From IMG/VR virus record IMGVR_UViG_3300023202_000247, positions 62,001 to 126,000 of that record: a stretch of 64,000 bases of DNA; one strand, given 5' to 3'. The notes under the pieces are model-generated. The model did no database searches. It was not told the origin of the DNA and was given only the letters and a program-made list of their open reading frames with translations. Positions within the stretch are counted from its first letter, which is position 1. Every line of letters starts with the position of its first letter. Both the position numbers and the translations under genes were made by a program. Shown in pieces: positions 1 through 64,000 of this stretch.

Positions 1-119
1 GAAGTGTGATGACGAAGATATCTTCAAGCGCATGATCACTACGCTTTGGAGTGGAAGCTTCGTTGCTGCTTGCGCTCCCGTTGTTGACGACGGAACTGGT
101 GTTGCAGTTGAGCTGAGAA

Positions 120-314
120 TTGATAGTGGACAAACACACGTCCAGCTTGATCAAAAGCTTGTTTCGTAGCTGGTGGCCTGCGTATGTTACTGGAGGAGGT
201 GTCATTCTGTATGTAAAGATACTTACAGGTGGCACCTTCTTCGTAACATTAGCAATGCTTGCAGCATTTACATTACTAATAATAGCAGTAGCAATATATG
301 ACATACGCAAGTAA
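120..314 (+). CDS. small membrane protein
   Basis: 64-aa ORF with two hydrophobic segments, overlaps helicase start. Confidence 0.5.
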   Translation: MIVDKHTSSLIKSLFRSWWPAYVTGGGVILYVKILTGGTFFVTLAMLAAFTLLIIAVAIYDIRK

Positions 315-1827
315 GCTGCCCATGCAGGGTAAGTTCAAGCGCAAGAGAAAGCCCAAGCCATTCAAGAAAGCAGAGCGTGACAATTTAACTTGGAGTGATC
401 ATCAAGAGGCAATCTTCGATGAGGTTGTTGATGGTGACGAACACATCGTGGTTCTGGCCGGTCCCGGAGCTGGCAAAACCGCAACCATCGTGGAGGCACA
501 ACATCGCTTGCCCGCACACATGCGTGACAGTATGCTTTTCACCGCCTTCAACGCCTCCGTTGCTGCAAAGTTGGGCAAGAAAATTCCTGCTGATTGTAAA
601 ACTCATCATGCGGTGGGGTTTGCGTGTGTCAAAAGACACTGGGGTTCGACGTATAACATCGGAGGTTACGGTACCGTTGATGCTTACAACGATGCATTGA
701 AGCAGCTTGCGGCCAAACATGTGGGCGAAAAGAATCCAAAGCTGATTGAGAATCTAATCAGGGCTTTGGATCTTTGCAAGGTTCAGTTGGCTGAAGACTT
801 TGACGAGATTGACGATGTAATCATTCGTCATGGCATCCCACTCTGCGATATGAACTCCAAGTCTTTTGCAGAGGTTGTGCTTTCTATGATGGAACGCACT
901 CGAGAAAGTCCTCTCACTCGCAAGGGTAAGAACGTAATCAGCTTCACGGATATGATTTGGCTTCCGTATGTACACGGATGGCAACCAAAGAAGTATGACT
1001 ACGTGTTCGTGGACGAGGCTCAAGACTTGTCCGAGTGTCGTACCAACTTGCTCATGAAGTCTCTCAATCATGGTGGACGTATGCTTGCAGCGGGAGACAT
1101 ACATCAAGCAATATACAGCTTTGCCGGAGCATCAGTAGATTCGCTCAACGGTTTGATTCGGACTCTCGAGGCACGTTCCTTGCCATTGTCCATCTCGTAT
1201 CGTTGCGCTGTCAATATCGTTGAGCATGCAAAGCGCATCAATCCTACAATTGAGGCAGCGCCAGGTGCAATTGATGGTATCGTTGAAACATTCGAAGGTG
1301 AAGACATTCTAGATAAAGTAAAGTCTGGTGATGCCATTCTTTCGCGTAGCAACTACCCTCTAGTTCGTCTGTGCTTTCAGTTGATTCGCAAGGGTTTCAA
1401 AGCGAATATTCAAGGCCGAGACATCGGCAATCGTTTGCTTTGGCGTATCGAATGTTGGGAACCGTCCAATGTGAATGAATTGTTTCGTATCATTCAAAAT
1501 TGGCGGGATGGAATGGTTGATTACCTGGAATCCTTGAACATTGATACGTCGGGTGTATTCGATGAAGCTAATTGTATCGAGGAATTCGCAAGTAACTGTG
1601 ATACGTTGACAGAGGTGCGTGAGCGCATCAAAGAGTTTTTCAGTGATGATGATGCTCAAGTCAAACTCAGCAGCGTGCACAAGGCCAAGGGTTTGGAATG
1701 GGATAGCGTCATCATGTTGGGAAAGACTTTCAAACCCGACCGTGGGCTCGAAGAGTTAAACATCGAGTATGTGGCAATCACACGTGCCAAGCGTGAGTTG
1801 AAAATTGCAGAAGGGAAGCTACCGTGA
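298..1827 (+). CDS. UvrD/Rep-like superfamily 1 helicase
   Basis: Walker A AGPGAGKT, VDEAQD, GDxxQAIYxFAGA, SYRC, SVHKAKGLEWD, YVAITRAK. Confidence 0.93.
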   Translation: MTYASKLPMQGKFKRKRKPKPFKKAERDNLTWSDHQEAIFDEVVDGDEHIVVLAGPGAGKTATIVEAQHRLPAHMRDSMLFTAFNASVAAKLGKKIPADCKTHHAVGFACVKRHWGSTYNIGGYGTVDAYNDALKQLAAKHVGEKNPKLIENLIRALDLCKVQLAEDFDEIDDVIIRHGIPLCDMNSKSFAEVVLSMMERTRESPLTRKGKNVISFTDMIWLPYVHGWQPKKYDYVFVDEAQDLSECRTNLLMKSLNHGGRMLAAGDIHQAIYSFAGASVDSLNGLIRTLEARSLPLSISYRCAVNIVEHAKRINPTIEAAPGAIDGIVETFEGEDILDKVKSGDAILSRSNYPLVRLCFQLIRKGFKANIQGRDIGNRLLWRIECWEPSNVNELFRIIQNWRDGMVDYLESLNIDTSGVFDEANCIEEFASNCDTLTEVRERIKEFFSDDDAQVKLSSVHKAKGLEWDSVIMLGKTFKPDRGLEELNIEYVAITRAKRELKIAEGKLP

Positions 1828-1864
1828 AAGATTTTGAAAAAATTATGTTGTTCATTGGAATAGC

Positions 1865-2518
1865 ATGTGTGCTTATGGTACTTGGACTCTTGTTCTTTTT
1901 GCCAACCGATATGTGGACGGGTGCAAGGGGAATAGGAGCGTCGCTCACATTCATTATAAGCATTCCGCTTGTGATGGTTTCACTCGGCAGGAATTTTTTG
2001 TGAAAAAATTCTATCGTAAGTGTCATGATTATTCATTGATGATCATCGACATGCAGCGAGATTTTCTAACATACTGTGGAAGCTCGTTACCCTCAGTTTC
2101 TTCGATGGTTCCTCCAATTCGAAGACTTATTCGCTCTGCAAAGCGCCGAAACAATTTTGTCGTTACCGTAGAGATTCCCGGTGAGGGACCGACCATTGAA
2201 AAGATAAGAGAGCTGACGATAGGTTATGGGCGACACATTCGCACGATAAAAATGAATCAGTCTGTTAGTTATCAGCCTATTCGCTTGCTGAAAAAAGCTG
2301 GCGGAAACTTTGAAAATATCGTTCTTTGCGGAGTCAATACTGACATGTGTGTTATCGACTCTGCATTTACTTTGGCAGGCTTTGGTTGCAAGGTATTAAT
2401 TCCGAGATCAGCAACCGGAATGCATTTACATGCAACTGCTAAGTATTCGGTACGTATGCGGGATAGATTTTTAAGGCATGAATTCAGTCATCCTAATATA
2501 GAGGTTATATGGGACTAA
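1865..2518 (+). CDS. isochorismatase-family cysteine hydrolase (true start probably further downstream)
   Basis: LMIIDMQRDF and LCGVNTDMCVIDSA motifs. Confidence 0.8.
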   Translation: MCAYGTWTLVLFANRYVDGCKGNRSVAHIHYKHSACDGFTRQEFFVKKFYRKCHDYSLMIIDMQRDFLTYCGSSLPSVSSMVPPIRRLIRSAKRRNNFVVTVEIPGEGPTIEKIRELTIGYGRHIRTIKMNQSVSYQPIRLLKKAGGNFENIVLCGVNTDMCVIDSAFTLAGFGCKVLIPRSATGMHLHATAKYSVRMRDRFLRHEFSHPNIEVIWD

Positions 2519-3015
2519 AAACTTGCAAAGCTTGTACCAAACCGGCTACTCGCGGTGTCTATTGTGACTTTCATAGAAAACAAGCAAATGATGCACGTGA
2601 TGAATTGGCTAAGAGACGCAAAGAGGCTGGTCTTTGTGTAAAGTGTGGTAAGGAGACTGATGAGAATAGCTTTGCTTATTGTACTAAACACATGCTGGCC
2701 AATCAGAAAAGACGGCGACTCAGTGATGTAAAGCTGAGTGGTGGTATTCGTACCATTCTTAATAAGGATAGGGTTGACAAAGAGGATTTGATCCTTATAA
2801 AGAAGAAACTGTCTGATGTTCTAACCGCTTCAGACTTTCAGTCTCGAATCGACGATACTGAACGAAAGGTACTGAACCTTCGTATCCTATCGGATAAGTC
2901 ACTCCGAAAAGCTGGGAATGAACTTGGCTTGACCTATGAATGGGTTCGCCAAATTGAGACCAAGGTAGCTAATAAGGTCAAAGATTACATAGATAAGAAA
3001 GAGGTAGAGCTATGA
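2509..3015 (+). CDS. Zn-finger plus sigma70 region-4-like HTH protein
   Basis: CxxC clusters; C-terminal ERKVLNLR..SLRKAGNELGLTYEWVRQIETK. Confidence 0.7.
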   Translation: MGLKTCKACTKPATRGVYCDFHRKQANDARDELAKRRKEAGLCVKCGKETDENSFAYCTKHMLANQKRRRLSDVKLSGGIRTILNKDRVDKEDLILIKKKLSDVLTASDFQSRIDDTERKVLNLRILSDKSLRKAGNELGLTYEWVRQIETKVANKVKDYIDKKEVEL

Positions 3016-3245
3016 GTAGTGATCTAAAAGATGATGTCAGAGATGAACTAGAGAACTGTATCAGGACTCCAGATGTTGAGGGTTTGATCGATTCCCTTGA
3101 CAATCTAAAGGGGAGTTATGCTGTCCAATACATTCTCAGTGTAATGGAAGAGAATGACTTCGACATTTCTCTAGTACTGGATCTCTTGAAAAATACACGA
3201 GATTCTGATGATGAAGAGGATGAAGGTGGGGAAAATAAAGAATAA
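3012..3245 (+). CDS. hypothetical acidic protein
   Basis: ATGA-coupled ORF with RBS. Confidence 0.6.
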   Translation: MSSDLKDDVRDELENCIRTPDVEGLIDSLDNLKGSYAVQYILSVMEENDFDISLVLDLLKNTRDSDDEEDEGGENKE

Positions 3246-3248
3246 GGG

Positions 3249-3361
3249 TTGACAAACCATTTGAACTGATTAAATTGTGAATCATGAAGGACGATGGGTT
3301 GGTATCAAAATCAATCATCTTCCAAAAAAAACCTTGACAAACCAAAACAACGACTTAAACT
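3249..3361 (+). promoter_or_regulatory. tandem sigma70-like promoters
   Basis: TTGACA 3249-3254 N16 TAAATT 3271-3276; TTGACA 3334-3339 N16 TAAACT 3356-3361. Confidence 0.65.
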
Positions 3362-3415
3362 ACAAGGCATCTAACGACAACAACCAGTTGTCTAACAAAA
3401 GGGAATAAGAAGATC

Positions 3416-3736
3416 ATGTCAAAGCCCAAGAGTTTGAAGCAGTACGAGCGTCGTTTCCGTCAGTTTTCCTCGCAGGACCGTGCATATTGCACGTCGTCGG
3501 AGATGAGGGAGGCCATCGGTGAAGTGCTCGCGAAGGAGTGCGCCGACGGTGGCAGTACCACGTCCGAGGCGGTGGCGAAGCAGCTGTGGCGCAGTAAGCG
3601 CTTCCGTCAGTCGAAGGAGCAGATGTTGCTGCTCCAGGTGCGCGAAGCCATCAAGAACTGTGAGGTTCCCGGCTTCGTTCCCGTCCGCCGCGTCGGTGTG
3701 GTCTCGCTCGAGACCGCCGAGGCGATGTCCGACTGA
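3416..3736 (+). CDS. hypothetical protein with GC-rich codon usage
   Basis: own promoter and terminator; GC clearly above flanks. Confidence 0.75.
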   Translation: MSKPKSLKQYERRFRQFSSQDRAYCTSSEMREAIGEVLAKECADGGSTTSEAVAKQLWRSKRFRQSKEQMLLLQVREAIKNCEVPGFVPVRRVGVVSLETAEAMSD

Positions 3737-3760
3737 GCCCCAACGCTCGTAGCCAAACGC

Positions 3761-3800
3761 GCCCCGCATTGCATCACGCAATGCGGGGCGCTGGCTATTT
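3761..3800 (+). terminator. GC-rich hairpin, probable terminator
   Basis: gccccgcattgc-atcac-gcaatgcggggc. Confidence 0.55.
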
Positions 3801-3983
3801 GGGGCATGTGTGCTATGTTGCGGCATGAGTGACATCATGTTGACTGACGAGCAAAAAGAAACTATTCTCAATTATATATTCTCGCCATGTGAGAATGTTG
3901 TCGCGACGAAAGCAATATTCATTCGATAACTTTCTCATCGAGCTGAAGCGTAAAAACGATTTTTTGAAAGAAAAGCTGAAGCA

Positions 3984-4208
3984 ATGAATAAGAGATGTGA
4001 AAATGAATCCGAGTTGCGCCGTCGGCTGTGGAAACTAATCCTGTCGTGGCGTAAGAATGAGGATGTATTGCGAGAGTCCGCGGGTCACACCCGGGCCGAT
4101 GGCACGACCGTGCTGGAAAAGATAGTACGGGTACGCAGTCATGCCAAGGCGGACATGATCAGCAAGTGTGCAGACCAAATCGAAGAGTTATTAGAAGGTG
4201 ACCGATGA
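3984..4208 (+). CDS. hypothetical protein
   Basis: ORF track. Confidence 0.55.
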   Translation: MNKRCENESELRRRLWKLILSWRKNEDVLRESAGHTRADGTTVLEKIVRVRSHAKADMISKCADQIEELLEGDR

Positions 4209-4232
4209 ACAGGTTATCGATGAACAGGTAAA

Positions 4233-4667
4233 ATGAAATGTAATAAAGCAGATCATCGTATGTTTCAGAATAATGACACTTGTTATAAATGTAAGCAGTT
4301 GGAAGAAAACAAGGTCATTTATTCTATTTATACATATAACTATGATCCTAAAACGGATATTAAAAAGCTTGAGATCAGCAATGGCTTTTTCTTTGATGAG
4401 GCTAAAGCTGTTGAGTTAATAGAAACGGCTGGTGAAATTGACTTGTTCGAGTATCACACCAACTATGCCGTTATCATCAGAGAATATGAGGGCGACTATA
4501 GTAAGTTAATGAGCGATGTGGTTGGCGTGTGGGCCGCTCATCAAAACTATAGTGATGACGAGGTTGTTAGTGACCATCCTTTTCTCGGTCCAGGTCCGTT
4601 CAAGGCTATGAGGCTGGATGAAAAAGAGTGGCCACAGTTTTTCAAGAATTTGATTTGGTGCAATTGA
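4233..4667 (+). CDS. hypothetical protein
   Basis: ORF track. Confidence 0.65.
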   Translation: MKCNKADHRMFQNNDTCYKCKQLEENKVIYSIYTYNYDPKTDIKKLEISNGFFFDEAKAVELIETAGEIDLFEYHTNYAVIIREYEGDYSKLMSDVVGVWAAHQNYSDDEVVSDHPFLGPGPFKAMRLDEKEWPQFFKNLIWCN

Positions 4668-5098
4668 GAATGTTGAGAGATTATCACAGCTTTGATATGT
4701 TGGTACAGTGGCTACCATTTATCGTAGGACCAATTGTAGAGTTGTTCTTTCCAAAGTACCACACTCACATTTGGACGTTTATATTCGGATGGGTTGCTGT
4801 ATATGGTGTTCGTAACTTTGTTATGAAGCCTGTTTGGAGATGGCTTAATAACAAAACCGGAGTACCACCCCATCTAACCGTTTCATATCCCAAAAAGCTA
4901 CCGGTTGGAAACATGGCTACTTGTGCTACCTGGGAAGGCAAGGACGGCGGCATTGATGAAAATGATAAGATGCTTTACGTTTCATATCATGCACGCATTT
5001 TTACATCGAACTTGACCAGTAAATCAACCGTAGGTTTGGTTATGAAGTGGCTTGATGCATTGGAAAATGGTTGCGCCAAACTATCTGAGAAGCGATGA
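4628..5098 (+). CDS. hypothetical membrane protein
   Basis: two hydrophobic helices; coupled to next gene. Confidence 0.6.
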   Translation: MATVFQEFDLVQLRMLRDYHSFDMLVQWLPFIVGPIVELFFPKYHTHIWTFIFGWVAVYGVRNFVMKPVWRWLNNKTGVPPHLTVSYPKKLPVGNMATCATWEGKDGGIDENDKMLYVSYHARIFTSNLTSKSTVGLVMKWLDALENGCAKLSEKR

Positions 5099-5910
5099 GA
5101 CCAGTAATTTTACCACGCAAAGACCTTGATTGGGAAGACGAAGCAGAAGCTGCGGCAAAGTATTTCAACATACTTTATTACCGTCCACAAGTAATCCAAG
5201 ATAACTTGGTTATTGCTCGTTTCTCAGCTGTACCATTCTACAGAGAACAAGCTCTCGAGTATGAATATGTAGGTGCGCGTATGATTAACTCGTACGCTGA
5301 GCATCTATACATTGCAGACTTGCGCGAGTGGTATGCAGACTTGATGGAGTTTACTCCGAAGACGTGGACACAGCTTCATACGATTCCCGATGAAGGACCA
5401 TTCGTTCTCAAAGGGATCACGAATAGCAAAAAGTTTCTGTGGAAGACTCATATGTTTGCGCAGAATAAACAGGAAGCTATTCAGGTTCATTCACGTTTGA
5501 CGCAAGATTCGATGATTGCGTATCAAGATATCGTCATACGTGAGTATGTGCCTTTACATACATACATGACTGGATTGCAAGGCATGCCGGTCACCAAAGA
5601 GTTTCGGTTTTTCTTTTACAAGGGAAACCTTTTGAGCGGCGGATACTATTGGTCCAGTCACATGTACGACTTGGAGGATGCTGGTATCAAGCCTGACATT
5701 GTTGAGGTTCCACTTCCTTGGTTGATGGAGATTGCGCGCATAGTTGCAAAAAAAGCGACGTTCTTCGTGTTGGACGTTGCGCAAACCGAAAGTGGTGAAT
5801 GGATTTTGATCGAGGTTAATGACGGACAGCAATCCGGTTTGTCCGAGAATGACCCCGATGTTTTGTATAGAAATCTGAAAAAGTTCTTGCAGGAAGACGG
5901 ACACGTATGA
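5095..5910 (+). CDS. ATP-grasp domain protein (R2K-like)
   Basis: FVLKG, IREYVP, EFRFF, FVLDVA, WILIEVNDGQQSG motifs. Confidence 0.85.
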   Translation: MRPVILPRKDLDWEDEAEAAAKYFNILYYRPQVIQDNLVIARFSAVPFYREQALEYEYVGARMINSYAEHLYIADLREWYADLMEFTPKTWTQLHTIPDEGPFVLKGITNSKKFLWKTHMFAQNKQEAIQVHSRLTQDSMIAYQDIVIREYVPLHTYMTGLQGMPVTKEFRFFFYKGNLLSGGYYWSSHMYDLEDAGIKPDIVEVPLPWLMEIARIVAKKATFFVLDVAQTESGEWILIEVNDGQQSGLSENDPDVLYRNLKKFLQEDGHV

Positions 5911-6443
5911 TAACCTTGAAAAGCCCACCAAAGTTTCGAGACATTCCACCATTCATTCCATTCACTGGTTACACCGTAGATGTTACTTGGCAACATTTGC
6001 AAGAGTGGCTTGATGATGAAGAGAATAAGAATCTTGAACCTGACTTTCAAAGGGGACACGTTTGGACCGATGAAAAGCGTCAAGCGTATATTGAATTCTG
6101 TCTTCGTGGGGGAAATTCTGCAAACGATATCTATTGGAATTGTGAGAACTATGGTCGAGGAGGACAAGGAGAGCTAGTCCTAGTAGACGGAAAGCAACGT
6201 CTAACATCTGTTCTCATGTTTCTACAAGATAAAATAGCTGTTTTTGGTAAGCATCGTTACAGTGACTTTGTCGATCGTTTGGGCACTGGTACTAGACTAC
6301 ATATCAATATCAACAGCTTGAAGACACGAGCAGAAATTCTTCAGTGGTATCTTGATCTCAACACTGGTGGAGTTGTTCATACCAATGAAGAGATTGAAAA
6401 AGTTCGTCGCATGTTGAAAAAGGAGTTGAGTTCCAATGCATAA
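5907..6443 (+). CDS. DUF262 / ParB-like domain protein
   Basis: PDFQRGHVW, VDGKQRLTS, LNTGG motifs. Confidence 0.88.
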   Translation: MITLKSPPKFRDIPPFIPFTGYTVDVTWQHLQEWLDDEENKNLEPDFQRGHVWTDEKRQAYIEFCLRGGNSANDIYWNCENYGRGGQGELVLVDGKQRLTSVLMFLQDKIAVFGKHRYSDFVDRLGTGTRLHININSLKTRAEILQWYLDLNTGGVVHTNEEIEKVRRMLKKELSSNA

Positions 6444-6708
6444 AGAAGTAATCAAGTTTGAAAAAGAATGTAAGCGTTTCACTGATGCCGAGAAGACTGT
6501 TGATAATGCTGGCTACAGAGAAAATATCTTTGAATTCTATGTGTACGGTAAGCTTTTGATTTGCAAAGATAAAGAGTTGAATGTGCACCTAGCTAACTTC
6601 AAAAAGGTATTGGGCGATCATGATTTTGACACTCATATGATGACGCAAATCATGAAAAAGCTTGATAAAAATGAAGCTGAGTTTTTCAAATCATTGGCTA
6701 GCAAATGA
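6436..6708 (+). CDS. hypothetical protein
   Basis: overlap-coupled ORF. Confidence 0.6.
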   Translation: MHKEVIKFEKECKRFTDAEKTVDNAGYRENIFEFYVYGKLLICKDKELNVHLANFKKVLGDHDFDTHMMTQIMKKLDKNEAEFFKSLASK

Positions 6709-7304
6709 AAATCAAACTCGTTGCAGCAACCAATGGTTATGTTGAAGATGCACAGCAATCTATCATGCTGTGGTATAACAACTATGAAGAATGTGATCTT
6801 GCAGGATCGCTAATCAGTCTGGCATCTCAGCTTGCAGACCTGTATCGCTCGGAGGTTCTGAGAGATACGCATTATGAACCAGGGCTTCCGCCATTCGGAG
6901 AGCGGCCCACAACCGCGAATAGATATTATCCCGGCGGTGATAGACTCTTGTTCGAACCATTTGATCCCAGCGAGTTTGCCGAATACATTCGCAAGCTCCC
7001 ATCACAAACCGTTAATGCGATGGTTATGGAAGACTATGGTTATTGGGATTTTGTTAGCTTTTATAGAGCCCGCAGAATTCCAATGTCCGAAACGCTACTG
7101 GTTACAGAGAACTTCGAGCGTATCATTGCTGCATCGGTTCCCGTCGATGACTCGTTTCTTCCTGAAGAACGAGAGTGTATGCTTCGGTTTGTTAAAGATA
7201 ATCAATATCAAATTGCATGTAATGAGAGTTGGAATCTAGCATCCATTTGTTACGATGAAAAACATATTCCAGTCAACACTCCAGAAAGACTCGGCTTCAA
7301 ATGA
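6705..7304 (+). CDS. hypothetical protein
   Basis: ATGA-coupled ORF. Confidence 0.65.
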   Translation: MKIKLVAATNGYVEDAQQSIMLWYNNYEECDLAGSLISLASQLADLYRSEVLRDTHYEPGLPPFGERPTTANRYYPGGDRLLFEPFDPSEFAEYIRKLPSQTVNAMVMEDYGYWDFVSFYRARRIPMSETLLVTENFERIIAASVPVDDSFLPEERECMLRFVKDNQYQIACNESWNLASICYDEKHIPVNTPERLGFK

Positions 7305-7525
7305 AAAATGAAAAGATTAAACTCGGGCTGATCAAGCTGTTTCAGAAAGTTCTTGACAACAAGACTGATGATGTGCTACCATTGTTGAATAGTGTTGCAT
7401 CCGTAAAAGATGTATTGGACTGGTCAGCTCGCACAGTTGGTTACAAAGATGTTGACGAGTATGTAAAAGAACATGGCAAAGATGGTCTGGTTGCGATGTT
7501 GGAGTACAAACTAAAGGGTGAGTGA
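7301..7525 (+). CDS. hypothetical protein
   Basis: ATGA-coupled ORF directly upstream of cas12f-like gene. Confidence 0.6.
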   Translation: MKNEKIKLGLIKLFQKVLDNKTDDVLPLLNSVASVKDVLDWSARTVGYKDVDEYVKEHGKDGLVAMLEYKLKGE

Positions 7526-9003
7526 TGTCTGAAAAGCCTGAACCCATTGAAACCAAAGAAGAGAAAAGGAAGAAGAGTCGCAAGCGTCAAAAGAAAGTTA
7601 CCGACACTTCGCGCAAGAAGGCTAAGATTAAAAACATTGCCAGAGTAATAAAGATTGAACTGGCAAAGCCAATCGATAGTGTATTTCACTCCAAATCTAC
7701 TCCTGTCAGTTGGGACGAGGTTGGTCCCGAACTACGTCGACAGCGGAGCATCATGCACCGGCTTCTTAATTCAGCTGTAACCGAATGTGAATTGGCTCAG
7801 CGCGGTAACATCGATAAGCCCATTCAAACTGTTGTGTATCATGCTGTTAAAAAAGAGTTTAACAGTTTTGTAGAGTGGACGAGCAATCATAAGAATAAAG
7901 AAATTCGCGACAGGTATGAAGGCTTCGCATTGCCTGGCGGAACGTTTGCTGCTGTTAGTGGAATTGCTTATAAGCAATGGTCTACATGGAAGAAGGATAA
8001 GACTGGCAGTTCCAGTCTCCCGTCCTTTCGCAAGGGTGCGCCCATCTTCATTCGCAAACAAGAATGCGAGCTTGCCAAGGATGATGATATTGGAATTTAT
8101 CTAAAGCTGAAGTTGTTTCCCAACGGTGCAATTCGTTTTGCAATTCGTCCCAGCCGTGGAGATCATTTCAAAACGATTCGTGAAATCGTCGAATCTGATG
8201 GTTCTTGCTGGCAAGGTGATTGTAAAATCATCTTTGATGAAAACGCAAGGCGAAAGAATGGTGGAAAGGGTAAGTGGTTTGCGTTTCTAACCTACTACAC
8301 TCGCGCTCCTAGTCCCGCGGATGCTGATATGAAAAAGGCTTTGGTGCTCAATCGTGGACACCATTGTTTTCTGTACGCAATGACAACAACTGGTAAGTCA
8401 CACATTATCATGCGCGGCAGTGATGTGCGAGCTTACCGTAAACGTGTCAGTAAGCTTCGAGGTGAGTTTAAGGGTAATTTCTATGAAGCGGGAAGCGGTT
8501 CCCGTGGTCATGGAAAGATGCGTAAGTATCGAGAGTATGCAAAGTTTGGTAACAAAGAATCTAATTTCTTGAAGACCAAAAGTCAACAAGCATGGGCTCG
8601 AGTGGAAGAGATTATGAAGCGGGAAGGCTGTGGCACTGTGATTGTTGAAGATTACAGCGGTGCAGAGACTCGGTTTTTGCAGTGGCCATTGTTCGAATTC
8701 AAAAACCACGGTAAAAATATGTGTGAACGTAATGGTTTCAACATGCAAGAAACCAAAAGGGTCAGTGCTATTGCATGTCCACGCTGTGGTAGTGACGACC
8801 ATAAGAAATATATGAATCGAAATCTCATTTTTCATTGCAATGAATGTGGTTTCGAACGCCCATATGATTTCGTATCCACTTTCAACATGGGGTTGGCCGC
8901 CGGTGCTGACATGGGTTGCTTCCGATTTACCCCGGCAGAAACTAGAACTGATAGAGAAGAAAAAGCAAAGCTCGAAGCTGAAGCCGCGGAGCTAAAGAAA
9001 TGA
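7522..9003 (+). CDS. cas12f: Cas12f1/TnpB-family RNA-guided protein, predicted nuclease-dead (RuvC-I D to N)
   Basis: Colinear with AsCas12f1 as recalled: IELAKP..WDEVGPELR, SLPSFRK, KWFAFLTY, KALVLNRG (vs IMGIDLG), GSRGHGK, EGCGTVIVED, RFLQW, CPRCG..FHCNECGF..D. Confidence 0.85.
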   Translation: MMSEKPEPIETKEEKRKKSRKRQKKVTDTSRKKAKIKNIARVIKIELAKPIDSVFHSKSTPVSWDEVGPELRRQRSIMHRLLNSAVTECELAQRGNIDKPIQTVVYHAVKKEFNSFVEWTSNHKNKEIRDRYEGFALPGGTFAAVSGIAYKQWSTWKKDKTGSSSLPSFRKGAPIFIRKQECELAKDDDIGIYLKLKLFPNGAIRFAIRPSRGDHFKTIREIVESDGSCWQGDCKIIFDENARRKNGGKGKWFAFLTYYTRAPSPADADMKKALVLNRGHHCFLYAMTTTGKSHIIMRGSDVRAYRKRVSKLRGEFKGNFYEAGSGSRGHGKMRKYREYAKFGNKESNFLKTKSQQAWARVEEIMKREGCGTVIVEDYSGAETRFLQWPLFEFKNHGKNMCERNGFNMQETKRVSAIACPRCGSDDHKKYMNRNLIFHCNECGFERPYDFVSTFNMGLAAGADMGCFRFTPAETRTDREEKAKLEAEAAELKK

Positions 9004-9557
9004 ATTGCAATCATACTTTTAAGGTAAGTAGCTATACTACAAAGCATATTACTTATCGTTGTAGTAAATGTAATGAGCGGGCTGAGCGTTCCTCTTCCAA
9101 GGAAGAGGAAAAGTACATTAGCGAAAAACAAAATAGGAGACTTAATCCTCCCAAACATTATGTTTGGCACAAGTTTGCCAAAGCGTTTCAAAATGATGAT
9201 ATGTCTTGGAAAAAAGAAAATCTCAACAAGATGCATGTTATCAGTAAATGGGCAGAAAAATATCCAGAACACATCCGAATCATTCGCTGTGATGATTCCG
9301 TAAATTCAAGTTCAGTGATCATATTCATTGAGCACAAGTCTGAGCGTTCATATATGGGTACAACGATGTTGTGCGTGCCTCAGTGTAGTCCTGATCCACC
9401 AATTAGTATGTTTCTTTACCCCAACCATGTGGAGAATATGATTGCTGCGCTTCAAGAAATTGAAGTTCAAACTAGAACGATCAAAGAGATTGAAAATGCT
9501 GATTCTATAAAGGACAGCAAAGAAGTTAATGAAATGTTGTCGTATGAAAAATCTTGA
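9000..9557 (+). CDS. hypothetical protein with N-terminal Zn-ribbon
   Basis: CxH..CSKC; ATGA-coupled to cas12f-like gene. Confidence 0.65.
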   Translation: MNCNHTFKVSSYTTKHITYRCSKCNERAERSSSKEEEKYISEKQNRRLNPPKHYVWHKFAKAFQNDDMSWKKENLNKMHVISKWAEKYPEHIRIIRCDDSVNSSSVIIFIEHKSERSYMGTTMLCVPQCSPDPPISMFLYPNHVENMIAALQEIEVQTRTIKEIENADSIKDSKEVNEMLSYEKS

Positions 9558-9825
9558 GAAACTTGAAATGTTTTATGATAGGATTAAGAAATATGATTCA
9601 AAGTCTGAATACAACTTTTCAGAAATTGTTTCAACAGCTCAGTCTTTATTAGGCATTACAGATCAAGAATTGGCTGATACGTTTAGTGTAAGTCGGTCCA
9701 CTGTATATCGCTGGGCAACCTGTAGCAGTATGCCGTGCCTAGCTGTTAGAGATTCTTTCTTAAAGTGGTTATCAATGAATATTCAACACAGGCTGAACAG
9801 CCGGTCAACTGAAAAAAGTCCTTGA
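9544..9825 (+). CDS. XRE-family helix-turn-helix protein
   Basis: LGITDQELADTFSVSRSTVYRW. Confidence 0.8.
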   Translation: MKNLEKLEMFYDRIKKYDSKSEYNFSEIVSTAQSLLGITDQELADTFSVSRSTVYRWATCSSMPCLAVRDSFLKWLSMNIQHRLNSRSTEKSP

Positions 9826-9850
9826 CATTCAACTGCTTCTGAGTTAGATT
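9822..9850 (+). promoter_or_regulatory. sigma70-like promoter for the structured RNA
   Basis: TTGACA 9822-9827, 17-nt spacer, TAGATT 9845-9850. Confidence 0.7.
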
Positions 9851-9856
9851 GGCTTT

Positions 9857-10069
9857 CGTGATGAAGCCAGTATCACACAGCCTCTCACAAGTAGGGCAAA
9901 ACATCTCGCTAACGTTCCTCGGAACGATCGTCCGTAAGGACAGCTACGATACGCCGTTGGTATCCTTCGGGAAACCTGCGGAAAACAACGGGGTGACTGC
10001 ACACCCTAAGGCGAGTGTACCGAAAGTAAGGGGCTGTGTAATGCTGGCGTCACAAAAAGTATCGTAGCT
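9857..10069 (+). ncRNA. structured RNA, candidate tracr/omega-type guide scaffold for the dCas12f
   Basis: Long stem 9858-9885 with 10029-10053 (three G-U pairs favour + strand); hairpins with GUAA and cUUCGg loops; 11-bp pseudoknot agctacgatac 9942-9952 with gtatcgtagct 10059-10069. Confidence 0.7.
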
Positions 10070-10684
10070 AGATGCTCCGTTGGTTTGCAAAGCCTCAGAG
10101 CCAGCAGTGTGACGTTACTGCTTAAAATTTTTACAAAGGGATGCTGTGCTCTTACAGACCTCATCCTAAAGTATCGTAGCACAGTATGAAGTGTCGTGCA
10201 CAAATGCAGTAAGCGGTTGCTATGATGGGTTGGTTTGTAAAGATAATATAAGTATCGTAGCAGAAAGTGCAACTAGCAGGCGTTGGTTTGCAAAGGACGC
10301 TGTGCTCTTAAAAAGTCACAGACGATCTGTGTGTAGTGAAATCGGAGAAAAATGACCGAAAAAGAACTGAAACATTATGTTCAGAACAACCTGGGGGATG
10401 GTGGTTTCATTGAAAAATCCGAAGGATACTGCCTCATAGGCGAATTCAATGGTCCAGTTCGACATGTTTACGGATTCGGTAGAACATGGGCCCAAGCATA
10501 TGAATCCGTCTTCAAAAAAAATCTAAACTGATGCTTAATGCTGGCATCACAAAAAGAGGTCACAGACAAGTATCGTAGTTAGATGGAGCCTCAGTGGTAA
10601 CGCAGAACGTCTTCATAGATCAAATACAGTGACAGCCTCGTCTCAATTTTTACAAAGGATGCTGTGCTCCTAAAAGTCACAGAC
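10059..10684 (+). CRISPR. degenerate CRISPR-like array (motifs gtatcgtagc, gttggtttgcaaag, and hairpin repeat caaaggatgctgtgctcctaaaagtcacagac)
   Basis: gtatcgtag at 10059,10171,10252,10570; gttggtttgYaaag at 10079,10229,10282; hairpin repeat at 10134-10159,10291-10323,10653-10684, stub 10559-10567; irregular spacing. Confidence 0.5.
10352..10531 (+). CDS. 59-aa hypothetical protein inside the repeat region
   Basis: RBS ggag, MTEKELKHYVQNN...KKNLN*; below ORF-track cutoff. Confidence 0.6.
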   Translation: MTEKELKHYVQNNLGDGGFIEKSEGYCLIGEFNGPVRHVYGFGRTWAQAYESVFKKNLN

Positions 10685-10695
10685 AACAATTTACA

Positions 10696-10878
10696 ATGAG
10701 TACACTTCCTAGAGTTACTTTCAATACAGAAGATGGGCTAGAAAAGCACGGTAATGTGTTGCTTCGTCAGGAGCCGAACCTAATCGTGCATGTAAAGGAT
10801 GAACCAGAAGCTATTTGGCTTGTCCCAATTTCATCCTGCGTAAAGCAACAGGAGAAAAAGAAAAAGAAGAAGGCATGA
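10696..10878 (+). CDS. hypothetical protein
   Basis: ORF track. Confidence 0.55.
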   Translation: MSTLPRVTFNTEDGLEKHGNVLLRQEPNLIVHVKDEPEAIWLVPISSCVKQQEKKKKKKA

Positions 10879-11135
10879 AATATCTGCTATTAATAATAGC
10901 AGCATCAATTGTCAGTTGTACAGCACCTACCTCGTACGCTAGTCCGAGTGTAGGTGCTTGGCATTGGTGCCAAGAAACTTGTACCGAGCGCTCCAATAAC
11001 GGTGCTTGTACGAACTTTTACGTATCAGAGTGTGAGCGCTATGCTCATACATCTGAAGATGATGCCATTCAAATGGAAGAACAGGCATGCCTTGATAAAG
11101 GATATTCTGCTATTGATTGTGAATACTCACGATGA
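10875..11135 (+). CDS. Cys-rich putative lipoprotein
   Basis: MKYLLLIIAASIVSC signal/lipobox-like. Confidence 0.55.
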   Translation: MKYLLLIIAASIVSCTAPTSYASPSVGAWHWCQETCTERSNNGACTNFYVSECERYAHTSEDDAIQMEEQACLDKGYSAIDCEYSR

Positions 11136-11764
11136 ATGATAAATATATTAAGATAAAAGATGCGCGCGAGCGTAGAATAAAAAACAACCTGTGTATCACT
11201 TGTGGTTTGATTCCACCACGAAAAGATCGACGTATGTGTGTTGATTGTTCGGACAAGCGATTGAAATATGAGGCAGAGCTTCGCTTGCGTGCCACTGAAG
11301 AAAAACGTAAGAAGCGTAATGCTGTTAACAGAAAGCTCAATAGAACTTTTATCGAGCGCGGCATATGTCCAAATTGTTACAAGCGTCCATTGGAAGAGGG
11401 TAAAAAATCTTGTTCCAAATGCCTAAAGGGTGCACGAGACAGGGCTAAATATCCTTTGCGTTTGCCAAGAGGGGGTATGTCATTGTTCATGGGCGAGTAT
11501 AAAGCTTTAACCCAAGAACAGTTTCATAATTTTTACAAGGCTGTCGAACGTAAAGGCAGCGCTGCAAACTTCGAATCATACCTATCCGAACTAGAGTCCA
11601 AAGTCTACCGTGCCCGCATCGATGGCACATCTATGGAAGCAATTGCTAAAGACATTGGATATACTAGACAAGGTGTAGCGTATATCGAAAGAAACATTGC
11701 TAAGAAGTTTGTCGGAAAAGTTGGCAAACTCAAACTCTCCGATTTGAGGAACAATGGAACTTGA
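11132..11764 (+). CDS. Zn-finger plus sigma70 region-4-like HTH protein (similar architecture to 2509..3015)
   Basis: four CxxC pairs; LSELESKVY..SMEAIAKDIGYTRQGVAYIE. Confidence 0.7.
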   Translation: MNDKYIKIKDARERRIKNNLCITCGLIPPRKDRRMCVDCSDKRLKYEAELRLRATEEKRKKRNAVNRKLNRTFIERGICPNCYKRPLEEGKKSCSKCLKGARDRAKYPLRLPRGGMSLFMGEYKALTQEQFHNFYKAVERKGSAANFESYLSELESKVYRARIDGTSMEAIAKDIGYTRQGVAYIERNIAKKFVGKVGKLKLSDLRNNGT

Positions 11765-11822
11765 TCAGTTGTAGTAATGAAATGTGTTTCCGCAGAAGAT
11801 CCTAGCTAGAAGAGGTTTAAAC

Positions 11823-12260
11823 ATGGAAAAGCTAAGATTAGAGATTGACTGTGATGATGACAAGATGTATTACAAGTGGGATACGGATGAATTGCATAAT
11901 CCATATGGTCCAGCAGTTGAATTTGTAAGTGGAACTAAAGAATGGTGGGTAAACGGAAATCGTCACCGAGAAGATGGTCCAGCAATTGAATATGCAAATG
12001 GACATAAAGAGTGGTATCTAAACGGTAAACGTCATCGGGAAGATGGTCCAGCAATTGAATATGCAAATGGATCTAGAGAATGGTATCTAAACGGTAAACG
12101 TCATCGTGAAGATGGTCCAGCTTTTGAACATGCATATGGATCTAAAGAATGGTGGGTAAACGGTGTCGAATTTACAGAGGAAGAATTCAACAGTCGTCAC
12201 TCTTGTACCAGCAAGATTGTTAAGATTGACGGAAAACGCTACAAGTTAGAAGAGATTTGA
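11823..12260 (+). CDS. HREDGPA-repeat (MORN-like beta-hairpin) protein, copy 1
   Basis: MEKLRLEID cap, 23-aa HREDGPA repeats, IDGKRYKLEE cap. Confidence 0.85.
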   Translation: MEKLRLEIDCDDDKMYYKWDTDELHNPYGPAVEFVSGTKEWWVNGNRHREDGPAIEYANGHKEWYLNGKRHREDGPAIEYANGSREWYLNGKRHREDGPAFEHAYGSKEWWVNGVEFTEEEFNSRHSCTSKIVKIDGKRYKLEEI

Positions 12261-12262
12261 AA

Positions 12263-12754
12263 ATGGAAAAGCTGCGAGTAGAAATTGACTGTGATGGTAC
12301 AAAAAAGTATTACAAGTGGGATACGTGTGAACTACATAATCCGTATGGTCCAGCAATTGAATATGAAAATGGAGATAAATCTTGGTATCTAAACGGTAAA
12401 CTTCATCGTGAAGATGGTCCAGCAATTGAATGGACAGATGGACATAAAGAGTGGTGGATAAACGGTAAAGTTCATCGTGAGGATGGTCCAGCTGTTGAAT
12501 TTGCAAATGGAGATAAATGTTGGTATCTAAACGGCAAACGTCACCGAGAAGATGGCCCAGCTGTTGAATACGCAAATGGATCTAAATTTTGGTATGTAAA
12601 CAGTAAACGTCATCGTGAAGATGGTCCAGCAATTGAATGGGCAAATGGACATAAAGAGTGGTATGTAAATGGTGTCGAATTGACAAAGAAAGAATTTCAC
12701 AATCGTCACTCTTGTAAAAGATTGTTAATATTGACGGAAAACGTTACAAGCTAG
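12263..12754 (+). CDS. HREDGPA-repeat protein, copy 2 (C-cap frameshifted)
   Basis: four repeats; C-cap DNA present but out of frame after ~12716. Confidence 0.8.
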   Translation: MEKLRVEIDCDGTKKYYKWDTCELHNPYGPAIEYENGDKSWYLNGKLHREDGPAIEWTDGHKEWWINGKVHREDGPAVEFANGDKCWYLNGKRHREDGPAVEYANGSKFWYVNSKRHREDGPAIEWANGHKEWYVNGVELTKKEFHNRHSCKRLLILTENVTS

Positions 12755-12767
12755 AAGAGGTTTAAAC

Positions 12768-13208
12768 ATGGAAAAGCTACGAGTAGAGATTGACTGTCAT
12801 GGTAACAAGATGTATTACAAGTGGGATACGGATGAACTGCATAATCCATATGGTCCAGCTGTTGAAGGTGCAGATGGAGATAAAGAATGGTATCTAAACG
12901 ATAAGCTTCACCGAGAAGATGGCCCTGCTATTGAAGGTGCAGATGGAGATAAAGAATGGTATCTAAACGATAAGCTTCACAGAGAAGATGGTCCAGCAGT
13001 TGAATATGCATATGGACATAAAGAGTGGTATGTAAACGGTAAACGTCATCGTGAGGGTGGTCCTGCTGTTGAACATGCAGATGGATATAAAGAATGGTAT
13101 GTAAATGGTACCAAACTGACAGAAGAAGAGTTCAACAGTCGTCACTCATTTTGTACCAGCAAGATTGTAGAGATTGACGGAAAACGTTACAAGCTAGAAG
13201 AAGTTTGA
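12768..13208 (+). CDS. HREDGPA-repeat protein, copy 3
   Basis: same architecture. Confidence 0.85.
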   Translation: MEKLRVEIDCHGNKMYYKWDTDELHNPYGPAVEGADGDKEWYLNDKLHREDGPAIEGADGDKEWYLNDKLHREDGPAVEYAYGHKEWYVNGKRHREGGPAVEHADGYKEWYVNGTKLTEEEFNSRHSFCTSKIVEIDGKRYKLEEV

Positions 13209-13211
13209 AAG

Positions 13212-13652
13212 ATGGAAAAGCTAAGATTAGAGATTGACTGTGATGGTACAAAAAAGTATTACAAGTGGGATACGGATGAGTATCATAATCCATATGGTCC
13301 AGCTATTGAATATGCAAATGGATATAAAGAGTGGCGGGTAAACGGTAAACGTCATCGTGAAGATGGCCCTGCTATTGAAGGTGTAAATGGAACTAAATTT
13401 TGGTATCTAAACGGTAAACGTCATCGTGAAGATGGTCCAGCAATTGAATTTGTAAATGGATCTAGAGAATGGTGGGTAAACGGTAAACGTCATCGTGAAG
13501 ATGGTCCAGCTTTTGAACATGCAGATGGATATAAAGAATGGTGGATAAATGATACCAAACTTACAGAGGCAGAGTTCAACAATCGTCACTCATCTTGTAC
13601 CGGAAAGATTGTTAAGATTGACGGAAAACGTTACAAGCTAGAAGAAGTTTGA
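13212..13652 (+). CDS. HREDGPA-repeat protein, copy 4
   Basis: same architecture. Confidence 0.85.
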   Translation: MEKLRLEIDCDGTKKYYKWDTDEYHNPYGPAIEYANGYKEWRVNGKRHREDGPAIEGVNGTKFWYLNGKRHREDGPAIEFVNGSREWWVNGKRHREDGPAFEHADGYKEWWINDTKLTEAEFNNRHSSCTGKIVKIDGKRYKLEEV

Positions 13653-13655
13653 AAG

Positions 13656-14096
13656 ATGGAAAAGCTAAGATTAGAGATTGACCATCATGGTACAAAAAAA
13701 TATTACAAGTGGGATACGAATGAACTGCATAATCCATATGGTCCAGCTGTTGAATATGCAAATGGATATAAAGCTTGGTGGATAAACGGTAAACGTCATC
13801 GTGAAGATGGCCCTGCTATTGAAAGTGTAAATGGAACTAAATTTTGGTATCTAAACAATAAGCGTCATCGTGAAGATGGTCCAGCTATTGAACATGCAGA
13901 TGGACATAAATCTTGGTATCTAAACGATAAACTTCATCGTGAAGATGGTCCAGCTTTTGAACATGCAGATGGATATAAAGAATGGTATGTAAATGGTACC
14001 AAACTGACAGAAGAAGAGTTCAACAGTCGTCACTCATCTTGTACCAGCAAGATTGTGGAGATTGACGGAAAACGTTACAAGCTAGAAGAAGTTTGA
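13656..14096 (+). CDS. HREDGPA-repeat protein, copy 5
   Basis: same architecture. Confidence 0.85.
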   Translation: MEKLRLEIDHHGTKKYYKWDTNELHNPYGPAVEYANGYKAWWINGKRHREDGPAIESVNGTKFWYLNNKRHREDGPAIEHADGHKSWYLNDKLHREDGPAFEHADGYKEWYVNGTKLTEEEFNSRHSSCTSKIVEIDGKRYKLEEV

Positions 14097-14099
14097 AAG

Positions 14100-14498
14100 A
14101 TGGAAAAGCTAAGATTAGAGATTGACTGTGATGGTACAAAAAAGTATTACAAGTGGGATACGTATGAACTGCATAATCCATATGGTCCAGCTATTGAATA
14201 TGCAGATGGAGATAAATTTTGGTATGAATTTGCAGATGGAGATAAAGCTTGGTATCTAAACGGCAAACGTCATCGTGAGGATGGCCCAGCTTTTAAATAT
14301 GCAAATGGACATAAAGAATGGTATGTAAATGGTAAACTTCATCGTGAAGATGGTCCAGCTATTGAATATGCAGATGGAGATAAAGCTTGGTGGATAAATG
14401 ATACCAAACTTACAGAGGAAGAATTCAATAGTCGTCACTCTTGTGCTGGTAAAGTTGTGGAGATTGATGGAAAACGTTACAAACTAGAAGAAGTTTGA
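14100..14498 (+). CDS. HREDGPA-repeat protein, copy 6 (internal in-frame deletion)
   Basis: KFWY-EFADG junction lacks part of one repeat. Confidence 0.85.
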   Translation: MEKLRLEIDCDGTKKYYKWDTYELHNPYGPAIEYADGDKFWYEFADGDKAWYLNGKRHREDGPAFKYANGHKEWYVNGKLHREDGPAIEYADGDKAWWINDTKLTEEEFNSRHSCAGKVVEIDGKRYKLEEV

Positions 14499-14501
14499 AA
14501 T

Positions 14502-14979
14502 ATGGAAAAGCTAAGATTAGAGATTGACTGTGATGGTACAAAAAAGTATTACAAGTGGGATACGTGTGAATTGCATAATACATATGGTCCAGCTGTTGAA
14601 TATGCAGATGGAGATAAATCTTGGTATGTAAACAATAAGCTTCACAGAGAAGATGGTCCAGCTGTTGAAGATGCAGATGGATATAAATTTTGGTATCTAA
14701 ACAGCAAGCTTCATCGTGAGGATGGTCCAGCTGTTGAAGGTGCAAATGGAGATAAAGTTTGGTATGTAAACGGCAAGCTTCATCGGGAAGATGGCCCTGC
14801 TATTGAAGATGCAGATGGAGATAAATTTTGGTCCTGCTGTTGAATTGGAAGATGGAACTAAAGAATGGTATGTAAATGGTACCAAACTGACAGAAGAAGG
14901 GTTTAACAATCGTTACTCATCTTGTACCAGCAAGATTGTAGAGATTGATGGAAAACGTTACAAGCTAGAAGAAGTTTGA
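14502..14979 (+). pseudogene. HREDGPA-repeat protein, copy 7, frameshifted
   Basis: deletion at ~14830 joins ttttgg to tcctgct, splitting it into ORFs 14502..14843 and 14791..14979. Confidence 0.8.
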
Positions 14980-15008
14980 AAGATGGAAAAGCTTCAAGAG
15001 GATATACG

Positions 15009-16283
15009 ATGAGCACAGTTGTAGTAATGAAATGTGTTTCCGCAGAAGATCATCCCAAGGCTGATGCCCTGCGCCTTTATCAATTTTCTCCCGGCGATGG
15101 TCAAGAGAATGTACAAATCATTGCCAACCTGGAAAATGTATATCAGGTAGGTGATCATGCAATCATTGCCAATATTGGTTGTATTCTCAAGGAAGATAAT
15201 CTAAATGTCAAGCCTGCTAAGTTTCGTGGTATTCCTTCATATGGAATAGCAATGGGTAAGACTGATAAGCCTGTAGGTACTGATCTAACCGATGAGTATT
15301 GCATCGAGCAAAAATCGCCGTTGCCCATTCAGAAGTGGCCGAAGATTGAGAGTCTTTCCAGCGTCCGTCAATATATGGTAGAGGTTGATGAGTTTCATCC
15401 AATCGATTACCGACCAAAGATAAAGATTGATGGGGCAAACACTTCGGTACATGTCAAGGATGACACTGTCATGGCTCAAAGCCGTGTCAAGATGCTCACT
15501 GTAGATGATGACCTGTACGGTTTTGCCAAGTGGGTTGATGCGAATCGAGACTACTGGTCTGCAATTTCTGACGATTACTTAGTTGTTTTCGGAGAATGGG
15601 CAGGTGAAGGAATTCAAAAGCGCAACGCTGCTGTAGCTAGCGTTAGTAAAAAGTTTTTTGCGGTTTTTGCAATTTACGATGGTAAGGGATATATTGTAAG
15701 CCCCGAGAAAATTCGTGCCCTTTTGCCAAAGCATGAAGACATTTACGTTTTGCCATGGGCCGATGAGAAACATACATTTGATTTCACGGACCGTGACAAG
15801 TTGCGTGTAACGGCTGAGCATGTAGCAAAGCAAGTTGCAATCGTGGAAGAGTGCGACCCTTGGGTCAAGAGCACATTTGGTTTGGAAGGTACGGGCGAAG
15901 GTCTAGTTTACTACCCTTTGCTCGAAGGCGATGATTATATTGATCAGTTTGCATTCTCCAATTTCGTTTTCAAAGCCAAAGGCGAAAAGCACAAGGTAAA
16001 GAAAACGAAGAAGCCCGTGCCCATTGATCCGGAAGTTGCTGAATCCATTGCGGAATTCGTTGATACATTTGTCACGGAGAATCGTTTGGAGCAAATGGCA
16101 ACGGAGTTGGGCTGTGGTTATGATATGAAAAAGACTGGTCAGTTTATCAAGCTTGTCATAGCTGACGTTCAAAAGGAAAGCGTTGATGAATTGAAAGCTT
16201 CCAAGTTGGAATGGAAAGATGTGGTGAAACCGGTGAGTAGCGCAGCCGTATCTTGGTGGCAAAAGAAATGTAAAGAAATATAA
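15009..16283 (+). CDS. ATP-dependent RNA ligase (Rnl2-like) with N-terminal tRNA-binding OB domain
   Basis: HPKADALR..FRGIPSYG OB domain; KIDGAN, FGEWAG, FAVFAI, GEGLV, FKAK motifs; RBS gagga before ATG 15009. Confidence 0.85.
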   Translation: MSTVVVMKCVSAEDHPKADALRLYQFSPGDGQENVQIIANLENVYQVGDHAIIANIGCILKEDNLNVKPAKFRGIPSYGIAMGKTDKPVGTDLTDEYCIEQKSPLPIQKWPKIESLSSVRQYMVEVDEFHPIDYRPKIKIDGANTSVHVKDDTVMAQSRVKMLTVDDDLYGFAKWVDANRDYWSAISDDYLVVFGEWAGEGIQKRNAAVASVSKKFFAVFAIYDGKGYIVSPEKIRALLPKHEDIYVLPWADEKHTFDFTDRDKLRVTAEHVAKQVAIVEECDPWVKSTFGLEGTGEGLVYYPLLEGDDYIDQFAFSNFVFKAKGEKHKVKKTKKPVPIDPEVAESIAEFVDTFVTENRLEQMATELGCGYDMKKTGQFIKLVIADVQKESVDELKASKLEWKDVVKPVSSAAVSWWQKKCKEI

Positions 16284-16337
16284 GATGTAATTTCTGATTT
16301 CTATTGATTTGTGCTAGCAAAGTTGTAGAGTTGAAAG

Positions 16338-16844
16338 ATGGAAAAGCTACGAGTAGAGATTGATTATCATGGTACCAAGAGATATTACAAATGGGATACG
16401 TGTGAACTACATAATCCGTATGGTCCAGCAATTGAATATGAAAATGGATCTAAATGTTGGTATCTAAACGGTAAATATCATCGAGAAGATGGTCCAGCTA
16501 TTGAATATGCAAATGGATCTAAATTTTGGTATGTAAACGGTAAACGTCACCGAGAAAATGGTCCAGCTATTGAATATGCAAATGGAGATAAATATTGGTA
16601 TTTAAACGATAAGTGTCATCGTGAAGATGGTCCAGCTATTGAATATTCAAATGGATATAAAGAGTGGTGGGTAAACGATAAGCGTCATCGTGAGGATGGT
16701 CCAGCTGTTGAATATGTAAATGGATCTAAAGAATGGTGGATAAATGATACCAAACTGACAGAGGAAGAGTTTAACAATCGTCACTCTTATGCTGGCAAAG
16801 TTGTGGAGATTGACGGAAAACGTTACAAGCTAGAAGAGGTTTGA
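16338..16844 (+). CDS. HREDGPA-repeat protein, copy 8
   Basis: same architecture, four repeats; followed by relic start MEKLRL* at 16846. Confidence 0.85.
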   Translation: MEKLRVEIDYHGTKRYYKWDTCELHNPYGPAIEYENGSKCWYLNGKYHREDGPAIEYANGSKFWYVNGKRHRENGPAIEYANGDKYWYLNDKCHREDGPAIEYSNGYKEWWVNDKRHREDGPAVEYVNGSKEWWINDTKLTEEEFNNRHSYAGKVVEIDGKRYKLEEV

Positions 16845-16978
16845 TATGGAAAAGCTAAGATTATAGATTAATCATCATGGTGACAAGAGTTCAGTGAAAA
16901 GAATGTGGGGAAGTAGAAAGCAATCTAATACATTTATTACAATAGATGTAGACAAAGAAAAGTTATTCTTGTAGGAAA

Positions 16979-17260
16979 ATGAAATGGATAGCTGATAAAC
17001 TGTCAGGTGGAGAAACTGTGCAGATCAAACTGTCCGGTAACTCCATGACGCCTAGAATAAAATCTAGACAGTTAGTTATCATCGAACCATGCAAGATTGC
17101 TGATGTGAAGCAAGATGATGTGGTTTTTTGCAAGGTCAAAGGCAACTATTATTTACACTTAGTAAAGAAAGTTGGCGATGATGGTCGCATTCTAATTGGT
17201 AACAATCATGGAAGAATCAATGGCTGGACAAAATTGGTGTTCGGTAAATTGAAAGAGTAA
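16979..17260 (+). CDS. S24/S26 peptidase-like protein
   Basis: SGNSMTPRI..DVVFCKV..YLHLVK. Confidence 0.7.
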   Translation: MKWIADKLSGGETVQIKLSGNSMTPRIKSRQLVIIEPCKIADVKQDDVVFCKVKGNYYLHLVKKVGDDGRILIGNNHGRINGWTKLVFGKLKE

Positions 17261-17262
17261 CG

Positions 17263-17751
17263 TTGTTTGTTGGGAGTGAAAGAATGATTCGTTTGATAAA
17301 TATCAAAGTAGTTGCTCATTACCCTTATGATTGGGGATTTGATGAAACGCTTGCAAAAACGGCATGTAAATATCTAGAAGGATTTTTACACAACCATTTC
17401 AGCGATAGATCGCTTTTTACTGAGAGTGAGTCTAAAAGATTGATCGGAGCCATCAAAACTGGCGTGATGATGAATAGTGTAATTTCTGGTTATGACATTT
17501 ATCTTTCTCATGAGATTTATACTTCCCTTAGAGGAAAGTTAAATCTAGATTTGCTGAGTTTTCACATGAACGGTTTCATCGAGGGAGCTTTTTATTGTCA
17601 TCATATTCAACCATATCCGGAGGGTCCCGATAATAAGGACTCTGTCGAATACAAAGCTTGGTTAAGGCTAGAAGAAGCTAAGAGAGATTTGGAAGATGCT
17701 TATGAGAACTTCAATATAGAAAAATTACCCGTAAGTATTGAAGACCAATAA
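17263..17751 (+). CDS. hypothetical protein
   Basis: ORF track. Confidence 0.6.
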   Translation: MFVGSERMIRLINIKVVAHYPYDWGFDETLAKTACKYLEGFLHNHFSDRSLFTESESKRLIGAIKTGVMMNSVISGYDIYLSHEIYTSLRGKLNLDLLSFHMNGFIEGAFYCHHIQPYPEGPDNKDSVEYKAWLRLEEAKRDLEDAYENFNIEKLPVSIEDQ

Positions 17752-17887
17752 TCTTCAACAGTTTACAGTATCGTAGCACAGAACGAAATCCATAATGCAG
17801 AGAACGTGAAGCATTGCTTCGCAAAAGGAGAATTGGTCAACCATATAGGTGATATATCTATGTGGTATGACAGTACTTCCGAATACC

Positions 17888-18072
17888 ATTAAGTGGGGTA
17901 GCTACAAATTTTTGAAGGCCCTGTATATTATGGCGATCACCGTGGTCGCTTCCCCCTTGCCAAGATGGAAAAGTATAATCTTGGTGAAGATGGTGAATTA
18001 ATATATGTTATCTCTCGTACCGAGGGTGGCAATTTCATGGCCTACAACGGCTATGACAGATGCAAAATGACC
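17888..18072 (+). pseudogene. relic paralogue of the adjacent lysin N-terminus
   Basis: IKWGSYK/EGPVYYG and TEGGNF..GYD mirror IKWGKYK..EGPVYYG and TEGGTL..SYD in 18164..19327; frameshifted. Confidence 0.7.
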
Positions 18073-18079
18073 AGGTGCT

Positions 18080-18142
18080 TTGCTCACTACGGTGAGACAC
18101 ACCATTGAATCAAGTACTCAACATTGCTCACTACGGTGAGAC
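18080..18142 (+). CRISPR. two orphan CasPhi(Cas12j)-like repeat ends
   Basis: ttgctcactacggtgagac at 18080-18098 and 18124-18142; TTG + 5-bp stem + TACG loop + AC. Confidence 0.5.
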
Positions 18143-18163
18143 ATCCATTGATGAAGGGTAAAT

Positions 18164-19327
18164 TTGATGACAAAAATTAGTGATATAAAATGGGGAAAGT
18201 ATAAAAATTATGAAGGCCCTGTTTATTACGGCAGTGTAAAATATAAATTGCCATCAAACCCATCTAGCGATGACAAGCTGTTAGCCGTTACTACCGCGAC
18301 TGAGGGTGGAACACTTGATGCAGTTCAGAGCTATGACTCTGGAATAATCAGTGTGGGTTTGATTCAACTAATTGAGGCAAGTTACTTTCTTGCCTCAAAG
18401 TTGATTGGATATACTATCTCAAATGAGCCCGGTTTGATAAAGCCTTTGCAACCAGCGCTTGATGCTTCAGATACCATTTTTAAAAACAATGGAAGACGTT
18501 GGAGATTTTTTGTTCGCGGTGATGAAGTTGACGAACTTCCAGAACAACGGCGACTTTTTTTATTAAACTCTAATGGCTATATAGGCTCTTGGGATGATGA
18601 GTCAAAAAAGCATTCAAAGTTGTGGATAGCTTCGATGTCTGATTTTTTAGCCCAAGATCAAGCTGTAAAATTACAAACAACATATGTTGCATCTCGTTTA
18701 AGGTCATTTGTGATGCCCAAAGTTAAGCCTTTTCTTTGGGATGGTAAACCTGATGACACTTGGGTTGGTGCAACTAGGGCGGCCTATGTTAGTTTTTCAG
18801 CTAATAATCCGCTAAGAGCAAGCCAAAGTTTAGATAAAGCTATAGCCGATTCCTCAGCTTACTCCAAGTGGAGCAAAGATTGGTGTATCAATATTATCAA
18901 ATGGTTGACGTTTGGTTCGGGAATTACAATCTATCCACATAGATATAATAAAATTAGACCTGTTATAGAGCGTATCTATAATGTGGATCTTCCAGATTTT
19001 GCTGAAGAGTTGAAGTCTCTCGACCTTGGTGGTCAAGGTATGTGGGACCCTCGAGAAATTCAACAGGCTCTTTCAGACTTGGGATACGATATCGGACCAA
19101 GCGGTGTTGATGGTAAATGGGGACCAAAATCAACAGAAGCTATGCTGGACTTTCAAAGAAAGCATGGTATCGTCAGCGAAACTTTAGGCTATCCAGATAA
19201 GAAAACTCGAGCCGTTCTAATCATCATGAGAGATGAACAGCTTAGAGAACCAACGATTGATCAGCTTGCATCTTATGCGCAAGGGCTCGGTATAGATTTG
19301 GCGAGAGATGAAATGTGGAATGAATAA
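18164..19327 (+). CDS. putative endolysin with C-terminal peptidoglycan-binding domain
   Basis: TEGG..YD..SVGLIQ lysozyme-like N-terminus; IQQALSDLGY..VDGKWGPKSTEAMLDFQ (PG_binding_1). Confidence 0.8.
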   Translation: MMTKISDIKWGKYKNYEGPVYYGSVKYKLPSNPSSDDKLLAVTTATEGGTLDAVQSYDSGIISVGLIQLIEASYFLASKLIGYTISNEPGLIKPLQPALDASDTIFKNNGRRWRFFVRGDEVDELPEQRRLFLLNSNGYIGSWDDESKKHSKLWIASMSDFLAQDQAVKLQTTYVASRLRSFVMPKVKPFLWDGKPDDTWVGATRAAYVSFSANNPLRASQSLDKAIADSSAYSKWSKDWCINIIKWLTFGSGITIYPHRYNKIRPVIERIYNVDLPDFAEELKSLDLGGQGMWDPREIQQALSDLGYDIGPSGVDGKWGPKSTEAMLDFQRKHGIVSETLGYPDKKTRAVLIIMRDEQLREPTIDQLASYAQGLGIDLARDEMWNE

Positions 19328-19580
19328 ACGATATGTAACAATTCAAGCTGTCTTAATTCAGGAAACAGATAAGGGCAGACAAGTTCAACCCGTTGATTTT
19401 TATGAGTCAACATGGGTTCCGAAATCTCATTCGGTTTTTATTGCTGACGATAAAGATCCTGATGTTGGCATGCTCTATGTTCCCGAATGGTTGGCTATAG
19501 ATCGCGGTTGGGTAGAGATTCCGGATCCTGATCCCTTCAATGGTTACCTTGATGCGTTCTTTGAAGAGGGTCCATTCTAA
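19320..19580 (+). CDS. hypothetical protein
   Basis: ETDKG..WVPKS..VPEWLA, a common small phage protein pattern. Confidence 0.65.
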   Translation: MNKRYVTIQAVLIQETDKGRQVQPVDFYESTWVPKSHSVFIADDKDPDVGMLYVPEWLAIDRGWVEIPDPDPFNGYLDAFFEEGPF

Positions 19581-19631
19581 CCAATTTGTTACTAAAATGT
19601 GAAACCGGCCAGCCGTTCTATGCGATAAGAC

Positions 19632-19779
19632 TTGACAAAAAAGTCCTTGATGTCATACTGAAGGCAGGGAAGCACGTTGATCAACGTTTCCTTGAAAGGC
19701 TCGGTGATAAATCACCGAGCCTTTCTTTTATCATGATCACAAGAAACATCCTTGACAAACCTCCAATGATGGTTAGATT
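19632..19779 (+). promoter_or_regulatory. tandem promoters with an intervening hairpin and terminator
   Basis: TTGACA 19632 N16 CATACT; terminator gaaaggctcggtga-taaa-tcaccgagcctttctttt; TTGACA 19752 N16 TAGATT. Confidence 0.65.
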
Positions 19780-19809
19780 GAATAACATATTTGGTTATGG
19801 AGGACCATC

Positions 19810-20031
19810 ATGCGTTATACTGTTTCTTTTTGTGACAATCCAACTCATGCCGTGATTGGTTACATCTCTGATGAGAAGAGAGCCGGTATTCTAGCAATGA
19901 CGAACAATGAATTCCATGCCCATCTGCTGAAGAAACAGTTTTCTAGACGAGGTTTTGCGCTGGTTGTTGAGACTGAAAGTGGATGTTTCAAACGTCTTGT
20001 GGATAATCTGCCATATAAACATGGCAAATGA
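19810..20031 (+). CDS. hypothetical protein
   Basis: RBS ggagga. Confidence 0.65.
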   Translation: MRYTVSFCDNPTHAVIGYISDEKRAGILAMTNNEFHAHLLKKQFSRRGFALVVETESGCFKRLVDNLPYKHGK

Positions 20032-20326
20032 ACTAGATGAATACGATCAGGTAGCTCCAACTCAGCCGGCTCCTACGAGACAAGATGTGAGACCACAAGA
20101 AAGTCTCACAGGATTGCCGGATGTTGACTATATCATTCAGCTGTTGAATACCGCAAGTGCATTGCTTGGCGATGGTAAGACTGATGAAGCAATGCAAGTT
20201 ATGGAAGAGGCTAAGAAAAGAGTTTATGATTATGGTCTCGAGTTGCATAGAGACATAATTCATCTTTTTGCCTCCAACTATGAGAAATTTTGTAAAATTG
20301 CCGCTTCCCCCGGCCGCCCGTTCTGA
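20021..20326 (+). CDS. hypothetical protein
   Basis: MANELDEYDQ start inside ORF 19955..20326. Confidence 0.6.
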   Translation: MANELDEYDQVAPTQPAPTRQDVRPQESLTGLPDVDYIIQLLNTASALLGDGKTDEAMQVMEEAKKRVYDYGLELHRDIIHLFASNYEKFCKIAASPGRPF

Positions 20327-20401
20327 ATATTTCTGTTGACAATTGGTTAAGCTATGTCACAATGAGCGGACATCAAGATCCCACTCACGGGGGTAAGTAA
20401 A

Positions 20402-21181
20402 ATGTCAGCACAAAAACTACATCTCAATCAAATTCTGGCAATCGAAAAAGGCCAGCGCACCAAGAACAAGCAAGACATTACCAAGGTTTATCAGCGTCTC
20501 GAAAAGAATGCGCTGCTGAATGGTATCATCGAGGACTATCGGCCAAAGGCTGAAGATGAAGAAGCCATTCACAAAGAGAATCCGATACAGCTGACCGTGT
20601 GGCAAGCTTTGTCTGATGCCAAGGCTGACTGGGTTGATTCATTTGATATCGTGGCTGCCAGAGATTGGACGAATACTCAGGCAAAAGCCGATGTCATTCT
20701 AGATGCGGATTCTACAAATCCGGTAACTCTTCTAAAAAATGTTCCGGTGAGTTTTCTTCTTTACTTCGAGAAGCAGCTCGACGATGTTTACACACTTGTC
20801 AAGAATCTTCCTACCCTTCCAACGGATGAGAAGTGGGAGTGGAGTAATGAAAGTAATTGCTTCATTTCTGACAAGAGTATAACTGAACGTAAGACTACGC
20901 TCAAGGAACCGCTTGTCAAGTTTGAGGGTAACGACAAGCATCCTCCGCAGGTAGATGTAATTGATGTCCAGAAGGTCATCGGCTATACTACCAAGCGTAA
21001 GCTCAGTGGAGCAATCCCTGCCTCCGAGCGTGAGGAATTGAAACGCCGTGTGCAAAAGCTTCAAGCCGCTGTCAAGCGGGCACGTGAGGCGGCGAACATG
21101 GCAGAGGTAGACCGCCAGAAGGTTGGCGATGCTGTCTTTGGCTATTTGTTCGAAGGCATGGAAAACTACCACGGCAAGTAA
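20402..21181 (+). CDS. conserved helical protein of unknown function, upstream of tRNA-like ncRNAs
   Basis: LNQILAIEKG, VPVSFLLYFEKQL, LPTL, DKHPPQV, KLSGAIP, AVKRAREAAN; upstream TTGACA 20336 N16 CACAAT. Confidence 0.8.
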   Translation: MSAQKLHLNQILAIEKGQRTKNKQDITKVYQRLEKNALLNGIIEDYRPKAEDEEAIHKENPIQLTVWQALSDAKADWVDSFDIVAARDWTNTQAKADVILDADSTNPVTLLKNVPVSFLLYFEKQLDDVYTLVKNLPTLPTDEKWEWSNESNCFISDKSITERKTTLKEPLVKFEGNDKHPPQVDVIDVQKVIGYTTKRKLSGAIPASEREELKRRVQKLQAAVKRAREAANMAEVDRQKVGDAVFGYLFEGMENYHGK

Positions 21182-21208
21182 AACTTTCATGGGTTTCTAG
21201 CCCATGGA

Positions 21209-21357
21209 CGAGCACAAGCTCATTAATCAAAAACAAAAACAGAGTTCTTCAGTCGAAGTGTAGGTTCGAACCCTACCCTGCCCACATGGGGGCAGGTAGC
21301 CCAACTGGCAGAGGCATCTGGAGAAAGTAAACTCAATCTTCGTCAAAGTATTGCTCG
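21209..21357 (+). ncRNA. Y RNA(YrlA)-like ncRNA 1 with permuted tRNA-like domain
   Basis: T-arm gtagg-ttcgaac-cctac 21260-21276; acceptor stem cctgccc 21277-21283 / gggcagg 21290-21296 closed by a loop; D-arm 21299-21315; closing stems ttcttcag/ctggagaa and cgagca/tgctcg. Confidence 0.75.
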
Positions 21358-21375
21358 AAGATAACTGATGCTGGA

Positions 21376-21549
21376 GGAATGTGTAATCAAACCGTGTAGA
21401 ACGATATTGTCGAAATGTCCATTCGACTTGGACCCTTCACACCGACATACTTGTTATGTCTTTAGTTCTCTTTTTACGTGAAGGTAGTGTAACGGAAACA
21501 CGCGACACTTGAAACTGATTCTACATGTTAAACGCTCCGTACACATTCT
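21376..21549 (+). ncRNA. Y RNA(YrlA)-like ncRNA 2 with permuted tRNA-like domain
   Basis: T-arm gtcca-ttcgact-tggac 21417-21433; acceptor ccttcac 21434-21440 / gtgaagg 21478-21484; D-arm gtgt-aacggaa-acac; stems tgtcg/cgaca, tgtagaa/ttctaca, gaatgtgta/tacacattc. Confidence 0.75.
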
Positions 21550-21589
21550 AAAGACCCCTGTCGGCACAGTGTCTGGCGGGACTAGTACT

Positions 21590-21629
21590 AGGCCCGGGAT
21601 GCGGTGAAATTCCCGGGCCTTCTTTTTTT
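21590..21629 (+). terminator. Rho-independent terminator
   Basis: aggcccggga..tcccgggcct followed by T-run. Confidence 0.85.
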
Positions 21630-21650
21630 CACATACACACGTGTACATAC

Positions 21651-22271
21651 ATGGATAAAAAACTAAATACATTACAAGTAGTCTTGCATGATTACTTGCG
21701 CCATCCTCACAGAGACATTCGTGATATTCTAAAAGAACGATGTCATGATGATGAAGAACTGAAATATATTAGTGAGCAAATATATTTTGCAGCTAACAGA
21801 GCATTCAATTTATATGGATCTTTCAATGATTGGATATCGTCACTCGAATGTGATTCCACTCAAATAGTTTCAGCTTTGAGAGAAGTTATAGATGTCCGTA
21901 GATTGAGTCTCATACTAGATAAGACATGTAATAGTAAAAAATGCTATAAAGAGGCGGAACGATTTATAGTTGAAGCTCATTATGGTTGGCCTGAGCGTTG
22001 GAGCTTGCGCTCACAATATCTAGCTGAGATAGTTCTTGGTAGAAAAAGTAATGGTGCAAATGGTTTATCGATTGACTGGAGTTTCAACGATAAAGAAGAA
22101 GCTAAAAGAGCTGTAGACAAATTGATCGCAGTGGGTTTTTATGCAACTTGTGGTGATTATGGTTTATCGCCACCAAAGGCTGCTTCGGATGCAGCGAATG
22201 AAGCTATGTCCGTTGCTTATAAAAATATGATAAATGGTGATTTAGATCACCTGTTCCCAAAATCAAATTAA
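21651..22271 (+). CDS. hypothetical protein
   Basis: ORF track. Confidence 0.65.
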   Translation: MDKKLNTLQVVLHDYLRHPHRDIRDILKERCHDDEELKYISEQIYFAANRAFNLYGSFNDWISSLECDSTQIVSALREVIDVRRLSLILDKTCNSKKCYKEAERFIVEAHYGWPERWSLRSQYLAEIVLGRKSNGANGLSIDWSFNDKEEAKRAVDKLIAVGFYATCGDYGLSPPKAASDAANEAMSVAYKNMINGDLDHLFPKSN

Positions 22272-22517
22272 GAAAGGTATACGTTAAATGAGAAAGCCAA
22301 CGAAACCAAGTATGCCCAGACGACCGCAAAAACCCGTTGTAAATAAGCCAATATATATCCTCCAAAGAGAAGATTTTTCAAAGGATATGTTTTTTAAACA
22401 AAACAAATGTCACTTTAAAACAAATCAGAGAGGTTGTTGAAAAAGATGGCGGAAATGAAGATGAATATATAGTCTCAATTAAATTATGATAGTGATAGCA
22501 ATTAAAGGAATTAAGAT

Positions 22518-23099
22518 ATGTCAGAAATCAAAGTTGTACAAATAAAAGTTTTATCCGATCCAACTCTTCACTTAGAGTTTGATTTAACATCGGGTGTGCT
22601 CACTGAAATCCTTGTCAAATATAATCATAACTATGATTATAGAGAGGATATTGTTCTAGATAATATTGAACAATATATTTTGAGTAGGCAAGTTCGAGAA
22701 AATATAACTAATGGTTTGCAAAGTTTTCTAAAGTCTTTAAGAGAGATAAACTTTGGAAACCAACTTAGCGTAGGTGATAGCGTCACATTTTCTGAAGCAA
22801 TTCATCGAGAGCCATACAAAAGTTTCTTTGAGACATTGGGACGTGAGCATTCAACCCTGGCAAGAGTTGAAGCGATTGATGAGTATGGTGATATTTCCAT
22901 TTCTGTTATGGAACTTTTTTGGCACGGCGACAGATGGAATCACGTTAAACCAGACTTCGAAAACAATGAAAATTGTTATTTGCCTAGAAAAATGTTTCGT
23001 TTGGCTCAGAAGGTTTCTCTTTATGTAGATGGAGAGAATGTAGCAGAATTATCAGATTTAATAATTGAACACCAGACTGCTAGAAGAGATGAAATCTAA
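22518..23099 (+). CDS. hypothetical protein
   Basis: ORF track, RBS aagga. Confidence 0.65.
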   Translation: MSEIKVVQIKVLSDPTLHLEFDLTSGVLTEILVKYNHNYDYREDIVLDNIEQYILSRQVRENITNGLQSFLKSLREINFGNQLSVGDSVTFSEAIHREPYKSFFETLGREHSTLARVEAIDEYGDISISVMELFWHGDRWNHVKPDFENNENCYLPRKMFRLAQKVSLYVDGENVAELSDLIIEHQTARRDEI

Positions 23100-23508
23100 A
23101 ACAAATCCATTCTTAGGTGCTTTTACAAACTCCAATTTGATGGAGCATCTAACAAAACTAAAATCTAAAAAAGATGCCGATGTTGTTTCAGAGTCAAAAG
23201 AGCCTGGTGACTGCGCCGTTTTGCCAAGGCCAGAACAAGTGGCTAAGTTTACATTTGAAGTTCTTAGTTTAGATGATGTAAAGATAGTTGGAGAACCTGA
23301 TGATGTCTTAGCATTTGAAAAAGAAATGGCAGAGTGTGAAAATGAGTTTTTTGTAATGCATTTTGGTGCACAATATATCATGCCATATACTCAAGCAACG
23401 AGTGTATCTGGTCCTAATTATGTGGGCATATATGAACCAGACAAAGGTACATGTTTGATTATCAATGTTAAACTCGCCTGCTATATTCTGAAGTTAAAAT
23501 ATTTATAA
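23065..23508 (+). CDS. hypothetical protein
   Basis: ORF track (start probably ATG 23090). Confidence 0.6.
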   Translation: MNTRLLEEMKSKTNPFLGAFTNSNLMEHLTKLKSKKDADVVSESKEPGDCAVLPRPEQVAKFTFEVLSLDDVKIVGEPDDVLAFEKEMAECENEFFVMHFGAQYIMPYTQATSVSGPNYVGIYEPDKGTCLIINVKLACYILKLKYL

Positions 23509-23759
23509 TGAGTAAAACTCAGTATCATTCAATGAATGAATCAACGATTTCTCATTATGTCAAATATGATGGTGCTAACTATTGTGAAGGTCCTTGTTCG
23601 CGGCACATGTTATACGAAACATTTTCCTCTCTAAAAGAGCTCTCTCTTTTAGAGAATAATAAGTGGAAAAAATATTTGAAAGAAAATAATAAGATTACTA
23701 TAATGGATAGGCATACTGACAAATGGAAGATACATTACGCAAGCGCTCAGGCGAAGTAA
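23508..23759 (+). CDS. hypothetical protein
   Basis: TAATG coupling. Confidence 0.5.
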   Translation: MSKTQYHSMNESTISHYVKYDGANYCEGPCSRHMLYETFSSLKELSLLENNKWKKYLKENNKITIMDRHTDKWKIHYASAQAK

Positions 23760-23953
23760 ACTATCACGATCCGCTCACTAGCTTCATGTATGACTTGCTA
23801 AAAAATTGCGGAGCTGGTACAATGGAAAGACTCGTGCAGGCCGCCGAGGAGGCGCAGGACAAGGATGAATTCGTTTTTACGAATGGATGGCTTGCGCATT
23901 ATGCCAATGACTTAGCAATTAGATTACGAAAAGCATTGAAAGAAGATGTATAG
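23723..23953 (+). CDS. hypothetical protein
   Basis: ORF track. Confidence 0.6.
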   Translation: MEDTLRKRSGEVNYHDPLTSFMYDLLKNCGAGTMERLVQAAEEAQDKDEFVFTNGWLAHYANDLAIRLRKALKEDV

Positions 23954-24377
23954 AGAATCGGCAGCTCCTGAAACATGTAAGCATGGTTATAGAGATGATG
24001 CTGTCTGTCCCTTGTGTATCAAAGAAGCACAAGATATTGTGGAACAAATTGTTGCATCAACTCAACGTTCTTACAAGAAAAGCATTATAGATGTAAAATT
24101 TCAAAATAAAGTTAGAGGAGCTTTTAAAACTCTTATCAAATATACAGAGCTTGACAACGGTTCCAAGATAAAATCTTTGAGAGATGAGGAGCGCGAAGAA
24201 ATTGCTAAAGCTGTAAACTCATTGAGAGAGAGTATGGTTGAGCAAGAGGCAAGAAGAGTTCGCGACTCAATCCTCGAATACAAATCCGAGGACCATGGTT
24301 TAATCAAACAACAAAAAGTACTTGTCACATTTTGCAGTTTATTATTTATAATAGTGGTTGTATTATGTATTCTGTAA
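23946..24377 (+). CDS. hypothetical protein with C-terminal TM helix
   Basis: hydrophobic C-terminus. Confidence 0.6.
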   Translation: MYRESAAPETCKHGYRDDAVCPLCIKEAQDIVEQIVASTQRSYKKSIIDVKFQNKVRGAFKTLIKYTELDNGSKIKSLRDEEREEIAKAVNSLRESMVEQEARRVRDSILEYKSEDHGLIKQQKVLVTFCSLLFIIVVVLCIL

Positions 24378-24416
24378 AAAAGGCAGATGCAGAGTCTTTG
24401 CGTGGAAAAATGCTAA

Positions 24417-24995
24417 ATGAAGCATAAAAAAGATAATTCATTTTTACCGATAACATCTGTCAATCTCATTCCGGATGTTTCCAAAAATTCTAATAGGGAT
24501 TTTGATACTGATGATTTAGATCACGCAGATTCTGAGATAGACGATGACTTTCTCAATAATCTTTTAGAACAGCTTAAACATAACGGAATACTTAAAGTTG
24601 TTGATCTTAGAGAAGAAAGTTTAAACTTTAGATTGTTGGGGGAGTTTGAGAGCATGGTGAATACATATTATGCTCCAGTTTTAGATAATAGTGATAATAA
24701 AATTAAAATGGTTGTAGCAGGTTCGAAAGAAGTATATCACATAGAAAAAGTTATACAGAAAGAAATGCTTAAAATAAATAATATTTTAAGTAATTTTTAT
24801 TATGATCATTTTACAAACTATGATTTAAATTTTCGTTTGAATGATATACCACATATAAGCAAACGATCACATGGTTTAATAAACTTTAAATTTCCAAAAG
24901 AATATTTGCGGGCTTCGCTCTTTTACGACGAGCACGGCGACGTTGCTCGGCTTACTCTTGAGTTTTTAATTATCAATGATGAAAAAAATATATAA
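24417..24995 (+). CDS. hypothetical protein
   Basis: ORF track. Confidence 0.6.
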   Translation: MKHKKDNSFLPITSVNLIPDVSKNSNRDFDTDDLDHADSEIDDDFLNNLLEQLKHNGILKVVDLREESLNFRLLGEFESMVNTYYAPVLDNSDNKIKMVVAGSKEVYHIEKVIQKEMLKINNILSNFYYDHFTNYDLNFRLNDIPHISKRSHGLINFKFPKEYLRASLFYDEHGDVARLTLEFLIINDEKNI

Positions 24996-25245
24996 CCAAA
25001 TCAGAAAAACGAATTAGACAAGACGAAGATATTCTCAATAATTAAAACTGTAATATAGACGATCTTATCCATGATGTAGTTTCAATTGAGTTAGTAAATC
25101 ATGATGTTGATCACAATCGCAAGCAAGAACTTATCGATGGTGAAATTATAAGAGATTGATTGGAGGCGCTTGGGAGTGACAACGCCGTGCTCAGCGATGT
25201 GAAAAGAACTTGACGCTGTGCCAGGGCATGATATATAATAGTTAC

Positions 25246-25318
25246 GGGCCATTAGCTCAGCGGTTAGAGCATTCGCCTCATAAGCGACTGGTCGTAGGTT
25301 CGAATCCTACATGGCCCA
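25246..25318 (+). tRNA. tRNA-CAT, probably tRNA-Ile2 (lysidine); no encoded CCA
   Basis: cloverleaf GGGCCAT/ATGGCCC, anticodon loop CTCATAA, GGTTCGAATCC; C4:G69 and C5:G68 (TilS determinants); upstream TTGACG/TATAAT. Confidence 0.9.
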
Positions 25319-25356
25319 CAAAGATTCCAAAAATAGGAAAGTAAGGAAAGGTAAAA

Positions 25357-25674
25357 ATGTCGTCAAATAAGTTTTGGGTTGTCTTTAAAGAAGATATTTA
25401 TCACAATATGGTAGAATCTGGAGACACTGTTATCGATTATAAAGTAATAAACGATGGACCTTATTCAACTGCTGATCAAGCAATAGATAGGGACGTTAAT
25501 AGAGCGCCTGGCAAATACATTATTGTAAGATGTTCCATTCCAGATAATAATTTTTATAAATTTGTTCAAGCTGCTTTGTCATCAACTGTTGGAGATAGTT
25601 GGGACAACTTATTCGTTCATTTTCATGAGACTGTGAAATTGGATACGTCTATTGAAGGTGAAGAAGCGGCTTGA
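25357..25674 (+). CDS. hypothetical protein
   Basis: ORF track. Confidence 0.6.
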   Translation: MSSNKFWVVFKEDIYHNMVESGDTVIDYKVINDGPYSTADQAIDRDVNRAPGKYIIVRCSIPDNNFYKFVQAALSSTVGDSWDNLFVHFHETVKLDTSIEGEEAA

Positions 25675-25931
25675 TGCCAAAAAACTTTGAAAATCTTCGT
25701 GAGCAAATATCTGTAGAGCGTCAAGAAACGAAGAGGCAGCAGATTTTCTAATCATCTTTGATGAAGATGCTGGTCATCTCGTTGAAGAATCCGTAGTTGG
25801 TTTGCTCAAATCAGCGAGTCTCCATTTTGAATGGGCCATTGTTGATTGTAATGATATCATTGTTAAAGATGGCAATGAGGATTTGATGAATGATATCGAT
25901 AGTCACTTTGGAGTGGAGCAAGTGATAAAAC

Positions 25932-26459
25932 TTGTACAAGGAGGAACTGATGAAGGTAACGATTGATCGCAGTTCTTGGTCGAATGGTGATACATTTCCA
26001 ATGGTACGAAAGTGTGTAAATGGGCTGAGAACCCAACAGAACACTCAGTGTTGTTTGGGGTTCGTATGTGAACAAGCTATGGGGGAACGTATTCCAACTC
26101 CGTATTCTTCTAACAGAATCATTTCCTATCCGAATGAGTTGATGAAGCATCCTCACTTTAAAACTTTGGGGAATAAAATTCCTCAGGTTTTATTTGATGA
26201 GCTATCTGCGGAAGACAAAAATTGGCTTAATGAGTTTATCAAGCAAACATTTAAGGAATCGGTATCGGATGATTCTCTGAATAGTTTTTTGGAAAATCTT
26301 CAGTATCGATACCGATGGGAGGATGTTGTTGCCTATGTAAATGATTATTGTTACGGCGTTGACTGGCCCGAAGGATTGCGAGAGAAACTTTTGTCAGGAA
26401 TCTTTGAGAGAATTGGAATCCAAATCGAGTTTGTAGGTACAAGACCTACCGAAGATTAG
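25932..26459 (+). CDS. hypothetical protein
   Basis: TIDRSSW..QCCLGF..NDY..REKLL..F..IGIQIEFVG; RBS ggagg before ATG 25950. Confidence 0.65.
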   Translation: MYKEELMKVTIDRSSWSNGDTFPMVRKCVNGLRTQQNTQCCLGFVCEQAMGERIPTPYSSNRIISYPNELMKHPHFKTLGNKIPQVLFDELSAEDKNWLNEFIKQTFKESVSDDSLNSFLENLQYRYRWEDVVAYVNDYCYGVDWPEGLREKLLSGIFERIGIQIEFVGTRPTED

Positions 26460-26469
26460 GAACAAGATT

Positions 26470-26652
26470 ATGACTTATGAAGATATCTTTAAAGAATTCA
26501 CTGATAAGACCAAGGATATTCTTTGGAAAAATTATATTGAGTACAAAGATAAAAAGATTAATCAGATTTGCGCTAATTACCATCTAAAAAACCTTTGTCA
26601 ACTCGCCAAGGATCTTGATGGTTCCAAATCAAACTGTGTGTCCTACATGTAA
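26470..26652 (+). CDS. hypothetical protein
   Basis: ORF track. Confidence 0.45.
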   Translation: MTYEDIFKEFTDKTKDILWKNYIEYKDKKINQICANYHLKNLCQLAKDLDGSKSNCVSYM

Positions 26653-26706
26653 TAATCAGTTTGATGCGATGCAAAACGAATGTAGTTTCTGTGAATACAA
26701 GATTAT

Positions 26707-27420
26707 ATGGAAATGATTAAGTATCCCAAGACTCCAAGGTTGACAAAATCATTAGGAGTTTATGATGATAACTATGAGGTTGTTGTCGAAGAAAAGATTG
26801 ACGGCGCTAACTGCGCCGTTTCTTTTATTGGTGATAAACTCACACTTCAAAGTCGCGGTCACATTTTAACCGGCGGCAAGCGAGAGTTTTTATTTAAGCG
26901 TCTTTGGCCATGGGCTTACGAACGTCTCAATATGCTACGATACATACTGGGTGAACGATATGTTTTATTCGGTGAATGGATGTATGCTAAGAACAAAATG
27001 TATTATGATAATCTTCCGGATTACTTTATAGCATTTGATATCTGGGATAAACACAACAATTTCTTTTTGAATAGTGATATTTGGCGAGAGATGGTTGCAG
27101 GTTTCGATGTTGAAACTGTGCATCTCATAGCACGTGGAAGTGCAAACAAGATGAATAATTTTGCCCAATACATCACAAAAACAATATATAAATCAGGTAC
27201 TTGGAAAGATGAATATGAACAAAAGCTTCTTTATCTTCATGAATTTTATGATGAGTCTGAGACAGATATGTCCGACTTGATGGAAGGCATTTACATCAAG
27301 ATTGAGGATGATGAAAAAGTTGTCGACCGTTATAAGTTGATAAGAGATGATTTTGAAAAGATTCAAACCGATGATGCCAAGTGGGGTCAACGTCCCATAT
27401 TTGAGAATGGTATTAGATGA
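26707..27420 (+). CDS. ATP-dependent RNA ligase family protein
   Basis: KYPKTPRL, EEKIDGAN, QSRGH, FGEW, FIAFDI, MEGIYIK. Confidence 0.88.
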   Translation: MEMIKYPKTPRLTKSLGVYDDNYEVVVEEKIDGANCAVSFIGDKLTLQSRGHILTGGKREFLFKRLWPWAYERLNMLRYILGERYVLFGEWMYAKNKMYYDNLPDYFIAFDIWDKHNNFFLNSDIWREMVAGFDVETVHLIARGSANKMNNFAQYITKTIYKSGTWKDEYEQKLLYLHEFYDESETDMSDLMEGIYIKIEDDEKVVDRYKLIRDDFEKIQTDDAKWGQRPIFENGIR

Positions 27421-28034
27421 ATACATTTAAATATGAACCAATAGAAAATATTGGAGATCATGTTCGCATTCGCAATCGTCTTCAAATGTTGAAGAATTAT
27501 TGGAGGATGAACTGTATCATACGTGTAGAATACATTGCTCGGATTGATGAATTATTGCGGTCCGCTGGTGTTTATGGACCAGTATTTTCACATCTATCTG
27601 ATAAATGTGGGTGTGCTCTTGTCAAGTTAAACACTGAGCTTGATGAACAGTTTGTTGTTGAAACGTTTGATGAAGTGATTGCGATTTTGGATGGTCTGGA
27701 AAAAGATGGTCAGGTAACGCGACCAGCATTTAGAGTTCATTCTGAACGAGATATAAAAAGTTTTAAAGTGGATAACAAATTAGTTGGACAACATGTGTTT
27801 CATTGTATTCGACATACAAGTGAAAATGCTACAACGATTGCCATAGCGCATTCGGAAGATACTGCTCGTGAAGCAATAGAGGCTGATGCCCGCAAGCTCT
27901 CCTCATCTTTTGAGAGTTTTGACGTATTTCGTCTCGAAGGATCTAAGTTGACGCAGCTTACTTTGCATCCCGTATGTGATAACCATCAGATGGTAAATCT
28001 GTTCTACACTATAAGAGAAGTTGTAGTTATATGA
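27417..28034 (+). CDS. hypothetical protein
   Basis: ATGA-coupled. Confidence 0.65.
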   Translation: MNTFKYEPIENIGDHVRIRNRLQMLKNYWRMNCIIRVEYIARIDELLRSAGVYGPVFSHLSDKCGCALVKLNTELDEQFVVETFDEVIAILDGLEKDGQVTRPAFRVHSERDIKSFKVDNKLVGQHVFHCIRHTSENATTIAIAHSEDTAREAIEADARKLSSSFESFDVFRLEGSKLTQLTLHPVCDNHQMVNLFYTIREVVVI

Positions 28035-28675
28035 ATTACGAAGATTTATATGATTATGAAAACTCGGCAAATTGTATAGTAAATATAAGTAATAGAATTA
28101 ACCACTTAAAGTTTAGGATAACTAATAGTAGCTCTGAAAGCTCCAAGTTTGAAGCTATGTTTAAACATAGCTTTTTAAGCTATTTTGAAAAACTCAAACT
28201 GACAAACCTCATCGATGATAAATATGCCGATTATTTTGATTTAATCCATTCATCTGTTAAAAATATGAAAGATTATTCAGATATCAAACATATAGCTGAT
28301 GAACTAAACATATTTAATAACTTAATAAAATTGACCTATGAATTTGATTATGCGGATGAATTTGATTATGCGGATATTCAAGTTTTTAGAATTGCCTCCT
28401 ATAAAAAATCCATTCATGGTGAATTCATTGTTAATATTTTAAAGAAAATATCTACTGCTTCTGATTTAATCATAAATGGCATTGGTGGAAGAAAGCATGA
28501 GAGGCGTGAATTTGCAAAGATAAGCAGAGAAATTAAAACCTATATCAATGATTACATGACAAGTTTTACTAAAAGTAAAAACCCAAAACTTGGCGTGTTT
28601 GGAACTTCCATGATAGGTCAGACGAACGGCATGCGTCCGTTGATACAGACAAAGGTTGAGACTAAATATGAGTAA
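28031..28675 (+). CDS. hypothetical protein
   Basis: ATGA-coupled. Confidence 0.6.
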   Translation: MNYEDLYDYENSANCIVNISNRINHLKFRITNSSSESSKFEAMFKHSFLSYFEKLKLTNLIDDKYADYFDLIHSSVKNMKDYSDIKHIADELNIFNNLIKLTYEFDYADEFDYADIQVFRIASYKKSIHGEFIVNILKKISTASDLIINGIGGRKHERREFAKISREIKTYINDYMTSFTKSKNPKLGVFGTSMIGQTNGMRPLIQTKVETKYE

Positions 28676-28842
28676 AATATCTAATATATTTGGTATTACA
28701 ACGTTGAAGACTGTCTCGTCAAGTCAAAAATTGCCAAGGATGCTGAGCGCAAAAAGACGAATCGAAAAAAACTCGAGCATGTCAACATGTTCCGTGATAT
28801 ACCAGCTCATCGAACCATGAGACTCCCAGAGAAAGAGGCAAA

Positions 28843-29160
28843 GTGATGCCCGTCTATGAGTTGAAGAATGGTAACTTCGATCAACATGGTCATATCATTC
28901 GCTGCTCATGTCATACTTCAGATCATCAGTTTGAGATAAATTGGTGGGAAAGTGAAGATAAAGAAGTATACTTTACCATTCATTTGAATGATACGTATTC
29001 GTTTTGGAATCGTCTTGTTCTCGGCATCAAGTATATCTTTGGTTTCAAGTCGAGGTATGGAAACTTCGCCGAAATTATATTGATGCCGGAAGATTGTAAA
29101 GAGGTTTCCAAAATTCTTGATGAAGCTGTAAAGACATTGGAGAAAGATGATGAGTGCTGA
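28843..29160 (+). CDS. hypothetical phage protein
   Basis: CSCHTSDH..FWNRL..GIKYIFG..SRYG pattern. Confidence 0.7.
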   Translation: MMPVYELKNGNFDQHGHIIRCSCHTSDHQFEINWWESEDKEVYFTIHLNDTYSFWNRLVLGIKYIFGFKSRYGNFAEIILMPEDCKEVSKILDEAVKTLEKDDEC

Positions 29161-29734
29161 TAACCCGTATGGAATGAACGAAGACACTACTAGAAAGCTT
29201 AAGATGGTTATAGAACATATAAGTAAACGTAGAGTTTATGATATTTCTAACATTGATGATCCCAGTACATATGATTTATTTGAAAATCTTTGGTATTGTA
29301 CAGGATATACTATTGGGATTAAAAATCAAGAACGAAAGTATTTTGTATACGATGATTTTTATTTTGTGTTAGTTAAAATACATGTACGACGGTCAGAAGG
29401 CCGTTGCGCGCTGGGAGGGGCGGCAACCCATCTACAAGGTGATGTTGTTGAACGCCGGATTTATAACGAAGAATTTTTGCCATCAAAATGGCCTATACAT
29501 GATGAACAAGTTGAAAGATTGGAGCGGTGTTCATGGCCAATGGCCAAATACACACGGGAAGTTCTCACTAAGTTTGTAGAGTACGTTAAAAATGAAACTC
29601 CTTTGACAGATGGTTCGCCCGATCCTGGCGGGGACCCTCATTATTATGAATTAAATAAAGGTCTCATAGATCCTGTTATTAAGGAAATAGAGTTTCTTTT
29701 GGAGATGAAAGATGAAGACATACCAGACATGTGA
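29147..29734 (+). CDS. hypothetical protein
   Basis: ORF track. Confidence 0.65.
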   Translation: MMSADNPYGMNEDTTRKLKMVIEHISKRRVYDISNIDDPSTYDLFENLWYCTGYTIGIKNQERKYFVYDDFYFVLVKIHVRRSEGRCALGGAATHLQGDVVERRIYNEEFLPSKWPIHDEQVERLERCSWPMAKYTREVLTKFVEYVKNETPLTDGSPDPGGDPHYYELNKGLIDPVIKEIEFLLEMKDEDIPDM

Positions 29735-30458
29735 GACGTGTGAAGCTTACCGTAAAGATAACACGACTCAGTCTTTAATGGCAGCAAAAAGCTGTCATTC
29801 TTGCAAGGGTACTGGCATTCGTATCACCGATGAAAGTTATCGTTGCAATCGTTGTGGAAAATCCACTTTGATTTGTGGTGGTCTGCACGGTTTGAACTTT
29901 GCCAAAGTTGGAGGCGGATACTATTCTATTGCTCTTGTTGATCTAAACAATTATGAGTTTAGCATATGTGAGTCTTGTTTGAGATATATGTTTGAGAATG
30001 AGTTTATCATTCCGCCAACCATAACATCTACGATGTATGTAGATGATGAAGATTTATGGGAAAGAGATAAAGAAATTGTGAATGAGCGGCGCGCAGAAAA
30101 GCGTGCCGCATGCGTGTTCATTCAACATCAAGGTGCTATATTGGCGGTTGCTAGGCGCGATGATCCGAATGCGTGGGGACTGCCTGGGGGAAAATGTGAT
30201 GTCTTTGAAGATAAAGAAGATGCGGCAAGGAGAGAGTTTCTAGAAGAGATTGGTACCGAAGTGGAAATTTCGCATCCGGCTTATACGGGTCCTTGTGGCG
30301 AATACGATGTCACAACATTTTATGGCAAATGTGATATTTCCAAAATCAAAAAAGGTGATGCTGGGCGCGTTGCATTGGTTGGCTGGACTCATATTTTAAA
30401 CGGTCCTTTTGGTGATTATAACCAAAGACTGAAAAACATTGTTGATGAAAAGATATAA
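29712..30458 (+). CDS. Zn-finger plus Nudix hydrolase
   Basis: Nudix box WGLPGGK..E....AARREFLEEIG; N-terminal CxxC motifs. Confidence 0.85.
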   Translation: MKTYQTCETCEAYRKDNTTQSLMAAKSCHSCKGTGIRITDESYRCNRCGKSTLICGGLHGLNFAKVGGGYYSIALVDLNNYEFSICESCLRYMFENEFIIPPTITSTMYVDDEDLWERDKEIVNERRAEKRAACVFIQHQGAILAVARRDDPNAWGLPGGKCDVFEDKEDAARREFLEEIGTEVEISHPAYTGPCGEYDVTTFYGKCDISKIKKGDAGRVALVGWTHILNGPFGDYNQRLKNIVDEKI

Positions 30459-30675
30459 GGCCACAGTTCATTTCAACAAACACTCTGTAAGAACAACTGG
30501 CTGTCCTTGGAGCATTCATTATCGTGGCAAATGCCATCTTGTTAAGTCGATAAATTGGAGTGTGAATGCCAAGACTGAGTGGAAACCTGATAGAAAAACA
30601 AACCCTCGAGCATTCATTACAGCAATGGTAAAAGAGCTTATCATTGATGATAATGGGATGGCTACGTTGAAATGA
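30439..30675 (+). CDS. hypothetical protein
   Basis: ORF track. Confidence 0.6.
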   Translation: MLMKRYKATVHFNKHSVRTTGCPWSIHYRGKCHLVKSINWSVNAKTEWKPDRKTNPRAFITAMVKELIIDDNGMATLK

Positions 30676-31091
30676 AAAATGAGCGCTGGCAAACACAAAC
30701 AATTACCACGCTAGATATAGAAAATGGTATATTTGGTAATTGTTTTGCAGCATGTGTTGCATCTATTTTGGGGATGAAGCTGGATGATGTGCCAAACTTT
30801 TGCGTTAAAGAGACTTGGTGGGAAGATTTTGGCGAGTGGTTGAGCCGACGAGGATATGCTGCTATAGAGTGGAAATCTGATAATAAGATAAGTGGTACTC
30901 ACAATGCTAACGATACATTGTTGATAGCATCCGGAAAAAGTCCGCGTGGTGATTGGAGTCATTGTGTAGTATGGAAAGGTAATGAGATGGTATTTGATCC
31001 ACACCCTTCTCGTGATGGATTAAAGGATGAGCCAGAGTTATACCTTCTGATGTTTCCTGTTGATTTGACGGAGTTTTCACGTGACAATTAA
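30672..31091 (+). CDS. papain/C39-like peptidase-fold protein
   Basis: GNCFAACVASIL..SPRG..HCVV..FDPHP (Cys-His-Asp). Confidence 0.6.
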   Translation: MKNERWQTQTITTLDIENGIFGNCFAACVASILGMKLDDVPNFCVKETWWEDFGEWLSRRGYAAIEWKSDNKISGTHNANDTLLIASGKSPRGDWSHCVVWKGNEMVFDPHPSRDGLKDEPELYLLMFPVDLTEFSRDN

Positions 31092-31234
31092 AGTTCTTAG
31101 ATAAGACAAGTCTAAGACGCCGTGCTATTTAAAGATGTGGACCTGCTACAGCGTCTGGTCATCTCCGTAAAAGGCGGGTCTGGTCTGGGTCGCATTACTT
31201 TTTCCGAGATGACCTCTAATTTAAAGGAAAGAAG

Positions 31235-31828
31235 ATGAAAAAAGCAATCTCATTCATTCTGCTCGTGTTCATTCCATTTTGTTTTATCAACTGTGCAAAA
31301 TACGATAAGCTGGTTGAACGCGATGAAACCTGCAACATGAAATGGGCAGACTATGAAGCACAACTGCAACGTCGTAGCGATTTAATTCCTCGGCTTGTCA
31401 ACACTGTAAAAGCTGCTGCAAAACATGAAAAAGATACTCTTACAGAAGTTACCGAAGCTCGAAGCAAAGCTACGAAGATTACTTTGAGTGCCGAAGATTT
31501 GACGGATCCTGCCAAGGTTGTAGCCTTCCAAAAGGCCCAGGGTAATCTGGGAAGTGCCCTGAGTAAACTGATGATGCTGAATGAGAAGTATCCGGACCTC
31601 AAAGCCAATCAAAACTTTAGAGATTTTCAGGTCCAACTAGAAGGAACGGAGAATAGAATTCTCAGAGCACGTACTGAGTATAACAGGGTTGTAAAAGAAT
31701 ACAATCTAGAACTACGTCGTGTTAGTGGTAAAGCAATCAACCCACTAACAGGTAAAGAGTTTAAGCCTCGCGTTTATTTCAAAGCTGAAAGCGGTGCTAA
31801 AAACGCTCCGGATGTGAACTTTGATTAG
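31235..31828 (+). CDS. lemA: LemA family protein
   Basis: QLQRRSDLIPRLV, HEKDTL, EKYPDLKANQNF, LEGTENRI. Confidence 0.93.
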   Translation: MKKAISFILLVFIPFCFINCAKYDKLVERDETCNMKWADYEAQLQRRSDLIPRLVNTVKAAAKHEKDTLTEVTEARSKATKITLSAEDLTDPAKVVAFQKAQGNLGSALSKLMMLNEKYPDLKANQNFRDFQVQLEGTENRILRARTEYNRVVKEYNLELRRVSGKAINPLTGKEFKPRVYFKAESGAKNAPDVNFD

Positions 31829-32081
31829 TTTTTACATTCAATTAACTCATCAAATTGATGGGCTTTATGAAAAAAGCGATGATGAGCTTGATGATTTCTT
31901 TGATCGTATTGCACATGTTGCGTTTACATGTCATCATACCTCTCCACATTATAATGTAGAGGTTCATTCCGAAGGTATAACTCTTTACATAGAGGGTTAT
32001 ATTGTTGCGCCGTCTAGAAAAACGGCATATGAAATGTTCAAAAACTACATCGAACACTGGGGGCAAATAAAAGTACAATGA
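31821..32081 (+). CDS. hypothetical protein
   Basis: ORF track. Confidence 0.5.
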   Translation: MISFYIQLTHQIDGLYEKSDDELDDFFDRIAHVAFTCHHTSPHYNVEVHSEGITLYIEGYIVAPSRKTAYEMFKNYIEHWGQIKVQ

Positions 32082-32788
32082 AAAAAATCACGTTTCTTCT
32101 TCTAACTCTGCTTCTGAGTACCATTGCTCTGCCAGTTGGTGCATATACACCACCCAAGGCAGATGGTTTCATTACTGATACGGCTGGCAAACTATCTTCA
32201 GCTGAAGAAAAGGAACTTGAAGTAATATTAAAGGGTGTATCTGAAACAAAAGCAAATGAAATTGCTGTTCTCATCATTCCATCGTTAGAGGGTGAGCCTG
32301 TAGAAGACGTTGCGTATGATACGTTTCAAGCGTGGGGTGTTGGTAAGAAGGGCTTGGACAATGGCGTGTTGTTGGTCATTGCTGTTGGTGATAGAAAGTC
32401 TCGTATCGAAACTGGCAAAGGTGTTGAAGGGGACCTAACTGACCTTGAATGTGGAGAAATCCTAAGAAACGTCCTAGCCCCGCATCTAAAACGTGGTGAA
32501 TGGTATGATGGTATCAACGATACTGTATCTCATATCAATAAAGCTGTTGAAGCTAGAGACTATAAGCCAAAAGCTGAGAAGAAAAACCTTTCCCCAGCTC
32601 TAATTTTCTTCATCATACTCATTGTTCTAATCGCTATATGGCTTTTGTCTAAAGTCAAAGGTGGCGGCGGTGGTGGTGGCTACTATACTGGTGGCGGCGG
32701 TTACAGTGGGGGTGGTAGTTTTGGTGGCAGCGGTGGAGGATTCGGTGGTGGATCTTCTGGCGGTGGCGGTTCTAGTGGAGGATGGTAA
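32078..32788 (+). CDS. TPM-domain (YgcG-like) membrane protein
   Basis: DTAGKLS, WGVGKKGLDNGVLL, RIETGKGVEGDLTD; TM helix and Gly-rich tail ending W. Confidence 0.92.
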   Translation: MKKITFLLLTLLLSTIALPVGAYTPPKADGFITDTAGKLSSAEEKELEVILKGVSETKANEIAVLIIPSLEGEPVEDVAYDTFQAWGVGKKGLDNGVLLVIAVGDRKSRIETGKGVEGDLTDLECGEILRNVLAPHLKRGEWYDGINDTVSHINKAVEARDYKPKAEKKNLSPALIFFIILIVLIAIWLLSKVKGGGGGGGYYTGGGGYSGGGSFGGSGGGFGGGSSGGGGSSGGW

Positions 32789-33072
32789 TGACAGCTTTAA
32801 TGATAATTAGTGTAATCAGTATTACATTCTTGATTGTTGGTTTAGCTTATCGCATGGTGGTTAGGCCAAGGCCAAAGCTTGTCAAGCATGCTGGGCCTGG
32901 AAAACATGGGATATATATTTTTGAATTTGATGATGGTTCAAAGTATCACGGTGACTGTACTGTTTGGTACAAACACGTGGGCGCTGGTGTAAAGCGTTGC
33001 AGTTTGGACAAAGAGGTTTGGCTTTCTAACATTTGGGAAAGCTTGGAATTCAAAAGAAAAATGAAATCGTAG
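32782..33072 (+). CDS. hypothetical membrane-anchored protein
   Basis: N-terminal TM. Confidence 0.55.
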   Translation: MVMTALMIISVISITFLIVGLAYRMVVRPRPKLVKHAGPGKHGIYIFEFDDGSKYHGDCTVWYKHVGAGVKRCSLDKEVWLSNIWESLEFKRKMKS

Positions 33073-33100
33073 TTGCAGTATTAGGTGGAAGGAATGAGAG

Positions 33101-33433
33101 ATGGAATTAGTAGTAGCAGGTGTGTGTGTAGTTTTCTTATTTGCATTGCTCTTTGTATTTAGACGGCAAAATAAGAAGCTTGATAAAAGGGTTGATAGAA
33201 TCGTATCAGCTCCACCAACAGTAAGAGAAAGAAAAAAGAATTCTGGCTCTCATGTTTACACAGATCCCAGTTATTTTAGATATTCGTACACCCAACATCT
33301 ATTGGATGATGACTCATCGGACTCCAACAGGGGTTTCAGTTCAGGATTTGATTTTGGAGGCGATGATGGTGGTAGCGATTTTGACTTTGGTGGCGGCGAT
33401 AGCGGTGGCGGTGGCGCTAGCGATGACTTCTAA
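33101..33433 (+). CDS. membrane protein with Gly/Asp-rich TPM-type tail
   Basis: N-terminal TM; FGGGDSGGGGASDDF. Confidence 0.7.
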   Translation: MELVVAGVCVVFLFALLFVFRRQNKKLDKRVDRIVSAPPTVRERKKNSGSHVYTDPSYFRYSYTQHLLDDDSSDSNRGFSSGFDFGGDDGGSDFDFGGGDSGGGGASDDF

Positions 33434-33442
33434 ACATAAAAA

Positions 33443-34120
33443 TTGGACAAGTTTATGAAAAAACTAGAAAAATTTGGTAAAGATATTCTAATAAATTCAG
33501 ATGGTCAGCCCACCACAACCGGTGGTATTACTTTATCAAAAGTATTGTCTAATATCATAAGTGATGATGAACATACTCCAGAGGTTAAAGCAGCCTTAAA
33601 ACAATTGGCAAGTTTCTATGCTCAAGACTTTTCCAGTGATTGGATTCCAGATGTTGAAATAGTTGAAGGCGACCTGCTAAAATCAGATGCAAAATACATT
33701 TGTCATCAATGCAATTGTATAACACGTAGGGCCGCGCATCTTGCTAAATCAATGTTTATAGCATTTCCATGGAGTGATGTGTATGCTCACAGACAATACG
33801 ATGGTATTCAGTCCAAACCAGGAACCATCGAAATAACTGGTGATGGCAAAGCCAAGCGATATGTGGTAGCATTATTTGGCCAGGTGAATCCCGGCAAGCC
33901 AAAACATTATGGGTTTCAAGAAGATAATTCTGAAGCAAGAGAAAAGTACTTTGCTGAATCTTTGAAAGAATTGGCAAAGGTTTCTAACTTGGAAAGTATT
34001 GATTTTCCATATGGAATTGGTTGTGGTGCTGCTGGCGGTAATTGGGATGTATACTATAATATGATTTGCAAGTTTGCGTTTGAAGTCGATGCACGTGTGA
34101 GAATTATCAAGTTGGACTAA
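33443..34120 (+). CDS. macro domain protein
   Basis: GDLL..ICHQCNC..LAK..PGTI..FPYGIGCGAAGGNW. Confidence 0.88.
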   Translation: MDKFMKKLEKFGKDILINSDGQPTTTGGITLSKVLSNIISDDEHTPEVKAALKQLASFYAQDFSSDWIPDVEIVEGDLLKSDAKYICHQCNCITRRAAHLAKSMFIAFPWSDVYAHRQYDGIQSKPGTIEITGDGKAKRYVVALFGQVNPGKPKHYGFQEDNSEAREKYFAESLKELAKVSNLESIDFPYGIGCGAAGGNWDVYYNMICKFAFEVDARVRIIKLD

Positions 34121-34885
34121 ATGAAAAGAACTGACAAGTCTCCCATTCCATATCCCAAAGGTATTTCCAAACAAGAAAGACTTTTGTATAGAAATATCAT
34201 AGTGCAAACTAAACTGCTTGCAAAGCAACTTATTTGGAATGGTAGAATGGATTGTAATCCAGATCCATCAAATTTAATCATTATGTGTTCTGGTGGTTTG
34301 GACAGCACTGTATTAGCTCACGCAGCATATCTTGCCAGTTGTTTGGATGATATGCCAAAGGTTACATTGTTTCAAGTTAACTATAATTTGAGACCCAATG
34401 AAGTTGATTTGGAAAAAGCTCATGTAGAAAAACTCTGCAAACAGTTTGGGTTTGAACATTATTATGTTGATACAAAGTTTGATGACGGCCCTAATCTTCA
34501 GGCACGTGCTCGAGAATTTCGTTATGAGCGGTTGAATGAACTTGCAAAGTCGATTTTTAACAAGGGTTTTTCTGTTAATGGAATGACAGCTCATCATAAA
34601 GATGACTATATTGAAACAAGAATTCTATCTTTTCTAAGAAATGGAAATGATTCAATAATTGAAAATCCACTAAGAGGAAGATATATTCGGATTTATCGTC
34701 CTCTTTTATCTTTTGAAAAAAATGAATTGAGGCAATATGCCCAGGCATTTGGTCTCAGTTGGTGTGATGATTCATCCAATCAAAGTTCTGAGAAATACAC
34801 TAGAAACTTTCTTCGTCGCGAACTGTTGCCTTTGATTAAAGATCATATCAATCCTGGAATCGTAAAAACATTATCCGACTACTAA
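34121..34885 (+). CDS. tilS: tRNA(Ile)-lysidine synthetase
   Basis: SGGLDS PP-loop, AREFRY, TAHHKDD, RPLL, DSSN..YTRNFLR. Confidence 0.9.
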   Translation: MKRTDKSPIPYPKGISKQERLLYRNIIVQTKLLAKQLIWNGRMDCNPDPSNLIIMCSGGLDSTVLAHAAYLASCLDDMPKVTLFQVNYNLRPNEVDLEKAHVEKLCKQFGFEHYYVDTKFDDGPNLQARAREFRYERLNELAKSIFNKGFSVNGMTAHHKDDYIETRILSFLRNGNDSIIENPLRGRYIRIYRPLLSFEKNELRQYAQAFGLSWCDDSSNQSSEKYTRNFLRRELLPLIKDHINPGIVKTLSDY

Positions 34886-34899
34886 GCACATATATATGT

Positions 34900-35274
34900 G
34901 TGAGTTTCGAAAACATTCTAGCATCTTTGGAGGAGTATTTAAGCCTCAAGCATGACGTGGATACTGGTTGTGCCGATGAGGATGCGTTGCGTGCTGCAAA
35001 GAAACGCTTTGCAGAGAGTCTAAATCAATATGTAGACTGGAGAGCTGACTCTGTAATAGCTGAGCATAAGAAAAAGATTTCATCTGAACATTCGGGTAGC
35101 ATGAATGCGCTTGGCATTGGCATAAAGCATTCTAATATTGCAATAGCTGCTTTGAATTCAGCACCTACTCCGCCAAAAGATATTGAATTCATGTTGAGTT
35201 CAGGTAAAATTCGTGAGTGGATGAAAGCATATAAGAAATGGTATGATAATGAAAGAAAGAAAGGCTCCAAATGA
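34900..35274 (+). CDS. hypothetical protein, paralogue of next gene
   Basis: MSFE..LNSAPTPP..WMKAYKKWY. Confidence 0.7.
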   Translation: MSFENILASLEEYLSLKHDVDTGCADEDALRAAKKRFAESLNQYVDWRADSVIAEHKKKISSEHSGSMNALGIGIKHSNIAIAALNSAPTPPKDIEFMLSSGKIREWMKAYKKWYDNERKKGSK

Positions 35275-35615
35275 GCTTTGAAAAGTTTTTCACAGCATTC
35301 AAGGACTATCTGAATAGCAAAGGTACATGTGATAGTGGAGACTTTCCCATCAAACAATACAAAGAAGAGATGCGTATTGCTCTTAATGATATAATTGATG
35401 AGCGTATCAAGCTAGATAAACACAAACCACCTCGCAAAAGCAGCATGACTACCGTCATGCCTTCTCAGCGACCGATGGAAAGTGATAGCGTCGACATGCT
35501 CGACGCGCTAAACTGTGCCCCTATACCACCGGCCAACCCGTCTAACTATTCTCAGTGGATGGAAGCGTACACGAAATGGTACTATTCCAAAAGGAACAAA
35601 GTAATTAAACGATGA
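35271..35615 (+). CDS. hypothetical protein, paralogue of previous gene
   Basis: MSFE..LNCAPIPP..WMEAYTKWY. Confidence 0.7.
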   Translation: MSFEKFFTAFKDYLNSKGTCDSGDFPIKQYKEEMRIALNDIIDERIKLDKHKPPRKSSMTTVMPSQRPMESDSVDMLDALNCAPIPPANPSNYSQWMEAYTKWYYSKRNKVIKR

Positions 35616-37126
35616 AACAAATATCTCTCAGTAAGAAAGAGGAGATGCTTTGCAATTTGTTGATGGATGTTGTATTGGAGAAGGCTCCGGGTACAACGTT
35701 ACGTATTGCTGGTGGTTGGACCAGGGATAAATTGCTTGGTTCTACCACCAATGATATTGATATCTCCATTGATACCATGACGGGTGAGAAGTTTGCTCAT
35801 ATGGTTACTGAGTACATGGATGATAAAGATATCAAACATGGCAACATATCCGTCATCAAATCAAATCCAGACCAAAGCAAGCATCTAGAAACCGCAATGC
35901 TTAAAATCTATGGAATGGATATAGATTTTGTTAACCTTCGTAAAGAAACATATGCTGACTCTAGAATACCATCTATTGAGATAGGTACACCAGAAGAAGA
36001 TGCCAAACGTCGTGATTTAACTATCAATGCATTGTTTTATAATATAAACGATGACAAAGTTGAGGATTTTGTTGGCGGTCTAAAAGACTTGGACGATTAT
36101 AATCTCAGAACACCTATCGATGCTAAGCAAACTTTCTTAGATGACCCTCTGAGAATGCTTCGTATCATTCGTTTTGCTGCTAGATATAAATATGATGCAG
36201 ATGATTCCATCATCGAGGCAGCGAATAAGGATGATGTTAAGTGGGCTTTCTTGAATAAAGTAAGCAAAGAAAGGATGTGGACTGAAATTGCCGGGCAAGA
36301 GAAGCCTGATGGGTGGAAAAACGGTATCTTGAATGAAAAATATGCCATCCACGGTATCGAATTGCTCAACAAAATGGGTTTGCGAGACCTATTGTTCTGG
36401 TTTTCTCCGGAAGAAAAGAAATTATTGGGTCTAGATAAGGATTTGGTTAGTTTTGATTCGGATCAAAATAATCCTAATCATGATTTAACCATTTGGGATC
36501 ATACATGTAAAGTTATTGATAACCTAGAGTATTTTCGTCACTTATCTTCAAGAGAAGATGAGTTGGTTTTGACGTTATCAGCACTATTACATGACATAGG
36601 TAAGTGTGATTTGTGTTCCAGACAAGAAACTGATGAAGGTTATTACACTTATCATGGTCATGAAGACTCTTCTGCTAAGATGACAGAGTACTTTCTCAAC
36701 AAAATGAAAGCTCCTGTGCACATTACAAAGCGTGTTGTGCGTTTGGTTGCAGAGCACATGCGTCTTCACAACCTTCCCGATGATGCTTCTGATAAAGCAT
36801 TGCGTCGTTTCATGCGAGACCTCGAATCGGACTGGGAAATGTCCGTTGATTTGGCCTTGGCCGATGCAATGGGAAAGAATAACCCTCCGTTTGGAACGCC
36901 GGATCGCTACCTCAACTTTAAAAACAGAATGAAAAATCTCAAGGCTGAGATGGGAAACAAGACTGCGCCGAGTCGTCCAATTTCTGGCCATGATTTGATG
37001 AGTCTTGGCATTCCAGCTGGTCCACAAATGGGTAAGTTACTCAAACAACTCGATGAAGAGTTGCTAGAAAACCCAACTATGTCAAAAGATGAAGCTATCA
37101 ACTTTGTCAAAAGTTTGAATGTGTGA
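35612..37126 (+). CDS. cca: CCA-adding tRNA nucleotidyltransferase with HD domain
   Basis: AGGWTRDKLLG..DID, DFVNLRKE, RRDLTINAL, DDPLRMLR; LLHDIGK. Confidence 0.92.
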   Translation: MKQISLSKKEEMLCNLLMDVVLEKAPGTTLRIAGGWTRDKLLGSTTNDIDISIDTMTGEKFAHMVTEYMDDKDIKHGNISVIKSNPDQSKHLETAMLKIYGMDIDFVNLRKETYADSRIPSIEIGTPEEDAKRRDLTINALFYNINDDKVEDFVGGLKDLDDYNLRTPIDAKQTFLDDPLRMLRIIRFAARYKYDADDSIIEAANKDDVKWAFLNKVSKERMWTEIAGQEKPDGWKNGILNEKYAIHGIELLNKMGLRDLLFWFSPEEKKLLGLDKDLVSFDSDQNNPNHDLTIWDHTCKVIDNLEYFRHLSSREDELVLTLSALLHDIGKCDLCSRQETDEGYYTYHGHEDSSAKMTEYFLNKMKAPVHITKRVVRLVAEHMRLHNLPDDASDKALRRFMRDLESDWEMSVDLALADAMGKNNPPFGTPDRYLNFKNRMKNLKAEMGNKTAPSRPISGHDLMSLGIPAGPQMGKLLKQLDEELLENPTMSKDEAINFVKSLNV

Positions 37127-37527
37127 TGTCTTGGTTCGTATCTTGGGGACAACTGTTATTTTCTGAAGATGATGGAATCTATTCGCTGAAACTTAGTGTT
37201 GATGAAGAGATTGCGAACCTTTACAGAAGTTTCATTCCGAAAAGTTTACGTTTCAATAGACCCCGCTACCCAGCTCACATTACAATTGTAAGAAACGAAA
37301 TCTTAAAAGATATCAATGGTTTAGAAAGAAAAGAGTTATATTATCCATTTCTTTACTCTAATGTGATAGAGAGATGTGATACGTATATTTGGCTGCCAGT
37401 TCGCGCTATACAGTTGCAACAGTTGAGAGTAAGCCTCGGCTTGGAGGAAATGAGCGAATGGACACGGCCACCGACAGGAGAGGATTGTTTTCACATAACG
37501 ATTGGGAATACAAAGGGTTTGTCTTAG
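37123..37527 (+). CDS. 2H phosphoesterase
   Basis: two HxT motifs: AHITIV and FHITIG. Confidence 0.82.
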   Translation: MMSWFVSWGQLLFSEDDGIYSLKLSVDEEIANLYRSFIPKSLRFNRPRYPAHITIVRNEILKDINGLERKELYYPFLYSNVIERCDTYIWLPVRAIQLQQLRVSLGLEEMSEWTRPPTGEDCFHITIGNTKGLS

Positions 37528-37548
37528 GCAATATGTCCTCATATTCTT

Positions 37549-38442
37549 ATGAGGACATGGAACGACTTCAGATATTTGGAACCAAAGCTGACAAATCTAT
37601 CAGCGGGTGAAGCATATTATGGTCTCCATGAAGCTTGGAAAAAGATATTTGATGAAACCCCATCATTTAATACGATTGTGATATTGCTCAGCCAAACAGC
37701 ACTGGAAACTGGTCGTTGGGCAAAGATGTATAATTACAATTGGGGCAACATAAAATCTCACTCCGATGATGGTCACTATTGGACGATGTATGATTGTAGT
37801 GAAATTATAAACGGGCGAGAGTTTTTCTTTCACCCACCACATGATCAATGTAAATTTAGAGCTTATAGGTCTGTTGAGGATGGTGCTGAAGATTATATAA
37901 GATTAGTTTCTAAAAAGAAAAATTATGAAATTGCATTTCGTGCATTAAAACGTGGAGATGTTGATACATATACCAGAGCTTTGAAACAGGGTGGTTACTT
38001 TACCGCGAACTTGTTTCATTATCTCAAGTCGATGAGGTCTTTAGTTGCTGAATTTGAAAAGAAAAGACATGAGCTAACTAGTTGGTCACCACCGCTACCA
38101 TCCCCAAAGGAACTTTATATTGAAAAGATGGTTGAGCTTTTAGCTGCCCGCGCTGCTGGTACAGTAGATGAATCAGCATTTGCCACGGAGCTTGATGAAT
38201 ATTGGCAACAAATGTCGGCCGACGAGCAGGATCTCGTTGAAGAACGCTTCGGCACTGGCCTGGAGATTCCAGTCATGCTAGAGTCTGTATCACCGCCCGC
38301 GCCAGAACCGTACAGTGATTACGAAGACTTTGACGAAAAAGAAGTTTCCAAAGTATTAAAAAGTAAAACAAAGTATAAGGTTGTTGGATTGCTGGGTATA
38401 GCGTTCATTATCGTGACCTGGGTTTATACTTTTGTTCAATAA
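37549..38442 (+). CDS. glucosaminidase (FlgJ-like muramidase) with C-terminal TM
   Basis: QTALETG, YNWGNIK, FRAYRSVEDG, GGYFT. Confidence 0.8.
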   Translation: MRTWNDFRYLEPKLTNLSAGEAYYGLHEAWKKIFDETPSFNTIVILLSQTALETGRWAKMYNYNWGNIKSHSDDGHYWTMYDCSEIINGREFFFHPPHDQCKFRAYRSVEDGAEDYIRLVSKKKNYEIAFRALKRGDVDTYTRALKQGGYFTANLFHYLKSMRSLVAEFEKKRHELTSWSPPLPSPKELYIEKMVELLAARAAGTVDESAFATELDEYWQQMSADEQDLVEERFGTGLEIPVMLESVSPPAPEPYSDYEDFDEKEVSKVLKSKTKYKVVGLLGIAFIIVTWVYTFVQ

Positions 38443-38591
38443 ATGCGTGATTTGATAGAACTAATTTTTGGCGTTGTAATCATCATATGTATAATCTATG
38501 CTTTGGCGTATGGTGTAACTTATGATGGGGTACATTATAGTATAAGTCTTGGTGAAGAACGCGGTCTAGAAATAAAGAAAGAAAAAGCAAA

Positions 38592-39011
38592 GTGAGTCTT
38601 CTAGATATATTAAAGAAAGAAAAGCTTTCTGCGATGAAAGCAAAGGACACTGTCCGGCGTGACATTCTAAGTCTCGTTATCGGTCAAGCTCAACAACAAA
38701 ATGTTTCGGATGATGCGGCGCTTCATGGTATCATCAAGAAACTAATCAAGAGCAATGATGAAACTTATGAAAGTGCGCGCGATGACATGCGAGATCAGCT
38801 GAAGGAAGAAAACAATATTCTTCAATTCTTTTTGCCAAAAGAAATGTCTCGTGATGAGATAATAAAGTTTATCGATGACAATGTTGACATTGCATCAGCT
38901 CAATCTGATGGCCAAGCAATTGGTCAGGTTATGAAAGCAATCAAGAATCAGAGCACCCCAGTAAACGGAAATCTAGTTAAAGAAATCGTAAACGAGAAAC
39001 GTAACAAATGA
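38592..39011 (+). CDS. GatB/YqeY domain protein
   Basis: AMKAKD, ILQFFLPKEMS..I, GQVMK. Confidence 0.85.
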   Translation: MSLLDILKKEKLSAMKAKDTVRRDILSLVIGQAQQQNVSDDAALHGIIKKLIKSNDETYESARDDMRDQLKEENNILQFFLPKEMSRDEIIKFIDDNVDIASAQSDGQAIGQVMKAIKNQSTPVNGNLVKEIVNEKRNK

Positions 39012-42000
39012 CAGAATCAATCTTTGACCAAGTACTGGCAAACCAAAAATCAATAAGCAGAATTGATAACGATCCTCAAATTTTTTATGCTCTCATCGGG
39101 CTCATGCGCAAGCAAGATCCAAAGCAGTATGAGGAAAAGTTTGGTGAACTTAGAAACACCTTAGAAGAATATCTCGTCACAATCGAGAGGGATTACGAAA
39201 TCCTGGCAAACGCTGAGCGCAGTTTGTTCGAGGAAATTCGTAAAACCACAAAACGTCGCAATCCTTTTGACGGGTTGCAAGAGCAACAAGACGATCTATA
39301 TGATCGCTTCTTCGACACGCTCGCGCCCAACTTCATTCGTGTACAAAAGCAAGTTCTGCTTCAAATACGAGATTACTTTCGTACCTTGGTAAAAGTTGTG
39401 GCTGATTTGCAGCCACGAACTTTGATGATTGCTGAAGATGCTAAGGTAGATTTTTCATCCACCGATTCCATCAACAAAATGATGGGTGAGATGAATCTAA
39501 ATAAAGGTCATGTTCGGGACTGGGTGAACTCCGTCATCCATCTAGACAAAGCTGAAGAAGCTCTTGCTCAAACAGCTGACAATGTTGTTGGTTATGTTGA
39601 AACATATTATACGTTTCTGATGAATCGACACAATTCAGAAGGTGTCGCCATTCATCGCGATCCCATCGTTACAGATTTGGCACTTCTAATCTATCAAAAC
39701 ATCGATGCCCATGGTGAGATTGATGGTGGTAAGGATCCTGAAGAGTTGAGCGCATATTCCATGCGTAAAGCTGAGATAATTGTTGATGCAATTTCTCAAG
39801 GATTTGTTTGGGACTTTATAAAAAATCCAGATAGCTTTACCGCTTTCATTCGTGAAGCATTTGAAGGTGCAAGCAAAAAAGTTAAAGCCTTGATGTCTCT
39901 TTATCGTACAGAGATAGATAACCTTAATGCCATCGTTAACTGGAAAGGTCTCAGCTTTGGTGGTTCGGATGCAGCAGAGCGACGACTAAATCGTCATCTA
40001 GATTTTCTAGGAGATGTCGATCCCAACTCGATTCGTGAACAAGAAGATACAAAGCTTCTTTCAAAAGAAGAGCGCTACAACCGCGAGTTCAAAAACAAAA
40101 CGATTGCTCACATTGTTGAGCTTCTTACACACGAGAAGCCACAGATGCGAGAGATCATCGATTATGTTCTCGCACGAAAGAAAGAACTGCGTGTATTCTT
40201 CCACGAAGAAAACAGCTTTTACGTTTGCAGAATTGGACAGGGCAATCCATTTCTCGGGACAGCCCCGGGTGCATTAGAGGTAATCCCAGGCACTCGTCCT
40301 ACCGCAAGCATGGACGACATTATCGGAAGTGGCTTTGCAGAGATTAAAGAGTTTGTTGGCCACATTGAAGATGCTGGTAAATGGCATGATTTGTTTCTTG
40401 CAACAAGTCCAAGTAAAACAACTGATAAAAGTAATGTATTACTTGTTGGACCGATGGGATGTTTAGCTGGAGAAACATATATTCAATTTGAAGTCTACGA
40501 TGAAGAAGGGAAAAGAGTCAATCACAAAGGTGGAACAATAGAGCGTTTGTATCAACGCTTCCATGATTTGCTACAAACTCACGGTAGTCATCCTCAAAAT
40601 AACAACGGCACTTTTTGTGTATCATCTGTTAATGATGAGGATCGTATCTTAATTAACAAGATAGAGGACGTTGTTAAAACTGGTGAGAATGAATGCTATG
40701 AACTTACAACTGCCAGTGGTGACTCTATTATTGCAACAGCTGATCATCCATTTTTCAATGGTGAAAAATATATCGAACTTCAAAATTTGAAAGAGGGTGA
40801 TTTTGTCACACTGCATAGAAATAAAAAGTACACGGGTGATGCTCCTATTGATAAAAATAAGAGATCCAATGATAGAAAATATTTGTATGTCAAGAATCAC
40901 CCAATAGCTGAAAAAAAGATTGTTAATGGCAAATATGAATATTACAGACTTGTGCGCGCAAGAGCTGTAATGGAAGCTCATATTAATAACTTGTCTCTTG
41001 ATCAATATGTTTCTATGTTGAACGATGGGGAAGTTAATGGTCTTTCTTTCTTAGAAAGAAACCAACATGTTCATCATATTGATGAGAACATACTAAATGA
41101 TGAGCTTAACAATCTTGTTATCATAGATAGAGCGGAGCATAATAGTAAACATGCACGCGAACATCAAAACAATCTCAGGTTTGAGATTGTTAGAGATAAA
41201 ATTGTATCAATAAAATCTGTTGGAAAAAGAACAACTTATGACATAAAAATGTCTAAGCCTTATCATAATTATGTTGCAAATAATTTTGTTGTGCATAATT
41301 GTGGAAAGAGCGAAATGCTCAGAGCTGTTGGTTGTGATAAAAATAGTCTCGGCATTTACGCACAAGGTTCGGATTTTCTTACTTGCTGGAAAGGCGAGGC
41401 AGAAAAGAATCCCAAGCGCTTGTTCGAATCCGCTGTCAAGCTGCAACGTGAGAGCAAAAAACATGTTCACATTCTAATTGATGAGATTGACTCTGTGCTC
41501 TTGAAACCAGAGTTCATGAGCTATGGAGACTCTAATTTGTCTTTGGAATTTCAAATGATAATGGATGGTGTGGTTCATTATCCTCACCTTAGTGTGTGGG
41601 GCACGACCAACCATCCCGAGCGAATTCCGATGCCGATGATTCGAAGATTCTCAAAGGTACTCATCGTTGGCGAATTGAGCGTTGATGATCGAGAGACGCT
41701 GCTCAAAACCTTTATTGGTAGTAACCTACCCATTGCTACCGTGAAGGCAGGAGAGTGGAAGATGCTTAGCTCCAAGCTCGAAGGTGCAACTGGTGATATC
41801 GTTCGTAAGGTTGCCGATCATCTATGGCGTACAAAGATGAGTTGGTTCGTTGCGAATCACGAAAAAGATGCAGAAAAGCTCGTCGAGTTCCTTAATCGTG
41901 ATGGTCAATTTGAAATTGACACGTTTACCAAAGAAGAGCGCGGAGAATTCAAGACGAAACTTTCAGATTTCTTCGAGGTAACGGCAGATGATATCAATGC

Positions 42001-42118
42001 AGCCATCGATGTTCACTTGAGAAACCCGGCAATCAATGCGGAAATTGAAGTTGCACAAGAAACTTACGCGCAAGCTCGTGAGTTCCTTAACCAATTGGAC
42101 GCTGGCAAAATGGAATAA
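39008..42118 (+). CDS. AAA+ ATPase interrupted by an intein
   Basis: Walker A GPMG/CGKS split by intein; ILIDEIDS; TTNHPERI..RRF. Confidence 0.88.
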   Translation: MTESIFDQVLANQKSISRIDNDPQIFYALIGLMRKQDPKQYEEKFGELRNTLEEYLVTIERDYEILANAERSLFEEIRKTTKRRNPFDGLQEQQDDLYDRFFDTLAPNFIRVQKQVLLQIRDYFRTLVKVVADLQPRTLMIAEDAKVDFSSTDSINKMMGEMNLNKGHVRDWVNSVIHLDKAEEALAQTADNVVGYVETYYTFLMNRHNSEGVAIHRDPIVTDLALLIYQNIDAHGEIDGGKDPEELSAYSMRKAEIIVDAISQGFVWDFIKNPDSFTAFIREAFEGASKKVKALMSLYRTEIDNLNAIVNWKGLSFGGSDAAERRLNRHLDFLGDVDPNSIREQEDTKLLSKEERYNREFKNKTIAHIVELLTHEKPQMREIIDYVLARKKELRVFFHEENSFYVCRIGQGNPFLGTAPGALEVIPGTRPTASMDDIIGSGFAEIKEFVGHIEDAGKWHDLFLATSPSKTTDKSNVLLVGPMGCLAGETYIQFEVYDEEGKRVNHKGGTIERLYQRFHDLLQTHGSHPQNNNGTFCVSSVNDEDRILINKIEDVVKTGENECYELTTASGDSIIATADHPFFNGEKYIELQNLKEGDFVTLHRNKKYTGDAPIDKNKRSNDRKYLYVKNHPIAEKKIVNGKYEYYRLVRARAVMEAHINNLSLDQYVSMLNDGEVNGLSFLERNQHVHHIDENILNDELNNLVIIDRAEHNSKHAREHQNNLRFEIVRDKIVSIKSVGKRTTYDIKMSKPYHNYVANNFVVHNCGKSEMLRAVGCDKNSLGIYAQGSDFLTCWKGEAEKNPKRLFESAVKLQRESKKHVHILIDEIDSVLLKPEFMSYGDSNLSLEFQMIMDGVVHYPHLSVWGTTNHPERIPMPMIRRFSKVLIVGELSVDDRETLLKTFIGSNLPIATVKAGEWKMLSSKLEGATGDIVRKVADHLWRTKMSWFVANHEKDAEKLVEFLNRDGQFEIDTFTKEERGEFKTKLSDFFEVTADDINAAIDVHLRNPAINAEIEVAQETYAQAREFLNQLDAGKME
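40460..41299 (+). mobile_element. intein (280 aa) with HNH homing endonuclease
   Basis: C1 CLAGET, ATADHPF, HVHHIDEN..NNL..EH..KH, NFVVHN/C. Confidence 0.92.
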
Positions 42119-42298
42119 GGTAGAAGCGTCATGTTTGGCATTGCTCGGGACGTTCTTTGGTGCTATTGGTCTATGGATCATTGGCGTCCCGAGCAAATCT
42201 TTTTCCGAATTCTTCCCAATCTTAGCAGCGTTAGCTGTGTATAATATGTCCATAGCATATAATATTGGTGATATTGAACTATAATAATAGGAGAAAGT

Positions 42299-42556
42299 TT
42301 GTTTGACGACATAGGTGATTTACTAAAGCAATTACCATCTGCAAGAGATGATCTTACCAAGATGATTCTGTCTTATCTAAAAGACAAAGGCTTATCTCCT
42401 GAAGAATTAGTAATTGCACTTCTTAGTATATCTGCGCTTATTGCGTCGAGCACTGGTTGTGAGGAAAAAACATATAAGAAGCTTGCGGAGATAGCATTTG
42501 CAATTGAAGAGGCGAATGTCACTCTAATCAAACAAAAACAAAGTAAGGCTAACTAA
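42299..42556 (+). CDS. hypothetical protein
   Basis: RBS aggag, TTG start. Confidence 0.6.
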   Translation: MFDDIGDLLKQLPSARDDLTKMILSYLKDKGLSPEELVIALLSISALIASSTGCEEKTYKKLAEIAFAIEEANVTLIKQKQSKAN

Positions 42557-42566
42557 AGGAGAAGCC

Positions 42567-42734
42567 ATGGCAAAGAAAAAGAAGAGAAACTATCTCTTGG
42601 CTTTGGTTGCGAAAAATGATCCTGCGAGGTACAGGACACGCACCGTAAAGCCAGAGAAGGGTAAGGGACGTAAAAATCGCCCGCGAAGGAAAGACTGGAG
42701 CAAGAAGATTGATGACCTTGATTATGCAGCTTAA
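42567..42734 (+). CDS. arfA: ArfA-like alternative ribosome rescue factor (55 aa)
   Basis: RBS aaggag; RNYLLALVAKNDPARYRTRTVKPEKGKG resembles ArfA [25 protein letters not shown]; not in ORF track. Confidence 0.65.
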   Translation: MAKKKKRNYLLALVAKNDPARYRTRTVKPEKGKGRKNRPRRKDWSKKIDDLDYAA

Positions 42735-42768
42735 TATAGTTTAAGCTATATAATCAAGGTCATCAATC
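42707..42768 (+). promoter_or_regulatory. long hairpin over the arfA-like stop codon (candidate RNase III site)
   Basis: perfect 19-bp arms 42707-42725 / 42750-42768 plus inner agcttaa/ttaagct. Confidence 0.7.
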
Positions 42769-42784
42769 ATTAGGAAAGAGTAAA

Positions 42785-43180
42785 ATGAGAAACAGTTTGA
42801 CAATCAACGCAGAGACAAAAGTAATCCTCGAAAAACTCAAAGAGAATCGTCAAAAGCATATTGAGATTTATAATGAGGCCATGAAGAATTACAAGAGTAA
42901 AGTTATAGAACTCTTGAAAGAAAAGATTGAAGAGGTCAATTCTTCTGAAAAGATTGAAGCCATATCTTTTCATCTAGCCCTTCCGCAGTCGTTTGTAAAA
43001 GAATATGATATGGCAATTAGAGCGCTAGAGTATAATGTTGATGATACGATTCAATTGGATCAAGATCAGATTGAAAAGTATATCAACGACAACTGGCAGT
43101 GGATGGATACATTCCTCGTTGGTTCTATGAACTATTCTGCTCAAGCCGCAGAGTATGGGGCGTCGAGAGGATTACGATGA
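42785..43180 (+). CDS. hypothetical protein
   Basis: ORF track. Confidence 0.7.
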   Translation: MRNSLTINAETKVILEKLKENRQKHIEIYNEAMKNYKSKVIELLKEKIEEVNSSEKIEAISFHLALPQSFVKEYDMAIRALEYNVDDTIQLDQDQIEKYINDNWQWMDTFLVGSMNYSAQAAEYGASRGLR

Positions 43181-43512
43181 GTGGTAACGCAGCTACGGAT
43201 GAAGAGCTTTTTGGGCTGTTGGAACTACAGCTTAAAAGCGTCGAAGGTACAATGAGAGCAGCTGCCTTCTGGCTCGAGATGTTTGATGATGCTAGTGGAG
43301 AAGTGGATAAACGTCAAATAACAGTTTGTTCACATATTTTGAAACGTTTTCTTCAGCTTCAAAAGAATGTTGATGAATTGAAGTTGGGTAGAAAGCTTAA
43401 TGGTGAAGAGTATCTGCTAATCAGAGCTATGAACAATGAAGATGTCAATCATGACACAATTAAAAAAGTTTTGTCTGGAGAAGAAGGCAAAAGAAAAAGT
43501 GAGGTTAACTAA
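43177..43512 (+). CDS. hypothetical protein
   Basis: ATGA-coupled start MSGNAAT. Confidence 0.6.
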   Translation: MSGNAATDEELFGLLELQLKSVEGTMRAAAFWLEMFDDASGEVDKRQITVCSHILKRFLQLQKNVDELKLGRKLNGEEYLLIRAMNNEDVNHDTIKKVLSGEEGKRKSEVN

Positions 43513-44126
43513 TGCGTAGAAGAGAGTTTATTGGCAGTGCCGTTGCTGGTGGCCTAGTTGTGTCTGGCATATCACCTGATGTGAATGCTGTTGAAGTTAA
43601 CTCAGACTATGAAGAATATAAGCGATGGCGATGTAATTACGAAAAGCAAATGTTGCTTGCTGCTATTATTCGAATAAGTCATAAGCATGATAAATATCTA
43701 ACTGGGTGGACACTGTCAGATAATCCATATTATTCGTTTGATGATCTGTGTGATAAGTTTCGTAGTGAATACGCTCGTTGTTCTGTAAGTGATGATAGAG
43801 TCGTTACATTTGATAATGTTATTGCATTACATGAAAGCTATACCTTTCCAGAAAATAATAACTTATATGGTAATACATATATGTATGTACCAAAACGTGG
43901 ATTTGAAGTGACAGGTTGGTATAAGGATGATGGAGAATTCATAACAACTCATGAATACATAAAACAGCGCAGAAAAGCTGGTATAACAGAATCTAATAGA
44001 TTTTATTCTGATTTTCAAATCAAACGTATTGAAGATATAAATGCTATTCATGATAATGAATACATTCAGGAAGCATTCAAGGACTTCAAAATCCACATGA
44101 AAAGAGTGAGGTTAACTAATGCGTAG
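43512..44126 (+). CDS. hypothetical protein with twin-arginine (Tat)-like signal
   Basis: MRRREFIGSAVAGGLVVSG. Confidence 0.6.
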   Translation: MRRREFIGSAVAGGLVVSGISPDVNAVEVNSDYEEYKRWRCNYEKQMLLAAIIRISHKHDKYLTGWTLSDNPYYSFDDLCDKFRSEYARCSVSDDRVVTFDNVIALHESYTFPENNNLYGNTYMYVPKRGFEVTGWYKDDGEFITTHEYIKQRRKAGITESNRFYSDFQIKRIEDINAIHDNEYIQEAFKDFKIHMKRVRLTNA

Positions 44127-44270
44127 AAGAGAATTTATTGGCTGTGCCGTTGTTGAGGCACAATCGTAGAGTGATGACACCTGCTTATCAAAGCACTAAA
44201 AGTTGGAAAAGGAAAAATAACATGACAGCGGAAAATAACAAGAGATACAGATGATTTATTCAAACAGTTC

Positions 44271-44738
44271 ATGGATACGGTATTGAATAACCGTTTGGAT
44301 GATTCTCAATTCCTATTTGGCCTTGCAGGTATGATTATGAGAAACATGCAGAAGAAAAAGCGATTCAACGATCATACTCTAGAGGCGACCTCTAAAGTAT
44401 TGAGAGGTTGTCAAAAAATTCTTCTGGAGATGCCTGACGTTACTGTTGCAAAGGACCCTACAGATGGAAACGGCATACCTTTGGAATCCTTCTCTGGAGG
44501 GCAAGTCTTGGTAGATGCTTTGGAGAAATTGACTCATCTGTATCTGAACCAATCAAATAGTAGTCCTCATGTAACGGCAAGGTTGGCCGGGATGATGGTT
44601 GCTTCTTTGGACAGTGGTGAACGGATCACAGATTTTCGCTATGAAGCTCTCGAGCAGATTCTGCAAGCCTGTCAGAGACACTTGCAGAGACACTTGTTCC
44701 ATGAAATGGAAACTAATAAATCATCTCTCAATTCCTGA
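44271..44738 (+). CDS. hypothetical protein
   Basis: ORF track. Confidence 0.6.
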   Translation: MDTVLNNRLDDSQFLFGLAGMIMRNMQKKKRFNDHTLEATSKVLRGCQKILLEMPDVTVAKDPTDGNGIPLESFSGGQVLVDALEKLTHLYLNQSNSSPHVTARLAGMMVASLDSGERITDFRYEALEQILQACQRHLQRHLFHEMETNKSSLNS

Positions 44739-44955
44739 AACAATTGCAGCTGTTTATGATCTTCACGATGATGATATAGATCGCGATCGTGTGGATAAAC
44801 ACATCTCAGAATGCAATGTATGCAAAACGATGATTGATAACGAACGTGAATCCAATCCATTGGTTGGTCTACCAGAGCATGAGCTTGAAGAATTGTGGGA
44901 AAACACCGAGCCACAAGCTGGTGACGGAAAACGTTACAAGCTAGAAGAAGTTTGA
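44599..44955 (+). CDS. small protein with anti-sigma zf-HC2-like motif, fused to an HREDGPA C-cap
   Basis: HISECNVC motif; ends DGKRYKLEEV; start probably ATG 44701. Confidence 0.5.
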   Translation: MLLWTVVNGSQIFAMKLSSRFCKPVRDTCRDTCSMKWKLINHLSIPETIAAVYDLHDDDIDRDRVDKHISECNVCKTMIDNERESNPLVGLPEHELEELWENTEPQAGDGKRYKLEEV

Positions 44956-45046
44956 AAGATTAGAGTTTAACAGTTGTCACTCATCTTGCGCTGGCAAAGT
45001 TGTAGAGATTGACGGAAAACGTTACAAACTAGAAGAAGTTTGAAAT

Positions 45047-45487
45047 ATGGAAAAGCTAAGATTAGAGATTGACCATCATGGTAACAAGAGATACTACAAG
45101 TGGGATACGGATGAGTATCATAATCCATATGGTCCGGCAATTGAATATGCAAATGGACGTAAAGAGTGGTGGGTAAACGATAAGCGTCATCGTGAAGATG
45201 GCCCTGCTATTGAAAGTGCAAATGGATCTAAATCTTGGTATGTAAACAATAAGCTTCATCGAGAAGATGGTCCAGCTATTGAATATGCAAGTGGAGATAA
45301 AGTTTGGTATCTAAACAACAAGCTTCACCGAGAAGATGGTCCTGCTGTTGAATGGGAAGATGGAGATAAATCTTGGTGGATAAACGGTGTCGAATTTACA
45401 GAGGAAGAGTTCAACAATCATCGCTTATCTTGTACCGGAAAGATTGTAGAGATTGATGGAAAACGTTACAAGCTAGAAGAGGTTTGA
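45047..45487 (+). CDS. HREDGPA-repeat protein, copy 9
   Basis: same architecture as 11.8-16.8 kb copies. Confidence 0.85.
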   Translation: MEKLRLEIDHHGNKRYYKWDTDEYHNPYGPAIEYANGRKEWWVNDKRHREDGPAIESANGSKSWYVNNKLHREDGPAIEYASGDKVWYLNNKLHREDGPAVEWEDGDKSWWINGVEFTEEEFNNHRLSCTGKIVEIDGKRYKLEEV

Positions 45488-45490
45488 AAT

Positions 45491-45931
45491 ATGGAAAAGC
45501 TACGAGTAGAAATTGACTGTGATGGTACAAAAAAGTATTACAAGTGGGATACGGATGAATTCCATAATCCGTATGGTCCAGCTGTTGAATATGCAGATGG
45601 AGATAAATTTTGGTATGTAAACGGTAAACGTCATCGTGAAGATGGTCCAGCAGTTGAATTTGCAAATGGAGATAAATTTTGGTATCTAAACGGTAAACTT
45701 CACAGAGATGATGGCCCAGCTTTTGAATATACAAATGGAGATAAATTTTGGTATCTAAATGATAAGCGTCATCGGGAAGATGGTCCAGCAATTGAATGGA
45801 CAAATGGACATAAAGAGTGGTGGATAAATGGTACCAAACTTACAGAAAAAGAGTTCAACAGTCGTCATTCATCTTGTACCGGAAAGATTGTTAAGATTGA
45901 CGGAAAACACTACAAACTAGAAGAGGTTTAA
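45491..45931 (+). CDS. HREDGPA-repeat protein, copy 10
   Basis: same architecture. Confidence 0.85.
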   Translation: MEKLRVEIDCDGTKKYYKWDTDEFHNPYGPAVEYADGDKFWYVNGKRHREDGPAVEFANGDKFWYLNGKLHRDDGPAFEYTNGDKFWYLNDKRHREDGPAIEWTNGHKEWWINGTKLTEKEFNSRHSSCTGKIVKIDGKHYKLEEV

Positions 45932-46127
45932 ACGTCACAAACCCAAGGAAGAGCTGTACGATCTGTGGGAGGCAGTGGACGATGAAGCTGATGTACCGAT
46001 GATGGAATGGTTACATCGGATTATATTCGTTCCATTGTCATTGAAACTGGACGGGTGGCCGATTTAATAAAATCGTCATCTTTTGATTGCGCACTGCGAT
46101 GAGATAAGCTATGATAGCCGAAGCCCA

Positions 46128-46209
46128 GATGAAGAAACTCAAAGGATGCTGTGCTCCTAAAAGTCACAGACAAACTCAAAGGATGCTGTGCTCCTAAAAG
46201 TCACAGACA
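46128..46209 (+). repeat. two spacer-less tandem 37-nt hairpin repeats (left flank)
   Basis: aaactcaaaggatgctgtgctcctaaaagtcacagac at 46135-46171 and 46172-46208. Confidence 0.9.
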
Positions 46210-46242
46210 AATGATCCGTTACATGCCTGAGGTAAAAGAACC

Positions 46243-46704
46243 ATGAAAAATCTAGAAGACATTGGATCTGTTTTTGCTCCCAAAACAGGGGCAAGTGTTT
46301 ATTCGATACTCGAAAATATCTTTGAAGAAAGTAAAGATGTTGCTATCGAGTATCGTTCATTTGTTACAGAATTTCGCAGAGTTGTGGAAGTTATAAATGA
46401 ATATATTAACCGAAACTTTCACCCATCGATAAAAGTTTCAGTAGTAAAAGATGAACGAAATTTTTATCATTTAGTACTTAAAAAAGCTGGCCTGTCTGTT
46501 GCTGGTAAGTATGAATTTAAATTAGGCACGTTTTCCAAACGTAAACAAAATGATCTATGGTACTTTCATTATTGCTCAGAACAGGGCGATGACTATAACA
46601 AATATATACAAATTAAATCAATTAGCGAAATTGAAAATGCTGTAGCTACGGTCCTGTTAGATGAAGAAATATCTAACAGACTGAAAAAATTCGTGTTGTC
46701 ATGA
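46243..46704 (+). CDS. hypothetical protein between identical 82-nt direct repeats
   Basis: RBS gaggt; ORF track. Confidence 0.7.
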   Translation: MKNLEDIGSVFAPKTGASVYSILENIFEESKDVAIEYRSFVTEFRRVVEVINEYINRNFHPSIKVSVVKDERNFYHLVLKKAGLSVAGKYEFKLGTFSKRKQNDLWYFHYCSEQGDDYNKYIQIKSISEIENAVATVLLDEEISNRLKKFVLS

Positions 46705-46707
46705 AAG

Positions 46708-46789
46708 GATGAAGAAACTCAAAGGATGCTGTGCTCCTAAAAGTCACAGACAAACTCAAAGGATGCTGTGCTCCTAAAAGTCACAGACA
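46708..46789 (+). repeat. two spacer-less tandem 37-nt hairpin repeats (right flank)
   Basis: identical to 46128-46209; units 46715-46751 and 46752-46788. Confidence 0.9.
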
Positions 46790-46926
46790 CACAGTATGTA
46801 AACATCGGTGATGCAACTCCTCAAAAGCTTGCCAAGCTCGCAGAGTTTGTAAGCAAATCTGTTTCGGCTCAGAGTCAGAATGTTAGTTCCGGCAAAGCTG
46901 CTCCAGTTGCATCAATCAAGTTCTAA
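46789..46926 (+). pseudogene. orphan 3' end of a probable vWA/TerY-like gene
   Basis: TQYVNIGDATPQKLAKLAEFVSKSVSAQSQ..IKF* with no convincing start; followed by terminator. Confidence 0.5.
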
Positions 46927-46947
46927 ATCACGTCCAGAAATTTAGGG

Positions 46948-46984
46948 AGAAGGCCCTGTCCATTTGGGCGGGGCTTTCTTTTTG
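46948..46984 (+). terminator. Rho-independent terminator
   Basis: gaaggccctgtcc-attt-gggcggggctttc + T-run. Confidence 0.7.
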
Positions 46985-46992
46985 GAGCAGTT

Positions 46993-48588
46993 ATGAAAAA
47001 GAAACTACTTTACAGTATTCTTGGAATTGCAATTTTTCTGCTCTCTGCAAGACTCATCATCCCGTATGGAGCAAAACTATACGTTGAAGACAAGTATGGC
47101 GTAGAGATAAGCCACTGTAAATTTGATGGGCTGGCTAACCTAGAGTTCATCAACATAACTAGCAACAATATTAAACCCTTCAATGGTGCTCTTAAAAGGG
47201 TAAGTGTTGATTGGTTTCAAAAAACCATAAAGATTACGGGTGGTTATGTAAGATATAACTATGGAGATAAAAAGAGGGCGATTAGTAACAACAGCCATAA
47301 AAAATGGAATGTTGCTGTTTATGATTTAGATGTGTATATTGCTCATGATTTGGGCACCATTAGTTTGCAAGATGTCAATTATTACCATGGTGTTGTGTTT
47401 GCAGAGCGTGCATTCGGTAATTTGAATCGAATAAGATTCGACGCAACTGGTTTGAAATATATGGACGAAATTGTAGCTGTTGAATATGCTACGGTGTACC
47501 ATAATTATGATATACAACTACCAACGTTTAATCCTGGAAAAAAGATAAATATTACTAGGGTAAAGTTTTCCATACCCAATAAAAAGGGATACATTGGTAG
47601 CGCTGAGTACGGTCCGATTCAACTTGGCAAAGCCGAGATAAGTACAAGCAACAATCAGATAACGGCAGATATAAGTGAAATATCTATAAAGCATAATTGG
47701 TTTGGAAAAGAGCGTGTAAAGTTTAAGGACATTGCGCTCAAGTATATTGGTGATAACAAAATTCGTTTGTTTAATCACGGTGCATCTGCTACGATTGATT
47801 TGAACGAGTTATCAATCAAAGGTTCCGGGTCTTGTCTTGATTGGGTAGCTATGGCACCCAAAATTGATTTTACAAGAATCGAATCTTTAGATGATTTTTA
47901 TTTTATTGGCAACCTCTCATTTGAAGTTGGTATCAAACCACCGGTATTTAAACTTGAACAAAATTGTCAGTTTAAATGCTCGTCTCATTTGATTCGTTTT
48001 CTTTTTGCACCAGAGGGTTTTGCCTATGTGGCTTACAAGCCTGATGGTAAAAAGTATATTAGAATAACAAGTCCGTCGAGAAAAACCTGGATTCCTCTTG
48101 AATCTATCAGTCCACATGTGGTGCGTTCTGTTGTTGCTTTGGAAGACCCAGGATTCTATAGTCACAAGGGTATCATACCCAATGCTTTGAAGAATTCACT
48201 CATTGCAAATCTTCAGACGGGTAAGTTTAGCCGTGGTGGTAGTACGATTACTATGCAATTGGCTAAGAATCTTTGGGTTGGGCGTGATAAAACCATAACT
48301 AGAAAAATACATGAAGCCATGATGACCATGGCATTAGAATCATGTATGACAAAAGATAGAATATTGGAGTTTTATCTCAACGTTATAGAGTTTGGTCCAA
48401 AGATATACGGTATCGGCGCTGCATCACAATACTACTTCAATAAATCACCAGCGCTATTAGATGAAACTGAAAGTTTTTATCTAGCAATGATCCTTCCACG
48501 TCCCAACTCTTCCGCCCCGCCAAACCAGGGTGGATTAATTTACGCACGTAAGTTACGAGAAAGATTGAAGAAAAATGGCGGAATATAA
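46993..48588 (+). CDS. peptidoglycan transglycosylase (GT51) domain protein
   Basis: EDPGFYSHKG, GGSTITMQLAKNL, RKIHE, KDRILEFYLN, YGIGAASQYYF; N-terminal TM. Confidence 0.9.
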   Translation: MKKKLLYSILGIAIFLLSARLIIPYGAKLYVEDKYGVEISHCKFDGLANLEFINITSNNIKPFNGALKRVSVDWFQKTIKITGGYVRYNYGDKKRAISNNSHKKWNVAVYDLDVYIAHDLGTISLQDVNYYHGVVFAERAFGNLNRIRFDATGLKYMDEIVAVEYATVYHNYDIQLPTFNPGKKINITRVKFSIPNKKGYIGSAEYGPIQLGKAEISTSNNQITADISEISIKHNWFGKERVKFKDIALKYIGDNKIRLFNHGASATIDLNELSIKGSGSCLDWVAMAPKIDFTRIESLDDFYFIGNLSFEVGIKPPVFKLEQNCQFKCSSHLIRFLFAPEGFAYVAYKPDGKKYIRITSPSRKTWIPLESISPHVVRSVVALEDPGFYSHKGIIPNALKNSLIANLQTGKFSRGGSTITMQLAKNLWVGRDKTITRKIHEAMMTMALESCMTKDRILEFYLNVIEFGPKIYGIGAASQYYFNKSPALLDETESFYLAMILPRPNSSAPPNQGGLIYARKLRERLKKNGGI

Positions 48589-49378
48589 CGTTGATTCACA
48601 TTTTTGGAAAGGTCGAACCCATAAGGTTTGTGAAGACTATGCTTTGTCATTTAGTATTCAATCTGAAGAAGTTGCAGTACCTTATATCATAGTATGTGAT
48701 GGATGTTCATCGAGCCCCAACACAGATGTTGGAGCAAGAGTTTTAGCCCATTCAGCGGCGAAACATATCAGCGACTTTGGGTTTGATGATAACTTTACCC
48801 GGCGTGTTATTTATGAGGCCGGGATGACAATTGAATCTTTGGGGCTTAGACAAGAATCACTTGATGCCACCCTGTTGATTGGAAAATATGAAGGTGGTAA
48901 GTTTAGCTGCGAAATCTTTGGAGATGGTGTTATTGCTTACAAAACACCAAATGAACTGGGTATTTATATTGTTGAGTATGAATCAAATGCGCCAGAGTAT
49001 CTAAGTTATAATTTAGATCAGACGAGATATGATGTTTATATGGATGCCACCGATGGTGAACGTAACATTGATAAGATTATTCTTACAGGAGATGATACTG
49101 TAGTACAAGCAGTTAAAGATATAGAAATTCCAGAAGATGCTACGATGCTTTCGTTGATGAGCGATGGTGTTTGCTCATTCATGAAGGCGGCCGACACCAG
49201 CACATATAAAAAAGATGTGCAGATGGCACCGGCGTTCATCATCAAACAATTGGTTGATTACAAGATGACTAATGGTGAGTTCGTTCATCGAAGAGTACGA
49301 GGCTTTGAAAAAGCCGCAAAGTCAAATCGATGGTATCATGATGATGATGTGTCAGTTGCAACGATTCATTTACGATGA
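48575..49378 (+). CDS. PP2C-family protein phosphatase
   Basis: GRTH..CED, IVCDGCSS, FGDG, LMSDGV, DDVSVA. Confidence 0.88.
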   Translation: MAEYNVDSHFWKGRTHKVCEDYALSFSIQSEEVAVPYIIVCDGCSSSPNTDVGARVLAHSAAKHISDFGFDDNFTRRVIYEAGMTIESLGLRQESLDATLLIGKYEGGKFSCEIFGDGVIAYKTPNELGIYIVEYESNAPEYLSYNLDQTRYDVYMDATDGERNIDKIILTGDDTVVQAVKDIEIPEDATMLSLMSDGVCSFMKAADTSTYKKDVQMAPAFIIKQLVDYKMTNGEFVHRRVRGFEKAAKSNRWYHDDDVSVATIHLR

Positions 49379-50068
49379 AACTAGAAGTAAAAGGTAAAGG
49401 TCCGGTAACTCTAACCAAGGCCAACTTTGTTGGTCAGGGCGGCGAAGGACAAGTATATGCCAAGAGTGGCATTGCTTACAATGGAAATCTATTTGTAAAG
49501 AATGATGATAGTATCAACTATATAGATTTTACCGAGCTGCCAAAAAATCTAATGGTAAGTCAAAATCAGTAGCAAAAGTGTTGGGTTCAGCAGCATCAGT
49601 TTTTCGTGGCGTGGTGGTTCAGAACCTGCTAGACTCCTGTTATGTAAGCATGTTCCCCATGCCCAACAAGCACGTTCAAATTAGAATCAAAGAGTTGGAA
49701 GGTTACAAAGTAATTGATGGTAAATTCGACTCTGGGGTTTTGATGGTTCTGGCTGCGTCAAAACAAAAGAACAATATTATTTACGATAGATTTGTTTTTA
49801 GATTTGACGATAAGTATGAGAAATATGATATTAGAAAAGTCGATAATGTTGGATCAACACATATCAACTTTGTAGTTCTCGAGACACCGGCATTGTTGTT
49901 TGTCTCAATGAAAATGAAGAAGTTGAGGCATTTTCATCCAAGAAGAATGAGCCTAATATGAAAACAATTAGTGATGATGTTCTAAGTGGTGATATGATTT
50001 TGCACAAAGCTGCAAACAAACTTTACTTTTCACGTGACAATAAACTTTTCTCCATGAGTATGAAATGA
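49375..50068 (+). pseudogene. Ser/Thr kinase-like gene with catalytic core deleted and frameshifts
   Basis: Gly loop VGQGGEGQVY then abrupt switch; pieces 49375..49572, 49578..49961 and a third frame ending SMSMK* at 50068. Confidence 0.65.
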
Positions 50069-50322
50069 CTGAAAGATACGAAAAATTCGAGAACGATCTC
50101 AAAGCACAAATTGAAAAAATCAACAAAAATTACGATGAAGAAGTGAAAAATATTCATCGTGAATACGATGAAAAAATAATTGAAATCAATCAGAAATTTT
50201 TATCTGAAACAGAAAAGTTGAATAAAAAGTATGACCGTTCGACGTGGTGGATGCTCGGCACGATACTCATTCTAAACTTTATCGTCGCTATTACTATCAT
50301 TTTAATTTTAATTTTGAAATAA
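50065..50322 (+). CDS. coiled-coil protein with C-terminal TM
   Basis: ORF track. Confidence 0.6.
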   Translation: MTERYEKFENDLKAQIEKINKNYDEEVKNIHREYDEKIIEINQKFLSETEKLNKKYDRSTWWMLGTILILNFIVAITIILILILK

Positions 50323-50564
50323 TGTCTGGTGACAAAATTGCGCTGATTAATTCGTGGCTCAAGTGGCGTCCACGAGGGTTGGTAATCATGCCGGCAAGAT
50401 CATATAATGGTGGATACTCTCATCCAAATGTCATTCGTTATGAGGGTGATAACCATTATGAAGCTGGTAAATCATTTACATATGATCTAAACAAAGAGCC
50501 AAATAAAAGCCTAATTGTTGCTTTGAAAAAAGCTTTTAACAGGTCAAGTGGTTCAGATGTCTAA
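50322..50564 (+). CDS. hypothetical protein
   Basis: TAATG-coupled start MSGDKIAL. Confidence 0.5.
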   Translation: MSGDKIALINSWLKWRPRGLVIMPARSYNGGYSHPNVIRYEGDNHYEAGKSFTYDLNKEPNKSLIVALKKAFNRSSGSDV

Positions 50565-52416
50565 GATTAAAGAACTAGAAAAGAAAATCAATAAAGCGCG
50601 TCATGATTACTACAATCATCAACCAACAGTTGATGATGACGTTTTTGATGCTTGGGTTGATGAGCTAACCGAACTCGATCCAGATAACGAATCGGTAACA
50701 GCGATTGGTGCCGATATCGTTAGCAACTGGCCAGAGATGGTACATGATGTACCAATGGGTTCATTGAATAAAGTAAATGGACCAGATGCATTTGGCAAAT
50801 GGGCTGAAGATTGTGAGACCGTATCTGATATCTTTGGCACTGAAAAACTGGATGGCATCAGCATCAACACCATTTGGAAAGATGGTATTCTCGTTCATGC
50901 AGTTACCAGAGGTAATGGTAAAAAGGGTGAAGATATTCTACAAAACGTTCGCCGAATGGAAGGTGTTCCGAAAAAGCTGAAGAACTTTTCTGGTAATATT
51001 CGTGGAGAAATCATTCTTCGCAAAAGCAAATTTGAAAACGTTGCTGATCAATACTCCAACGTTCGTAACGCTGCTAGTGGCATTGCTCGTCGTTACGATG
51101 GCAAAGGGTCTGCCATTCTCACAGTGTTGTTCTATGAGATTGCTGATGAATCATTTGACACCGAACAAAAACAATTTGATCGTTTGAAAAGCCTCGGCTT
51201 GATGACACCGAACCATTGGCACTTCAACGATGTCGCTGCCGCCATTCAAAAGTGGCAAGACTATATGTCTTCGGAACGGGACAAACTTGATTATGATATT
51301 GACGGCTTGGTGTTACGAGTCAATGATATGAATGCTCAGTTTGCCTTGGGAGAGAAAAGTCATCGCCCCAAGGGAGCAATTGCATTTAAGTTTGATGCTC
51401 CAAAAGCTACATCGATTCTGAGAAAGATTACATGTCAAGTTGGCAACACTGGTGCTATTACTCCAGTTGCTGAGTTTGATGAGGTTACACTTGCTGGTGC
51501 TAAAATAACTCGTGCCAGTCTCTATAACTTCAAATATGTTGATGAGTTGAAAGTGGGGCCTGGTGCAGAAGTTCTCATCGTCCGAGCAAATGATGTGATT
51601 CCTCGTGTAGAGAAATGCATCAAACCTGGTCGAAAGTTTACTCCTCCCGATAAATGTCCAGAGTGTAGTTCACTCACCAAGTGGAATGGTGAGTACCTGA
51701 TGTGTACGAATGTTCTTAGTTGTCCTGCGCAAACCATTGGACGATTGAAGATTTGGATTCGTGAACAAAACATTTTGGAGTGGGGAGACAAAGTTCTCAA
51801 ACGTCTAATCGATGCTGAACTCGTTAGAGATGTTGGCGATCTTTACACCTTAACAGCGGATGACATTCAATCGTTAGAACGCATGGGTGAAAAGAGCGCA
51901 AAGAATCTCGTTGCCATCATGGACAAACATCGCAATCTTCCGCTCGAAAACTTCGTTGGCGGCCTTGGTATCAACGGTATTGGAACGTCCATGGTAAAGC
52001 TTGCAATTCGTGCAGGTTATGATACTTTGGATGCATTAAAACAAGCTAGCGTATCTGATTTTTCATCAATCGATGGATTCGGAGATATCAAGGCTGAGCA
52101 ATTTGTTGAAGGTTTGAGTAAAAACTCGAAACGTATGGACGCAATTCTTGCGGCCGGAGTGAAAATTGTTGCACGTCAGAAAGGTGTGCTAACGGGAAAG
52201 AGCTTTTGTTTTACTGGCAAAAGCGCCAAGCCTCGTGCTGAATTGCATAAGATTGTTGAAGGCGCTGGTGGCGATGTGAAAAAGAGCGTCGGCAGAGGGC
52301 TAAACTTTCTCGTATTGGCGGACCCATCTTCTGGTAGCAGTAAAGCTAAAGCCGCAAAGAAACTTGGAACCAAACTCATTTCCGAAGATGAGTTTTTGAA
52401 AATGGTAGGTATGTAA
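50557..52416 (+). CDS. ligA: NAD-dependent DNA ligase
   Basis: YYN, MGSLNK, EKLDG, TRGNG, RGE, DIDGLV, AIAFKF, OB, Zn finger, HhH, BRCT. Confidence 0.96.
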   Translation: MSKIKELEKKINKARHDYYNHQPTVDDDVFDAWVDELTELDPDNESVTAIGADIVSNWPEMVHDVPMGSLNKVNGPDAFGKWAEDCETVSDIFGTEKLDGISINTIWKDGILVHAVTRGNGKKGEDILQNVRRMEGVPKKLKNFSGNIRGEIILRKSKFENVADQYSNVRNAASGIARRYDGKGSAILTVLFYEIADESFDTEQKQFDRLKSLGLMTPNHWHFNDVAAAIQKWQDYMSSERDKLDYDIDGLVLRVNDMNAQFALGEKSHRPKGAIAFKFDAPKATSILRKITCQVGNTGAITPVAEFDEVTLAGAKITRASLYNFKYVDELKVGPGAEVLIVRANDVIPRVEKCIKPGRKFTPPDKCPECSSLTKWNGEYLMCTNVLSCPAQTIGRLKIWIREQNILEWGDKVLKRLIDAELVRDVGDLYTLTADDIQSLERMGEKSAKNLVAIMDKHRNLPLENFVGGLGINGIGTSMVKLAIRAGYDTLDALKQASVSDFSSIDGFGDIKAEQFVEGLSKNSKRMDAILAAGVKIVARQKGVLTGKSFCFTGKSAKPRAELHKIVEGAGGDVKKSVGRGLNFLVLADPSSGSSKAKAAKKLGTKLISEDEFLKMVGM

Positions 52417-52709
52417 TGGACCAAAGTTTATTAAATAAATTTTACCAAAACAATCTAAGTAAAGATGATATTGTAAATATAGTAAGATATCATGTTAGAT
52501 CCGGAATTTTGTATTATATAGATAATCTCCTTTACAATTTGGATGTTGAAAAAGTTAATCCAACATTATTGTTAGAAATGATAACAACAATTAAAAGCGA
52601 ACATAATGTAAAGAATCTTGCAATGTGGACTTACTTCATTGATCAGGTAAAAGATAAACATCCAAGTATCAAGCAAAGGTTGCGCTGGGCTCTCGGCCAG
52701 TACCCTTGA
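52416..52709 (+). CDS. hypothetical protein
   Basis: TAATG coupling. Confidence 0.6.
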   Translation: MDQSLLNKFYQNNLSKDDIVNIVRYHVRSGILYYIDNLLYNLDVEKVNPTLLLEMITTIKSEHNVKNLAMWTYFIDQVKDKHPSIKQRLRWALGQYP

Positions 52710-52724
52710 GCATGTTCATGACAA

Positions 52725-53534
52725 ATGACTAAAAGTTTTTCTGAGCGTCAAAAAGAGTACGAAAGTGCTTACGACCAAACTATAATAAAAAGAATACCGG
52801 TTATCATCAGGGTAGATGGGAAAAACTTTTCTAAAGTAACGAGGAAATTATCACGTCCTTATTGTCATAAAATGATGCGCACCATGCAAGAAACCATGCT
52901 GTATGTTGCGCGTGATTTGGGCGGATGTGTTTTTGCCTATACTCAAAGTGATGAAATATCATTCGTTCTACGAAACGATCAAGAATTAGACACAGAGCCG
53001 TGGTTTGGCAACCGAACTCAAAAGCTGAGTTCTGTGGTTGCGTCGATGACTACTTATCATTTTAACAACTTGGTAAACAATAGTCTCGATCCTCCGCGAC
53101 TGTGCGGTATGCCCTGCTTTGATGCTCGAACATTCGGTGTGCCCGACTTCAATGAAACGATAAACAATCTATACTTCAGACAAACAGATTGTAGACGAAA
53201 TTCTATTGAGGGAGCTGCTAGAGCTGAGATTAGCAAAAAGGTTGGAAGTAAAACTGCTAGAAAAATGCTTCACAAGAAAAGCATTGATGAGCAGTTAGAT
53301 ATTCTATATGATATGTGTCACATAGATTATGACCAGCACTATCCTGTAGAGTATCGCCATGGATCTGCCGCTTATCGTGCACCATGTGTAACAGATGATG
53401 ACAGCCCCAATAGAACAAAATGGATCATAGATCGAAATCTATCGTTGATGAATAAACAACGAAAATTTCTTTTGACCATTTTAGAATATGGTCAAGATAT
53501 ATTCAGGCCAGAACGTGATATCTCTGAAAATTAA
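52725..53534 (+). CDS. thg1: tRNA(His) guanylyltransferase Thg1-like (3'-5' polymerase)
   Basis: IRVDGKNFSK, YTQSDEISF, FGNRTQKLSS, FDAR, RQTDC.RNS. Confidence 0.92.
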   Translation: MTKSFSERQKEYESAYDQTIIKRIPVIIRVDGKNFSKVTRKLSRPYCHKMMRTMQETMLYVARDLGGCVFAYTQSDEISFVLRNDQELDTEPWFGNRTQKLSSVVASMTTYHFNNLVNNSLDPPRLCGMPCFDARTFGVPDFNETINNLYFRQTDCRRNSIEGAARAEISKKVGSKTARKMLHKKSIDEQLDILYDMCHIDYDQHYPVEYRHGSAAYRAPCVTDDDSPNRTKWIIDRNLSLMNKQRKFLLTILEYGQDIFRPERDISEN

Positions 53535-53892
53535 ACCTGATAAGTTCGATAGTGAGCTTACAGAAAAACAACTTGACGGCATTCAAAGCGTTTTGGAAAA
53601 CTCTTGTACCGGAAGGTTTTGTATAAGCAGATCCAAATTATATGAAAGTGTTAAAGATTTATTAGGCATTACTCTCGAAAAATATAGATTTGAGCGTGAA
53701 ATTACTAAAGCTATAAAGAATGGCAGCTTGAAAGGGTTTGAAACCAGACCCGGTAAGAGTGGTGGCATATGTAAAGCTGGTGTGTTTGACAAGTCTGAAC
53801 AGAAGCATCAGTGTAAGCAGTGTCAAAGATTCGAGCGCGAACTTCAATCGCTGCGAGAGAAGGTGCGGCTCTTAAGTGGACAGCACCCTTGA
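53488..53892 (+). CDS. hypothetical protein
   Basis: ORF track. Confidence 0.6.
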   Translation: MVKIYSGQNVISLKIKPDKFDSELTEKQLDGIQSVLENSCTGRFCISRSKLYESVKDLLGITLEKYRFEREITKAIKNGSLKGFETRPGKSGGICKAGVFDKSEQKHQCKQCQRFERELQSLREKVRLLSGQHP

Positions 53893-53988
53893 CAAAGTCA
53901 ACAGATGAGTTAAGTTGTGGTGACTGGAGTTTACAGCTCCACTGGAATAAAAAAAGTCGCTTGACAAAACCAACAGATGAGTTAGATT
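53889..53988 (+). promoter_or_regulatory. tandem near-identical promoters
   Basis: TTGACA 53889 N16 TAAGTT; TTGACA 53961 N16 TAGATT; both spacers contain caacagatgagt. Confidence 0.7.
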
Positions 53989-53991
53989 GTC

Positions 53992-54516
53992 TTGTATCAG
54001 CAAGGAATATCTCAAATGAGTTACGATAAACAATGTTTACTAAACGACACTGACGAGGATGTATTCTTCGTCGATGATGAAGCCAAGATGCCTGTTTACT
54101 TGAAGGAAATTCGAGACGGGGAATACATTGGCAAGCTTCAGTTCAATGGCACATTGGATTTTGAAGACGGCCTAACGTTCATGATCTTCACTGCCGACAA
54201 GATGGAGGAGGAAATCCAGATTGGTCCGAGTGATCCGAGGCGTTCTTCTCCCCATCGTGATAAGACGATTGAATTGGATAGGAACAGGATTCTGATTCGA
54301 CTCGAACAAAAAGAAGATCGTGATGGAAACATCTATCATTTTGCAGAGGTTCAGTGTCCAATGGCTGTTCTTCATGCACGACGAGGATTGTTTTTCCAGA
54401 TAAACACCAACACTGATGAAATGTGGATCTCTCGGCTCCGAAACCGGATGCGCCGCTTTCACCGAAATTCCGTTGACAGGCAGCCCCATTCGCGCTACGA
54501 TGAGCAGCACGCATAA
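53992..54516 (+). CDS. hypothetical protein
   Basis: probable start ATG 54016 with RBS aagga. Confidence 0.65.
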   Translation: MYQQGISQMSYDKQCLLNDTDEDVFFVDDEAKMPVYLKEIRDGEYIGKLQFNGTLDFEDGLTFMIFTADKMEEEIQIGPSDPRRSSPHRDKTIELDRNRILIRLEQKEDRDGNIYHFAEVQCPMAVLHARRGLFFQINTNTDEMWISRLRNRMRRFHRNSVDRQPHSRYDEQHA

Positions 54517-54970
54517 GGAAAATAAAATGATGAATAAAAATGTACGCTACGGCTACTTTACGGTCGATACGCCCAAAGGCAAAGGATATGTTTGTGTTCG
54601 TTTGCAACGACTCAAGTGTTTCTCAGATACCGCACCTATAAATGCAGAGGCAACCTTTTCTTTTTGCTCTCCAATGGATGCGCCGAAAGAGCCGTCTGAG
54701 CTTGGAAAGAATTTCAAGCGAAAGGCTCGGGCCATTGCGGATTCTCGAGCTGAATCAAATCGTATCAACCAAAAGGTTGAAATTCAGTTCAACCCTTCAA
54801 TTTCGCAAAGTATTCTCTTTAGAGAAATCTTGAACAAGGCGACCCAGGTTGATTCCGAAAAGAAGGATAAAAACGGTCGTCACTACAAAGTTGCTCCAGA
54901 CTGGGTGCGTAATGCTATGAAACAAGAAAGGGTTTCATTTGGGTTGCCCACCTCTAAACCATCAAACTAA
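54416..54970 (+). CDS. hypothetical protein
   Basis: probable start ATG 54528 with RBS aagga. Confidence 0.65.
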   Translation: MKCGSLGSETGCAAFTEIPLTGSPIRATMSSTHKENKMMNKNVRYGYFTVDTPKGKGYVCVRLQRLKCFSDTAPINAEATFSFCSPMDAPKEPSELGKNFKRKARAIADSRAESNRINQKVEIQFNPSISQSILFREILNKATQVDSEKKDKNGRHYKVAPDWVRNAMKQERVSFGLPTSKPSN

Positions 54971-54989
54971 GATCATGAGCGTATTGTAA

Positions 54990-55068
54990 CAAAGGATGCT
55001 ACGTTTCTTAAAACTGTAGACTATCGCGAGATGCAATAAAGGATGCTGTGCTCCTAAAAGTCACAGAC
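54990..55068 (+). CRISPR. mini-array: repeat-16 nt-repeat
   Basis: caaaggatgctacgtttcttaaaactgtagac 54990-55021, tatcgcgagatgcaat, aaaggatgctgtgctcctaaaagtcacagac 55038-55068. Confidence 0.55.
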
Positions 55069-55096
55069 CCCCGTCACACGTTGACGCTCATGATTT

Positions 55097-55127
55097 GAAG
55101 GCCGGTGTCATCATGACACCGGCCTTC
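55097..55127 (+). terminator. strong hairpin after the mini-array
   Basis: gaaggccggtgtca-tca-tgacaccggccttc; no clear U-tract. Confidence 0.55.
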
Positions 55128-55146
55128 GCCTATTGAGGAGATTCAA

Positions 55147-57549
55147 ATGTCATTTAAATATCAAGTTACTAAAATCAGCGATAATCATTATGTATTGGAA
55201 AAGATGAAAGATATGAAATGCGATGTACATGCATATCTTTCAGAAAAGCTATATAATCTCTCAGAAGAGGGATTGTGGACTCAAGCATATAATTCTGCAT
55301 CACACGAAGGTGTAAAGGGTGTGTACCTAATGCCTGACTGTTTGTCTGATGATACTGAGGTTTTAACGCCGCAAGGATTTACAAAAATATCAGAATTGTC
55401 TTCAGATACAAAAATTGCAAATGTTATAATCACGGATAAGGGTGCTCAAGGGGTTTATTGGAAAGAGCCAAAAGTAATTATACATAGAGAATTAAGAGAA
55501 AATGAAAGGGTTTTCTCACACACTTTTCAAAGATTAAACAAAAGTATTTTAACAACAGAAGGGCATAGGCACCCTTTTACTGTTAATGAATGTACAACTG
55601 ATATTATCAGCAAAGAAATGCCTAAAGAAGCCTTCGTTAAAAATTTTATTTGGTATGGAAATGATTCTGAAACTCGTCAGCGTATAAAACTTACAGATGA
55701 TGAAATAAAACTTATTACATGGATTGTTGGCGATGGAAATATAACACATAATAAAAATAACGCTAATAAAAGAATTAGGTTTGGGTTCAAAAAAATTAGA
55801 AAAATTCAGCGAGTAACTTTTCTTCTTAATGAAATTGGTCTAAATTATACTGTTTGTAAGTCTGACAAACAAACTGAAATTTATATAAACACAAGCTCTA
55901 GTCAAAAATTTATTGATATTGTTGGAGATAATAAAGAATATCCAAAGAATTGGATATCTGATTTGAATCAGAATCAAGCATCTATGATGATAGATGAAAT
56001 GCTAATGATAGATGGAGACTGGGAAAATCATAATAAAATGGGCAGTAGTGTCATATATACATCTAGAAAAACTGATGCTGATTTTATCAGCAGCGTTGTT
56101 TCTAAGTATATTGGGTGTGCAAACATTAAGTTTGATGAAAAAAGATATGATAATGGATGCTGGAAGATATCTATAATTAAAGGTGAAAATCTGCAAAAGT
56201 CATCTAAAAATGGTTTACATAATACTAAAGTTATAACCAATGTATCTAGCTATACAGGAAAGGTTGTTTGCATTACCTGCGACTCTGGGTATTTTATAGC
56301 TCGTCAAAATGGACTTACGTTTGTAACTGGTAATTGCCACCTCGGCTATGGCATTCCAGTTGGTGGTGTTGTTGTTACAGATGACGTTATCATTCAGGCT
56401 GGATCTGGATATGATATCTCGTGCGGTGTAGTGTATATGAAAGTTCCGAAGTTGCATGCTTCGGACATTGCAAGTTGGCAAAAGCGAGAGAGCTGGGTGC
56501 GTGAAGTATCCAAGCGTATTGCTTTGGGCGTTGGCTCTCATCGTCCGAGTAAGATGAAAGAGTTTCAATCTAAAGATACTCATGAAATCTTGCGTCACGG
56601 AGCAAAGGCAATCGGAATCAATTCTGACTTTTGTGAGCGACAGTTCATTCCGATTCGTGGCAACATCGACTTTGAAAAGATTGAAAAGGCTTGGGGCAAA
56701 GCTACTGGTCAGCTTGGATCGGTTGGTGGTGGCAATCATTTCGTAGAAATGCAAGTCGATGAAAATGATGGAAGTGTTTGGGTAATGATCCATTGCGGTT
56801 CTCGTGGTTATGGTTGGCAAACAGCTAATCATTTCTTTTACGAGGGCGCAAAGCATCGTGGCCTTCCCATGAATAGAAGAGAGTCCAGTTGGCTTCGTAT
56901 CGACGAGGATCTTGGCAAAGAATATTGGGCTTACCATAACAGTGCTGCAAACTATGCGGTGGCTAATCGTCACATCATCGTAGAGGGCATTCAGGAAGCT
57001 TTGCGCAAGGTTTGGAAAACTGAAGGCGAGCTTTACTACGAAATCAGTCACAACCTCGTTCAAGAGGAAACGTTGGTATTACCTGATGGTTCGCATACCA
57101 AAGGTTTCGTTCATCGTAAAGGAGCGACGAGAGCTTTTCCAGCTGGGCATCCCGATCTCATCGGAACCAAGTGGGAGAAGACTGGTCATCCATGTCTAAT
57201 TCCGGGCAGTATGTATGACGGAGCTGCAATCCTTTTTCCATTGGAAGGTGCTTATCAAACCGCGTGCTCAGTGAATCATGGTTCAGGTCGCCTCATGGCT
57301 AGAGGTCAGGCAAAGAAAAAGCTAAAGCCCAAGCAGCAGTTTATCGATGACCAGATGCGCACAGTGAAGCGTAAGCTGGGCGGCATCGAAGTCAGAGGTA
57401 TCGTAGGTAATACCAAGAAAACTCCACTTGATGAATGCGGTCACGTTTACAAGAATTTGGATGATGTGCTTGGAGTTCTAGAAGACGAAGGTATTGCAAA
57501 GGTAAAGCATAGACTGTACCCAGTTGCAAACCTAAAGGGTACCGACTGA
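55147..57549 (+). CDS. rtcB: RtcB RNA ligase interrupted by an intein
   Basis: MPD/CHLGYGIPVGG, GYDISCGV, GGGNHF, HCGSRG, SHN, HRKGAT, PGSM, HGSGR, YKNL. Confidence 0.95.
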   Translation: MSFKYQVTKISDNHYVLEKMKDMKCDVHAYLSEKLYNLSEEGLWTQAYNSASHEGVKGVYLMPDCLSDDTEVLTPQGFTKISELSSDTKIANVIITDKGAQGVYWKEPKVIIHRELRENERVFSHTFQRLNKSILTTEGHRHPFTVNECTTDIISKEMPKEAFVKNFIWYGNDSETRQRIKLTDDEIKLITWIVGDGNITHNKNNANKRIRFGFKKIRKIQRVTFLLNEIGLNYTVCKSDKQTEIYINTSSSQKFIDIVGDNKEYPKNWISDLNQNQASMMIDEMLMIDGDWENHNKMGSSVIYTSRKTDADFISSVVSKYIGCANIKFDEKRYDNGCWKISIIKGENLQKSSKNGLHNTKVITNVSSYTGKVVCITCDSGYFIARQNGLTFVTGNCHLGYGIPVGGVVVTDDVIIQAGSGYDISCGVVYMKVPKLHASDIASWQKRESWVREVSKRIALGVGSHRPSKMKEFQSKDTHEILRHGAKAIGINSDFCERQFIPIRGNIDFEKIEKAWGKATGQLGSVGGGNHFVEMQVDENDGSVWVMIHCGSRGYGWQTANHFFYEGAKHRGLPMNRRESSWLRIDEDLGKEYWAYHNSAANYAVANRHIIVEGIQEALRKVWKTEGELYYEISHNLVQEETLVLPDGSHTKGFVHRKGATRAFPAGHPDLIGTKWEKTGHPCLIPGSMYDGAAILFPLEGAYQTACSVNHGSGRLMARGQAKKKLKPKQQFIDDQMRTVKRKLGGIEVRGIVGNTKKTPLDECGHVYKNLDDVLGVLEDEGIAKVKHRLYPVANLKGTD
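55339..56334 (+). mobile_element. intein (332 aa) with LAGLIDADG-type endonuclease
   Basis: C1 CLSDDTEVLT, TTEGHRH, WIVGDG and MIDGD, FVTGN/C; AT-richer than exteins. Confidence 0.92.
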
Positions 57550-57584
57550 TCCCTAAGGTCTCACCCCTAAGTTGCCGAAAATGT

Positions 57585-57612
57585 TTGACAAACGAGGGTG
57601 GTGGGTTAGACT
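57585..57612 (+). promoter_or_regulatory. sigma70-like promoter overlapped by a long hairpin
   Basis: TTGACA N16 TAGACT; agggtggtggg / cccaccaccct arms. Confidence 0.55.
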
Positions 57613-57657
57613 GTCTCTGTAAGACGGGTCTGTGACCCCACCACCCTAAGGACTGAG

Positions 57658-58059
57658 ATGCGAAATCTAGACGCCGAGCAACTTAAGGAACTTTGCGAAA
57701 GTAACCCAGCACTGCGCGAGGAATTTACTCGAGCCATCAAGACTCGAATTGAAACGTACGAGAGTCTTCTCTCAACTATTCAGAAAAAAGAGACTGTCGT
57801 CTCCAAGACAAAGCCAAAAGTAACGAAACCCGTTGATAACAAGTTGACACATGCTCAAGCTGTGCTAGCTATTCTTGGCGATCATCCCAGCGGTCTTACT
57901 CCGAAGCAGATGATGGATAAAGCTAAACAGTATAACCATCACTTCTCCAATAGCATTTATGCAACGCTCGGTTCCATGAAACATCATGGTCGAGTGAAGG
58001 TTATCAAAGGCAGACAGCAGCGGTACAATCGTTACGCACTTGCAACCTCCACCAAGTAA
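57658..58059 (+). CDS. winged-helix DNA-binding protein
   Basis: AVLAILGDHPSGLTPKQM..IYATLGSM..GRV..RYAL. Confidence 0.6.
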   Translation: MRNLDAEQLKELCESNPALREEFTRAIKTRIETYESLLSTIQKKETVVSKTKPKVTKPVDNKLTHAQAVLAILGDHPSGLTPKQMMDKAKQYNHHFSNSIYATLGSMKHHGRVKVIKGRQQRYNRYALATSTK

Positions 58060-58065
58060 CACGAG

Positions 58066-58091
58066 AAAAGCCGGGATCTTCCCGGCTTTTT
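58066..58091 (+). terminator. Rho-independent terminator
   Basis: aaaagccggga-tct-tcccggcttttt. Confidence 0.8.
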
Positions 58092-58094
58092 GCT

Positions 58095-58391
58095 TTGAAC
58101 ACAATGAAACATTTTGAAGATATATGGAATGCAGCTGAAGATATAGCTGCACAAGAAGAGTTGGGTAACCTGCAACGATATGAAGTCGTTGCAAAAATGA
58201 TGGTAGCCCTTGACAAATGCTCTTCCAATGGCAATAGTGAAGGGACACATGATGCACTTGGTGAAATTTTATTTCAACTATGTGCTTTGACTAGGAGTTA
58301 TAATGCAAACTCTGCCCTCGCACTCAAGATGGCCATTGAAAAACACAAGCAGGAGCTTTTGGATCCTGACGATCCTGACACTCCTGACTAG
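58095..58391 (+). CDS. MazG-like all-alpha protein
   Basis: DALGEILFQLCAL...ALKMAIEK. Confidence 0.45.
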   Translation: MNTMKHFEDIWNAAEDIAAQEELGNLQRYEVVAKMMVALDKCSSNGNSEGTHDALGEILFQLCALTRSYNANSALALKMAIEKHKQELLDPDDPDTPD

Positions 58392-58926
58392 TACAGCTTT
58401 TGCGTCGGATGAAAAAGCTCTGGGACATATGCCTCCACTTCCATCCGAACAGTTAAAGCAACCGATTTACATCAGTGAGTGCGGGCTGCGTATCAGAGAG
58501 TGGCGTGGCACCGTAATGAATGCAGAACGTCTTTCCAGGGTTAAAAAGCTTTGCACATTGGCTGTGAACAAGTTTTACCCATTTGCTCAGCTAATGGGAT
58601 TGCAAATTCACAACGAGTCAAAGTTCTCGTTTGATATTGCATTCATTCCAGATAATTCTGATTATCGTGGAATAAATGATACCAAATATCGTTTTTTTTA
58701 TCGTAGTTCCAAAAATGTTTGGGGCTATACTAGTAGGACGAATCAATTCATTTTTACAATTTCGAGCGTTTTAATATCAGAAATGTCATTTGTTTTGCCT
58801 CATGAAATGTTTCATGCATTGAGCATGCATCATGGAATTTTTGACGCACACTCTGATGATATTGAGGATTGTATTAAAATTGATGAACAATATGCTCTTG
58901 CTTTTGAAAAATATGTCAGACAATAA
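58303..58926 (+). CDS. secreted zincin-like metallopeptidase
   Basis: signal-like hydrophobic stretch; HEMFH ... E. Confidence 0.6.
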   Translation: MQTLPSHSRWPLKNTSRSFWILTILTLLTSTAFASDEKALGHMPPLPSEQLKQPIYISECGLRIREWRGTVMNAERLSRVKKLCTLAVNKFYPFAQLMGLQIHNESKFSFDIAFIPDNSDYRGINDTKYRFFYRSSKNVWGYTSRTNQFIFTISSVLISEMSFVLPHEMFHALSMHHGIFDAHSDDIEDCIKIDEQYALAFEKYVRQ

Positions 58927-58940
58927 TTTGGCATACTATT

Positions 58941-59294
58941 ATGATTCGCAAGGCGTTACATTTTGCAAATAGGTTCGAGAAGCTTGCTAGTGCTGAGCTG
59001 ATAAAAGATATACTCAAACGTAATATGCGCATACTACTTCTCAATAGTGGTATGCAAACCAATGAGTTTAGAGTTACACCGGACCAAATTGAGGCAATTA
59101 TACCTGGAAATGCGCCACCTTACACAGTAATGTTGCGTTTAACAGGTGCAACTCTACCAGATGATCCCGCTACACGAGCGTATGCTGTACGCGCATTGCG
59201 CGACAATGCGGAGAATTTGTTGAGAAATAAAATGCCTGGATATGATATCACGGTTGATATCGATGAAGGTAGTAGAGTAAAACCTCTTTCGTGA
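58941..59294 (+). CDS. hypothetical protein
   Basis: ORF track. Confidence 0.65.
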   Translation: MIRKALHFANRFEKLASAELIKDILKRNMRILLLNSGMQTNEFRVTPDQIEAIIPGNAPPYTVMLRLTGATLPDDPATRAYAVRALRDNAENLLRNKMPGYDITVDIDEGSRVKPLS

Positions 59295-59321
59295 AGAGCG
59301 ATTGGGGTTTAACACCCCTTT

Positions 59322-59780
59322 TTACCCCGCCTTTTCCGATTTTTCTTTGTTGCGGGCGCGATACTCTTTCATTTTCTCTTTATACGCTTTCATGCAACGT
59401 GCACAACGGCAATTGTGTTTGCGATACATCCAGTATGTGCCATGGCGCGGCTTCGGAGTGGAAAAATCCCAACTTTCTTTGGACTTTGCTTTATGACAGT
59501 CTGCGCAAAGCAGTTGAACCTTTTTTAATTCTTTTTTCACCTCAGCATCAGACACTGAGTGTACATCGCTCATTCTAATCTTTTTATTCTTTCTATTCTT
59601 ATGATCAATGTGAAGGTTTTTCTTAGAGCCACAGCGAGAACACTTGCCTCCCAACTCTTTGATTACTTGGTCACGCTTCGTTCTATATCGATTTGCCATG
59701 TACTCACGAAAATACTCATTACGATCCGTAGCTTCGGCAAAAAGCGTTGCTAATTTTAGTACAAGATCATAACGAGACAT
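59322..59780 (-). CDS. HNH endonuclease
   Basis: CSRCG..LHIDH..QLLCADCH; HG..Y..CRC..C. Confidence 0.85.
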   Translation of the reverse strand: MSRYDLVLKLATLFAEATDRNEYFREYMANRYRTKRDQVIKELGGKCSRCGSKKNLHIDHKNRKNKKIRMSDVHSVSDAEVKKELKKVQLLCADCHKAKSKESWDFSTPKPRHGTYWMYRKHNCRCARCMKAYKEKMKEYRARNKEKSEKAG

Positions 59781-60235
59781 TATTTCGAAGCCCTCTTCAA
59801 AAGATATACATGGACTTCATGATTGTTTGCAATAGCCATTATCATATCATCTAGGCCCAATGTCATCGTATCATTCTTTTTCAATGCATCATAAGTTTTT
59901 TCGCTCAACTTTAAAAATGCTTGTTCCGCCATCAAACTTCTTTCCAGTAAATTTTCATAGCGGTTTTCAAATGTTTGAACGATGGAACTTTGCAAATCTT
60001 CTTTAGAGTCTAGTTCGTCAAAGACTCCCAAACATTTTTCCGCTGCCTCATCAACACTGCCACTCGTTGCCTCATATATTCTTTGAAACAAAAGATGATT
60101 CGCGTAATAACTTTCACCTTGAGCCTTCCAGTGTGCATCTTGATGTATCCTATACAATGCTCGCAAAAAAGCTACGTATGTGCTCATTATTTCAACAGAA
60201 TCTGAAACTGCCATTCTTATCATAGATATATACAT
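59780..60235 (-). CDS. ferritin/Dps-like protein
   Basis: HQDAHW..G..YYANHLLFQRIYE..DEAAEK..HVYLL. Confidence 0.8.
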   Translation of the reverse strand: MYISMIRMAVSDSVEIMSTYVAFLRALYRIHQDAHWKAQGESYYANHLLFQRIYEATSGSVDEAAEKCLGVFDELDSKEDLQSSIVQTFENRYENLLERSLMAEQAFLKLSEKTYDALKKNDTMTLGLDDMIMAIANNHEVHVYLLKRASK

Positions 60236-60252
60236 AAATATTAGAATGAATT

Positions 60253-60996
60253 ATGAAAAACAGAAATCTAAATATCCCTGTAAAAACAGGAGCAACTGTT
60301 ACCGTTGTTGGTGACATTCACGAACATCCCGATCAATTTTTTGAAATGATTGACCGGGTCAAACCCAGCAAAAAAAACATATTTGTCTCTGTTGGAGATG
60401 TTTATGACAAGGGTTATGGAACATCTACTGCTAATAAAATCTTAGCAGAGATGAAAAAATTATCAGAAAATGGTGTTGGTTTCATGGTAAAAGGCAACCA
60501 TGAACTAAAAAGATTGAAAAGAACAAGCAAAAAAGATTTTGATGAATATCTTCATTGGGTAAATAAGTTACCACTTGCCTTGTCGTTTTCGTTCAACAAT
60601 GGGAAAAGATTAACAGTTGTTCATGGTGGCATACTTCCCAAACACAATTGGAATGATTTAGTAGGTAATACTGATATTGTTTATGTTCGCAAGGTAGACG
60701 AATATGGTAATTATATAAAACTCAAATGGGTCAAGGATGATGACGGAACGAAACACCTAGAATACGCGAAGCCTGGTGTGTATTGGCATGAAAAATATGA
60801 TGGCCGGTTCGGGTACATTGCGTCCGGCCATGAGCCACAAAAGGATGGTGAGCCCAAGTGGTTCGAACATTCGTGCAACCTGGACACCGCATGCTATGAT
60901 ACTGGCGTACTTTGTGCCCAGGTTTTCAACGAGCGCGGGCGTGGAGAGCTAATAAAAATTCATGGAAAGGCTTGTTCTACTTATCCTGTTTACTAG
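60253..60996 (+). CDS. calcineurin-like metallophosphoesterase
   Basis: GDIH, GDVYDKG, GNHE, HGG, GH, LDT. Confidence 0.9.
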   Translation: MKNRNLNIPVKTGATVTVVGDIHEHPDQFFEMIDRVKPSKKNIFVSVGDVYDKGYGTSTANKILAEMKKLSENGVGFMVKGNHELKRLKRTSKKDFDEYLHWVNKLPLALSFSFNNGKRLTVVHGGILPKHNWNDLVGNTDIVYVRKVDEYGNYIKLKWVKDDDGTKHLEYAKPGVYWHEKYDGRFGYIASGHEPQKDGEPKWFEHSCNLDTACYDTGVLCAQVFNERGRGELIKIHGKACSTYPVY

Positions 60997-61912
60997 ACTT
61001 TCTAGCAGCCCTTTTCTTTTTAGTTTTTGGAGGATCGCACTCTTCCGGGCAAACAACGGAATCTATAACAGCGCTGATATCTTCAATTTTCATTTTTGAT
61101 CTAGAACCATCAGCGTTACGTGGAGCGCCACCAACAGTGCTACTGCCACCCCAGCCAGACTCCAACTTGTTCAACTCGGCATAAATTGTTTCTAATGAAA
61201 AGTTATCAATGAAGTCTGATCGTTTACCGATTGTAACTGCTGTAGACCCATCTTCCAGAGGTCTTATGATTGCAACTTTATCAAACTGTTGCCACACTTT
61301 GCTAAGCACATGAGGGTCGGTACTTTCTAGTAAAGCCCAGCCACGTTCATTTCGAAGAATTTTGAACTCACCGTGCTCGGGTTGTTTGGAAACCTCTATA
61401 CTAGAATCACCGTTAGCATACATTGTAATTCTATGTAGAATTGATTCTAGAATTGGTTTGAGTCCTTCATTTGATAACTTTTCATAGTCACCATTCCTTT
61501 TACTATCTGTTTCTGGTGCACAAACCCACTCAACTATCTTTTTCATTCCATTGATTTCTAGTGCGCCAACATATCTGTCACCTTTACCTATAGCAGTAAT
61601 TAACTTTTCAACTAGTGGTTCTTTACATCTATCTGGATATTTCAAACACCATATAGCTGCGCAAACATCAGCATCAACATCATTACAATAAGCAGTATAT
61701 AAACTAGGATCTAGTCCCAATTGTATTGCTGTCCAAGCTTGTTCACATGCACTTAAAGTTGGAAAGCGTAAACATCCGGCATGATGATCGAATGAATACT
61801 TGTGATTTTGCGTATCGATTGCTGGCCCTTGAACAAAACCATCCAGAGCTATCGAATACTCTGGTAGTTCCTTGAGCGCCATTACTTTGCCTCTTTCGAT
61901 AACGATATCCAT
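60977..61912 (-). CDS. DHH-like phosphoesterase
   Basis: ALDG, FDHH, DVDAD, GWGG..GG motifs. Confidence 0.55.
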   Translation of the reverse strand: MDIVIERGKVMALKELPEYSIALDGFVQGPAIDTQNHKYSFDHHAGCLRFPTLSACEQAWTAIQLGLDPSLYTAYCNDVDADVCAAIWCLKYPDRCKEPLVEKLITAIGKGDRYVGALEINGMKKIVEWVCAPETDSKRNGDYEKLSNEGLKPILESILHRITMYANGDSSIEVSKQPEHGEFKILRNERGWALLESTDPHVLSKVWQQFDKVAIIRPLEDGSTAVTIGKRSDFIDNFSLETIYAELNKLESGWGGSSTVGGAPRNADGSRSKMKIEDISAVIDSVVCPEECDPPKTKKKRAARKSSKQDK

Positions 61913-61992
61913 AATTAACCTCGCTTCTCAAACAGAATGTCCCGCGAATTTGCGCGGGACGACATGAGAAATCATAATCTTGGTTCTTCTGT

Positions 61993-62286
61993 ATGTCAAA
62001 AAACACCAAGCTCTACGTGATATTTTTTTTAAAGTCACTCGGCTTGATTATTTTAATCCTAAGCCCGTTTCTTTCGTTTTGGCTAACCAACCTCGGGCCA
62101 GAGGTTGAAAGTGAAATATTCATTGACGTAGGCTGCCTTTTCATCATTGGAGGTCTTCTCTTTCGCACGGGTGACGGTTTGAGTGACGAAAAACACAACC
62201 AAGACATTTTGAATCCAGCATTTTGGTTCGTACTTGCATCTGTTTGCATTGCAACCATTTTAGCATTTCACTACTTTTTGATTTAA
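61993..62286 (+). CDS. small membrane protein (3 TM)
   Basis: three hydrophobic segments. Confidence 0.6.
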   Translation: MSKNTKLYVIFFLKSLGLIILILSPFLSFWLTNLGPEVESEIFIDVGCLFIIGGLLFRTGDGLSDEKHNQDILNPAFWFVLASVCIATILAFHYFLI

Positions 62287-62523
62287 AATTTCACACAAAC
62301 TCGACACCCAAAAAGATTCGAGATAAAAATTGTCGAGTTGGTCTTCGATATAGATCGTCCACGCATGGAGATGGTGAATGGTGAATGGTTTAGATCCTCT
62401 ACTAAGTAATAGCTGAGTAACAGTACTAGATCAGATCACTAGATCATGATCTATAGACATACTTTAGTATGGCAGTTTTTCGCAAATAGTTTTTTATGCG
62501 AATGTTTTCAGGATGTTTTGTAA

Positions 62524-62856
62524 GTGAGCGAAAATATTGACAAAATCTACGATTTGCCGCCAGATGTCGAGAAATATCTCGAAACCGTTGATGATGGTAC
62601 ATCCGTAACTTTAGATGGGTTGATGGAGCTTTTACAAGCTATAATTAGTAAATCTAGTCTTGATAAAGAACGTGTGAAAATAATAACTAGATTATTTTTT
62701 CAAGAAATGAGAACCGCACTTCTTCGAGGCGAGACTATTAGCATAAAAAAACTTGGTAAGTTCAAGGTATATAATCCAAACGATGGCTCTTCAAAGAAGA
62801 GAGTGTTTCTCAAATTTAAACCATCCCCGCAAATCATAAAGGATATAAATGGATGA
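62524..62856 (+). CDS. HU/IHF-like DNA-binding protein
   Basis: ALLRGETISIKKLGKF..NP..FKPS. Confidence 0.75.
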   Translation: MSENIDKIYDLPPDVEKYLETVDDGTSVTLDGLMELLQAIISKSSLDKERVKIITRLFFQEMRTALLRGETISIKKLGKFKVYNPNDGSSKKRVFLKFKPSPQIIKDING

Positions 62857-63094
62857 TATCAGACAGGCTAAAAGCAAAGACATTGCAAACTATGTTGTCA
62901 TTTATAAGATACTTGGTATACATCGAGAGCTGAGTATAAAATGCATGGAAGAACTTCATAGAAGAGAACAAGCTGGTGATGATTTTGATTACACGGCGTA
63001 TATAAATAAAGAGGTAGAAAAAAGTCCGAAGTCACAAATGTCAGACAAAGATAAAAACATTCTACTGGGAATGTTTAAGATGAGTTTCAAATGA
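62849..63094 (+). CDS. hypothetical protein
   Basis: ORF track. Confidence 0.6.
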   Translation: MDDIRQAKSKDIANYVVIYKILGIHRELSIKCMEELHRREQAGDDFDYTAYINKEVEKSPKSQMSDKDKNILLGMFKMSFK

Positions 63095-63588
63095 ACGAAG
63101 CGGATAGTTTAAAGAAAGAGTTGTGTAAAAGAATATTTAACAACCTTGGATTGATACCAAACAACTTCGGTATCGTTGGTATATCATTACCAGAATTTTA
63201 TAGCAAAAAGCCGGTACAAACTGAAGTTGATGGAGAAATTATTACAAATGAAACTTTTGTTGCTACAATTTCATTTGGAAATAAATATGTCATAGGTGTA
63301 ACTAACTTGGGGACACATGATGAACCAGAGTTAACTATGATAATGGAACAGGTTGATTCTGGTATGTTCGGATTCAAACTAGAATACATTGATGACGATG
63401 TTCGTTGTTTGATGGGTCAGCTGCGTGATGGTATTTGGACCGAATTATCACTTACCCATCAACTCAACATGACAATATTTTTCGAAACTATTACAGCTGA
63501 GGGAAAGCTCTGGGAACCTGAGCCGGGTGCGAGTGGGGCGATGCACAAATTGTTGACAGGTGCTCTCGAGCATGATATGTTCGGTTGA
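63091..63588 (+). CDS. hypothetical protein
   Basis: ATGA-coupled. Confidence 0.65.
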   Translation: MNEADSLKKELCKRIFNNLGLIPNNFGIVGISLPEFYSKKPVQTEVDGEIITNETFVATISFGNKYVIGVTNLGTHDEPELTMIMEQVDSGMFGFKLEYIDDDVRCLMGQLRDGIWTELSLTHQLNMTIFFETITAEGKLWEPEPGASGAMHKLLTGALEHDMFG

Positions 63589-63811
63589 AGCGCTCTACGA
63601 GAAAATAATGAAGCTTTATATTCTAACGCGCATCCCGCTAACTACGTTAGAAAATGGTATTGGAGATATCGTATTAGATGAATTGATTGAAGCAGTTACG
63701 ATGCTATCATCAATCATAGTTGACGACGAACAAATAGCAGCTCGACTCATGGAGTCGAATGATAACCTCAAACATGTTTACGAACTAACAATAGAAAAAA
63801 AGAATGTCTGA
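63560..63811 (+). CDS. hypothetical protein
   Basis: ORF track (start probably ATG 63608). Confidence 0.5.
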   Translation: MLSSMICSVEALYEKIMKLYILTRIPLTTLENGIGDIVLDELIEAVTMLSSIIVDDEQIAARLMESNDNLKHVYELTIEKKNV

Positions 63812-64000
63812 TATTAGTACCTTCATATCAAACTACATCGCACAATGTGCAAAAAATGGTAAGTCAGCCTTACTCGAAATCTTCGCAGAAGCGAAGGCTG
63901 AGATTGCTGAAATTGACAAAAAACTTCACGATGCTGATGCTCTAAGAATTAGACGCTCTAATTTGCTCAAACTATTGGGTGAGCTGGGTGATGATTCGAT

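Follow-up and report, generated by a model that had tools for sequence, protein, structure and literature searches.

The stretch of DNA analysed here (the window: 64,000 nucleotides, positions 62,001 to 126,000 of IMG/VR record IMGVR_UViG_3300023202_000247) encodes a Cas12f-type protein that lacks the RuvC-I aspartate and is under purifying selection, and next to the effector gene lies a structured RNA of its own, equipped with an anti-repeat and repeat units. According to the reading that we prefer, and that holds about half of our confidence, the phage carries an adaptation-less, V-F-derived, RNA-guided DNA binder acting as a repressor or roadblock, together with a decayed array of fixed guides.

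7522..9003, + strand: Cas12f-like effector gene; 493 aa with the GTG at 7522 as start, 492 aa with the ATG at 7525

The likelier start is the ATG at 7525, which overlaps the upstream stop and gives a protein of 492 aa. In phmmer searches of the PDB, residues 127-458 were colinear with active Cas12f proteins, with E values of 1.2e-18 for 9nzq and about 1e-14 for AsCas12f (8j12, 7wju, 8dzj). PADLOC models matched as Cas12f (E 1.1e-32, residues 39-457) and Cas12u3 (E 6e-30), while the AF2 model (pLDDT 84) had AsCas12f structures as its best Foldseek matches (E 1.6e-24). Homology in sequence and fold spans WED, REC, RuvC and zinc ribbon and places the protein in Cas12f, in agreement with the initial annotation, which had described an intact 493-aa frame colinear with AsCas12f1. 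In regard to the active site, the PDB alignments set GVDMG/GIDLG of RuvC-I against VLNRG, with Asn277 and no Asp, IQMEDL of RuvC-II against VIVEDY, where Glu376 is kept, and ADYNAARN of RuvC-III against YDFVSTFN, where Asp449 is kept; the D-E-D triad is thus incomplete at its first position. The TSQRC motif of active Cas12f is degraded to SAIAC, while the zinc ribbon is preserved as CxxC...CxxC (CPRC...CNEC; C419, C422, C439, C442), and residues 1-38 form a Lys/Arg-rich N-terminus modelled with low confidence by AF2. The Asp-to-Asn reading, the altered TSQRC, the retained Glu, Asp and zinc finger, and the basic extension had all been noticed before and reappear in these comparisons. Judged from these residues, the effector is probably nuclease-dead.

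Among the best 150 relatives, the RuvC-I residue is H in 95, R in 23, N in 15, K in 2 and D in 14, and RuvC-II is E in 125 and RuvC-III D in 136, about 85-90% of the family. Thirteen of the 14 Asp-bearing sequences were long enough for tree placement, and all 13 fall in one separate, canonical Cas12f-like clade; the RuvC-I Asp is missing from at least 111 of the 135 near-full-length relatives in the tree, which were drawn from the best 150. The query lies inside a clade of 45 members (42 His, 2 Asn, 1 Arg; SH-aLRT support 99), and the residue following the RuvC-I position is a conserved Arg in the branch, with a conserved 'HRG' motif. His is ancestral in this clade, within which the Asn of the query arose: Asp was lost long ago and across the family, and the change from His to Asn came later. 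The private Asp-to-Asn replacement implied by the initial annotation was therefore not borne out. The effector gene is under strong purifying selection, with dN/dS of 0.083 (at dS 0.92) against the P0002 gene and of 0.02 against the gene of the near-identical phage L001, the latter from 26 synonymous and 2 non-synonymous differences. The initial annotation had named Asp in all close homologues, together with neutral decay of this copy, as able to overturn the finding; the Asp is not kept by them and decay is not seen (dN/dS 0.02-0.08), which favours the finding. At 50% identity there are 463 clusters with E <= 1e-3, and the genomic contexts of relatives that were examined look viral. For the branch we found no corresponding structure in the PDB, no family in Pfam or PHROG and no paper on an Asp-less viral Cas12f branch, and it is apparently both large and unstudied. 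In the reading that we prefer, the effector is a functional member of a branch of the Cas12f (type V-F, V-U3-like) family that is old and carried largely by viruses.

Two further genes lie between the effector and the RNA, and a third follows the locus:

9000..9557, + strand: 185-aa ORF overlapping the effector stop codon, with an N-terminal Cys/His zinc-ribbon-like motif
9529..9825, + strand: HTH ORF (CI/XRE-type), 98 aa, Pfam Phage_CI_repr
11132-11764: 210-aa Zn-ribbon/HTH ORF

Both genes reported downstream of the effector are present. The HTH ORF scores 24.7 bits against Phage_CI_repr (cut-off 22; E 2.9e-5), and its stop codon falls within the -35 hexamer of the RNA promoter; the 185-aa ORF has no match in Pfam, PHROG, NCBIfam, PADLOC or PDB, and no homology to the same-position ORFs of L002, L003 and L016. 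The 185-aa ORF is kept in L001, where the HTH ORF is deleted (window 9574-9765 gone), and is reduced to 16 codons in the 85%-identical relative L015, where the HTH ORF is absent as well. Since one or both are missing in these two sister phages, the two genes are dispensable, and the 185-aa ORF is an accessory gene that varies between phages and does not belong to the constant core of the system. The proposed synteny of gene, HTH and RNA as a recurring unit fails with these losses, while the effector and the RNA promoter region remain linked in both phages; the constant association is that of the protein with the RNA locus alone. In the surroundings, no sigma domain was detected in ORFs from 4233 to 12257, the best match being Sigma70_ECF on the HTH ORF (E 0.12), no sigma-E, Tn7 or adaptation genes were found near the effector, as the initial annotation had stated for ECF sigma factors and Tn7 genes, and fliC and oppF are not among the neighbours. 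The reported absence of cas1, cas2 and TnpA holds for the ORFs within about 5 kb and the largest ORFs of the window, a subset of all its ORFs.

The RNA locus is made up of the following elements, with one orphan unit further downstream:

9822..9850, + strand: sigma-70-like promoter TTGACA-17-TAGATT, with the structured RNA starting about 7 nt further on
9857..10052, + strand: putative scaffold (tracr-like) RNA, roughly 200 nt, from the predicted fold and homologous RNAs by relatives
9943..9952, + strand: 10-nt anti-repeat GCTACGATAC, unpaired in the predicted fold, exact complement of GTATCGTAGC in repeat units
10057..10092, + strand: U1, 36-nt repeat-like unit AAGTATCGTAGC...GTTGGTTTGCAAAG, fused to the scaffold
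10093..10132, + strand: most likely guide of the fused sgRNA, CCTCAGAGCCAGCAGTGTGA..., in the register expected from type V architecture
10135..10159, + strand: motif M variant AAAGGGATGCTGTGCTCTTACAGAC
10169-10242, + strand: U2, 74 nt, AAGTATCGTAGC to GTTGGTTTG[T/C]AAAG
10250-10295, + strand: U3, 46 nt, AAGTATCGTAGC to GTTGGTTTG[T/C]AAAG
10292..10323, + strand: motif M copy fused to the U3 end
10558..10684, + strand: U4, with GGTCACAGAC, AAGTATCGTAGT, a 31-nt constant segment (10580-10610), a 34-nt variable segment (10611-10644), AATTTTTAC and motif M (10654-10684)
17766..17830, + strand: U5, orphan repeat-like unit CAGTATCGTAGCACAG... in an intergenic region

The promoter, already proposed in the initial annotation, is retained in L001 despite the HTH deletion, as is the sequence immediately upstream of it in L015. 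Such sites are no commoner here than in shuffled sequence (11 versus 11.8 expected), so the call rests on position and not on statistics. The RNA at 9855-10135 folds better than 200 of 200 shuffles (z = -4.7), which confirms the structured RNA suggested earlier. In the predicted fold, a closing stem between 9862-9888 and 10026-10052 encloses several hairpins, and a family-conserved core, GGCGAG, lies at about 10010-10015. Homologous structured RNAs adjoin the relatives in L002, L003, L014, L018, L019 and L008, and scaffold RNAs of relatives have z from -7.5 to -8.3 and a common core RCGCGAG. The relative in L016 has no recognisable RNA within 5 kb, an observation that we counted against the preferred reading.

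The complement of GCTACGATAC is GTATCGTAGC or GTATCGTAGT across six units, the match being exact in U1, U2, U3 and U5, with U4 and U6 carrying a G-U variant, and a tracrRNA with an anti-repeat complementary to the repeat, characteristic of Cas12f, is thereby recognised from sequence and predicted fold. In length, U1 falls into one class with the repeats of relatives, which measure 36-37 nt. The presumed guide follows it and runs into an intrinsic terminator (stem 10103-10122 and a T-run), at least three guide registers being compatible with the sequence. Searches of the complete 321-kb phage contig, of the remainder of IMG/VR and of 185,579 GTDB genomes gave no match to this guide. We likewise counted this, and the choice of registers, against the reading that we prefer, and the silencing or activation of host genes put forward in the initial annotation has so far found no support. 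As for the repeat array claimed in the initial annotation, the repeated motifs are far above chance, but the units measure 36, 74 and 46 nt at irregular spacing, with a gap of only 7 nt between U2 and U3, and form a patchwork, not a regular adjacent CRISPR array. Regular or semi-regular CRISPR arrays are found beside relatives, from 4 repeats in L008 and L018 to at least 26 in L019. The variable segment of U4 is the reverse complement (32/34) of L010:5120-5153, which belongs to a twin unit of the same phage, 14.7 kb further upstream. As RNAs, the U4 and U6 variable segments are mutually complementary, and each lies directly upstream of motif-M cassettes. Neither unit has significant structure on its own, which we also set against the preferred reading.

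Motif M, with three copies in the RNA locus, also occurs elsewhere in the window:

46141..46208, + strand: motif M tandem pair with a 37-nt period, upstream of gene 46243-46704
46721..46788, + strand: second motif M tandem pair
54991..55068, + strand: motif M variant (54991-55021) and perfect M (55038-55068), upstream of an RtcB-like gene

The segments 46721-46788 and 46128-46211 are direct repeats of about 85 nt flanking gene 46243-46704. The variant at 54991-55021 carries compensatory changes in a weak hairpin, and L001 has an extra 25 nt between U3 and a perfect copy of M.

The proposed mechanism starts from the replacement of the RuvC-I Asp in the branch, by His ancestrally and Asn here, with the following residue becoming a conserved Arg. 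The effector would partner with RNA from the locus 0.8 kb downstream, where a host-type promoter would drive a natural single-guide RNA of roughly 275 nt, composed of a tracr-like scaffold, the 36-nt repeat pairing with the internal anti-repeat, a short guide and a terminator, and U2 to U6 could be either extra guides or recombination debris. With the metal-binding Asp lost, the ribonucleoprotein most likely binds its DNA target and leaves it uncut, and like Cas12m or TldR it would then be a roadblock or repressor. Because the gene adjoins its own structured, guide-type RNA, RNA-guided DNA binding is the most likely activity. Reduced by decay to a few fixed units, the array of this phage suggests a fixed target, in phage, host or competitor, and not adaptive immunity.

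Several known systems share parts of this organization. AsCas12f/Cas12f1 (V-F1, formerly V-U3) is the best match by sequence, profile and fold, with the same small size, zinc ribbon (TNB domain), guide 3' of the repeat, long tracr-like scaffold and repeat:anti-repeat pairing. Unlike it, the phage protein has a replaced RuvC-I Asp (Asn; His in the clade), a degraded TSQRC and a basic N-terminal tail, and its system, with no regular array and no adaptation genes seen nearby, belongs to a jumbo phage. Cas12m (V-M) and TldR, which belong to other branches of the TnpB/Cas12 tree, probably work by the same principle, namely cleavage-free, RNA-guided DNA binding that blocks transcription or replication, and TldR is also phage-encoded with a fixed guide. 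For Cas12m, however, the Foldseek match is weaker (E 1e-10 versus 1e-24 for Cas12f) and a PADLOC match is lacking. TldR takes its guide from the 3' end of its gene and is directed to fliC or oppF promoters, whereas the phage RNA lies 0.8 kb downstream under its own promoter, without those genes as neighbours. Compact phage type V effectors with mini-arrays and no adaptation modules, such as Cas12j/CasPhi, Cas12r (Thermus Lalka phages) and the 'Cas12 hacker', some of them carried by huge phages, have an intact D-E-D triad, cut DNA and are not close to the effector in sequence. The dCas12f-sigmaE systems of Bacteroidota (PMC13472631; PDB 9n9c) are also derived from Cas12f and nuclease-inactive, as is presumed here from sequence, and in them a natural single-guide RNA or omega-RNA-like units replace the regular array and HTH genes are often near, which resembles the phage locus. 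On the other hand, those chromosomal proteins are truncated at the C-terminus, so that RuvC-III and the zinc finger are gone, and share an operon with rpoE, an ECF sigma factor with a C-terminal extension (PMC13472631), whereas the phage-borne effector keeps Asp449 and the zinc ribbon, has no operonic rpoE and matches them less well in Foldseek (E 1e-17 versus 1e-24 for AsCas12f).

Other explanations start from the same observations. Unlikely, though the first that we would consider after the preferred one, is a nuclease with a remodelled active site (His/Asn-Arg with Glu376 and Asp449), serving as a phage mini-CRISPR weapon against competing phages, plasmids or host DNA, or as a single-strand nicker or cutter. 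Most family members still have the RuvC-II Glu and the RuvC-III Asp, 'HRG' is conserved, and relatives have true arrays, the large one in L019 being immunity-like; we counted the two retained residues and this large array against the preferred reading, and they are compatible with some retained catalysis. A survey of TnpB/Cas12 also argues that conserved catalytic-site alterations often keep activity (PMC10691335). However, the RuvC-I position is occupied in the clade by His, Arg, Asn or Lys, a variability unlike that of a catalytic residue, and TSQRC is degraded too. To our knowledge, mutation of the RuvC-I Asp abolishes cleavage in every Cas12 and TnpB tested. Rather improbable is an RNA-guided circuit of the jumbo phage on its own genome, in which complexes carrying guides from the scrambled units, the U4 and U6 segments among them, would bind beside M elements and turn downstream genes on or off in the course of infection. 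If true, a virus would be timing its own transcription with an effector that derives from CRISPR and does not cleave, and across a family of >100 clusters the His/Arg/Asn RuvC pocket would serve a new purpose other than cutting.

We regard as very doubtful a dCas12f-sigmaE-like activator that would recruit RNA polymerase to motif-M cassettes through a phage factor, for instance the HTH ORF or the 210-aa ORF. Such an activator would suit the seven exact occurrences of M in all IMG/VR, every one in this phage and upstream of genes, the CAAAGGA common to M and the L018/L019 repeats, the resemblance of M to the 3' strand of the scaffold closing stem, and the HTH proteins close by. Against it stand the lack of a detected sigma factor, an intact C-terminus, which dCas12f lost for sigma-E docking, the deletion of the HTH gene in sister phages, and the absence of guide matches of at least 11 nt beside M other than the M copies themselves. 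T4-type phages carry promoter-stem-loop cassettes, and as the M direct repeats flank a gene in a similar way, M is explicable without Cas12f. It is equally doubtful that the protein acts on RNA or its own guide only, by RNA processing or sequestering, or as an anti-CRISPR decoy for host crRNAs or tracrRNAs, with no DNA binding. The retained Glu and Asp with a basic RuvC-pocket residue could support metal-independent RNA chemistry, an AcrVA2-like gene adjoins the relative in L014, and the U4 and U6 segments are complementary as RNAs; yet the entire DNA-binding architecture of Cas12f is kept, relatives have spacer-bearing arrays, and we know of no precedent for such a role in V-F. Finally, the 'transposase' labels of relatives in their sources and the scrambled repeat region would suit a TnpB/Cas12f pseudogene in decay, or a selfish remnant of IS200/IS605 that does nothing for the phage. 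This explanation is hardly credible: it is already contradicted by the low dN/dS and by ORFs intact in three phages, the gene is a single copy in the 321-kb contig, the NCBIfam guided_TnpB model gives 27.8 bits against a cut-off of 100, and no transposase was seen in the neighbourhood.

Each of the nuclease-inactive descendants of TnpB/Cas12 revealed a new use of RNA guidance, be it to direct transposition (Cas12k), to silence plasmids (Cas12m), to remodel flagella (TldR) or to start transcription (dCas12f-sigmaE). The locus described here points to what may be a further, sizeable branch of this nuclease-inactive type, set apart by keeping the rest of the Cas12f architecture and often real CRISPR arrays. 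If binding without cutting is true, its members would be natural, compact (about 450-500 aa) CRISPRi-type effectors that phages deploy against hosts, rivals or themselves, and if the branch still cuts, it would do so by a new RuvC chemistry.

The effector ORF at 7522-9003 (+ strand) is intact and encodes 493 aa from a GTG, although a start at ATG 7525 (492 aa), overlapping the upstream stop, is more likely. Among PDB sequences, phmmer matched it to Cas12f proteins only, the best being OsCas12f (9nzq, E 1.2e-18), followed by AsCas12f (8j12, 7wju, 8dzj) and SpCas12f (9i8y) at about 1e-14 to 1e-15, with effector residues 127-458 colinear with these proteins. The PADLOC Cas12f model covered residues 39-457 (E 1.1e-32), and the Cas12u3 model matched at E 6.3e-30. 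Pfam returned only a sub-threshold TNB zinc ribbon, the NCBIfam TnpB model reached 27.8 bits against a cut-off of 100, and PHROGs gave no match. The AlphaFold2 model, built with 35 homologues (mean pLDDT 84), was closest in Foldseek to AsCas12f (E 1.6e-24) and then to other Cas12f, with weaker matches to Bacteroidota dCas12f (9n9c, 1e-17), TnpB (1e-13 and weaker) and Cas12m (1e-10). The effector is a divergent V-F1 (V-U3)-like Cas12f. A profile word search for relatives was discarded, as it yielded unrelated TnpBs of Phocaeicola.

In the alignment to PDB Cas12f, RuvC-I GVDMG/GIDLG corresponds to VLNRG (Asn277), RuvC-II IQMEDL to VIVEDY (Glu376), TSQRC to SAIAC, and ADYNAARN to YDFVSTFN (Asp449). 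HMMER, run exhaustively over 1.84 billion cluster representatives, gave 463 relatives at E ≤ 1e-3, 54 of them at E ≤ 1e-30. Among the best 150 of the 463, aligned with MAFFT, the RuvC-I column holds His in 95, Arg in 23, Asn in 15, Lys in 2 and Asp in 14, while RuvC-II Glu is kept in 125 and RuvC-III Asp in 136. An Arg nearly always comes next to the substituted residue on its C-terminal side ('HRG'). All Asp-bearing relatives carry canonical GxDxG, TSQRC and ADYNAARN motifs, and the 13 of sufficient length for the tree form a single clade (support 99). The effector and its 85% identical relative P0002 are nested in a 45-member clade (support 99; 42 His, 2 Asn, 1 Arg), sister to the His-bearing P0007 and P0008. 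With the Asp-bearing sequences in a clade of their own and the effector nested among His-bearing ones, the tree shows that loss of the RuvC-I Asp is ancient and family-wide. Asn277 is a secondary change from His, for which a single base change suffices.

Comparison with the P0002 gene gives a dN/dS of 0.083 at dS 0.92, and 26 synonymous and 2 non-synonymous differences separate the gene from its copy in the closely related locus L001; the gene is under strong purifying selection. The initial annotation had described a nuclease-dead Cas12f, a claim that would fall if close homologues kept the Asp and this copy decayed neutrally; the family-wide loss and the low dN/dS clearly contradict such a history, and a pseudogene is excluded.

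Downstream of the effector gene, the RNA locus consists of the following elements, the structured region beginning about 7 nt after the promoter-like sequence:

9822-9850, promoter-like TTGACA-17-TAGATT
9855-10135, region with a predicted fold of -103.7 kcal/mol (z -4.7)
9862-9888 with 10026-10052, predicted closing stem of 27 nt
9943-9952, GCTACGATAC, unpaired in the predicted fold and exact complement of GTATCGTAGC
10059, 10171, 10252 and 17768, copies of GTATCGTAGC
10570 and L010:5079 (L010 being a stretch of the same phage upstream of the window), GTATCGTAGT, a G-U-compatible variant of GTATCGTAGC
10057-10092, repeat-like unit U1 (36 nt), directly 3' of the closing stem and ending in GTTGGTTTGCAAAG
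10103-10122, intrinsic terminator with T-run, preceded by CCTCAGAGCC..., which follows U1

Judged by its layout, the succession of scaffold, U1, presumed guide and terminator resembles a natural single-guide RNA, some 275 nt long. A search of 9750-10750 against Rfam gave nothing, also with the threshold relaxed to E ≤ 1. The repeat-like units that come after U1 form a patchwork: a gap of just 7 nt divides U2 (74 nt) from U3 (46 nt), and U4, located after a 59-aa ORF, copies the final 20 nt of the scaffold and lacks the GTTGGTTTGCAAAG end.

Structured RNAs with long closing stems also adjoin the effector gene in the relatives' loci L002 (z -8.0), L003 (z -7.5) and L014 (z -8.3). A consensus fold of five scaffolds (window, L003, L014, L002, L008) was abandoned, the sequences being so divergent that only an RCGCGAG core could be aligned. 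In two further loci, L018 and L019, there is a clear tracr-like RNA, whose GCUCCA loop is complementary to the 3' end of the repeat (GGAGC) and which also contains an anti-repeat to the repeat middle; arrays of 36-37-nt repeats lie 3' of it, with 4 repeats in L018 and at least 26 in L019. In the latter array (L019:5785-8260, at the locus of the effector P0015), the 3' halves of the repeats (AAGGATTGGAGGTCGGAGC) are conserved, their 5' halves and the spacing are variable, and the gene caller had placed a false reverse ORF there. Likewise, virus Rctr197k (GenBank KX853510, 197 kb) carries a 4-repeat array already annotated as CRISPR by its depositors. The effector family is genuinely CRISPR-associated, and the window phage has a decayed version.

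In regard to possible targets, the 20-mer of the presumed guide S1 (from 10093) matched only itself in IMG/VR, the whole 321-kb contig included, and nothing in 185,579 GTDB genomes. Its 18-mer had four scattered GTDB matches in unrelated MAGs, a number at or below chance, and no match of at least 11 nt was found in 73 kb of phage sequence. For candidate guides in other registers, taken right behind GTATCGTAG, the matches were limited to 13-14 nt and marginal in significance, and spacers of Rctr197k, L019 and L018 had no match in GenBank phages or IMG/VR.

The genes accompanying the effector were compared among related phages. Downstream, L001 is about 99% identical to the window, with window 9574-9765, the core of the HTH ORF, deleted. 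In L015, the P0002 contig, the 185-aa ORF is shortened to 16 codons, the HTH gene is absent, and about 70 nt 3' of the effector gene there is sequence matching the stretch just before the window RNA promoter. Across the window, L001 and L015, nothing but the effector and the RNA locus stays constant, and the HTH-based regulatory picture drawn in the initial annotation could not be upheld. Distant relatives often have an ORF of about 185-215 aa 3' of the effector, and in L016 an XRE HTH is also found there; these downstream ORFs belong to at least three unrelated families. The 185-aa ORF was rejected as a conserved partner: the ORFs 3' of the effector in L002, L003 and L016 are not related to it, and in L015 it is lost. 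Upstream, L001 differs from the window as follows:

L001:145-729, gene of a 194-aa HD-domain protein, in place of window 5906-7504, ending 4 nt before the effector start

This protein matches Pfam HD (E 5.5e-11) and Cas3_HD (32 bits, above the cut-off). Direct coupling of an HD nuclease gene to an Asp-less Cas12f in L001 is suggestive; no HD-domain gene was seen beside the effector in other relatives. Two genes upstream of the effector P0008, the product of L014:976-2787 (603 aa) gives a weak AcrVA2-like match in Pfam.

A 31-nt motif, M (AAAGGATGCTGTGCTCCTAAAAGTCACAGAC), occurs 3' of U1, U3 and U4 and at further sites, upstream of genes in every case:

46141 and 46178, tandem pair of M
46721 and 46758, tandem pair of M
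55038, a further copy, with a variant at 54991 and two copies in L010
46128-46211 and 46708-46791, direct repeats of about 85 nt with two tandem M copies each
46243-46704, gene of 153 aa flanked by these repeats

Its exact 28-mer has seven occurrences in all IMG/VR, all seven in this contig. Promoter-stem-loop cassettes mediate gene shuffling in T4-type phages, and the M-flanked arrangement resembles them; the 153-aa gene and its flanking repeats have the look of a gene cassette that is mobile or recombining. Indels of 25 nt and 12 nt distinguish the window from L001. Furthermore, the variable segment of U4 (10611-10644, 34 nt) is the reverse complement, at 32/34 positions, of a segment of U6 (L010:5120-5153, contig ~57.8 kb), the two units being otherwise identical, and the 27-mer common to both segments has no other occurrence in IMG/VR. 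The two segments could pair with each other as guide and target or as antisense RNAs, or they could be the scar of an inversion, and we propose recombination at M-like sequences as an explanation for the inverted segment and for the indels. M shares CAAAGGA with the L018 and L019 repeats and resembles the 3' strand of the scaffold closing stem, and may for this reason be repeat-derived; no functional link to the effector was found. It was rejected as a strong RNA hairpin (z -1.2 and -0.1), and a general phage promoter is unlikely with only seven exact copies in 321 kb.

The window spans positions 62001-126000 of the IMG/VR viral contig IMGVR_UViG_3300023202_000247, which is 321,461 bp long, so the window belongs to a jumbo phage. 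Nearly all window genes are on the + strand, and the larger ORFs include a helicase, RNA ligase, tRNA nucleotidyltransferase, NAD-dependent DNA ligase and RtcB. A DNA search found no relative of the locus in GenBank phages, a ligase protein search found no close GenBank phage, and JGI metagenome scans with motif M and with the protein gave no matches. Several gene groups of the phage are listed here:

15009-16283, RNA ligase
25246-25319, tRNA-Met
35612-37126, CCA-adding tRNA nucleotidyltransferase
50557-52416, NAD-dependent DNA ligase
55147-57549, RtcB of 800 aa, its N-terminal part PhoH-like
11784-14843, 16338-16844 and 44962-45931, runs of MORN-like paralogues
L010:1954-3872 and 5325-7058 (contig 52.7-59.8 kb, just upstream of the window), ligase, Ku-like, excisionase-type HTH and radical SAM genes

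RNA/DNA repair kits such as that formed by the first five are a phage countermeasure to tRNA-cleaving host defences. The long runs of tandem paralogues (~146 aa) have MORN-like repeats (YxNGxxHREDGPA) and a mutual DNA identity of about 75-87%. Within 2.5 kb upstream of the effector, at 5095-6443, there are two genes of defence/counter-defence type, the first for an ATP-grasp R2K-family protein (Pfam R2K_3, E 6e-21) and the second for a GmrSD_N/DUF262-like protein (E 9e-12). In L010, sequence inspection points to a putative ATP-dependent DNA ligase with a Ku-like protein and to a putative spore-photoproduct-lyase-like radical SAM protein; the excisionase-type HTH gene (NCBIfam 'excise', E 1e-11) is preceded by two copies of M.

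Taken as a whole, the effector is very probably RNA-guided. The best single reading of its action, to which we give an even chance, is that it binds DNA without cleaving it and so serves as a repressor or roadblock, because the clade lacks the metal-binding Asp throughout, the RuvC-I position tolerates His, Arg, Asn and Lys, unlike a catalytic residue, TSQRC is degraded, and the array has collapsed to fixed units in the window phage. The conserved RuvC-II Glu and RuvC-III Asp, together with a large array in at least one relative, would on the other hand suit a non-canonical nuclease, which is rather unlikely, or an RNA-directed role, for which the chance seems slight. A sigma-recruiting activator is just as improbable as the latter, since its defining parts are missing.

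Among known systems, membership in the dCas12f-sigmaE group, whose proteins are truncated at the C-terminus and encoded in an operon with rpoE, was rejected, as was identity with TldR or Cas12m. Of the type V nucleases already published from phages, Cas12 hacker and Cas12r did not fit either, both having an intact D-E-D triad. A survey of TnpB/Cas12 mentions 'large branches ... with altered catalytic sites' in Cas12f (PMC10691335), and the accessible part of its text does not describe the RuvC-I His/Arg/Asn branch. The branch is represented by no PDB entry, Pfam family or PHROG. We file the effector with the nuclease-altered type V effectors; dead Cas12 regulators are already established as a concept, and this branch holds a real chance of new biology.

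Follow-up and report, generated by a model that had tools for sequence, protein, structure and literature searches.

The guide-RNA scaffold of an adjacent Cas12f-like protein is probably encoded at positions 9857-10131 of a stretch of jumbo-phage DNA, with a short tag behind the scaffold pairing with an anti-tag inside it. The stretch, hereafter the window (64,000 nucleotides), corresponds to bases 62001-126000 of an IMG/VR virus record, and genome coordinates are obtained by adding 62000 to window coordinates. The phage is regarded as a jumbo phage because the record measures 321 kb at an estimated completeness of 75%. We infer that the RNA is transcribed, bound by the protein and used with guides, that further tags pair with it in trans, and that the complex binds DNA only; pairing in trans and the binding-only function are held with less confidence than the assignment as a scaffold. 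The features of the region are collected in Table 1.

Table 1. Positions of the predicted guide RNA, its neighbouring genes and the tagged units in the window
Feature	Position	Strand	Basis or remark
Cas12f-like effector gene (493 aa)	7522..9003	+	PDB phmmer, Foldseek
185-aa ORF between effector gene and RNA	9000..9557	+	No match in Pfam or PHROG
98-aa helix-turn-helix (HTH) protein (CI/Xre-like)	9529..9825	+	Pfam PF07022, E 2.9e-5; several HTH families
Sigma-70-like promoter, TTGACA-17-TAGATT	9822..9850	+	10/12 consensus matches
Predicted scaffold RNA, terminal stem leading to a multiloop with four hairpins	9857..10053	+	Minimum free energy (MFE) fold
Anti-tag (anti-repeat) AGCTACGATAC, in the multiloop, unpaired in the MFE fold	9942..9952	+	Complement of 10059-10069
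A5 linker and cis tag GTATCGTAGCT	10054..10069	+	Predicted pseudoknot partner of 9942-9952
Candidate guide segment of the cis RNA	10070..10102	+	Position only
Intrinsic-terminator-like hairpin and T-run	10103..10131	+	Sequence
Tag copy 2, GTATCGTAGC	10171..10180	+	Preceded by a degenerate 36-nt repeat, 10127-10159
Tag copy 3	10252..10261	+	Followed by a 36-nt repeat copy, 10287-10323, then ORF 10352-10531
Copy of the scaffold 3' stem strand (10536-10556), GGTCACAGAC, and tag copy 4, GTATCGTAGT (10570-10579)	10536..10579	+	
Tag copy 5	17768..17777	+	In a 412-nt gap between ORFs 17263-17751 and 18164-19327

Genomic setting and the Cas12f-like protein

All genes in the part of the window around the RNA are carried on the + strand. 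The RNA starts 854 nt beyond the stop codon of the effector gene, with two ORFs between them; the preliminary description, in which this gene had been left out, had linked the RNA to Cas12f/TnpB scaffolds, and the link is strengthened by the Cas12f homologue upstream. A phmmer search of the PDB with the effector protein returned OsCas12f (9nzq, E 1.2e-18), followed by AsCas12f, SpCas12f1 and others (1e-14 to 1e-15). An AlphaFold model of the effector (pLDDT 84) was submitted to Foldseek, by which only Cas12f structures were returned among the top 12 matches (E 4e-24 to 2e-17, TM 0.5-0.65), the best being 8j12 (E 3.7e-24, TM 0.55-0.65); dCas12f (9n9c, 1e-16) and TnpB (1e-11 to 1e-12) appeared among the lower matches.

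HMMER aligns Asn276 of the effector (LVLNRG) with the Asp that OsCas12f has in RuvC-I (GVDMG). Glu375 of RuvC-II, Asp448 of RuvC-III and a CxxC...CxxC zinc ribbon are retained, and a complete RuvC D-E-D triad is absent. A profile search of 1.84 billion representatives yielded 2376 relatives (143 at E<1e-30). Among 137 full-length top matches, the RuvC-I column was occupied by H in 88, R in 25, N in 15, D in 7 and K in 2, that is, by His, Arg or Asn in 128 and by one of H, R, N and K in 130, and the RuvC-II Glu and the RuvC-III Asp were conserved in 110 and 125, respectively. Judged by its sequence, the effector is a member of a sizeable Cas12f-like clade without the canonical first catalytic residue. 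Since the RuvC-I Asp has been lost in this protein and in nearly the whole clade, the effector is unlikely to be a canonical nuclease and probably binds DNA rather than cuts it. His or Asn at this position could conceivably still bind metal, so the term binding-only is used here as a proposal, which is strongest for the Arg variants.

Clade members that carry a name in the databases are called 'IS605 OrfB family transposase' or DUF1610 zinc-ribbon protein. Every clade locus that was fetched is phage-like (many small ORFs, DnaB helicase, Sipho_Gp157, a CI/Cro-type HTH pair, integrase); HTH genes flank the homologues also in loci L002, L006 and L018, and an integrase adjoins L023. In the genome of the window, the effector gene is single-copy, and the scaffold RNA likewise. 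No cas1, cas2 or cas4 was found among the ten ORFs between 5095 and 11764, and neither a transposase (TnpA) nor a sigma domain was found in the ORFs neighbouring the effector gene; a 199-aa ORF upstream of the effector gene was considered as a sigma factor and rejected, as it resembles nothing detectable. The 185-aa ORF does not resemble the ORFs that occupy its place in L006 and L017. Positions 9000-12000 of the window gave no blastn match in a phage GenBank collection, no near relatives of the effector protein or the RNA were found in IMG/VR, and a metagenome scan for near relatives led to one locus, itself truncated.

Predicted fold and boundaries of the RNA

The segment 9857-10069 was folded with an MFE of -85.5 kcal/mol, compared with a mean of -59.4 kcal/mol for shuffled sequences (z -5.97; 0 of 200 shuffles as good), and the folding check that had been proposed for it thus returned a strongly structured RNA. 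The long terminal stem described earlier between 9858-9885 and 10029-10053 was recovered with 24 bp and small bulges (9858-9862/10049-10053, 9866-9873/10041-10048 and 9875-9885/10029-10039). Above it, an irregular helix extends up to 9905-9910/10010-10015 and closes the multiloop, whose hairpins occupy 9913-9926, 9930-9941, 9954-9981 and 9990-10007 in the MFE fold. The three hairpins described beforehand are all present, namely the one with the GUAA loop (9930-9933/9938-9941), the one with the UUCG loop (9963-9965/9970-9972, within the longer hairpin 9954-9981) and, with a small correction, CGTTCC/GGAACG, for which at most 5 bp are possible round a 4-nt loop; the MFE fold pairs 9913-9917 with 9922-9926. 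The fourth hairpin pairs 9990-9995 with 10002-10007.

From the position of the sigma-70-like promoter, transcription is predicted to start near 9857, and together with the position of the terminator-like hairpin this gives a likely primary transcript of ~270 nt. The layout of promoter, fold and terminator, with both RNA ends predicted, fits a single guide RNA. A relation to some other known RNA family had been raised as a point to check, and no match was obtained in Rfam at gathering score for the RNAs of the window, L012, L014, L017 and L020; a permissive Rfam scan of 9700-10800 gave a single chance snoRNA match (E 3.5), which lies outside the RNA.

Tag, anti-tag and tagged units in the window

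The anti-tag is the exact reverse complement of the cis tag over 11 nt, as the preliminary description had noted. For the duplex of the two, an energy of roughly -16 to -18 kcal/mol is predicted (z -4.7 in comparison with shuffled tags); the tag/anti-tag pseudoknot in the window RNA is a prediction. In Cas12f and TnpB complexes, an internal segment of the scaffold typically pairs with the nucleotides immediately preceding the guide, and the usual repeat:anti-repeat duplex is longer than the 10-11-bp pairing of the window tag.

The motif GTATCGTAG has 8 matches in the window including the anti-copy, against 0.16 +/- 0.47 expected. It occurs on the + strand at 10059, 10171, 10252, 10570 and 17768, so that the recurrences recorded earlier are all present; further copies at 57398 (+) and 26943 (-) lie inside ORFs and are probably due to chance. 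Two extra + strand tags are located just upstream of the window (genome 46232 and 57804), and seven + strand tags preceded by A or AA are found within 34 kb (genome 46232, 57804, 72059, 72171, 72252, 72570 and 79768). An unbiased test was also carried out, in which the complementary copies of each scaffold 8-mer were counted elsewhere in the locus. In the window, the anti-tag ranked top with 7 same-strand copies outside the scaffold (mean 0.54), and 0 copies were counted on the opposite strand.

A regular array of the scaffold's own repeat is absent from the window, which contains only 10-11-nt tags at irregular spacing. The tag variant GTATCGTAGT carries a C-to-T change, with pairing retained as a G.U wobble, and a unit identical to the one containing it (10536-10579) is present at genome 57794-57845. 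The candidate cis guide starts with TAGATG; the same 6 nt are found in two other units, in all three after the variable C/T that follows the tag, and may be part of the repeat still. In L015 and L024, 7-8 conserved nt follow the paired part of the repeat, and by analogy the window guide may begin about 7 nt after GTATCGTAG.

A comparison of the candidate guides with the 321-kb record gave no convincing target (a few 13-14-mers at internal offsets, approximately the chance number) and no promoter target of the TldR kind. Exact 20-mers of the guides U2/U6 and U4 had no match in a genome contig collection, and five exact 20-mer guide patterns, of which the first two contained 6 nt possibly belonging to the repeat, had no match in a viral contig collection; no shared protospacer adjacent motif (PAM) or protospacer emerged from the same searches (record and exact 20-mers). 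The absence of targets says little, since the guides may be as short as 14 nt.

The same region contains elements of a second system. A true CRISPR array with a 36-nt repeat lies at genome 44.0-45.4 kb, directly downstream of the gene for a 671-aa Cas12m homologue (PDB 23vw, E 1.2e-24), and the promoter-like element AAAGGATGCTGTGCTCCTAAAAGTCACAGAC is a variant of the repeat of this array. This 36-nt element was considered as the scaffold's own repeat and was rejected, as it is a variant of the Cas12m array repeat and its pairing with the scaffold is at chance level (z 0.1 and -0.4). Solitary copies of the 36-nt repeat precede many ORFs and also stand between tags. They may serve the tagged units as promoters or processing sites, because they contain TTTACA-N17-TAAAAG and because the promoter of the scaffold is replaced by such a copy in a related strain (below). 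The candidate cis guide includes a piece of the 5' half of this repeat; since fragments of the repeat lie both inside the cis 'guide' and between tags, some of the tagged units may be relics.

Related strain

The sequence is present in DNA sequencing runs, and a related strain was represented in runs X5 and X6. Its scaffold differs from that of the window at 4 of 188 nt, compared with 54 and 56 of 880 nt (~6%) in flanking genes; as some neighbouring ORFs of this strain diverge only 3%, conservation of the scaffold is suggestive, not decisive, and appears to place it at the conserved end of the local range of divergence. In place of the sigma-70-like promoter of the scaffold, the strain has a copy of the 36-nt repeat (joint 9848->10655), and everything beyond 10057 is rearranged. 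Its units are composed of a repeat end, a short leader, a tag and then TTAGATGG, and one tag is positioned 35 nt ahead of the ATG of ORF 10352.

Layout at loci of related proteins

The window RNA has no sequence relatives at the clade loci, the one match being a chance match inside a real gene, and recurrence of the layout was therefore tested instead. Alignment of the window RNA with the scaffolds of relatives by MAFFT and RNAalifold was rejected, as the window RNA does not align, so the parallel described here is one of layout and not of sequence. Adjacent long-stem RNAs were found at six other clade loci (L012, L014, L017, L020, L023 and L024; z -7.6 to -10.8). At L012 (P0023), a 149-nt RNA with a 34-bp terminal stem (z -7.8) is located in the 5' leader of the effector gene; its interior ACCCATCCTG complements CAGGATGGGT, which is present in three copies downstream, two of them abutting start codons. 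At L020 (P0007), a 189-nt RNA has a 26-bp stem whose arms are separated by 137 nt, a spacing as in the window, and UCCACAUC complements GGATGTGGAGTTTGGAGG; the full motif occurs eleven times, on either side and 33-61 nt apart, 13 complementary copies were counted for its 8-nt core, and one motif copy lies 7 nt past the stem.

In the L014/L015/L016 group (P0028), GCTCATCCTG of a 159-nt RNA complements CAGGATGAG; the latter makes up the 3' portion of a regular 36-nt CRISPR repeat (16 units) and recurs in ~28 scattered short copies. At L024 (P0016), a 180-nt RNA lies directly 3' of the gene, and CGCACGACC is complementary both to the 3' part of a 36-nt repeat (at least 10 units) and to short copies upstream of the gene. 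At L015 and L024, the tag is thus the 3' end part of a regular 36-nt repeat and is followed by diverse 36-nt spacers; at L015, many tags are spaced too tightly to carry guides. The flanks of L017 and L023 are too short to judge tags in general; at L017 a cis tag follows 3 nt after the terminal stem, and the tail of the RNA repeats an internal strand whose pairing partner is that same anti-segment. A cis tag 3-7 nt beyond the terminal stem is accordingly present in the window, L020 and L017, and L012 and L014 have trans tags only. An anti-repeat of L014 (524-542) was considered as scaffold and rejected, as it lies outside any structured RNA.

When the 8-mer test was applied to the informative loci (window, L012, L014, L020 and L024), the top word was the anti-tag in 5 of 5, with 7, 3, 16, 13 and 14 same-strand complementary copies, respectively; background means were about 0.2-0.5, and 0-2 copies were counted on the opposite strand. 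The tags vary by locus (GTATCGTAG, CAGGATGGGT, CAGGATGAG, GATGTGGA and GGTCGTGCG) and the anti-tags vary to match, and between L012 and L014 two tag/anti-tag positions are changed on both sides (compensatory). RNAalifold of the scaffolds of five relatives gave three common core hairpins, in which 8 of 20 pairs are compensatory. No such RNA was found within the fetched flanks of the L002/L006 group and L018, where the candidate regions of L006 and L018 are unstructured; L022 has a duplicated ~150-nt structured element instead. No Cas12m gene was found in the fetched flanks of the six other RNA-bearing loci.

The preliminary description had proposed a Cas12f/TnpB-type scaffold in which an internal segment pairs 5' of the guide. 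This is backed by the neighbouring Cas12f gene and the recurrent layout. Its other proposal, a single guide in cis that also serves as a tracrRNA in trans, agrees in both halves with the loci (three with a cis tag, two with trans tags only), but no guide target was found.

Proposed function and alternatives

In the mechanism that we favour, the first ~197 nt would fold into the scaffold, with its long terminal stem and four-hairpin multiloop, and the A5 linker would follow. The 11-nt tag GUAUCGUAGCU would fold back on the anti-tag in the multiloop, and the resulting pseudoknot would put the following ~14-30 nt in the place that the 3' guide has in Cas12f sgRNAs, TnpB omega RNAs and dCas12f gRNAs. 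Further tags on the same strand would head short units that dock in trans on the same anti-tag in the manner of tracrRNA and crRNA. The full arrays of L015 and L024 would use their own scaffold in trans, and in the window, L020 and L017, where a tag lies in cis, the RNA would constitute a natural single guide. The ribonucleoprotein would bind DNA, resulting in control of transcription or silencing of competitors, more likely than in cutting.

A different reading, which we consider unlikely although it accounts for several observations, is that the anti-tag itself is the guide, so that the RNA, with or without the protein, recognises GTATCGTAG sites in DNA or mRNA leaders and thereby controls phage genes downstream of them, with the cis tag as an autoinhibitory or competing partner. 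Tags as targets would explain why they lie in intergenic leaders upstream of ORFs, always in sense orientation, why 2 of the 3 tags of L012 abut start codons, and why the related strain has a tag 35 nt before the ATG of ORF 10352. The tags of L015 and L020, with spacings too short for guides, resemble arrays of binding sites, and the tail of L017, in repeating the internal strand, suggests strand exchange. Against this, in Cas12f and TnpB complexes the counterpart of the anti-tag is base-paired inside the scaffold, the guide being at the 3' end; the tag of L015 and L024, a CRISPR-repeat end followed by diverse 36-nt spacers, has the signature of a crRNA handle and not of a target; and 10 nt is short for DNA targeting. 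With similar reserve we mention a broader scheme, in which the widespread, phage-borne, RuvC-I-substituted clade would combine one scaffold RNA with 10-18-nt tags in early-gene leaders and arrays, ordinary phage transcripts with a tag being either guides or targets of an RNA-guided DNA binder; if true, such a tagged-transcript circuit would allow programmable phage gene expression or silencing of competitors without adaptation genes or a nuclease.

That the RNA is a stand-alone phage ncRNA unrelated to the Cas12f-like gene, for example an RNA anti-CRISPR or sgRNA mimic directed against a Cas12f-type system of the host or a regulator of the Cas12m-like system of the phage, appears improbable. 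Phage sgRNA mimics and RNA anti-CRISPRs do exist (10.64898/2026.06.01.729453; 10.64898/2026.06.03.729762), the tags are interleaved with 36-nt repeat copies of the Cas12m type, and the RNA and the effector gene have two ORFs between them; however, RNA and Cas12f-like gene occur together at seven clade loci, the other six of which are without Cas12m in the fetched flanks, and the pairing of the 36-nt repeat with the scaffold is at chance level (z 0.1 and -0.4). It is very improbable that the element is a small protein gene accompanied by repeats that are promoter or terminator debris. An open frame does span the RNA element (ORF 9849-10067, 72 aa from TTG, or 66 aa from the ATG at 9869) and stops at the TAG inside the tag, but a Shine-Dalgarno sequence is absent before both starts, the structure is extreme (z -6), the scaffolds of relatives have no common ORF (that of L017 has none on the + strand), and the relation of tag and anti-tag would be left unexplained.

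If the preferred reading as a Cas12f-associated scaffold is confirmed, the system would be a phage-encoded, probably binding-only branch beside TldR, dCas12f-sigmaE, Cas12m and Cas12k, unusual in that the repeat handle comprises only ~10 nt and that scaffold and first guide are fused by nature. A compact protein of ~490 aa with a defined natural single-guide design would also become available. As the clade includes hundreds of representatives at 50% clustering, a partner RNA would make many unexplained phage genes testable. The interleaving of Cas12m-like repeats with tags prompts one to ask whether two binding-type type V systems influence each other.

Comparison with described systems

The window system resembles type V-F Cas12f in the fold of the effector (closest to AsCas12f, OsCas12f, SpCas12f1 and CnCas12f1), in the large, multi-stem scaffold, in an anti-repeat inside the scaffold that is complementary to the repeat-derived nucleotides preceding the guide, and in the regular 36-nt-repeat arrays of the relatives L015 and L024. 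Reported Cas12f gRNAs have 129-156 nt, and the window scaffold, at ~200 nt, is somewhat larger (PMC13186708). Unlike type V-F systems, that of the window is carried by a jumbo phage and is without the RuvC-I Asp, a regular array and nearby cas1, cas2 or cas4, and its scaffold and first guide are predicted to form one natural transcript.

An evolutionary route similar to the window layout appears in the available portion of Altae-Tran et al. 2023 (PMC10691335), where irregular, omega-like arrays and tracrRNAs with half a repeat fused to them are described in the vicinity of Cas12f1 and V-U40-44. The same portion reports Cas12f-like branches with altered catalytic sites and an association with HTH proteins and phage integrases; it describes rearrangements of RuvC-II and RuvC-III and contains no clade with His, Arg or Asn at RuvC-I, and the window clade could not be placed in the tree of that work from it.

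RNA-guided transcription by dCas12f-sigmaE was described by Hoffmann et al., Nature 2026 (PMC13472631), and dCas12f works without a tracrRNA, on one gRNA whose 3' guide is 14 nt long (PMC13472631; 10.1101/2025.06.10.658880). The window system resembles it in a probably inactivated Cas12f relative, in a predicted layout of scaffold and short 3' guide that needs no separate tracrRNA, and in the association with an HTH gene; Foldseek with the window effector also returned the dCas12f structures 9n9c and 9n9m. The dCas12f-sigmaE proteins are inactivated by C-terminal truncation, whereas the window effector keeps RuvC-II, RuvC-III and the zinc ribbon and is changed in RuvC-I. In contrast to dCas12f-sigmaE, the window belongs to a phage and not to a Bacteroidetes chromosome, has no neighbouring sigma factor and contains several tagged units.

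In TnpB omega RNAs and TldR guide RNAs (Wiegand et al. 2023/2024, 10.1101/2023.11.30.569447), scaffold and 3' guide are located on one RNA, as is predicted for the window. TldRs are nuclease-dead, often phage-borne, RNA-guided repressors, and the window effector is likewise phage-borne and has lost the RuvC-I residue. Unlike a TnpB omega RNA, the window RNA has its own predicted promoter and does not overlap the 3' end of a gene or a transposon end, and, in contrast to TnpB/OMEGA elements, the window element is single-copy and without TnpA. By Foldseek, the window effector is nearer to Cas12f (E 1e-24) than to TnpB (E 1e-11 to 1e-12).

Tag units of the putative scaffold RNA

A 21-nt copy of the 3′ stem strand of the putative guide-RNA scaffold (10039-10059) was found at window 10536-10556, 13 nt 5′ of the fourth copy of the tag, the repeated motif complementary to the anti-tag inside the scaffold; in this copy, a single change replaces U.G by U-A in the pairing with 9858-9862. 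With the stem-strand copy so placed, the unit carrying tag copy 4 could pair with both the scaffold 5′ strand and the anti-tag. An inverted 34-nt segment was the sole difference between two tag units (window 10601-10634 versus genome 57834-57867, in L011, another stretch of the record), with 32 of 34 nt identical when compared as reverse complement, and no inverted repeats were noticed flanking the segment.

Cas12m-like system and solitary repeat copies

Upstream of the window (L010:11907-15380; genome 41906-45380) lie the gene for a Cas12m homologue (671 aa; match to PDB 23vw, E 1.2e-24) and, next after it, a CRISPR array in two parts with a small ORF embedded between them; the array has about 12 repeats (GTAACAAAGGATGCTACGCTCCTTAAAGTTGTAGAC). 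Two type V systems are thus present in the phage, one Cas12f-like and one Cas12m-like, the effectors of both probably binding rather than cutting. A variant of the array repeat, with the stem CUGUG/CACAG versus CUACG/UGUAG in the array (a compensatory change), occurs as single or paired copies immediately 5′ of many ORFs. TTTACA-N17-TAAAAG is present within the variant copies, and in a related strain one such copy stands in place of the scaffold RNA promoter; these copies may be promoters or processing sites.

Positions of variant repeat copies and of repeat 3′-end clusters in relatives
Feature	Sequence	Position
Variant repeat copy	window	10127-10159
Variant repeat copy	window	10287-10323
Variant repeat copy	window	10646-10684
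Variant repeat copy	window	~46135-46215
Variant repeat copy	window	~46715-46795
Variant repeat copy	window	~55032-55075
Variant repeat copies	genome, elsewhere in record	32458, 34363, 44154, 57889, 57965, 171967
Repeat 3′-end clusters	L015	5766-6096 and 8052-9020
Repeat 3′-end cluster	L024	4663-4970
Repeat 3′-end cluster	L020	950-1612

Loci of relatives

In relatives, copies of the CRISPR repeat 3′ end only were clustered beside the Cas12f-like gene, on one strand throughout and at irregular, often very short spacing (16-60 nt); these clusters look like mini-arrays or binding-site arrays. At a further locus (L023:204-2853), a phage-type tyrosine integrase lies directly 5′ of the gene for a member of the Cas12f-like clade, and a scaffold-like RNA lies 3′ of that gene. 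The adjoining integrase agrees with the integrase association described for inactivated TnpB in PMC10691335.

Other genes

A series of ORFs made up of 69-nt tandem repeats, which may specify a repeat protein family, lies in L010 near the gene for a protein with a PARG catalytic domain of microbial type (PF10021, E 4e-28); the two stretches concerned are L010:8575-11255 and L010:5259-6518. The window contains genes for an ATP-grasp protein of the R2K clade (PF14243, E 6e-21) and then a protein with a GmrSD N-terminal domain (PF03235, E 9e-12) at 5095-6443, four paralogous ORFs in tandem, head to tail (12768-14498; 146, 146, 146 and 132 aa), and a tRNA gene (25246-25318; Rfam RF00005, 72.9 bits).

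What the first reader, a model, noticed from the sequence alone, without database searches (positions are those of the whole stretch)
10134..55068. Type V-like 37-nt hairpin repeat dispersed over 45 kb, with compensatory changes
Seen: core aaaggatgctgtgctcctaaaagtcacagac or close variants at 10134, 10291, 10653, 46135, 46172, 46715, 46752, 54990 and 55038, all on +, all intergenic. The stem ctgtg/cacag becomes ctac/gtag in the 54990 copy, keeping the bulged T and terminal AC, which points to selection on RNA structure. Known: tracr-independent type V repeats (Cas12j, Cas12m) end in hairpin + AC. Inference: a distributed set of single crRNAs or effector-processing sites rather than one array; the effector could be the dCas12f or a gene outside the window.
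Basis: partly seen in the sequence, partly recalled or inferred. Interest (0 to 1): 0.72.

Follow-up and report, generated by a model that had tools for sequence, protein, structure and literature searches.

The report
Scattered Cas12m CRISPR repeats in phage
A giant phage carries its own nuclease-dead Cas12m CRISPR system, and intact copies of that system's repeat also sit alone or in back-to-back pairs just upstream of a dozen phage genes, which suggests the phage uses a CRISPR protein on its own transcripts.

Summary
The 31-nt core occurs 6 times exactly in the window (0 expected), with variants at 10134, 10291 and 54990. All copies are on the + strand and intergenic.

The window is part of a 321-kb jumbo-phage contig.
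- a 671-aa Cas12m-like gene, supported by sequence and predicted fold, with a RuvC triad reading D-A-D;
- two leader-plus-array units using a sister repeat, whose spacer content differs between strains.

The dispersed "B" copies conserve exactly the ~31 nt that form the mature Cas12m crRNA handle. Handle stem 2 covaries across five repeat types. The repeat occurs with a Cas12m homologue elsewhere and is absent from the loci of homologues of the window's Cas12f-like protein.

The copies are therefore solitary, tandem and mini-array repeat units of a phage-borne type V-M system, placed in the leaders of + strand genes.

Their function is inferred, not shown. Most likely the phage's own Cas12m binds and processes them, either tagging mRNAs or producing spacerless RNAs. 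RNA anti-CRISPR decoys, regulatory guides and recombination relics remain open. No RNA data could be listed.

Verdict: a new variant of a known kind.

The parts
7522..9003 (+). It is probably not the partner of the repeat.
   Evidence: PADLOC Cas12u3 6e-30 and Cas12f 1e-32. PDB Cas12f 9nzq 1.2e-18, where LNRG aligns to VDMG. Homologue loci lack the repeat.
10134..10159 (+). Decayed repeat copy. The 5' half is intact and the 3' strand of stem 2 is lost.
   Evidence: E 0.003.
10286..10323 (+). Variant B unit with three changes: a T>C between the stems, a C>T in stem 1 that leaves a G-U pair, and one extra A in the loop. Both stems stay paired. It lies 28 nt upstream of the ATG of a 59-aa ORF (10352-10531). 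A sister strain has it rebuilt by recombination with a canonical copy.
10537..10567 (+). Strongly decayed repeat-like stretch that keeps ATGCTG...AAAAG...GTCACAGAC. It is followed by the AAGTATCGTAG unit. A paralogous copy lies at genome 57,771-57,801.
10648..10684 (+). Canonical B unit (31-nt core at 10654-10684), 11 nt upstream of ATG 10696.
46135..46208 (+). Two canonical B units head to tail with no spacer (37-nt period), 34 nt upstream of the ATG of a 153-aa ORF (46243-46704).
   Evidence: (family D10). Identical in two other samples.
46715..46788 (+). A second spacerless tandem pair. It begins 11 nt after the stop codon of the 153-aa ORF. The 82-nt block is 100% identical to the first pair, so the ORF is flanked repeat-gene-repeat. 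About 130 nt and a terminator-like hairpin (my reading of the sequence) follow before ATG 46993.
54985..55021 (+). Array-type (A-like) variant unit with stem 2 CTACG/TGTAG. Stem 1 is kept through a G-U pair.
55032..55068 (+). Canonical B unit 10 nt after the previous unit, forming a pseudo-mini-array with a spacer too short to guide. It lies 78 nt upstream of the RtcB ATG (55147), with an 11-bp hairpin in between.

Best explanation
What the copies are (about 0.9 confidence). They are extra copies of the CRISPR repeat of a phage-encoded, nuclease-dead type V-M (Cas12m-like) system. The effector gene lies at genome 41,906-43,921. Its two leader-array units lie at genome 44,040-44,183 and 44,690-45,380, about 18 kb upstream of the window.

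How they work (inferred, about 0.45 confidence):
1. Each dispersed unit lies in the sense orientation in the leader of a + strand gene, so it is transcribed as part of that gene's mRNA.
2. Its 31-nt core folds into the Cas12m handle: stem 1 AGGA/TCCT interleaved with stem 2 CTGTG/CACAG, ending in AC.
3. The phage's own Cas12m-like protein binds this handle and, as published for Cas12m, cuts just 5' of it.
4. The cut separates the downstream cistron from upstream RNA and leaves Cas12m clamped on its 5' end. The next ~17-20 nt then occupy the guide channel. In several copies this stretch contains the Shine-Dalgarno sequence or the start codon.
5. The first unit of each spacerless tandem pair is released as a guide-less handle RNA.

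Net effect. A set of accessory genes becomes coupled to Cas12m after transcription. Those genes are small unknown ORFs, an HTH_17 regulator, a transglycosylase operon and RtcB. Free Cas12m is buffered at the same time. Two conserved units near the array additionally look like fixed regulatory guides.
For: Effector:
- PADLOC Cas12u1 1.8e-47; PDB Cas12m 23vw 1.2e-24.
- AlphaFold model pLDDT 82. Its top four fold matches are all Cas12m structures, E 3e-21 to 1.6e-15, TM by target 0.64-0.70, against about 1e-8 for Cas12f.
- The RuvC II glutamate is replaced by alanine.
- Only this ORF and the Cas12f-like ORF are type V-like in the 321 kb.

Array:
- A duplicated leader and 36-nt repeats spaced 66-82 nt.
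- Spacer content differs between strains.
- No Cas1 and no anti-repeat on the minus strand.

Handle:
- Conservation of dispersed copies starts at about -31 and their 5' 6 nt vary. This matches the published Cas12m crRNA: a ~30-nt handle with a disordered 5' end, -22..-17 pairing with -8..-3, and processing within the repeat (PMC10442227, PMC11013384).
- Covariation is shown.

Link between A and B repeats:
- An A/B hybrid and a B' unit sit in the same transcription unit as the mini-array next to cas12m.

Placement:
- All copies are on + and intergenic. At 7 of the 9 loci with an intact unit the last unit ends 11-78 nt before a start codon (30, 57, 28, 11, 34, 78 and 13 nt). At genome 32,487 only a 24-codon ORF follows. 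At 46788 the next called ATG is 204 nt away.

Co-occurrence:
- A 33% identical Cas12m homologue has repeat-spacer-repeat followed directly by a gene.

Absence elsewhere:
- No representative bacterial genome carries the repeat pattern.
Against: - No transcript, processing or binding data exist. No RNA run was listed and the complex predictor did not fold the protein-RNA pair.
- The dispersed B copies are identical to each other, so covariation proves selection on the repeat family, not on each dispersed copy.
- Three to five copies are visibly decayed (10134; genome 34,363; genome 171,963; the two partial copies).
- Strains differ by recombination at the copies, which fits neutral turnover.
- Why the array (A) and dispersed (B) classes stay distinct is unexplained if one protein binds both.
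- Whether Cas12m binding at a 5' leader changes expression has never been shown.
Confidence: 0.45

Rival explanations
1. RNA anti-CRISPR (Racr-type) decoys. The B units are repeat mimics that soak up the Cas12m of a rival plasmid, phage or host. The compensatory stem-2 difference keeps them orthogonal to the phage's own A-type system. The small ORFs behind them could be protein anti-CRISPRs on the same transcript.
For: - Solitary repeat units in phages are an established decoy class and can share a bicistronic RNA with an acr gene (PMC10651486).
- Three units are followed by too little sequence to guide: the first unit of each tandem pair (no spacer) and the 54985 unit (10 nt).
- Several downstream ORFs are small and have no known family.
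- V-M systems are typical of plasmids, which are plausible rivals (PMC11656645).
- Two homogeneous classes differ mainly in stem 2.
Against: - No array or genome with a B-type repeat was found in 185,579 species genomes or in the viral collection. Classic Racrs match a host system, and 83% do so in the paper.
- The phage itself encodes the matching effector family.
- Published Cas12m contacts to the stems are mostly to the backbone (PMC10442227), so orthogonality is doubtful.
- A B-spacer-B mini-array with a full-length spacer exists.
Confidence: 0.2
2. Regulatory crRNA-like guides (crlRNA, CreR or scaRNA type). Each unit plus the ~18 nt after it directs the DNA-binding Cas12m to partially matching DNA, in the phage or in the host, to repress transcription.
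For: - Cas12m silences by binding alone (PMC11013384).
- The B-spacer-B mini-array at genome 57,883-57,992 is 100% identical in five samples. The first 15 nt of its spacer match 13/15 to codons 11-15 of the HTH_17 gene 163 nt downstream (local p = 0.01).
- The guide after the B' unit at genome 44,183 matches 14/16 to a site 35 nt downstream, at the start of the 101-aa gene (0 of 200 shuffles).
- A conserved array spacer matches the phage's own 682-aa late-region ORF 34/34.
Against: - The other nine or so post-repeat 'guides' have no better-than-chance match in the 321 kb.
- Most overlap ribosome-binding sites or start codons, so they are constrained by coding.
- The three candidate protospacers share no PAM (flanks TGA, CTT, ATC).
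- Three units have no usable spacer.
Confidence: 0.12
3. Mostly neutral relics. Repeat units were scattered from the array by recombination and cassette shuffling, now serve only as recombination substrates, and have no RNA-level role.
For: - Hybrid A/B unit.
- 82-nt identical blocks flank one gene.
- A strain has one copy rebuilt from another, and joints appear in other samples.
- Several copies are decayed.
- A 34-nt segment is inverted between two paralogous intergenic units.
Against: - Eleven to twelve copies keep all or nearly all 31 handle positions while their flanks differ completely.
- Changes in variant copies preserve pairing through G-U pairs.
- Strict sense orientation and placement in leaders just upstream of start codons.
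- An unrelated GC-rich contig has a solitary unit in the same kind of place.
Confidence: 0.13
4. The units are bound by the Cas12f-like protein encoded at 7522-9003.
For: - Three units lie 1.1-1.7 kb downstream of that gene.
- Its RuvC I aspartate is replaced by asparagine, so it too would be a binder rather than a cutter.
Against: - Cas12f/TnpB relatives use long tracrRNA or omega-type scaffolds, not a 31-nt pseudoknot handle.
- Loci of its homologues lack the repeat within 5 kb on each side where the contig allowed.
- The repeat architecture matches Cas12m structures and co-occurs with Cas12m homologues.
- A separate ~210-nt non-coding stretch after its operon is a better candidate for its own guide RNA.
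Confidence: 0.04

Closest known systems
Type V-M CRISPR-Cas12m (formerly V-U1) of plasmids and prophages (Wu 2022; Omura 2023, PMC10442227; Bigelyte 2024, PMC11013384)
   Same: - Effector fold and sequence family.
- Defective RuvC triad.
- 36-nt repeat ending in GAC, with interleaved stems that form the ~30-nt handle.
- No tracrRNA-like anti-repeat and no adaptation genes.
- Array directly downstream of the gene.
   Different: - Carried by a lytic-looking jumbo phage.
- The D-A-D triad is not among the published clades (HEK/HQK, HDD, DED/NED, DND).
- The array carries a perfect self-match.
- At least 11 further intact repeat units are dispersed over 140 kb of the same genome, in gene leaders.
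Viral solitary repeat units / RNA anti-CRISPRs (Racr; Faure 2019; Camara-Wilpert 2023, PMC10651486)
   Same: - Intergenic single repeats in a virus.
- Sense orientation upstream of small genes.
- Spacerless units.
- Co-transcription with a protein gene is possible.
   Different: - Racrs mimic the host's repeats and are 'not associated with cas genes'. Here the virus encodes the cognate effector and array, and no host array with this repeat was found.
- Many copies per genome, some of them in tandem.
Virus-borne CRISPR mini-arrays used in inter-virus conflict (Medvedeva 2019; reviewed in PMC11656645)
   Same: - One-spacer arrays at genome 44,040-44,146 and 57,883-57,992.
- One spacer resembles, but does not equal, a gene of the phage itself, as expected if it targets a relative's allele.
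   Different: - Those mini-arrays borrow host Cas proteins, whereas here the effector is phage-encoded.
- Most units here have no spacer at all.
Repeat-like regulatory RNAs (scaRNA, CreA/CreR, crlRNA; Shmakov 2023, bioRxiv 10.1101/2023.03.03.530964)
   Same: - Standalone repeat plus a partially matching guide that represses a nearby gene without cleavage.
- Fixed rather than turning over.
   Different: - Those lie inside or beside cas loci in cellular genomes, typically one or two per locus.
- Here only two of about twelve units show a candidate nearby target.
Cas12a excision of crRNAs from longer mRNAs, as used in engineered single-transcript arrays (my own knowledge of Campa 2019; not checked here)
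   Same: A type V effector recognises its handle inside an mRNA and cuts 5' of it.
   Different: That case is engineered. A natural genome-wide arrangement of handles in mRNA leaders has not, to my knowledge, been described.

Membership tests
Type V-M CRISPR-Cas (Cas12m) | Effector belongs to the Cas12m sequence and fold family | tested here: met
   PADLOC Cas12u1 1.8e-47. PDB Cas12m 1.2e-24. Foldseek top four hits are Cas12m, E down to 3e-21, TM by target 0.64-0.70.
Type V-M CRISPR-Cas (Cas12m) | Non-canonical or inactive RuvC site (a DNA binder, not a cutter) | tested here: inconclusive
   By alignment the triad is D-A-D, with VIAKLN aligned to VLEEFT. Relatives read N-E-D, Q-N-D and D-E-D. 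Activity was not assayed.
Type V-M CRISPR-Cas (Cas12m) | Adjacent CRISPR array of ~36-nt repeats with variable spacers | tested here: met
   Nine clear 36-nt units plus decayed terminal units, spaced 66-82 nt. Spacer sets differ between three strains.
Type V-M CRISPR-Cas (Cas12m) | Repeat folds into a stem plus pseudoknot handle of ~30 nt; the 5' end is dispensable | tested here: met
   Covariation. Conservation begins at -31. Positions correspond to the published -22..-17: -8..-3 pairing (PMC10442227).
Type V-M CRISPR-Cas (Cas12m) | No tracrRNA; the effector processes its own pre-crRNA | tested here: inconclusive
   No anti-repeat on either strand of the 321 kb. Processing itself is not testable without RNA data.
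Racr / solitary repeat unit decoys | The repeat matches the CRISPR repeat of the host or of another element that threatens the phage | tested here: not met
   The pattern covering the A, B and L017 types is absent from 185,579 species genomes and from IMG/VR. There is one metagenome hit, itself a solitary unit. The host is unknown, so absence is weak evidence.
Racr / solitary repeat unit decoys | Not associated with cas genes on the same element | tested here: not met
   The same contig encodes the Cas12m-like effector and array.
Racr / solitary repeat unit decoys | Inhibits the cognate Cas effector | not testable with these tools
   Needs a targeting or interference assay.
Regulatory crRNA-like RNAs (crlRNA/CreR/scaRNA) | The guide portion partially matches a promoter or gene that is thereby repressed | tested here: inconclusive
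   Two units have locally significant partial matches downstream. The others have none. No common PAM.
Cas12f / TnpB-type guide RNA (for the 7522-9003 protein) | The repeat or scaffold co-occurs with the protein family | tested here: not met
   Loci of homologues P0015 and P0016 lack the repeat.
Cas12j (CasPhi) of huge phages | Effector of the Cas12j family | tested here: not met
   Cas12j structures rank 30th or lower, E about 1e-5, TM 0.2.

The most novel reading that the evidence does not exclude
A jumbo phage has domesticated a nuclease-dead Cas12m as a regulator of its own genome. Dispersed crRNA handles in mRNA leaders define a post-transcriptional regulon. Fixed mini-array guides, together with a conserved self-matching array spacer, add DNA-level repression of phage genes. 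The result would be a CRISPR effector working as a programmable phage gene-expression factor rather than as immunity.
Probability: 0.3. Interest if true: 0.85.

Novelty: new variant of a known kind. Interest (0 to 1): 0.64.

Why it matters
- Cas12m is known as a plasmid and prophage weapon that silences rivals by binding DNA.
- Here the same handle RNA is written about a dozen times into the leaders of a phage's own genes, alongside a conserved self-matching spacer.
- If the phage's Cas12m acts on these sites, this would be a natural case of a CRISPR effector repurposed for viral gene regulation or RNA processing. It would also be a ready-made compact system: a 671-aa binder, a 31-nt handle and two possibly orthogonal handle variants.
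- If the units are instead decoys, it would be the first Racr-like set aimed at type V-M, carried by an element that uses a sister system itself.
- Either outcome can be tested directly with simple co-expression assays.

Tried and rejected
- Rfam at gathering thresholds over the window plus 32 kb upstream found only tRNA-Met and no CRISPR-DR family.
- Megablast of 10 kb against the phage collection gave no match. tblastn of the effector found one weak hit, Virus Rctr197k at 22.7% identity.
- Repeat patterns and the effector gave nothing in IMG/VR.
- Spacer target hunts gave nothing: the leader-1 spacer in GTDB genomes and IMG/VR, and an AT-rich spacer in IMG/VR.
- RNA runs: none was listed. 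DNA contigs of four runs showed only strain polymorphism, plus reads from paralogous copies.
- Complex prediction on protein plus B RNA was not folded by the tool and gives no evidence either way.
- Single-sequence folding energies of the 36-40-nt units are not distinguishable from shuffles. The case rests on covariation.
- Sigma-70 and terminator consensus scans near the copies were at chance level. The array leader occurs only at the two arrays.
- I looked for a second Cas12m paralogue that could explain the B class and found none.
- A 14.5-kb slice around a distant homologue's array showed no dispersed copies, so dispersal is not a family-wide trait.
- The 153-aa ORF flanked by tandem units has no informative relatives.

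Full report
**Observation**

The 31-nt core AAAGGATGCTGTGCTCCTAAAAGTCACAGAC occurs six times exactly in the window, at 10654, 46141, 46178, 46721, 46758 and 55038. All six are on the + strand, and shuffles give none.

Three variant copies exist:
- 10134 is decayed and has lost the 3' strand of the stem.
- 10291 has three changes: a T>C between the stems, a C>T in stem 1 that leaves a G-U pair, and one extra A in the loop. Both stems stay paired.
- 54990 has CTACG/TGTAG where the others have CTGTG/CACAG.

None overlaps a gene called on the corresponding JGI contigs.

**Where the window lies**

The window is bases 62,001-126,000 of a 321,461-bp IMG/VR virus contig that CheckV rates 75% complete. 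Nearly all genes are on the + strand. An nhmmer scan of the whole contig finds about 29 copies. All are on +, with no significant minus-strand hit, so there is no anti-repeat.

**The CRISPR locus (genome coordinates; window = genome - 62,000)**

ORF 41,906-43,921 encodes 671 aa and is a Cas12m homologue:
- PADLOC Cas12u1 1.8e-47 and PDB Cas12m 23vw 1.2e-24.
- AlphaFold model with pLDDT 82. Its four best PDB fold matches are all Cas12m complexes, E 3e-21 to 1.6e-15, TM by target 0.64-0.70. Cas12f, TnpB and Cas12j rank far behind.

The RuvC motifs read D (ALDIGW), A (VIAKLN where Cas12m has VLEEFT) and D (NHDLNYAK). Relatives read N-E-D, Q-N-D and D-E-D.

Directly downstream the order is as follows:
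- A ~90-nt leader.
- An A-type repeat, GTAACAAAGGATGCTACGCTCCTTAAAGTTGTAGAC.
- A 34-nt spacer.
- A hybrid repeat made of the A 5' half and the B 3' half. It cannot form stem 2.
- A B' unit with no spacer.
- A 101-aa gene.
- A second copy of the leader.
- Nine clear A repeats plus decayed terminal units, spaced 66-82 nt.

In three strains carrying the identical effector, the main array differs. One has seven extra GC-rich spacers and one lacks an internal duplication. This is therefore a real CRISPR array. No Cas1 is present.

**The repeat is a Cas12m handle**

Published Cas12m crRNAs have these properties (PMC10442227; PMC11013384):
- A ~30-nt repeat-derived handle whose 5' 7 nt are disordered.
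- A pseudoknot helix between -22..-17 and -8..-3, stacked on a second stem.
- No tracrRNA.
- Maturation by a cut inside the repeat, upstream of the scaffold.

In our repeat, stem 2 pairs -23..-19 with -7..-3. Stem 1 (AGGA/TCCT) interleaves with it.

| Alignment | Cells paired | Covariation | Control |
|---|---|---|---|
| 16 copies | 93.8% | three stem-2 pairs change on both sides | slid registers give 35-51% |
| 6 repeat types | stem 2 100% | 4 of 5 stem-2 pairs change on both sides | 0/500 shuffles reach the covariation score |

The six types are the A array repeat, the dispersed B unit, the 54990 variant, and three from other contigs:
- The mini-array behind a 33% identical homologue (L017; stem CTCAC/GTGAG).
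- A solitary unit on an unrelated GC-rich contig (L029).
- The array of a 25% identical homologue (L034).

These represent only a handful of independent events, but they all agree. Among dispersed copies the 31 handle positions are conserved, while the 6 nt upstream vary (TTTTAC, AAACTC, GGTAAC, TGCAAT). That is the expected pattern if only the mature handle matters.

**Which protein**

Only two type V-like ORFs exist in the 321 kb.

The window's 493-aa protein (7522-9003) is Cas12f/V-U3-like. Its RuvC I aspartate is replaced by asparagine (LNRG against VDMG), and E and D are kept.

Its 26-28% identical homologues sit in a conserved HTH / Cas12f-like / ~215-aa / HTH_3 operon. These loci were read to 5 kb on each side where the contig allowed, and none has the repeat. 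The repeat does accompany Cas12m homologues. The partner is therefore the Cas12m-like protein.

**Anatomy of the dispersed units**

| Position (g = genome; otherwise window) | Arrangement | What follows |
|---|---|---|
| g32,452 | single B' unit | a 24-codon ORF |
| g44,148 | B' unit | 30 nt, then the 101-aa gene |
| g57,883-57,992 | B, 36-nt spacer, B with a 2-nt loop deletion | 57 nt, then an HTH_17 gene and an SPL-like gene |
| 10286 | variant B unit | 28 nt, then a 59-aa ORF |
| 10648 | canonical B unit | 11 nt, then ATG 10696 |
| 46135-46208 | spacerless tandem pair | 34 nt, then a 153-aa ORF |
| 46715-46788 | spacerless tandem pair, beginning 11 nt after that ORF's stop | ~130 nt and a terminator-like hairpin (my reading of the sequence), then the transglycosylase / PP2C operon |
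| 54985 and 55032 | A-like unit, 10 nt, B unit | a hairpin, then RtcB at 78 nt |
| g171,961 | decayed unit | 13 nt, then a 157-aa ORF |

Decayed copies lie at 10134, g34,363 and g171,961. Partial copies lie at 10537 and g57,771.

Further points:
- The two tandem blocks are 82 nt long and 100% identical, giving a repeat-gene-repeat arrangement.
- The array leader is not found at the dispersed sites, so they must be transcribed from other promoters or by read-through.
- In several copies the Shine-Dalgarno sequence or the start codon falls within the first ~24 nt after the handle. This is the segment Cas12m would hold as a 'guide'.

**Do the units encode guides?**

I scanned the genome with the 18 nt following every unit. 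There was no enrichment over shuffled guides. A local test within 1 kb gave two exceptions:
- The B' unit at g44,183 matches 14/16 to a site 35 nt downstream (0 of 200 shuffles).
- The spacer of the g57,918 mini-array matches 13 of its first 15 nt to codons 11-15 of the HTH_17 gene 163 nt downstream (p = 0.01).

That mini-array is 100% identical in five samples, unlike the main array.

Separately, one array spacer matches the phage's own genome 34/34. It is AT-rich, present in all three strains with a readable main array, and duplicated in this one. The match is at 260,162-260,195 on the minus strand, inside a 682-aa ORF in the large-gene (tail-like) region. Its flank is TTTTATC.

The three candidate protospacers share no PAM.

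**Turnover**

A sister strain has the 10291 variant rebuilt by a canonical copy together with its upstream flank. The HTH gene at 9529-9825 is deleted in that strain. The same joints appear in contigs of other runs.

**Interpretation**

Shown:
- The dispersed copies belong to the repeat family of a phage-encoded type V-M system.
- The handle structure is under selection in that family.
- The copies are sense-oriented leader elements.

Inferred:
- They are bound, and cut on their 5' side, by the phage's Cas12m-like protein.

I rank the readings as follows.

| Reading | Probability |
|---|---|
| Cis-acting 'handle tags' on mRNAs, with spacerless by-products, acted on by the phage's own protein | about 0.45 |
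| Racr-type decoys | 0.2 |
| Neutral relics | 0.13 |
| Regulatory guides as the general role | 0.12 |
| Cas12f-like protein as partner | 0.04 |

- Decoys are favoured by the spacerless tandems and by known racr-acr bicistrons (PMC10651486). They are disfavoured by the absence of any B-type array elsewhere and by the presence of the cognate effector on the phage.
- Regulatory guides may well hold for the two conserved units near the array, even if not in general.

**Comparison and novelty**

V-M systems are described on plasmids and some prophages (PMC11656645). SRUs, mini-arrays and repeat-like regulators are all known. My paper searches found no description of a virus that carries the effector, a variable array, a conserved self-matching spacer, and about a dozen intact handles embedded in the leaders of its own genes. 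Those searches were narrow, so this is a negative result, not proof of novelty. I class the finding as a new variant of a known kind.

**Limits**

- No RNA or binding data.
- The host is unknown.
- The contig is incomplete.
- Relatives are few and sit on short contigs.
- The p-values for the local matches are post hoc.

Noticed in passing
genome 44,875-44,909 and 45,089-45,122 (L009:14876-14909, 15089-15122) versus genome 260,162-260,195 (L020:4162-4195, minus strand): A conserved array spacer, duplicated in this strain, matches the phage's own 682-aa ORF 34/34. The ORF lies in the large-gene, tail-like region. The flank upstream of the protospacer is TTTTATC.
   Followed up: partly
window 9822-10070: A sigma-70-like promoter (TTGACA-17-TAGATT) is followed by ~210 nt of GC-richer non-coding sequence after the Cas12f-like operon. 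The stretch contains GCTACGATAC, the complement of the recurring GTATCGTAGC motif. It could be the guide or tracr-like RNA of the Cas12f-like protein.
   Followed up: partly
window 10059, 10171, 10252, 10570, 17768; genome 46,232 and 57,804: The motif AAGTATCGTAG recurs 7-8 times on + in intergenic DNA. In two places it directly follows a decayed repeat end (GTCACAGAC). Its function is unknown.
   Followed up: partly
window 10600-10633 versus genome 57,834-57,867 (L010:7834-7867): A 34-nt segment between a decayed repeat and a canonical B unit is inverted between two otherwise identical paralogous intergenic units, with 2 substitutions.
   Followed up: partly
L025:145-729 (sister strain); corresponds to window 6705-7525: In one strain an HD / Cas3_HD-domain ORF (194 aa) sits immediately upstream of the Cas12f-like gene. 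The window has two unrelated ORFs there.
   Followed up: partly
genome 41,371-41,916 (L009:11371-11916) and L016:264-974: A T5orf172/MUG113-domain ORF overlaps the start of the Cas12m-like gene, both here and next to the 86% identical homologue. It may be a conserved partner. A microbial PARG gene lies 5 kb upstream.
   Followed up: no
window 11784-14979, 16338-16844, 44599-45931: About a dozen tandem paralogous ~146-aa genes with an internal 69-nt periodicity (GxxNGxK-like repeats). They break the assemblies of the other samples.
   Followed up: no
window 14976-16283, 25246-25319, 35612-37126, 52725-53534, 55147-57549: A dense RNA-repair set: an RNA ligase with a tRNA-binding domain, tRNA-Met, a CCA-adding-type enzyme with an HD domain, a Thg1-like guanylyltransferase, and an RtcB that carries a weak, below-cutoff LAGLIDADG match suggesting an intein-like insert.
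   Followed up: partly
window 39008-42118: A 1036-aa AAA ATPase ORF interrupted by an intein splicing domain.
   Followed up: no
L029:636-671 (minus strand; metagenome contig JACCDR011051941.1): A solitary unit of the same handle type (stem CTCAC/GTGAG) lies directly after a tRNA gene cluster and ~35 nt before an ORF, on an unrelated GC-rich phage-like contig.
   Followed up: partly
genome 44,076-44,109, 44,794-44,838, 45,013-45,051 (L009): Three spacers end in the same GTCGAGCC(A/G)G. In strain L013 this 10-mer stands alone between two repeats. This points to array rearrangement by recombination rather than Cas1-Cas2 acquisition.
   Followed up: no
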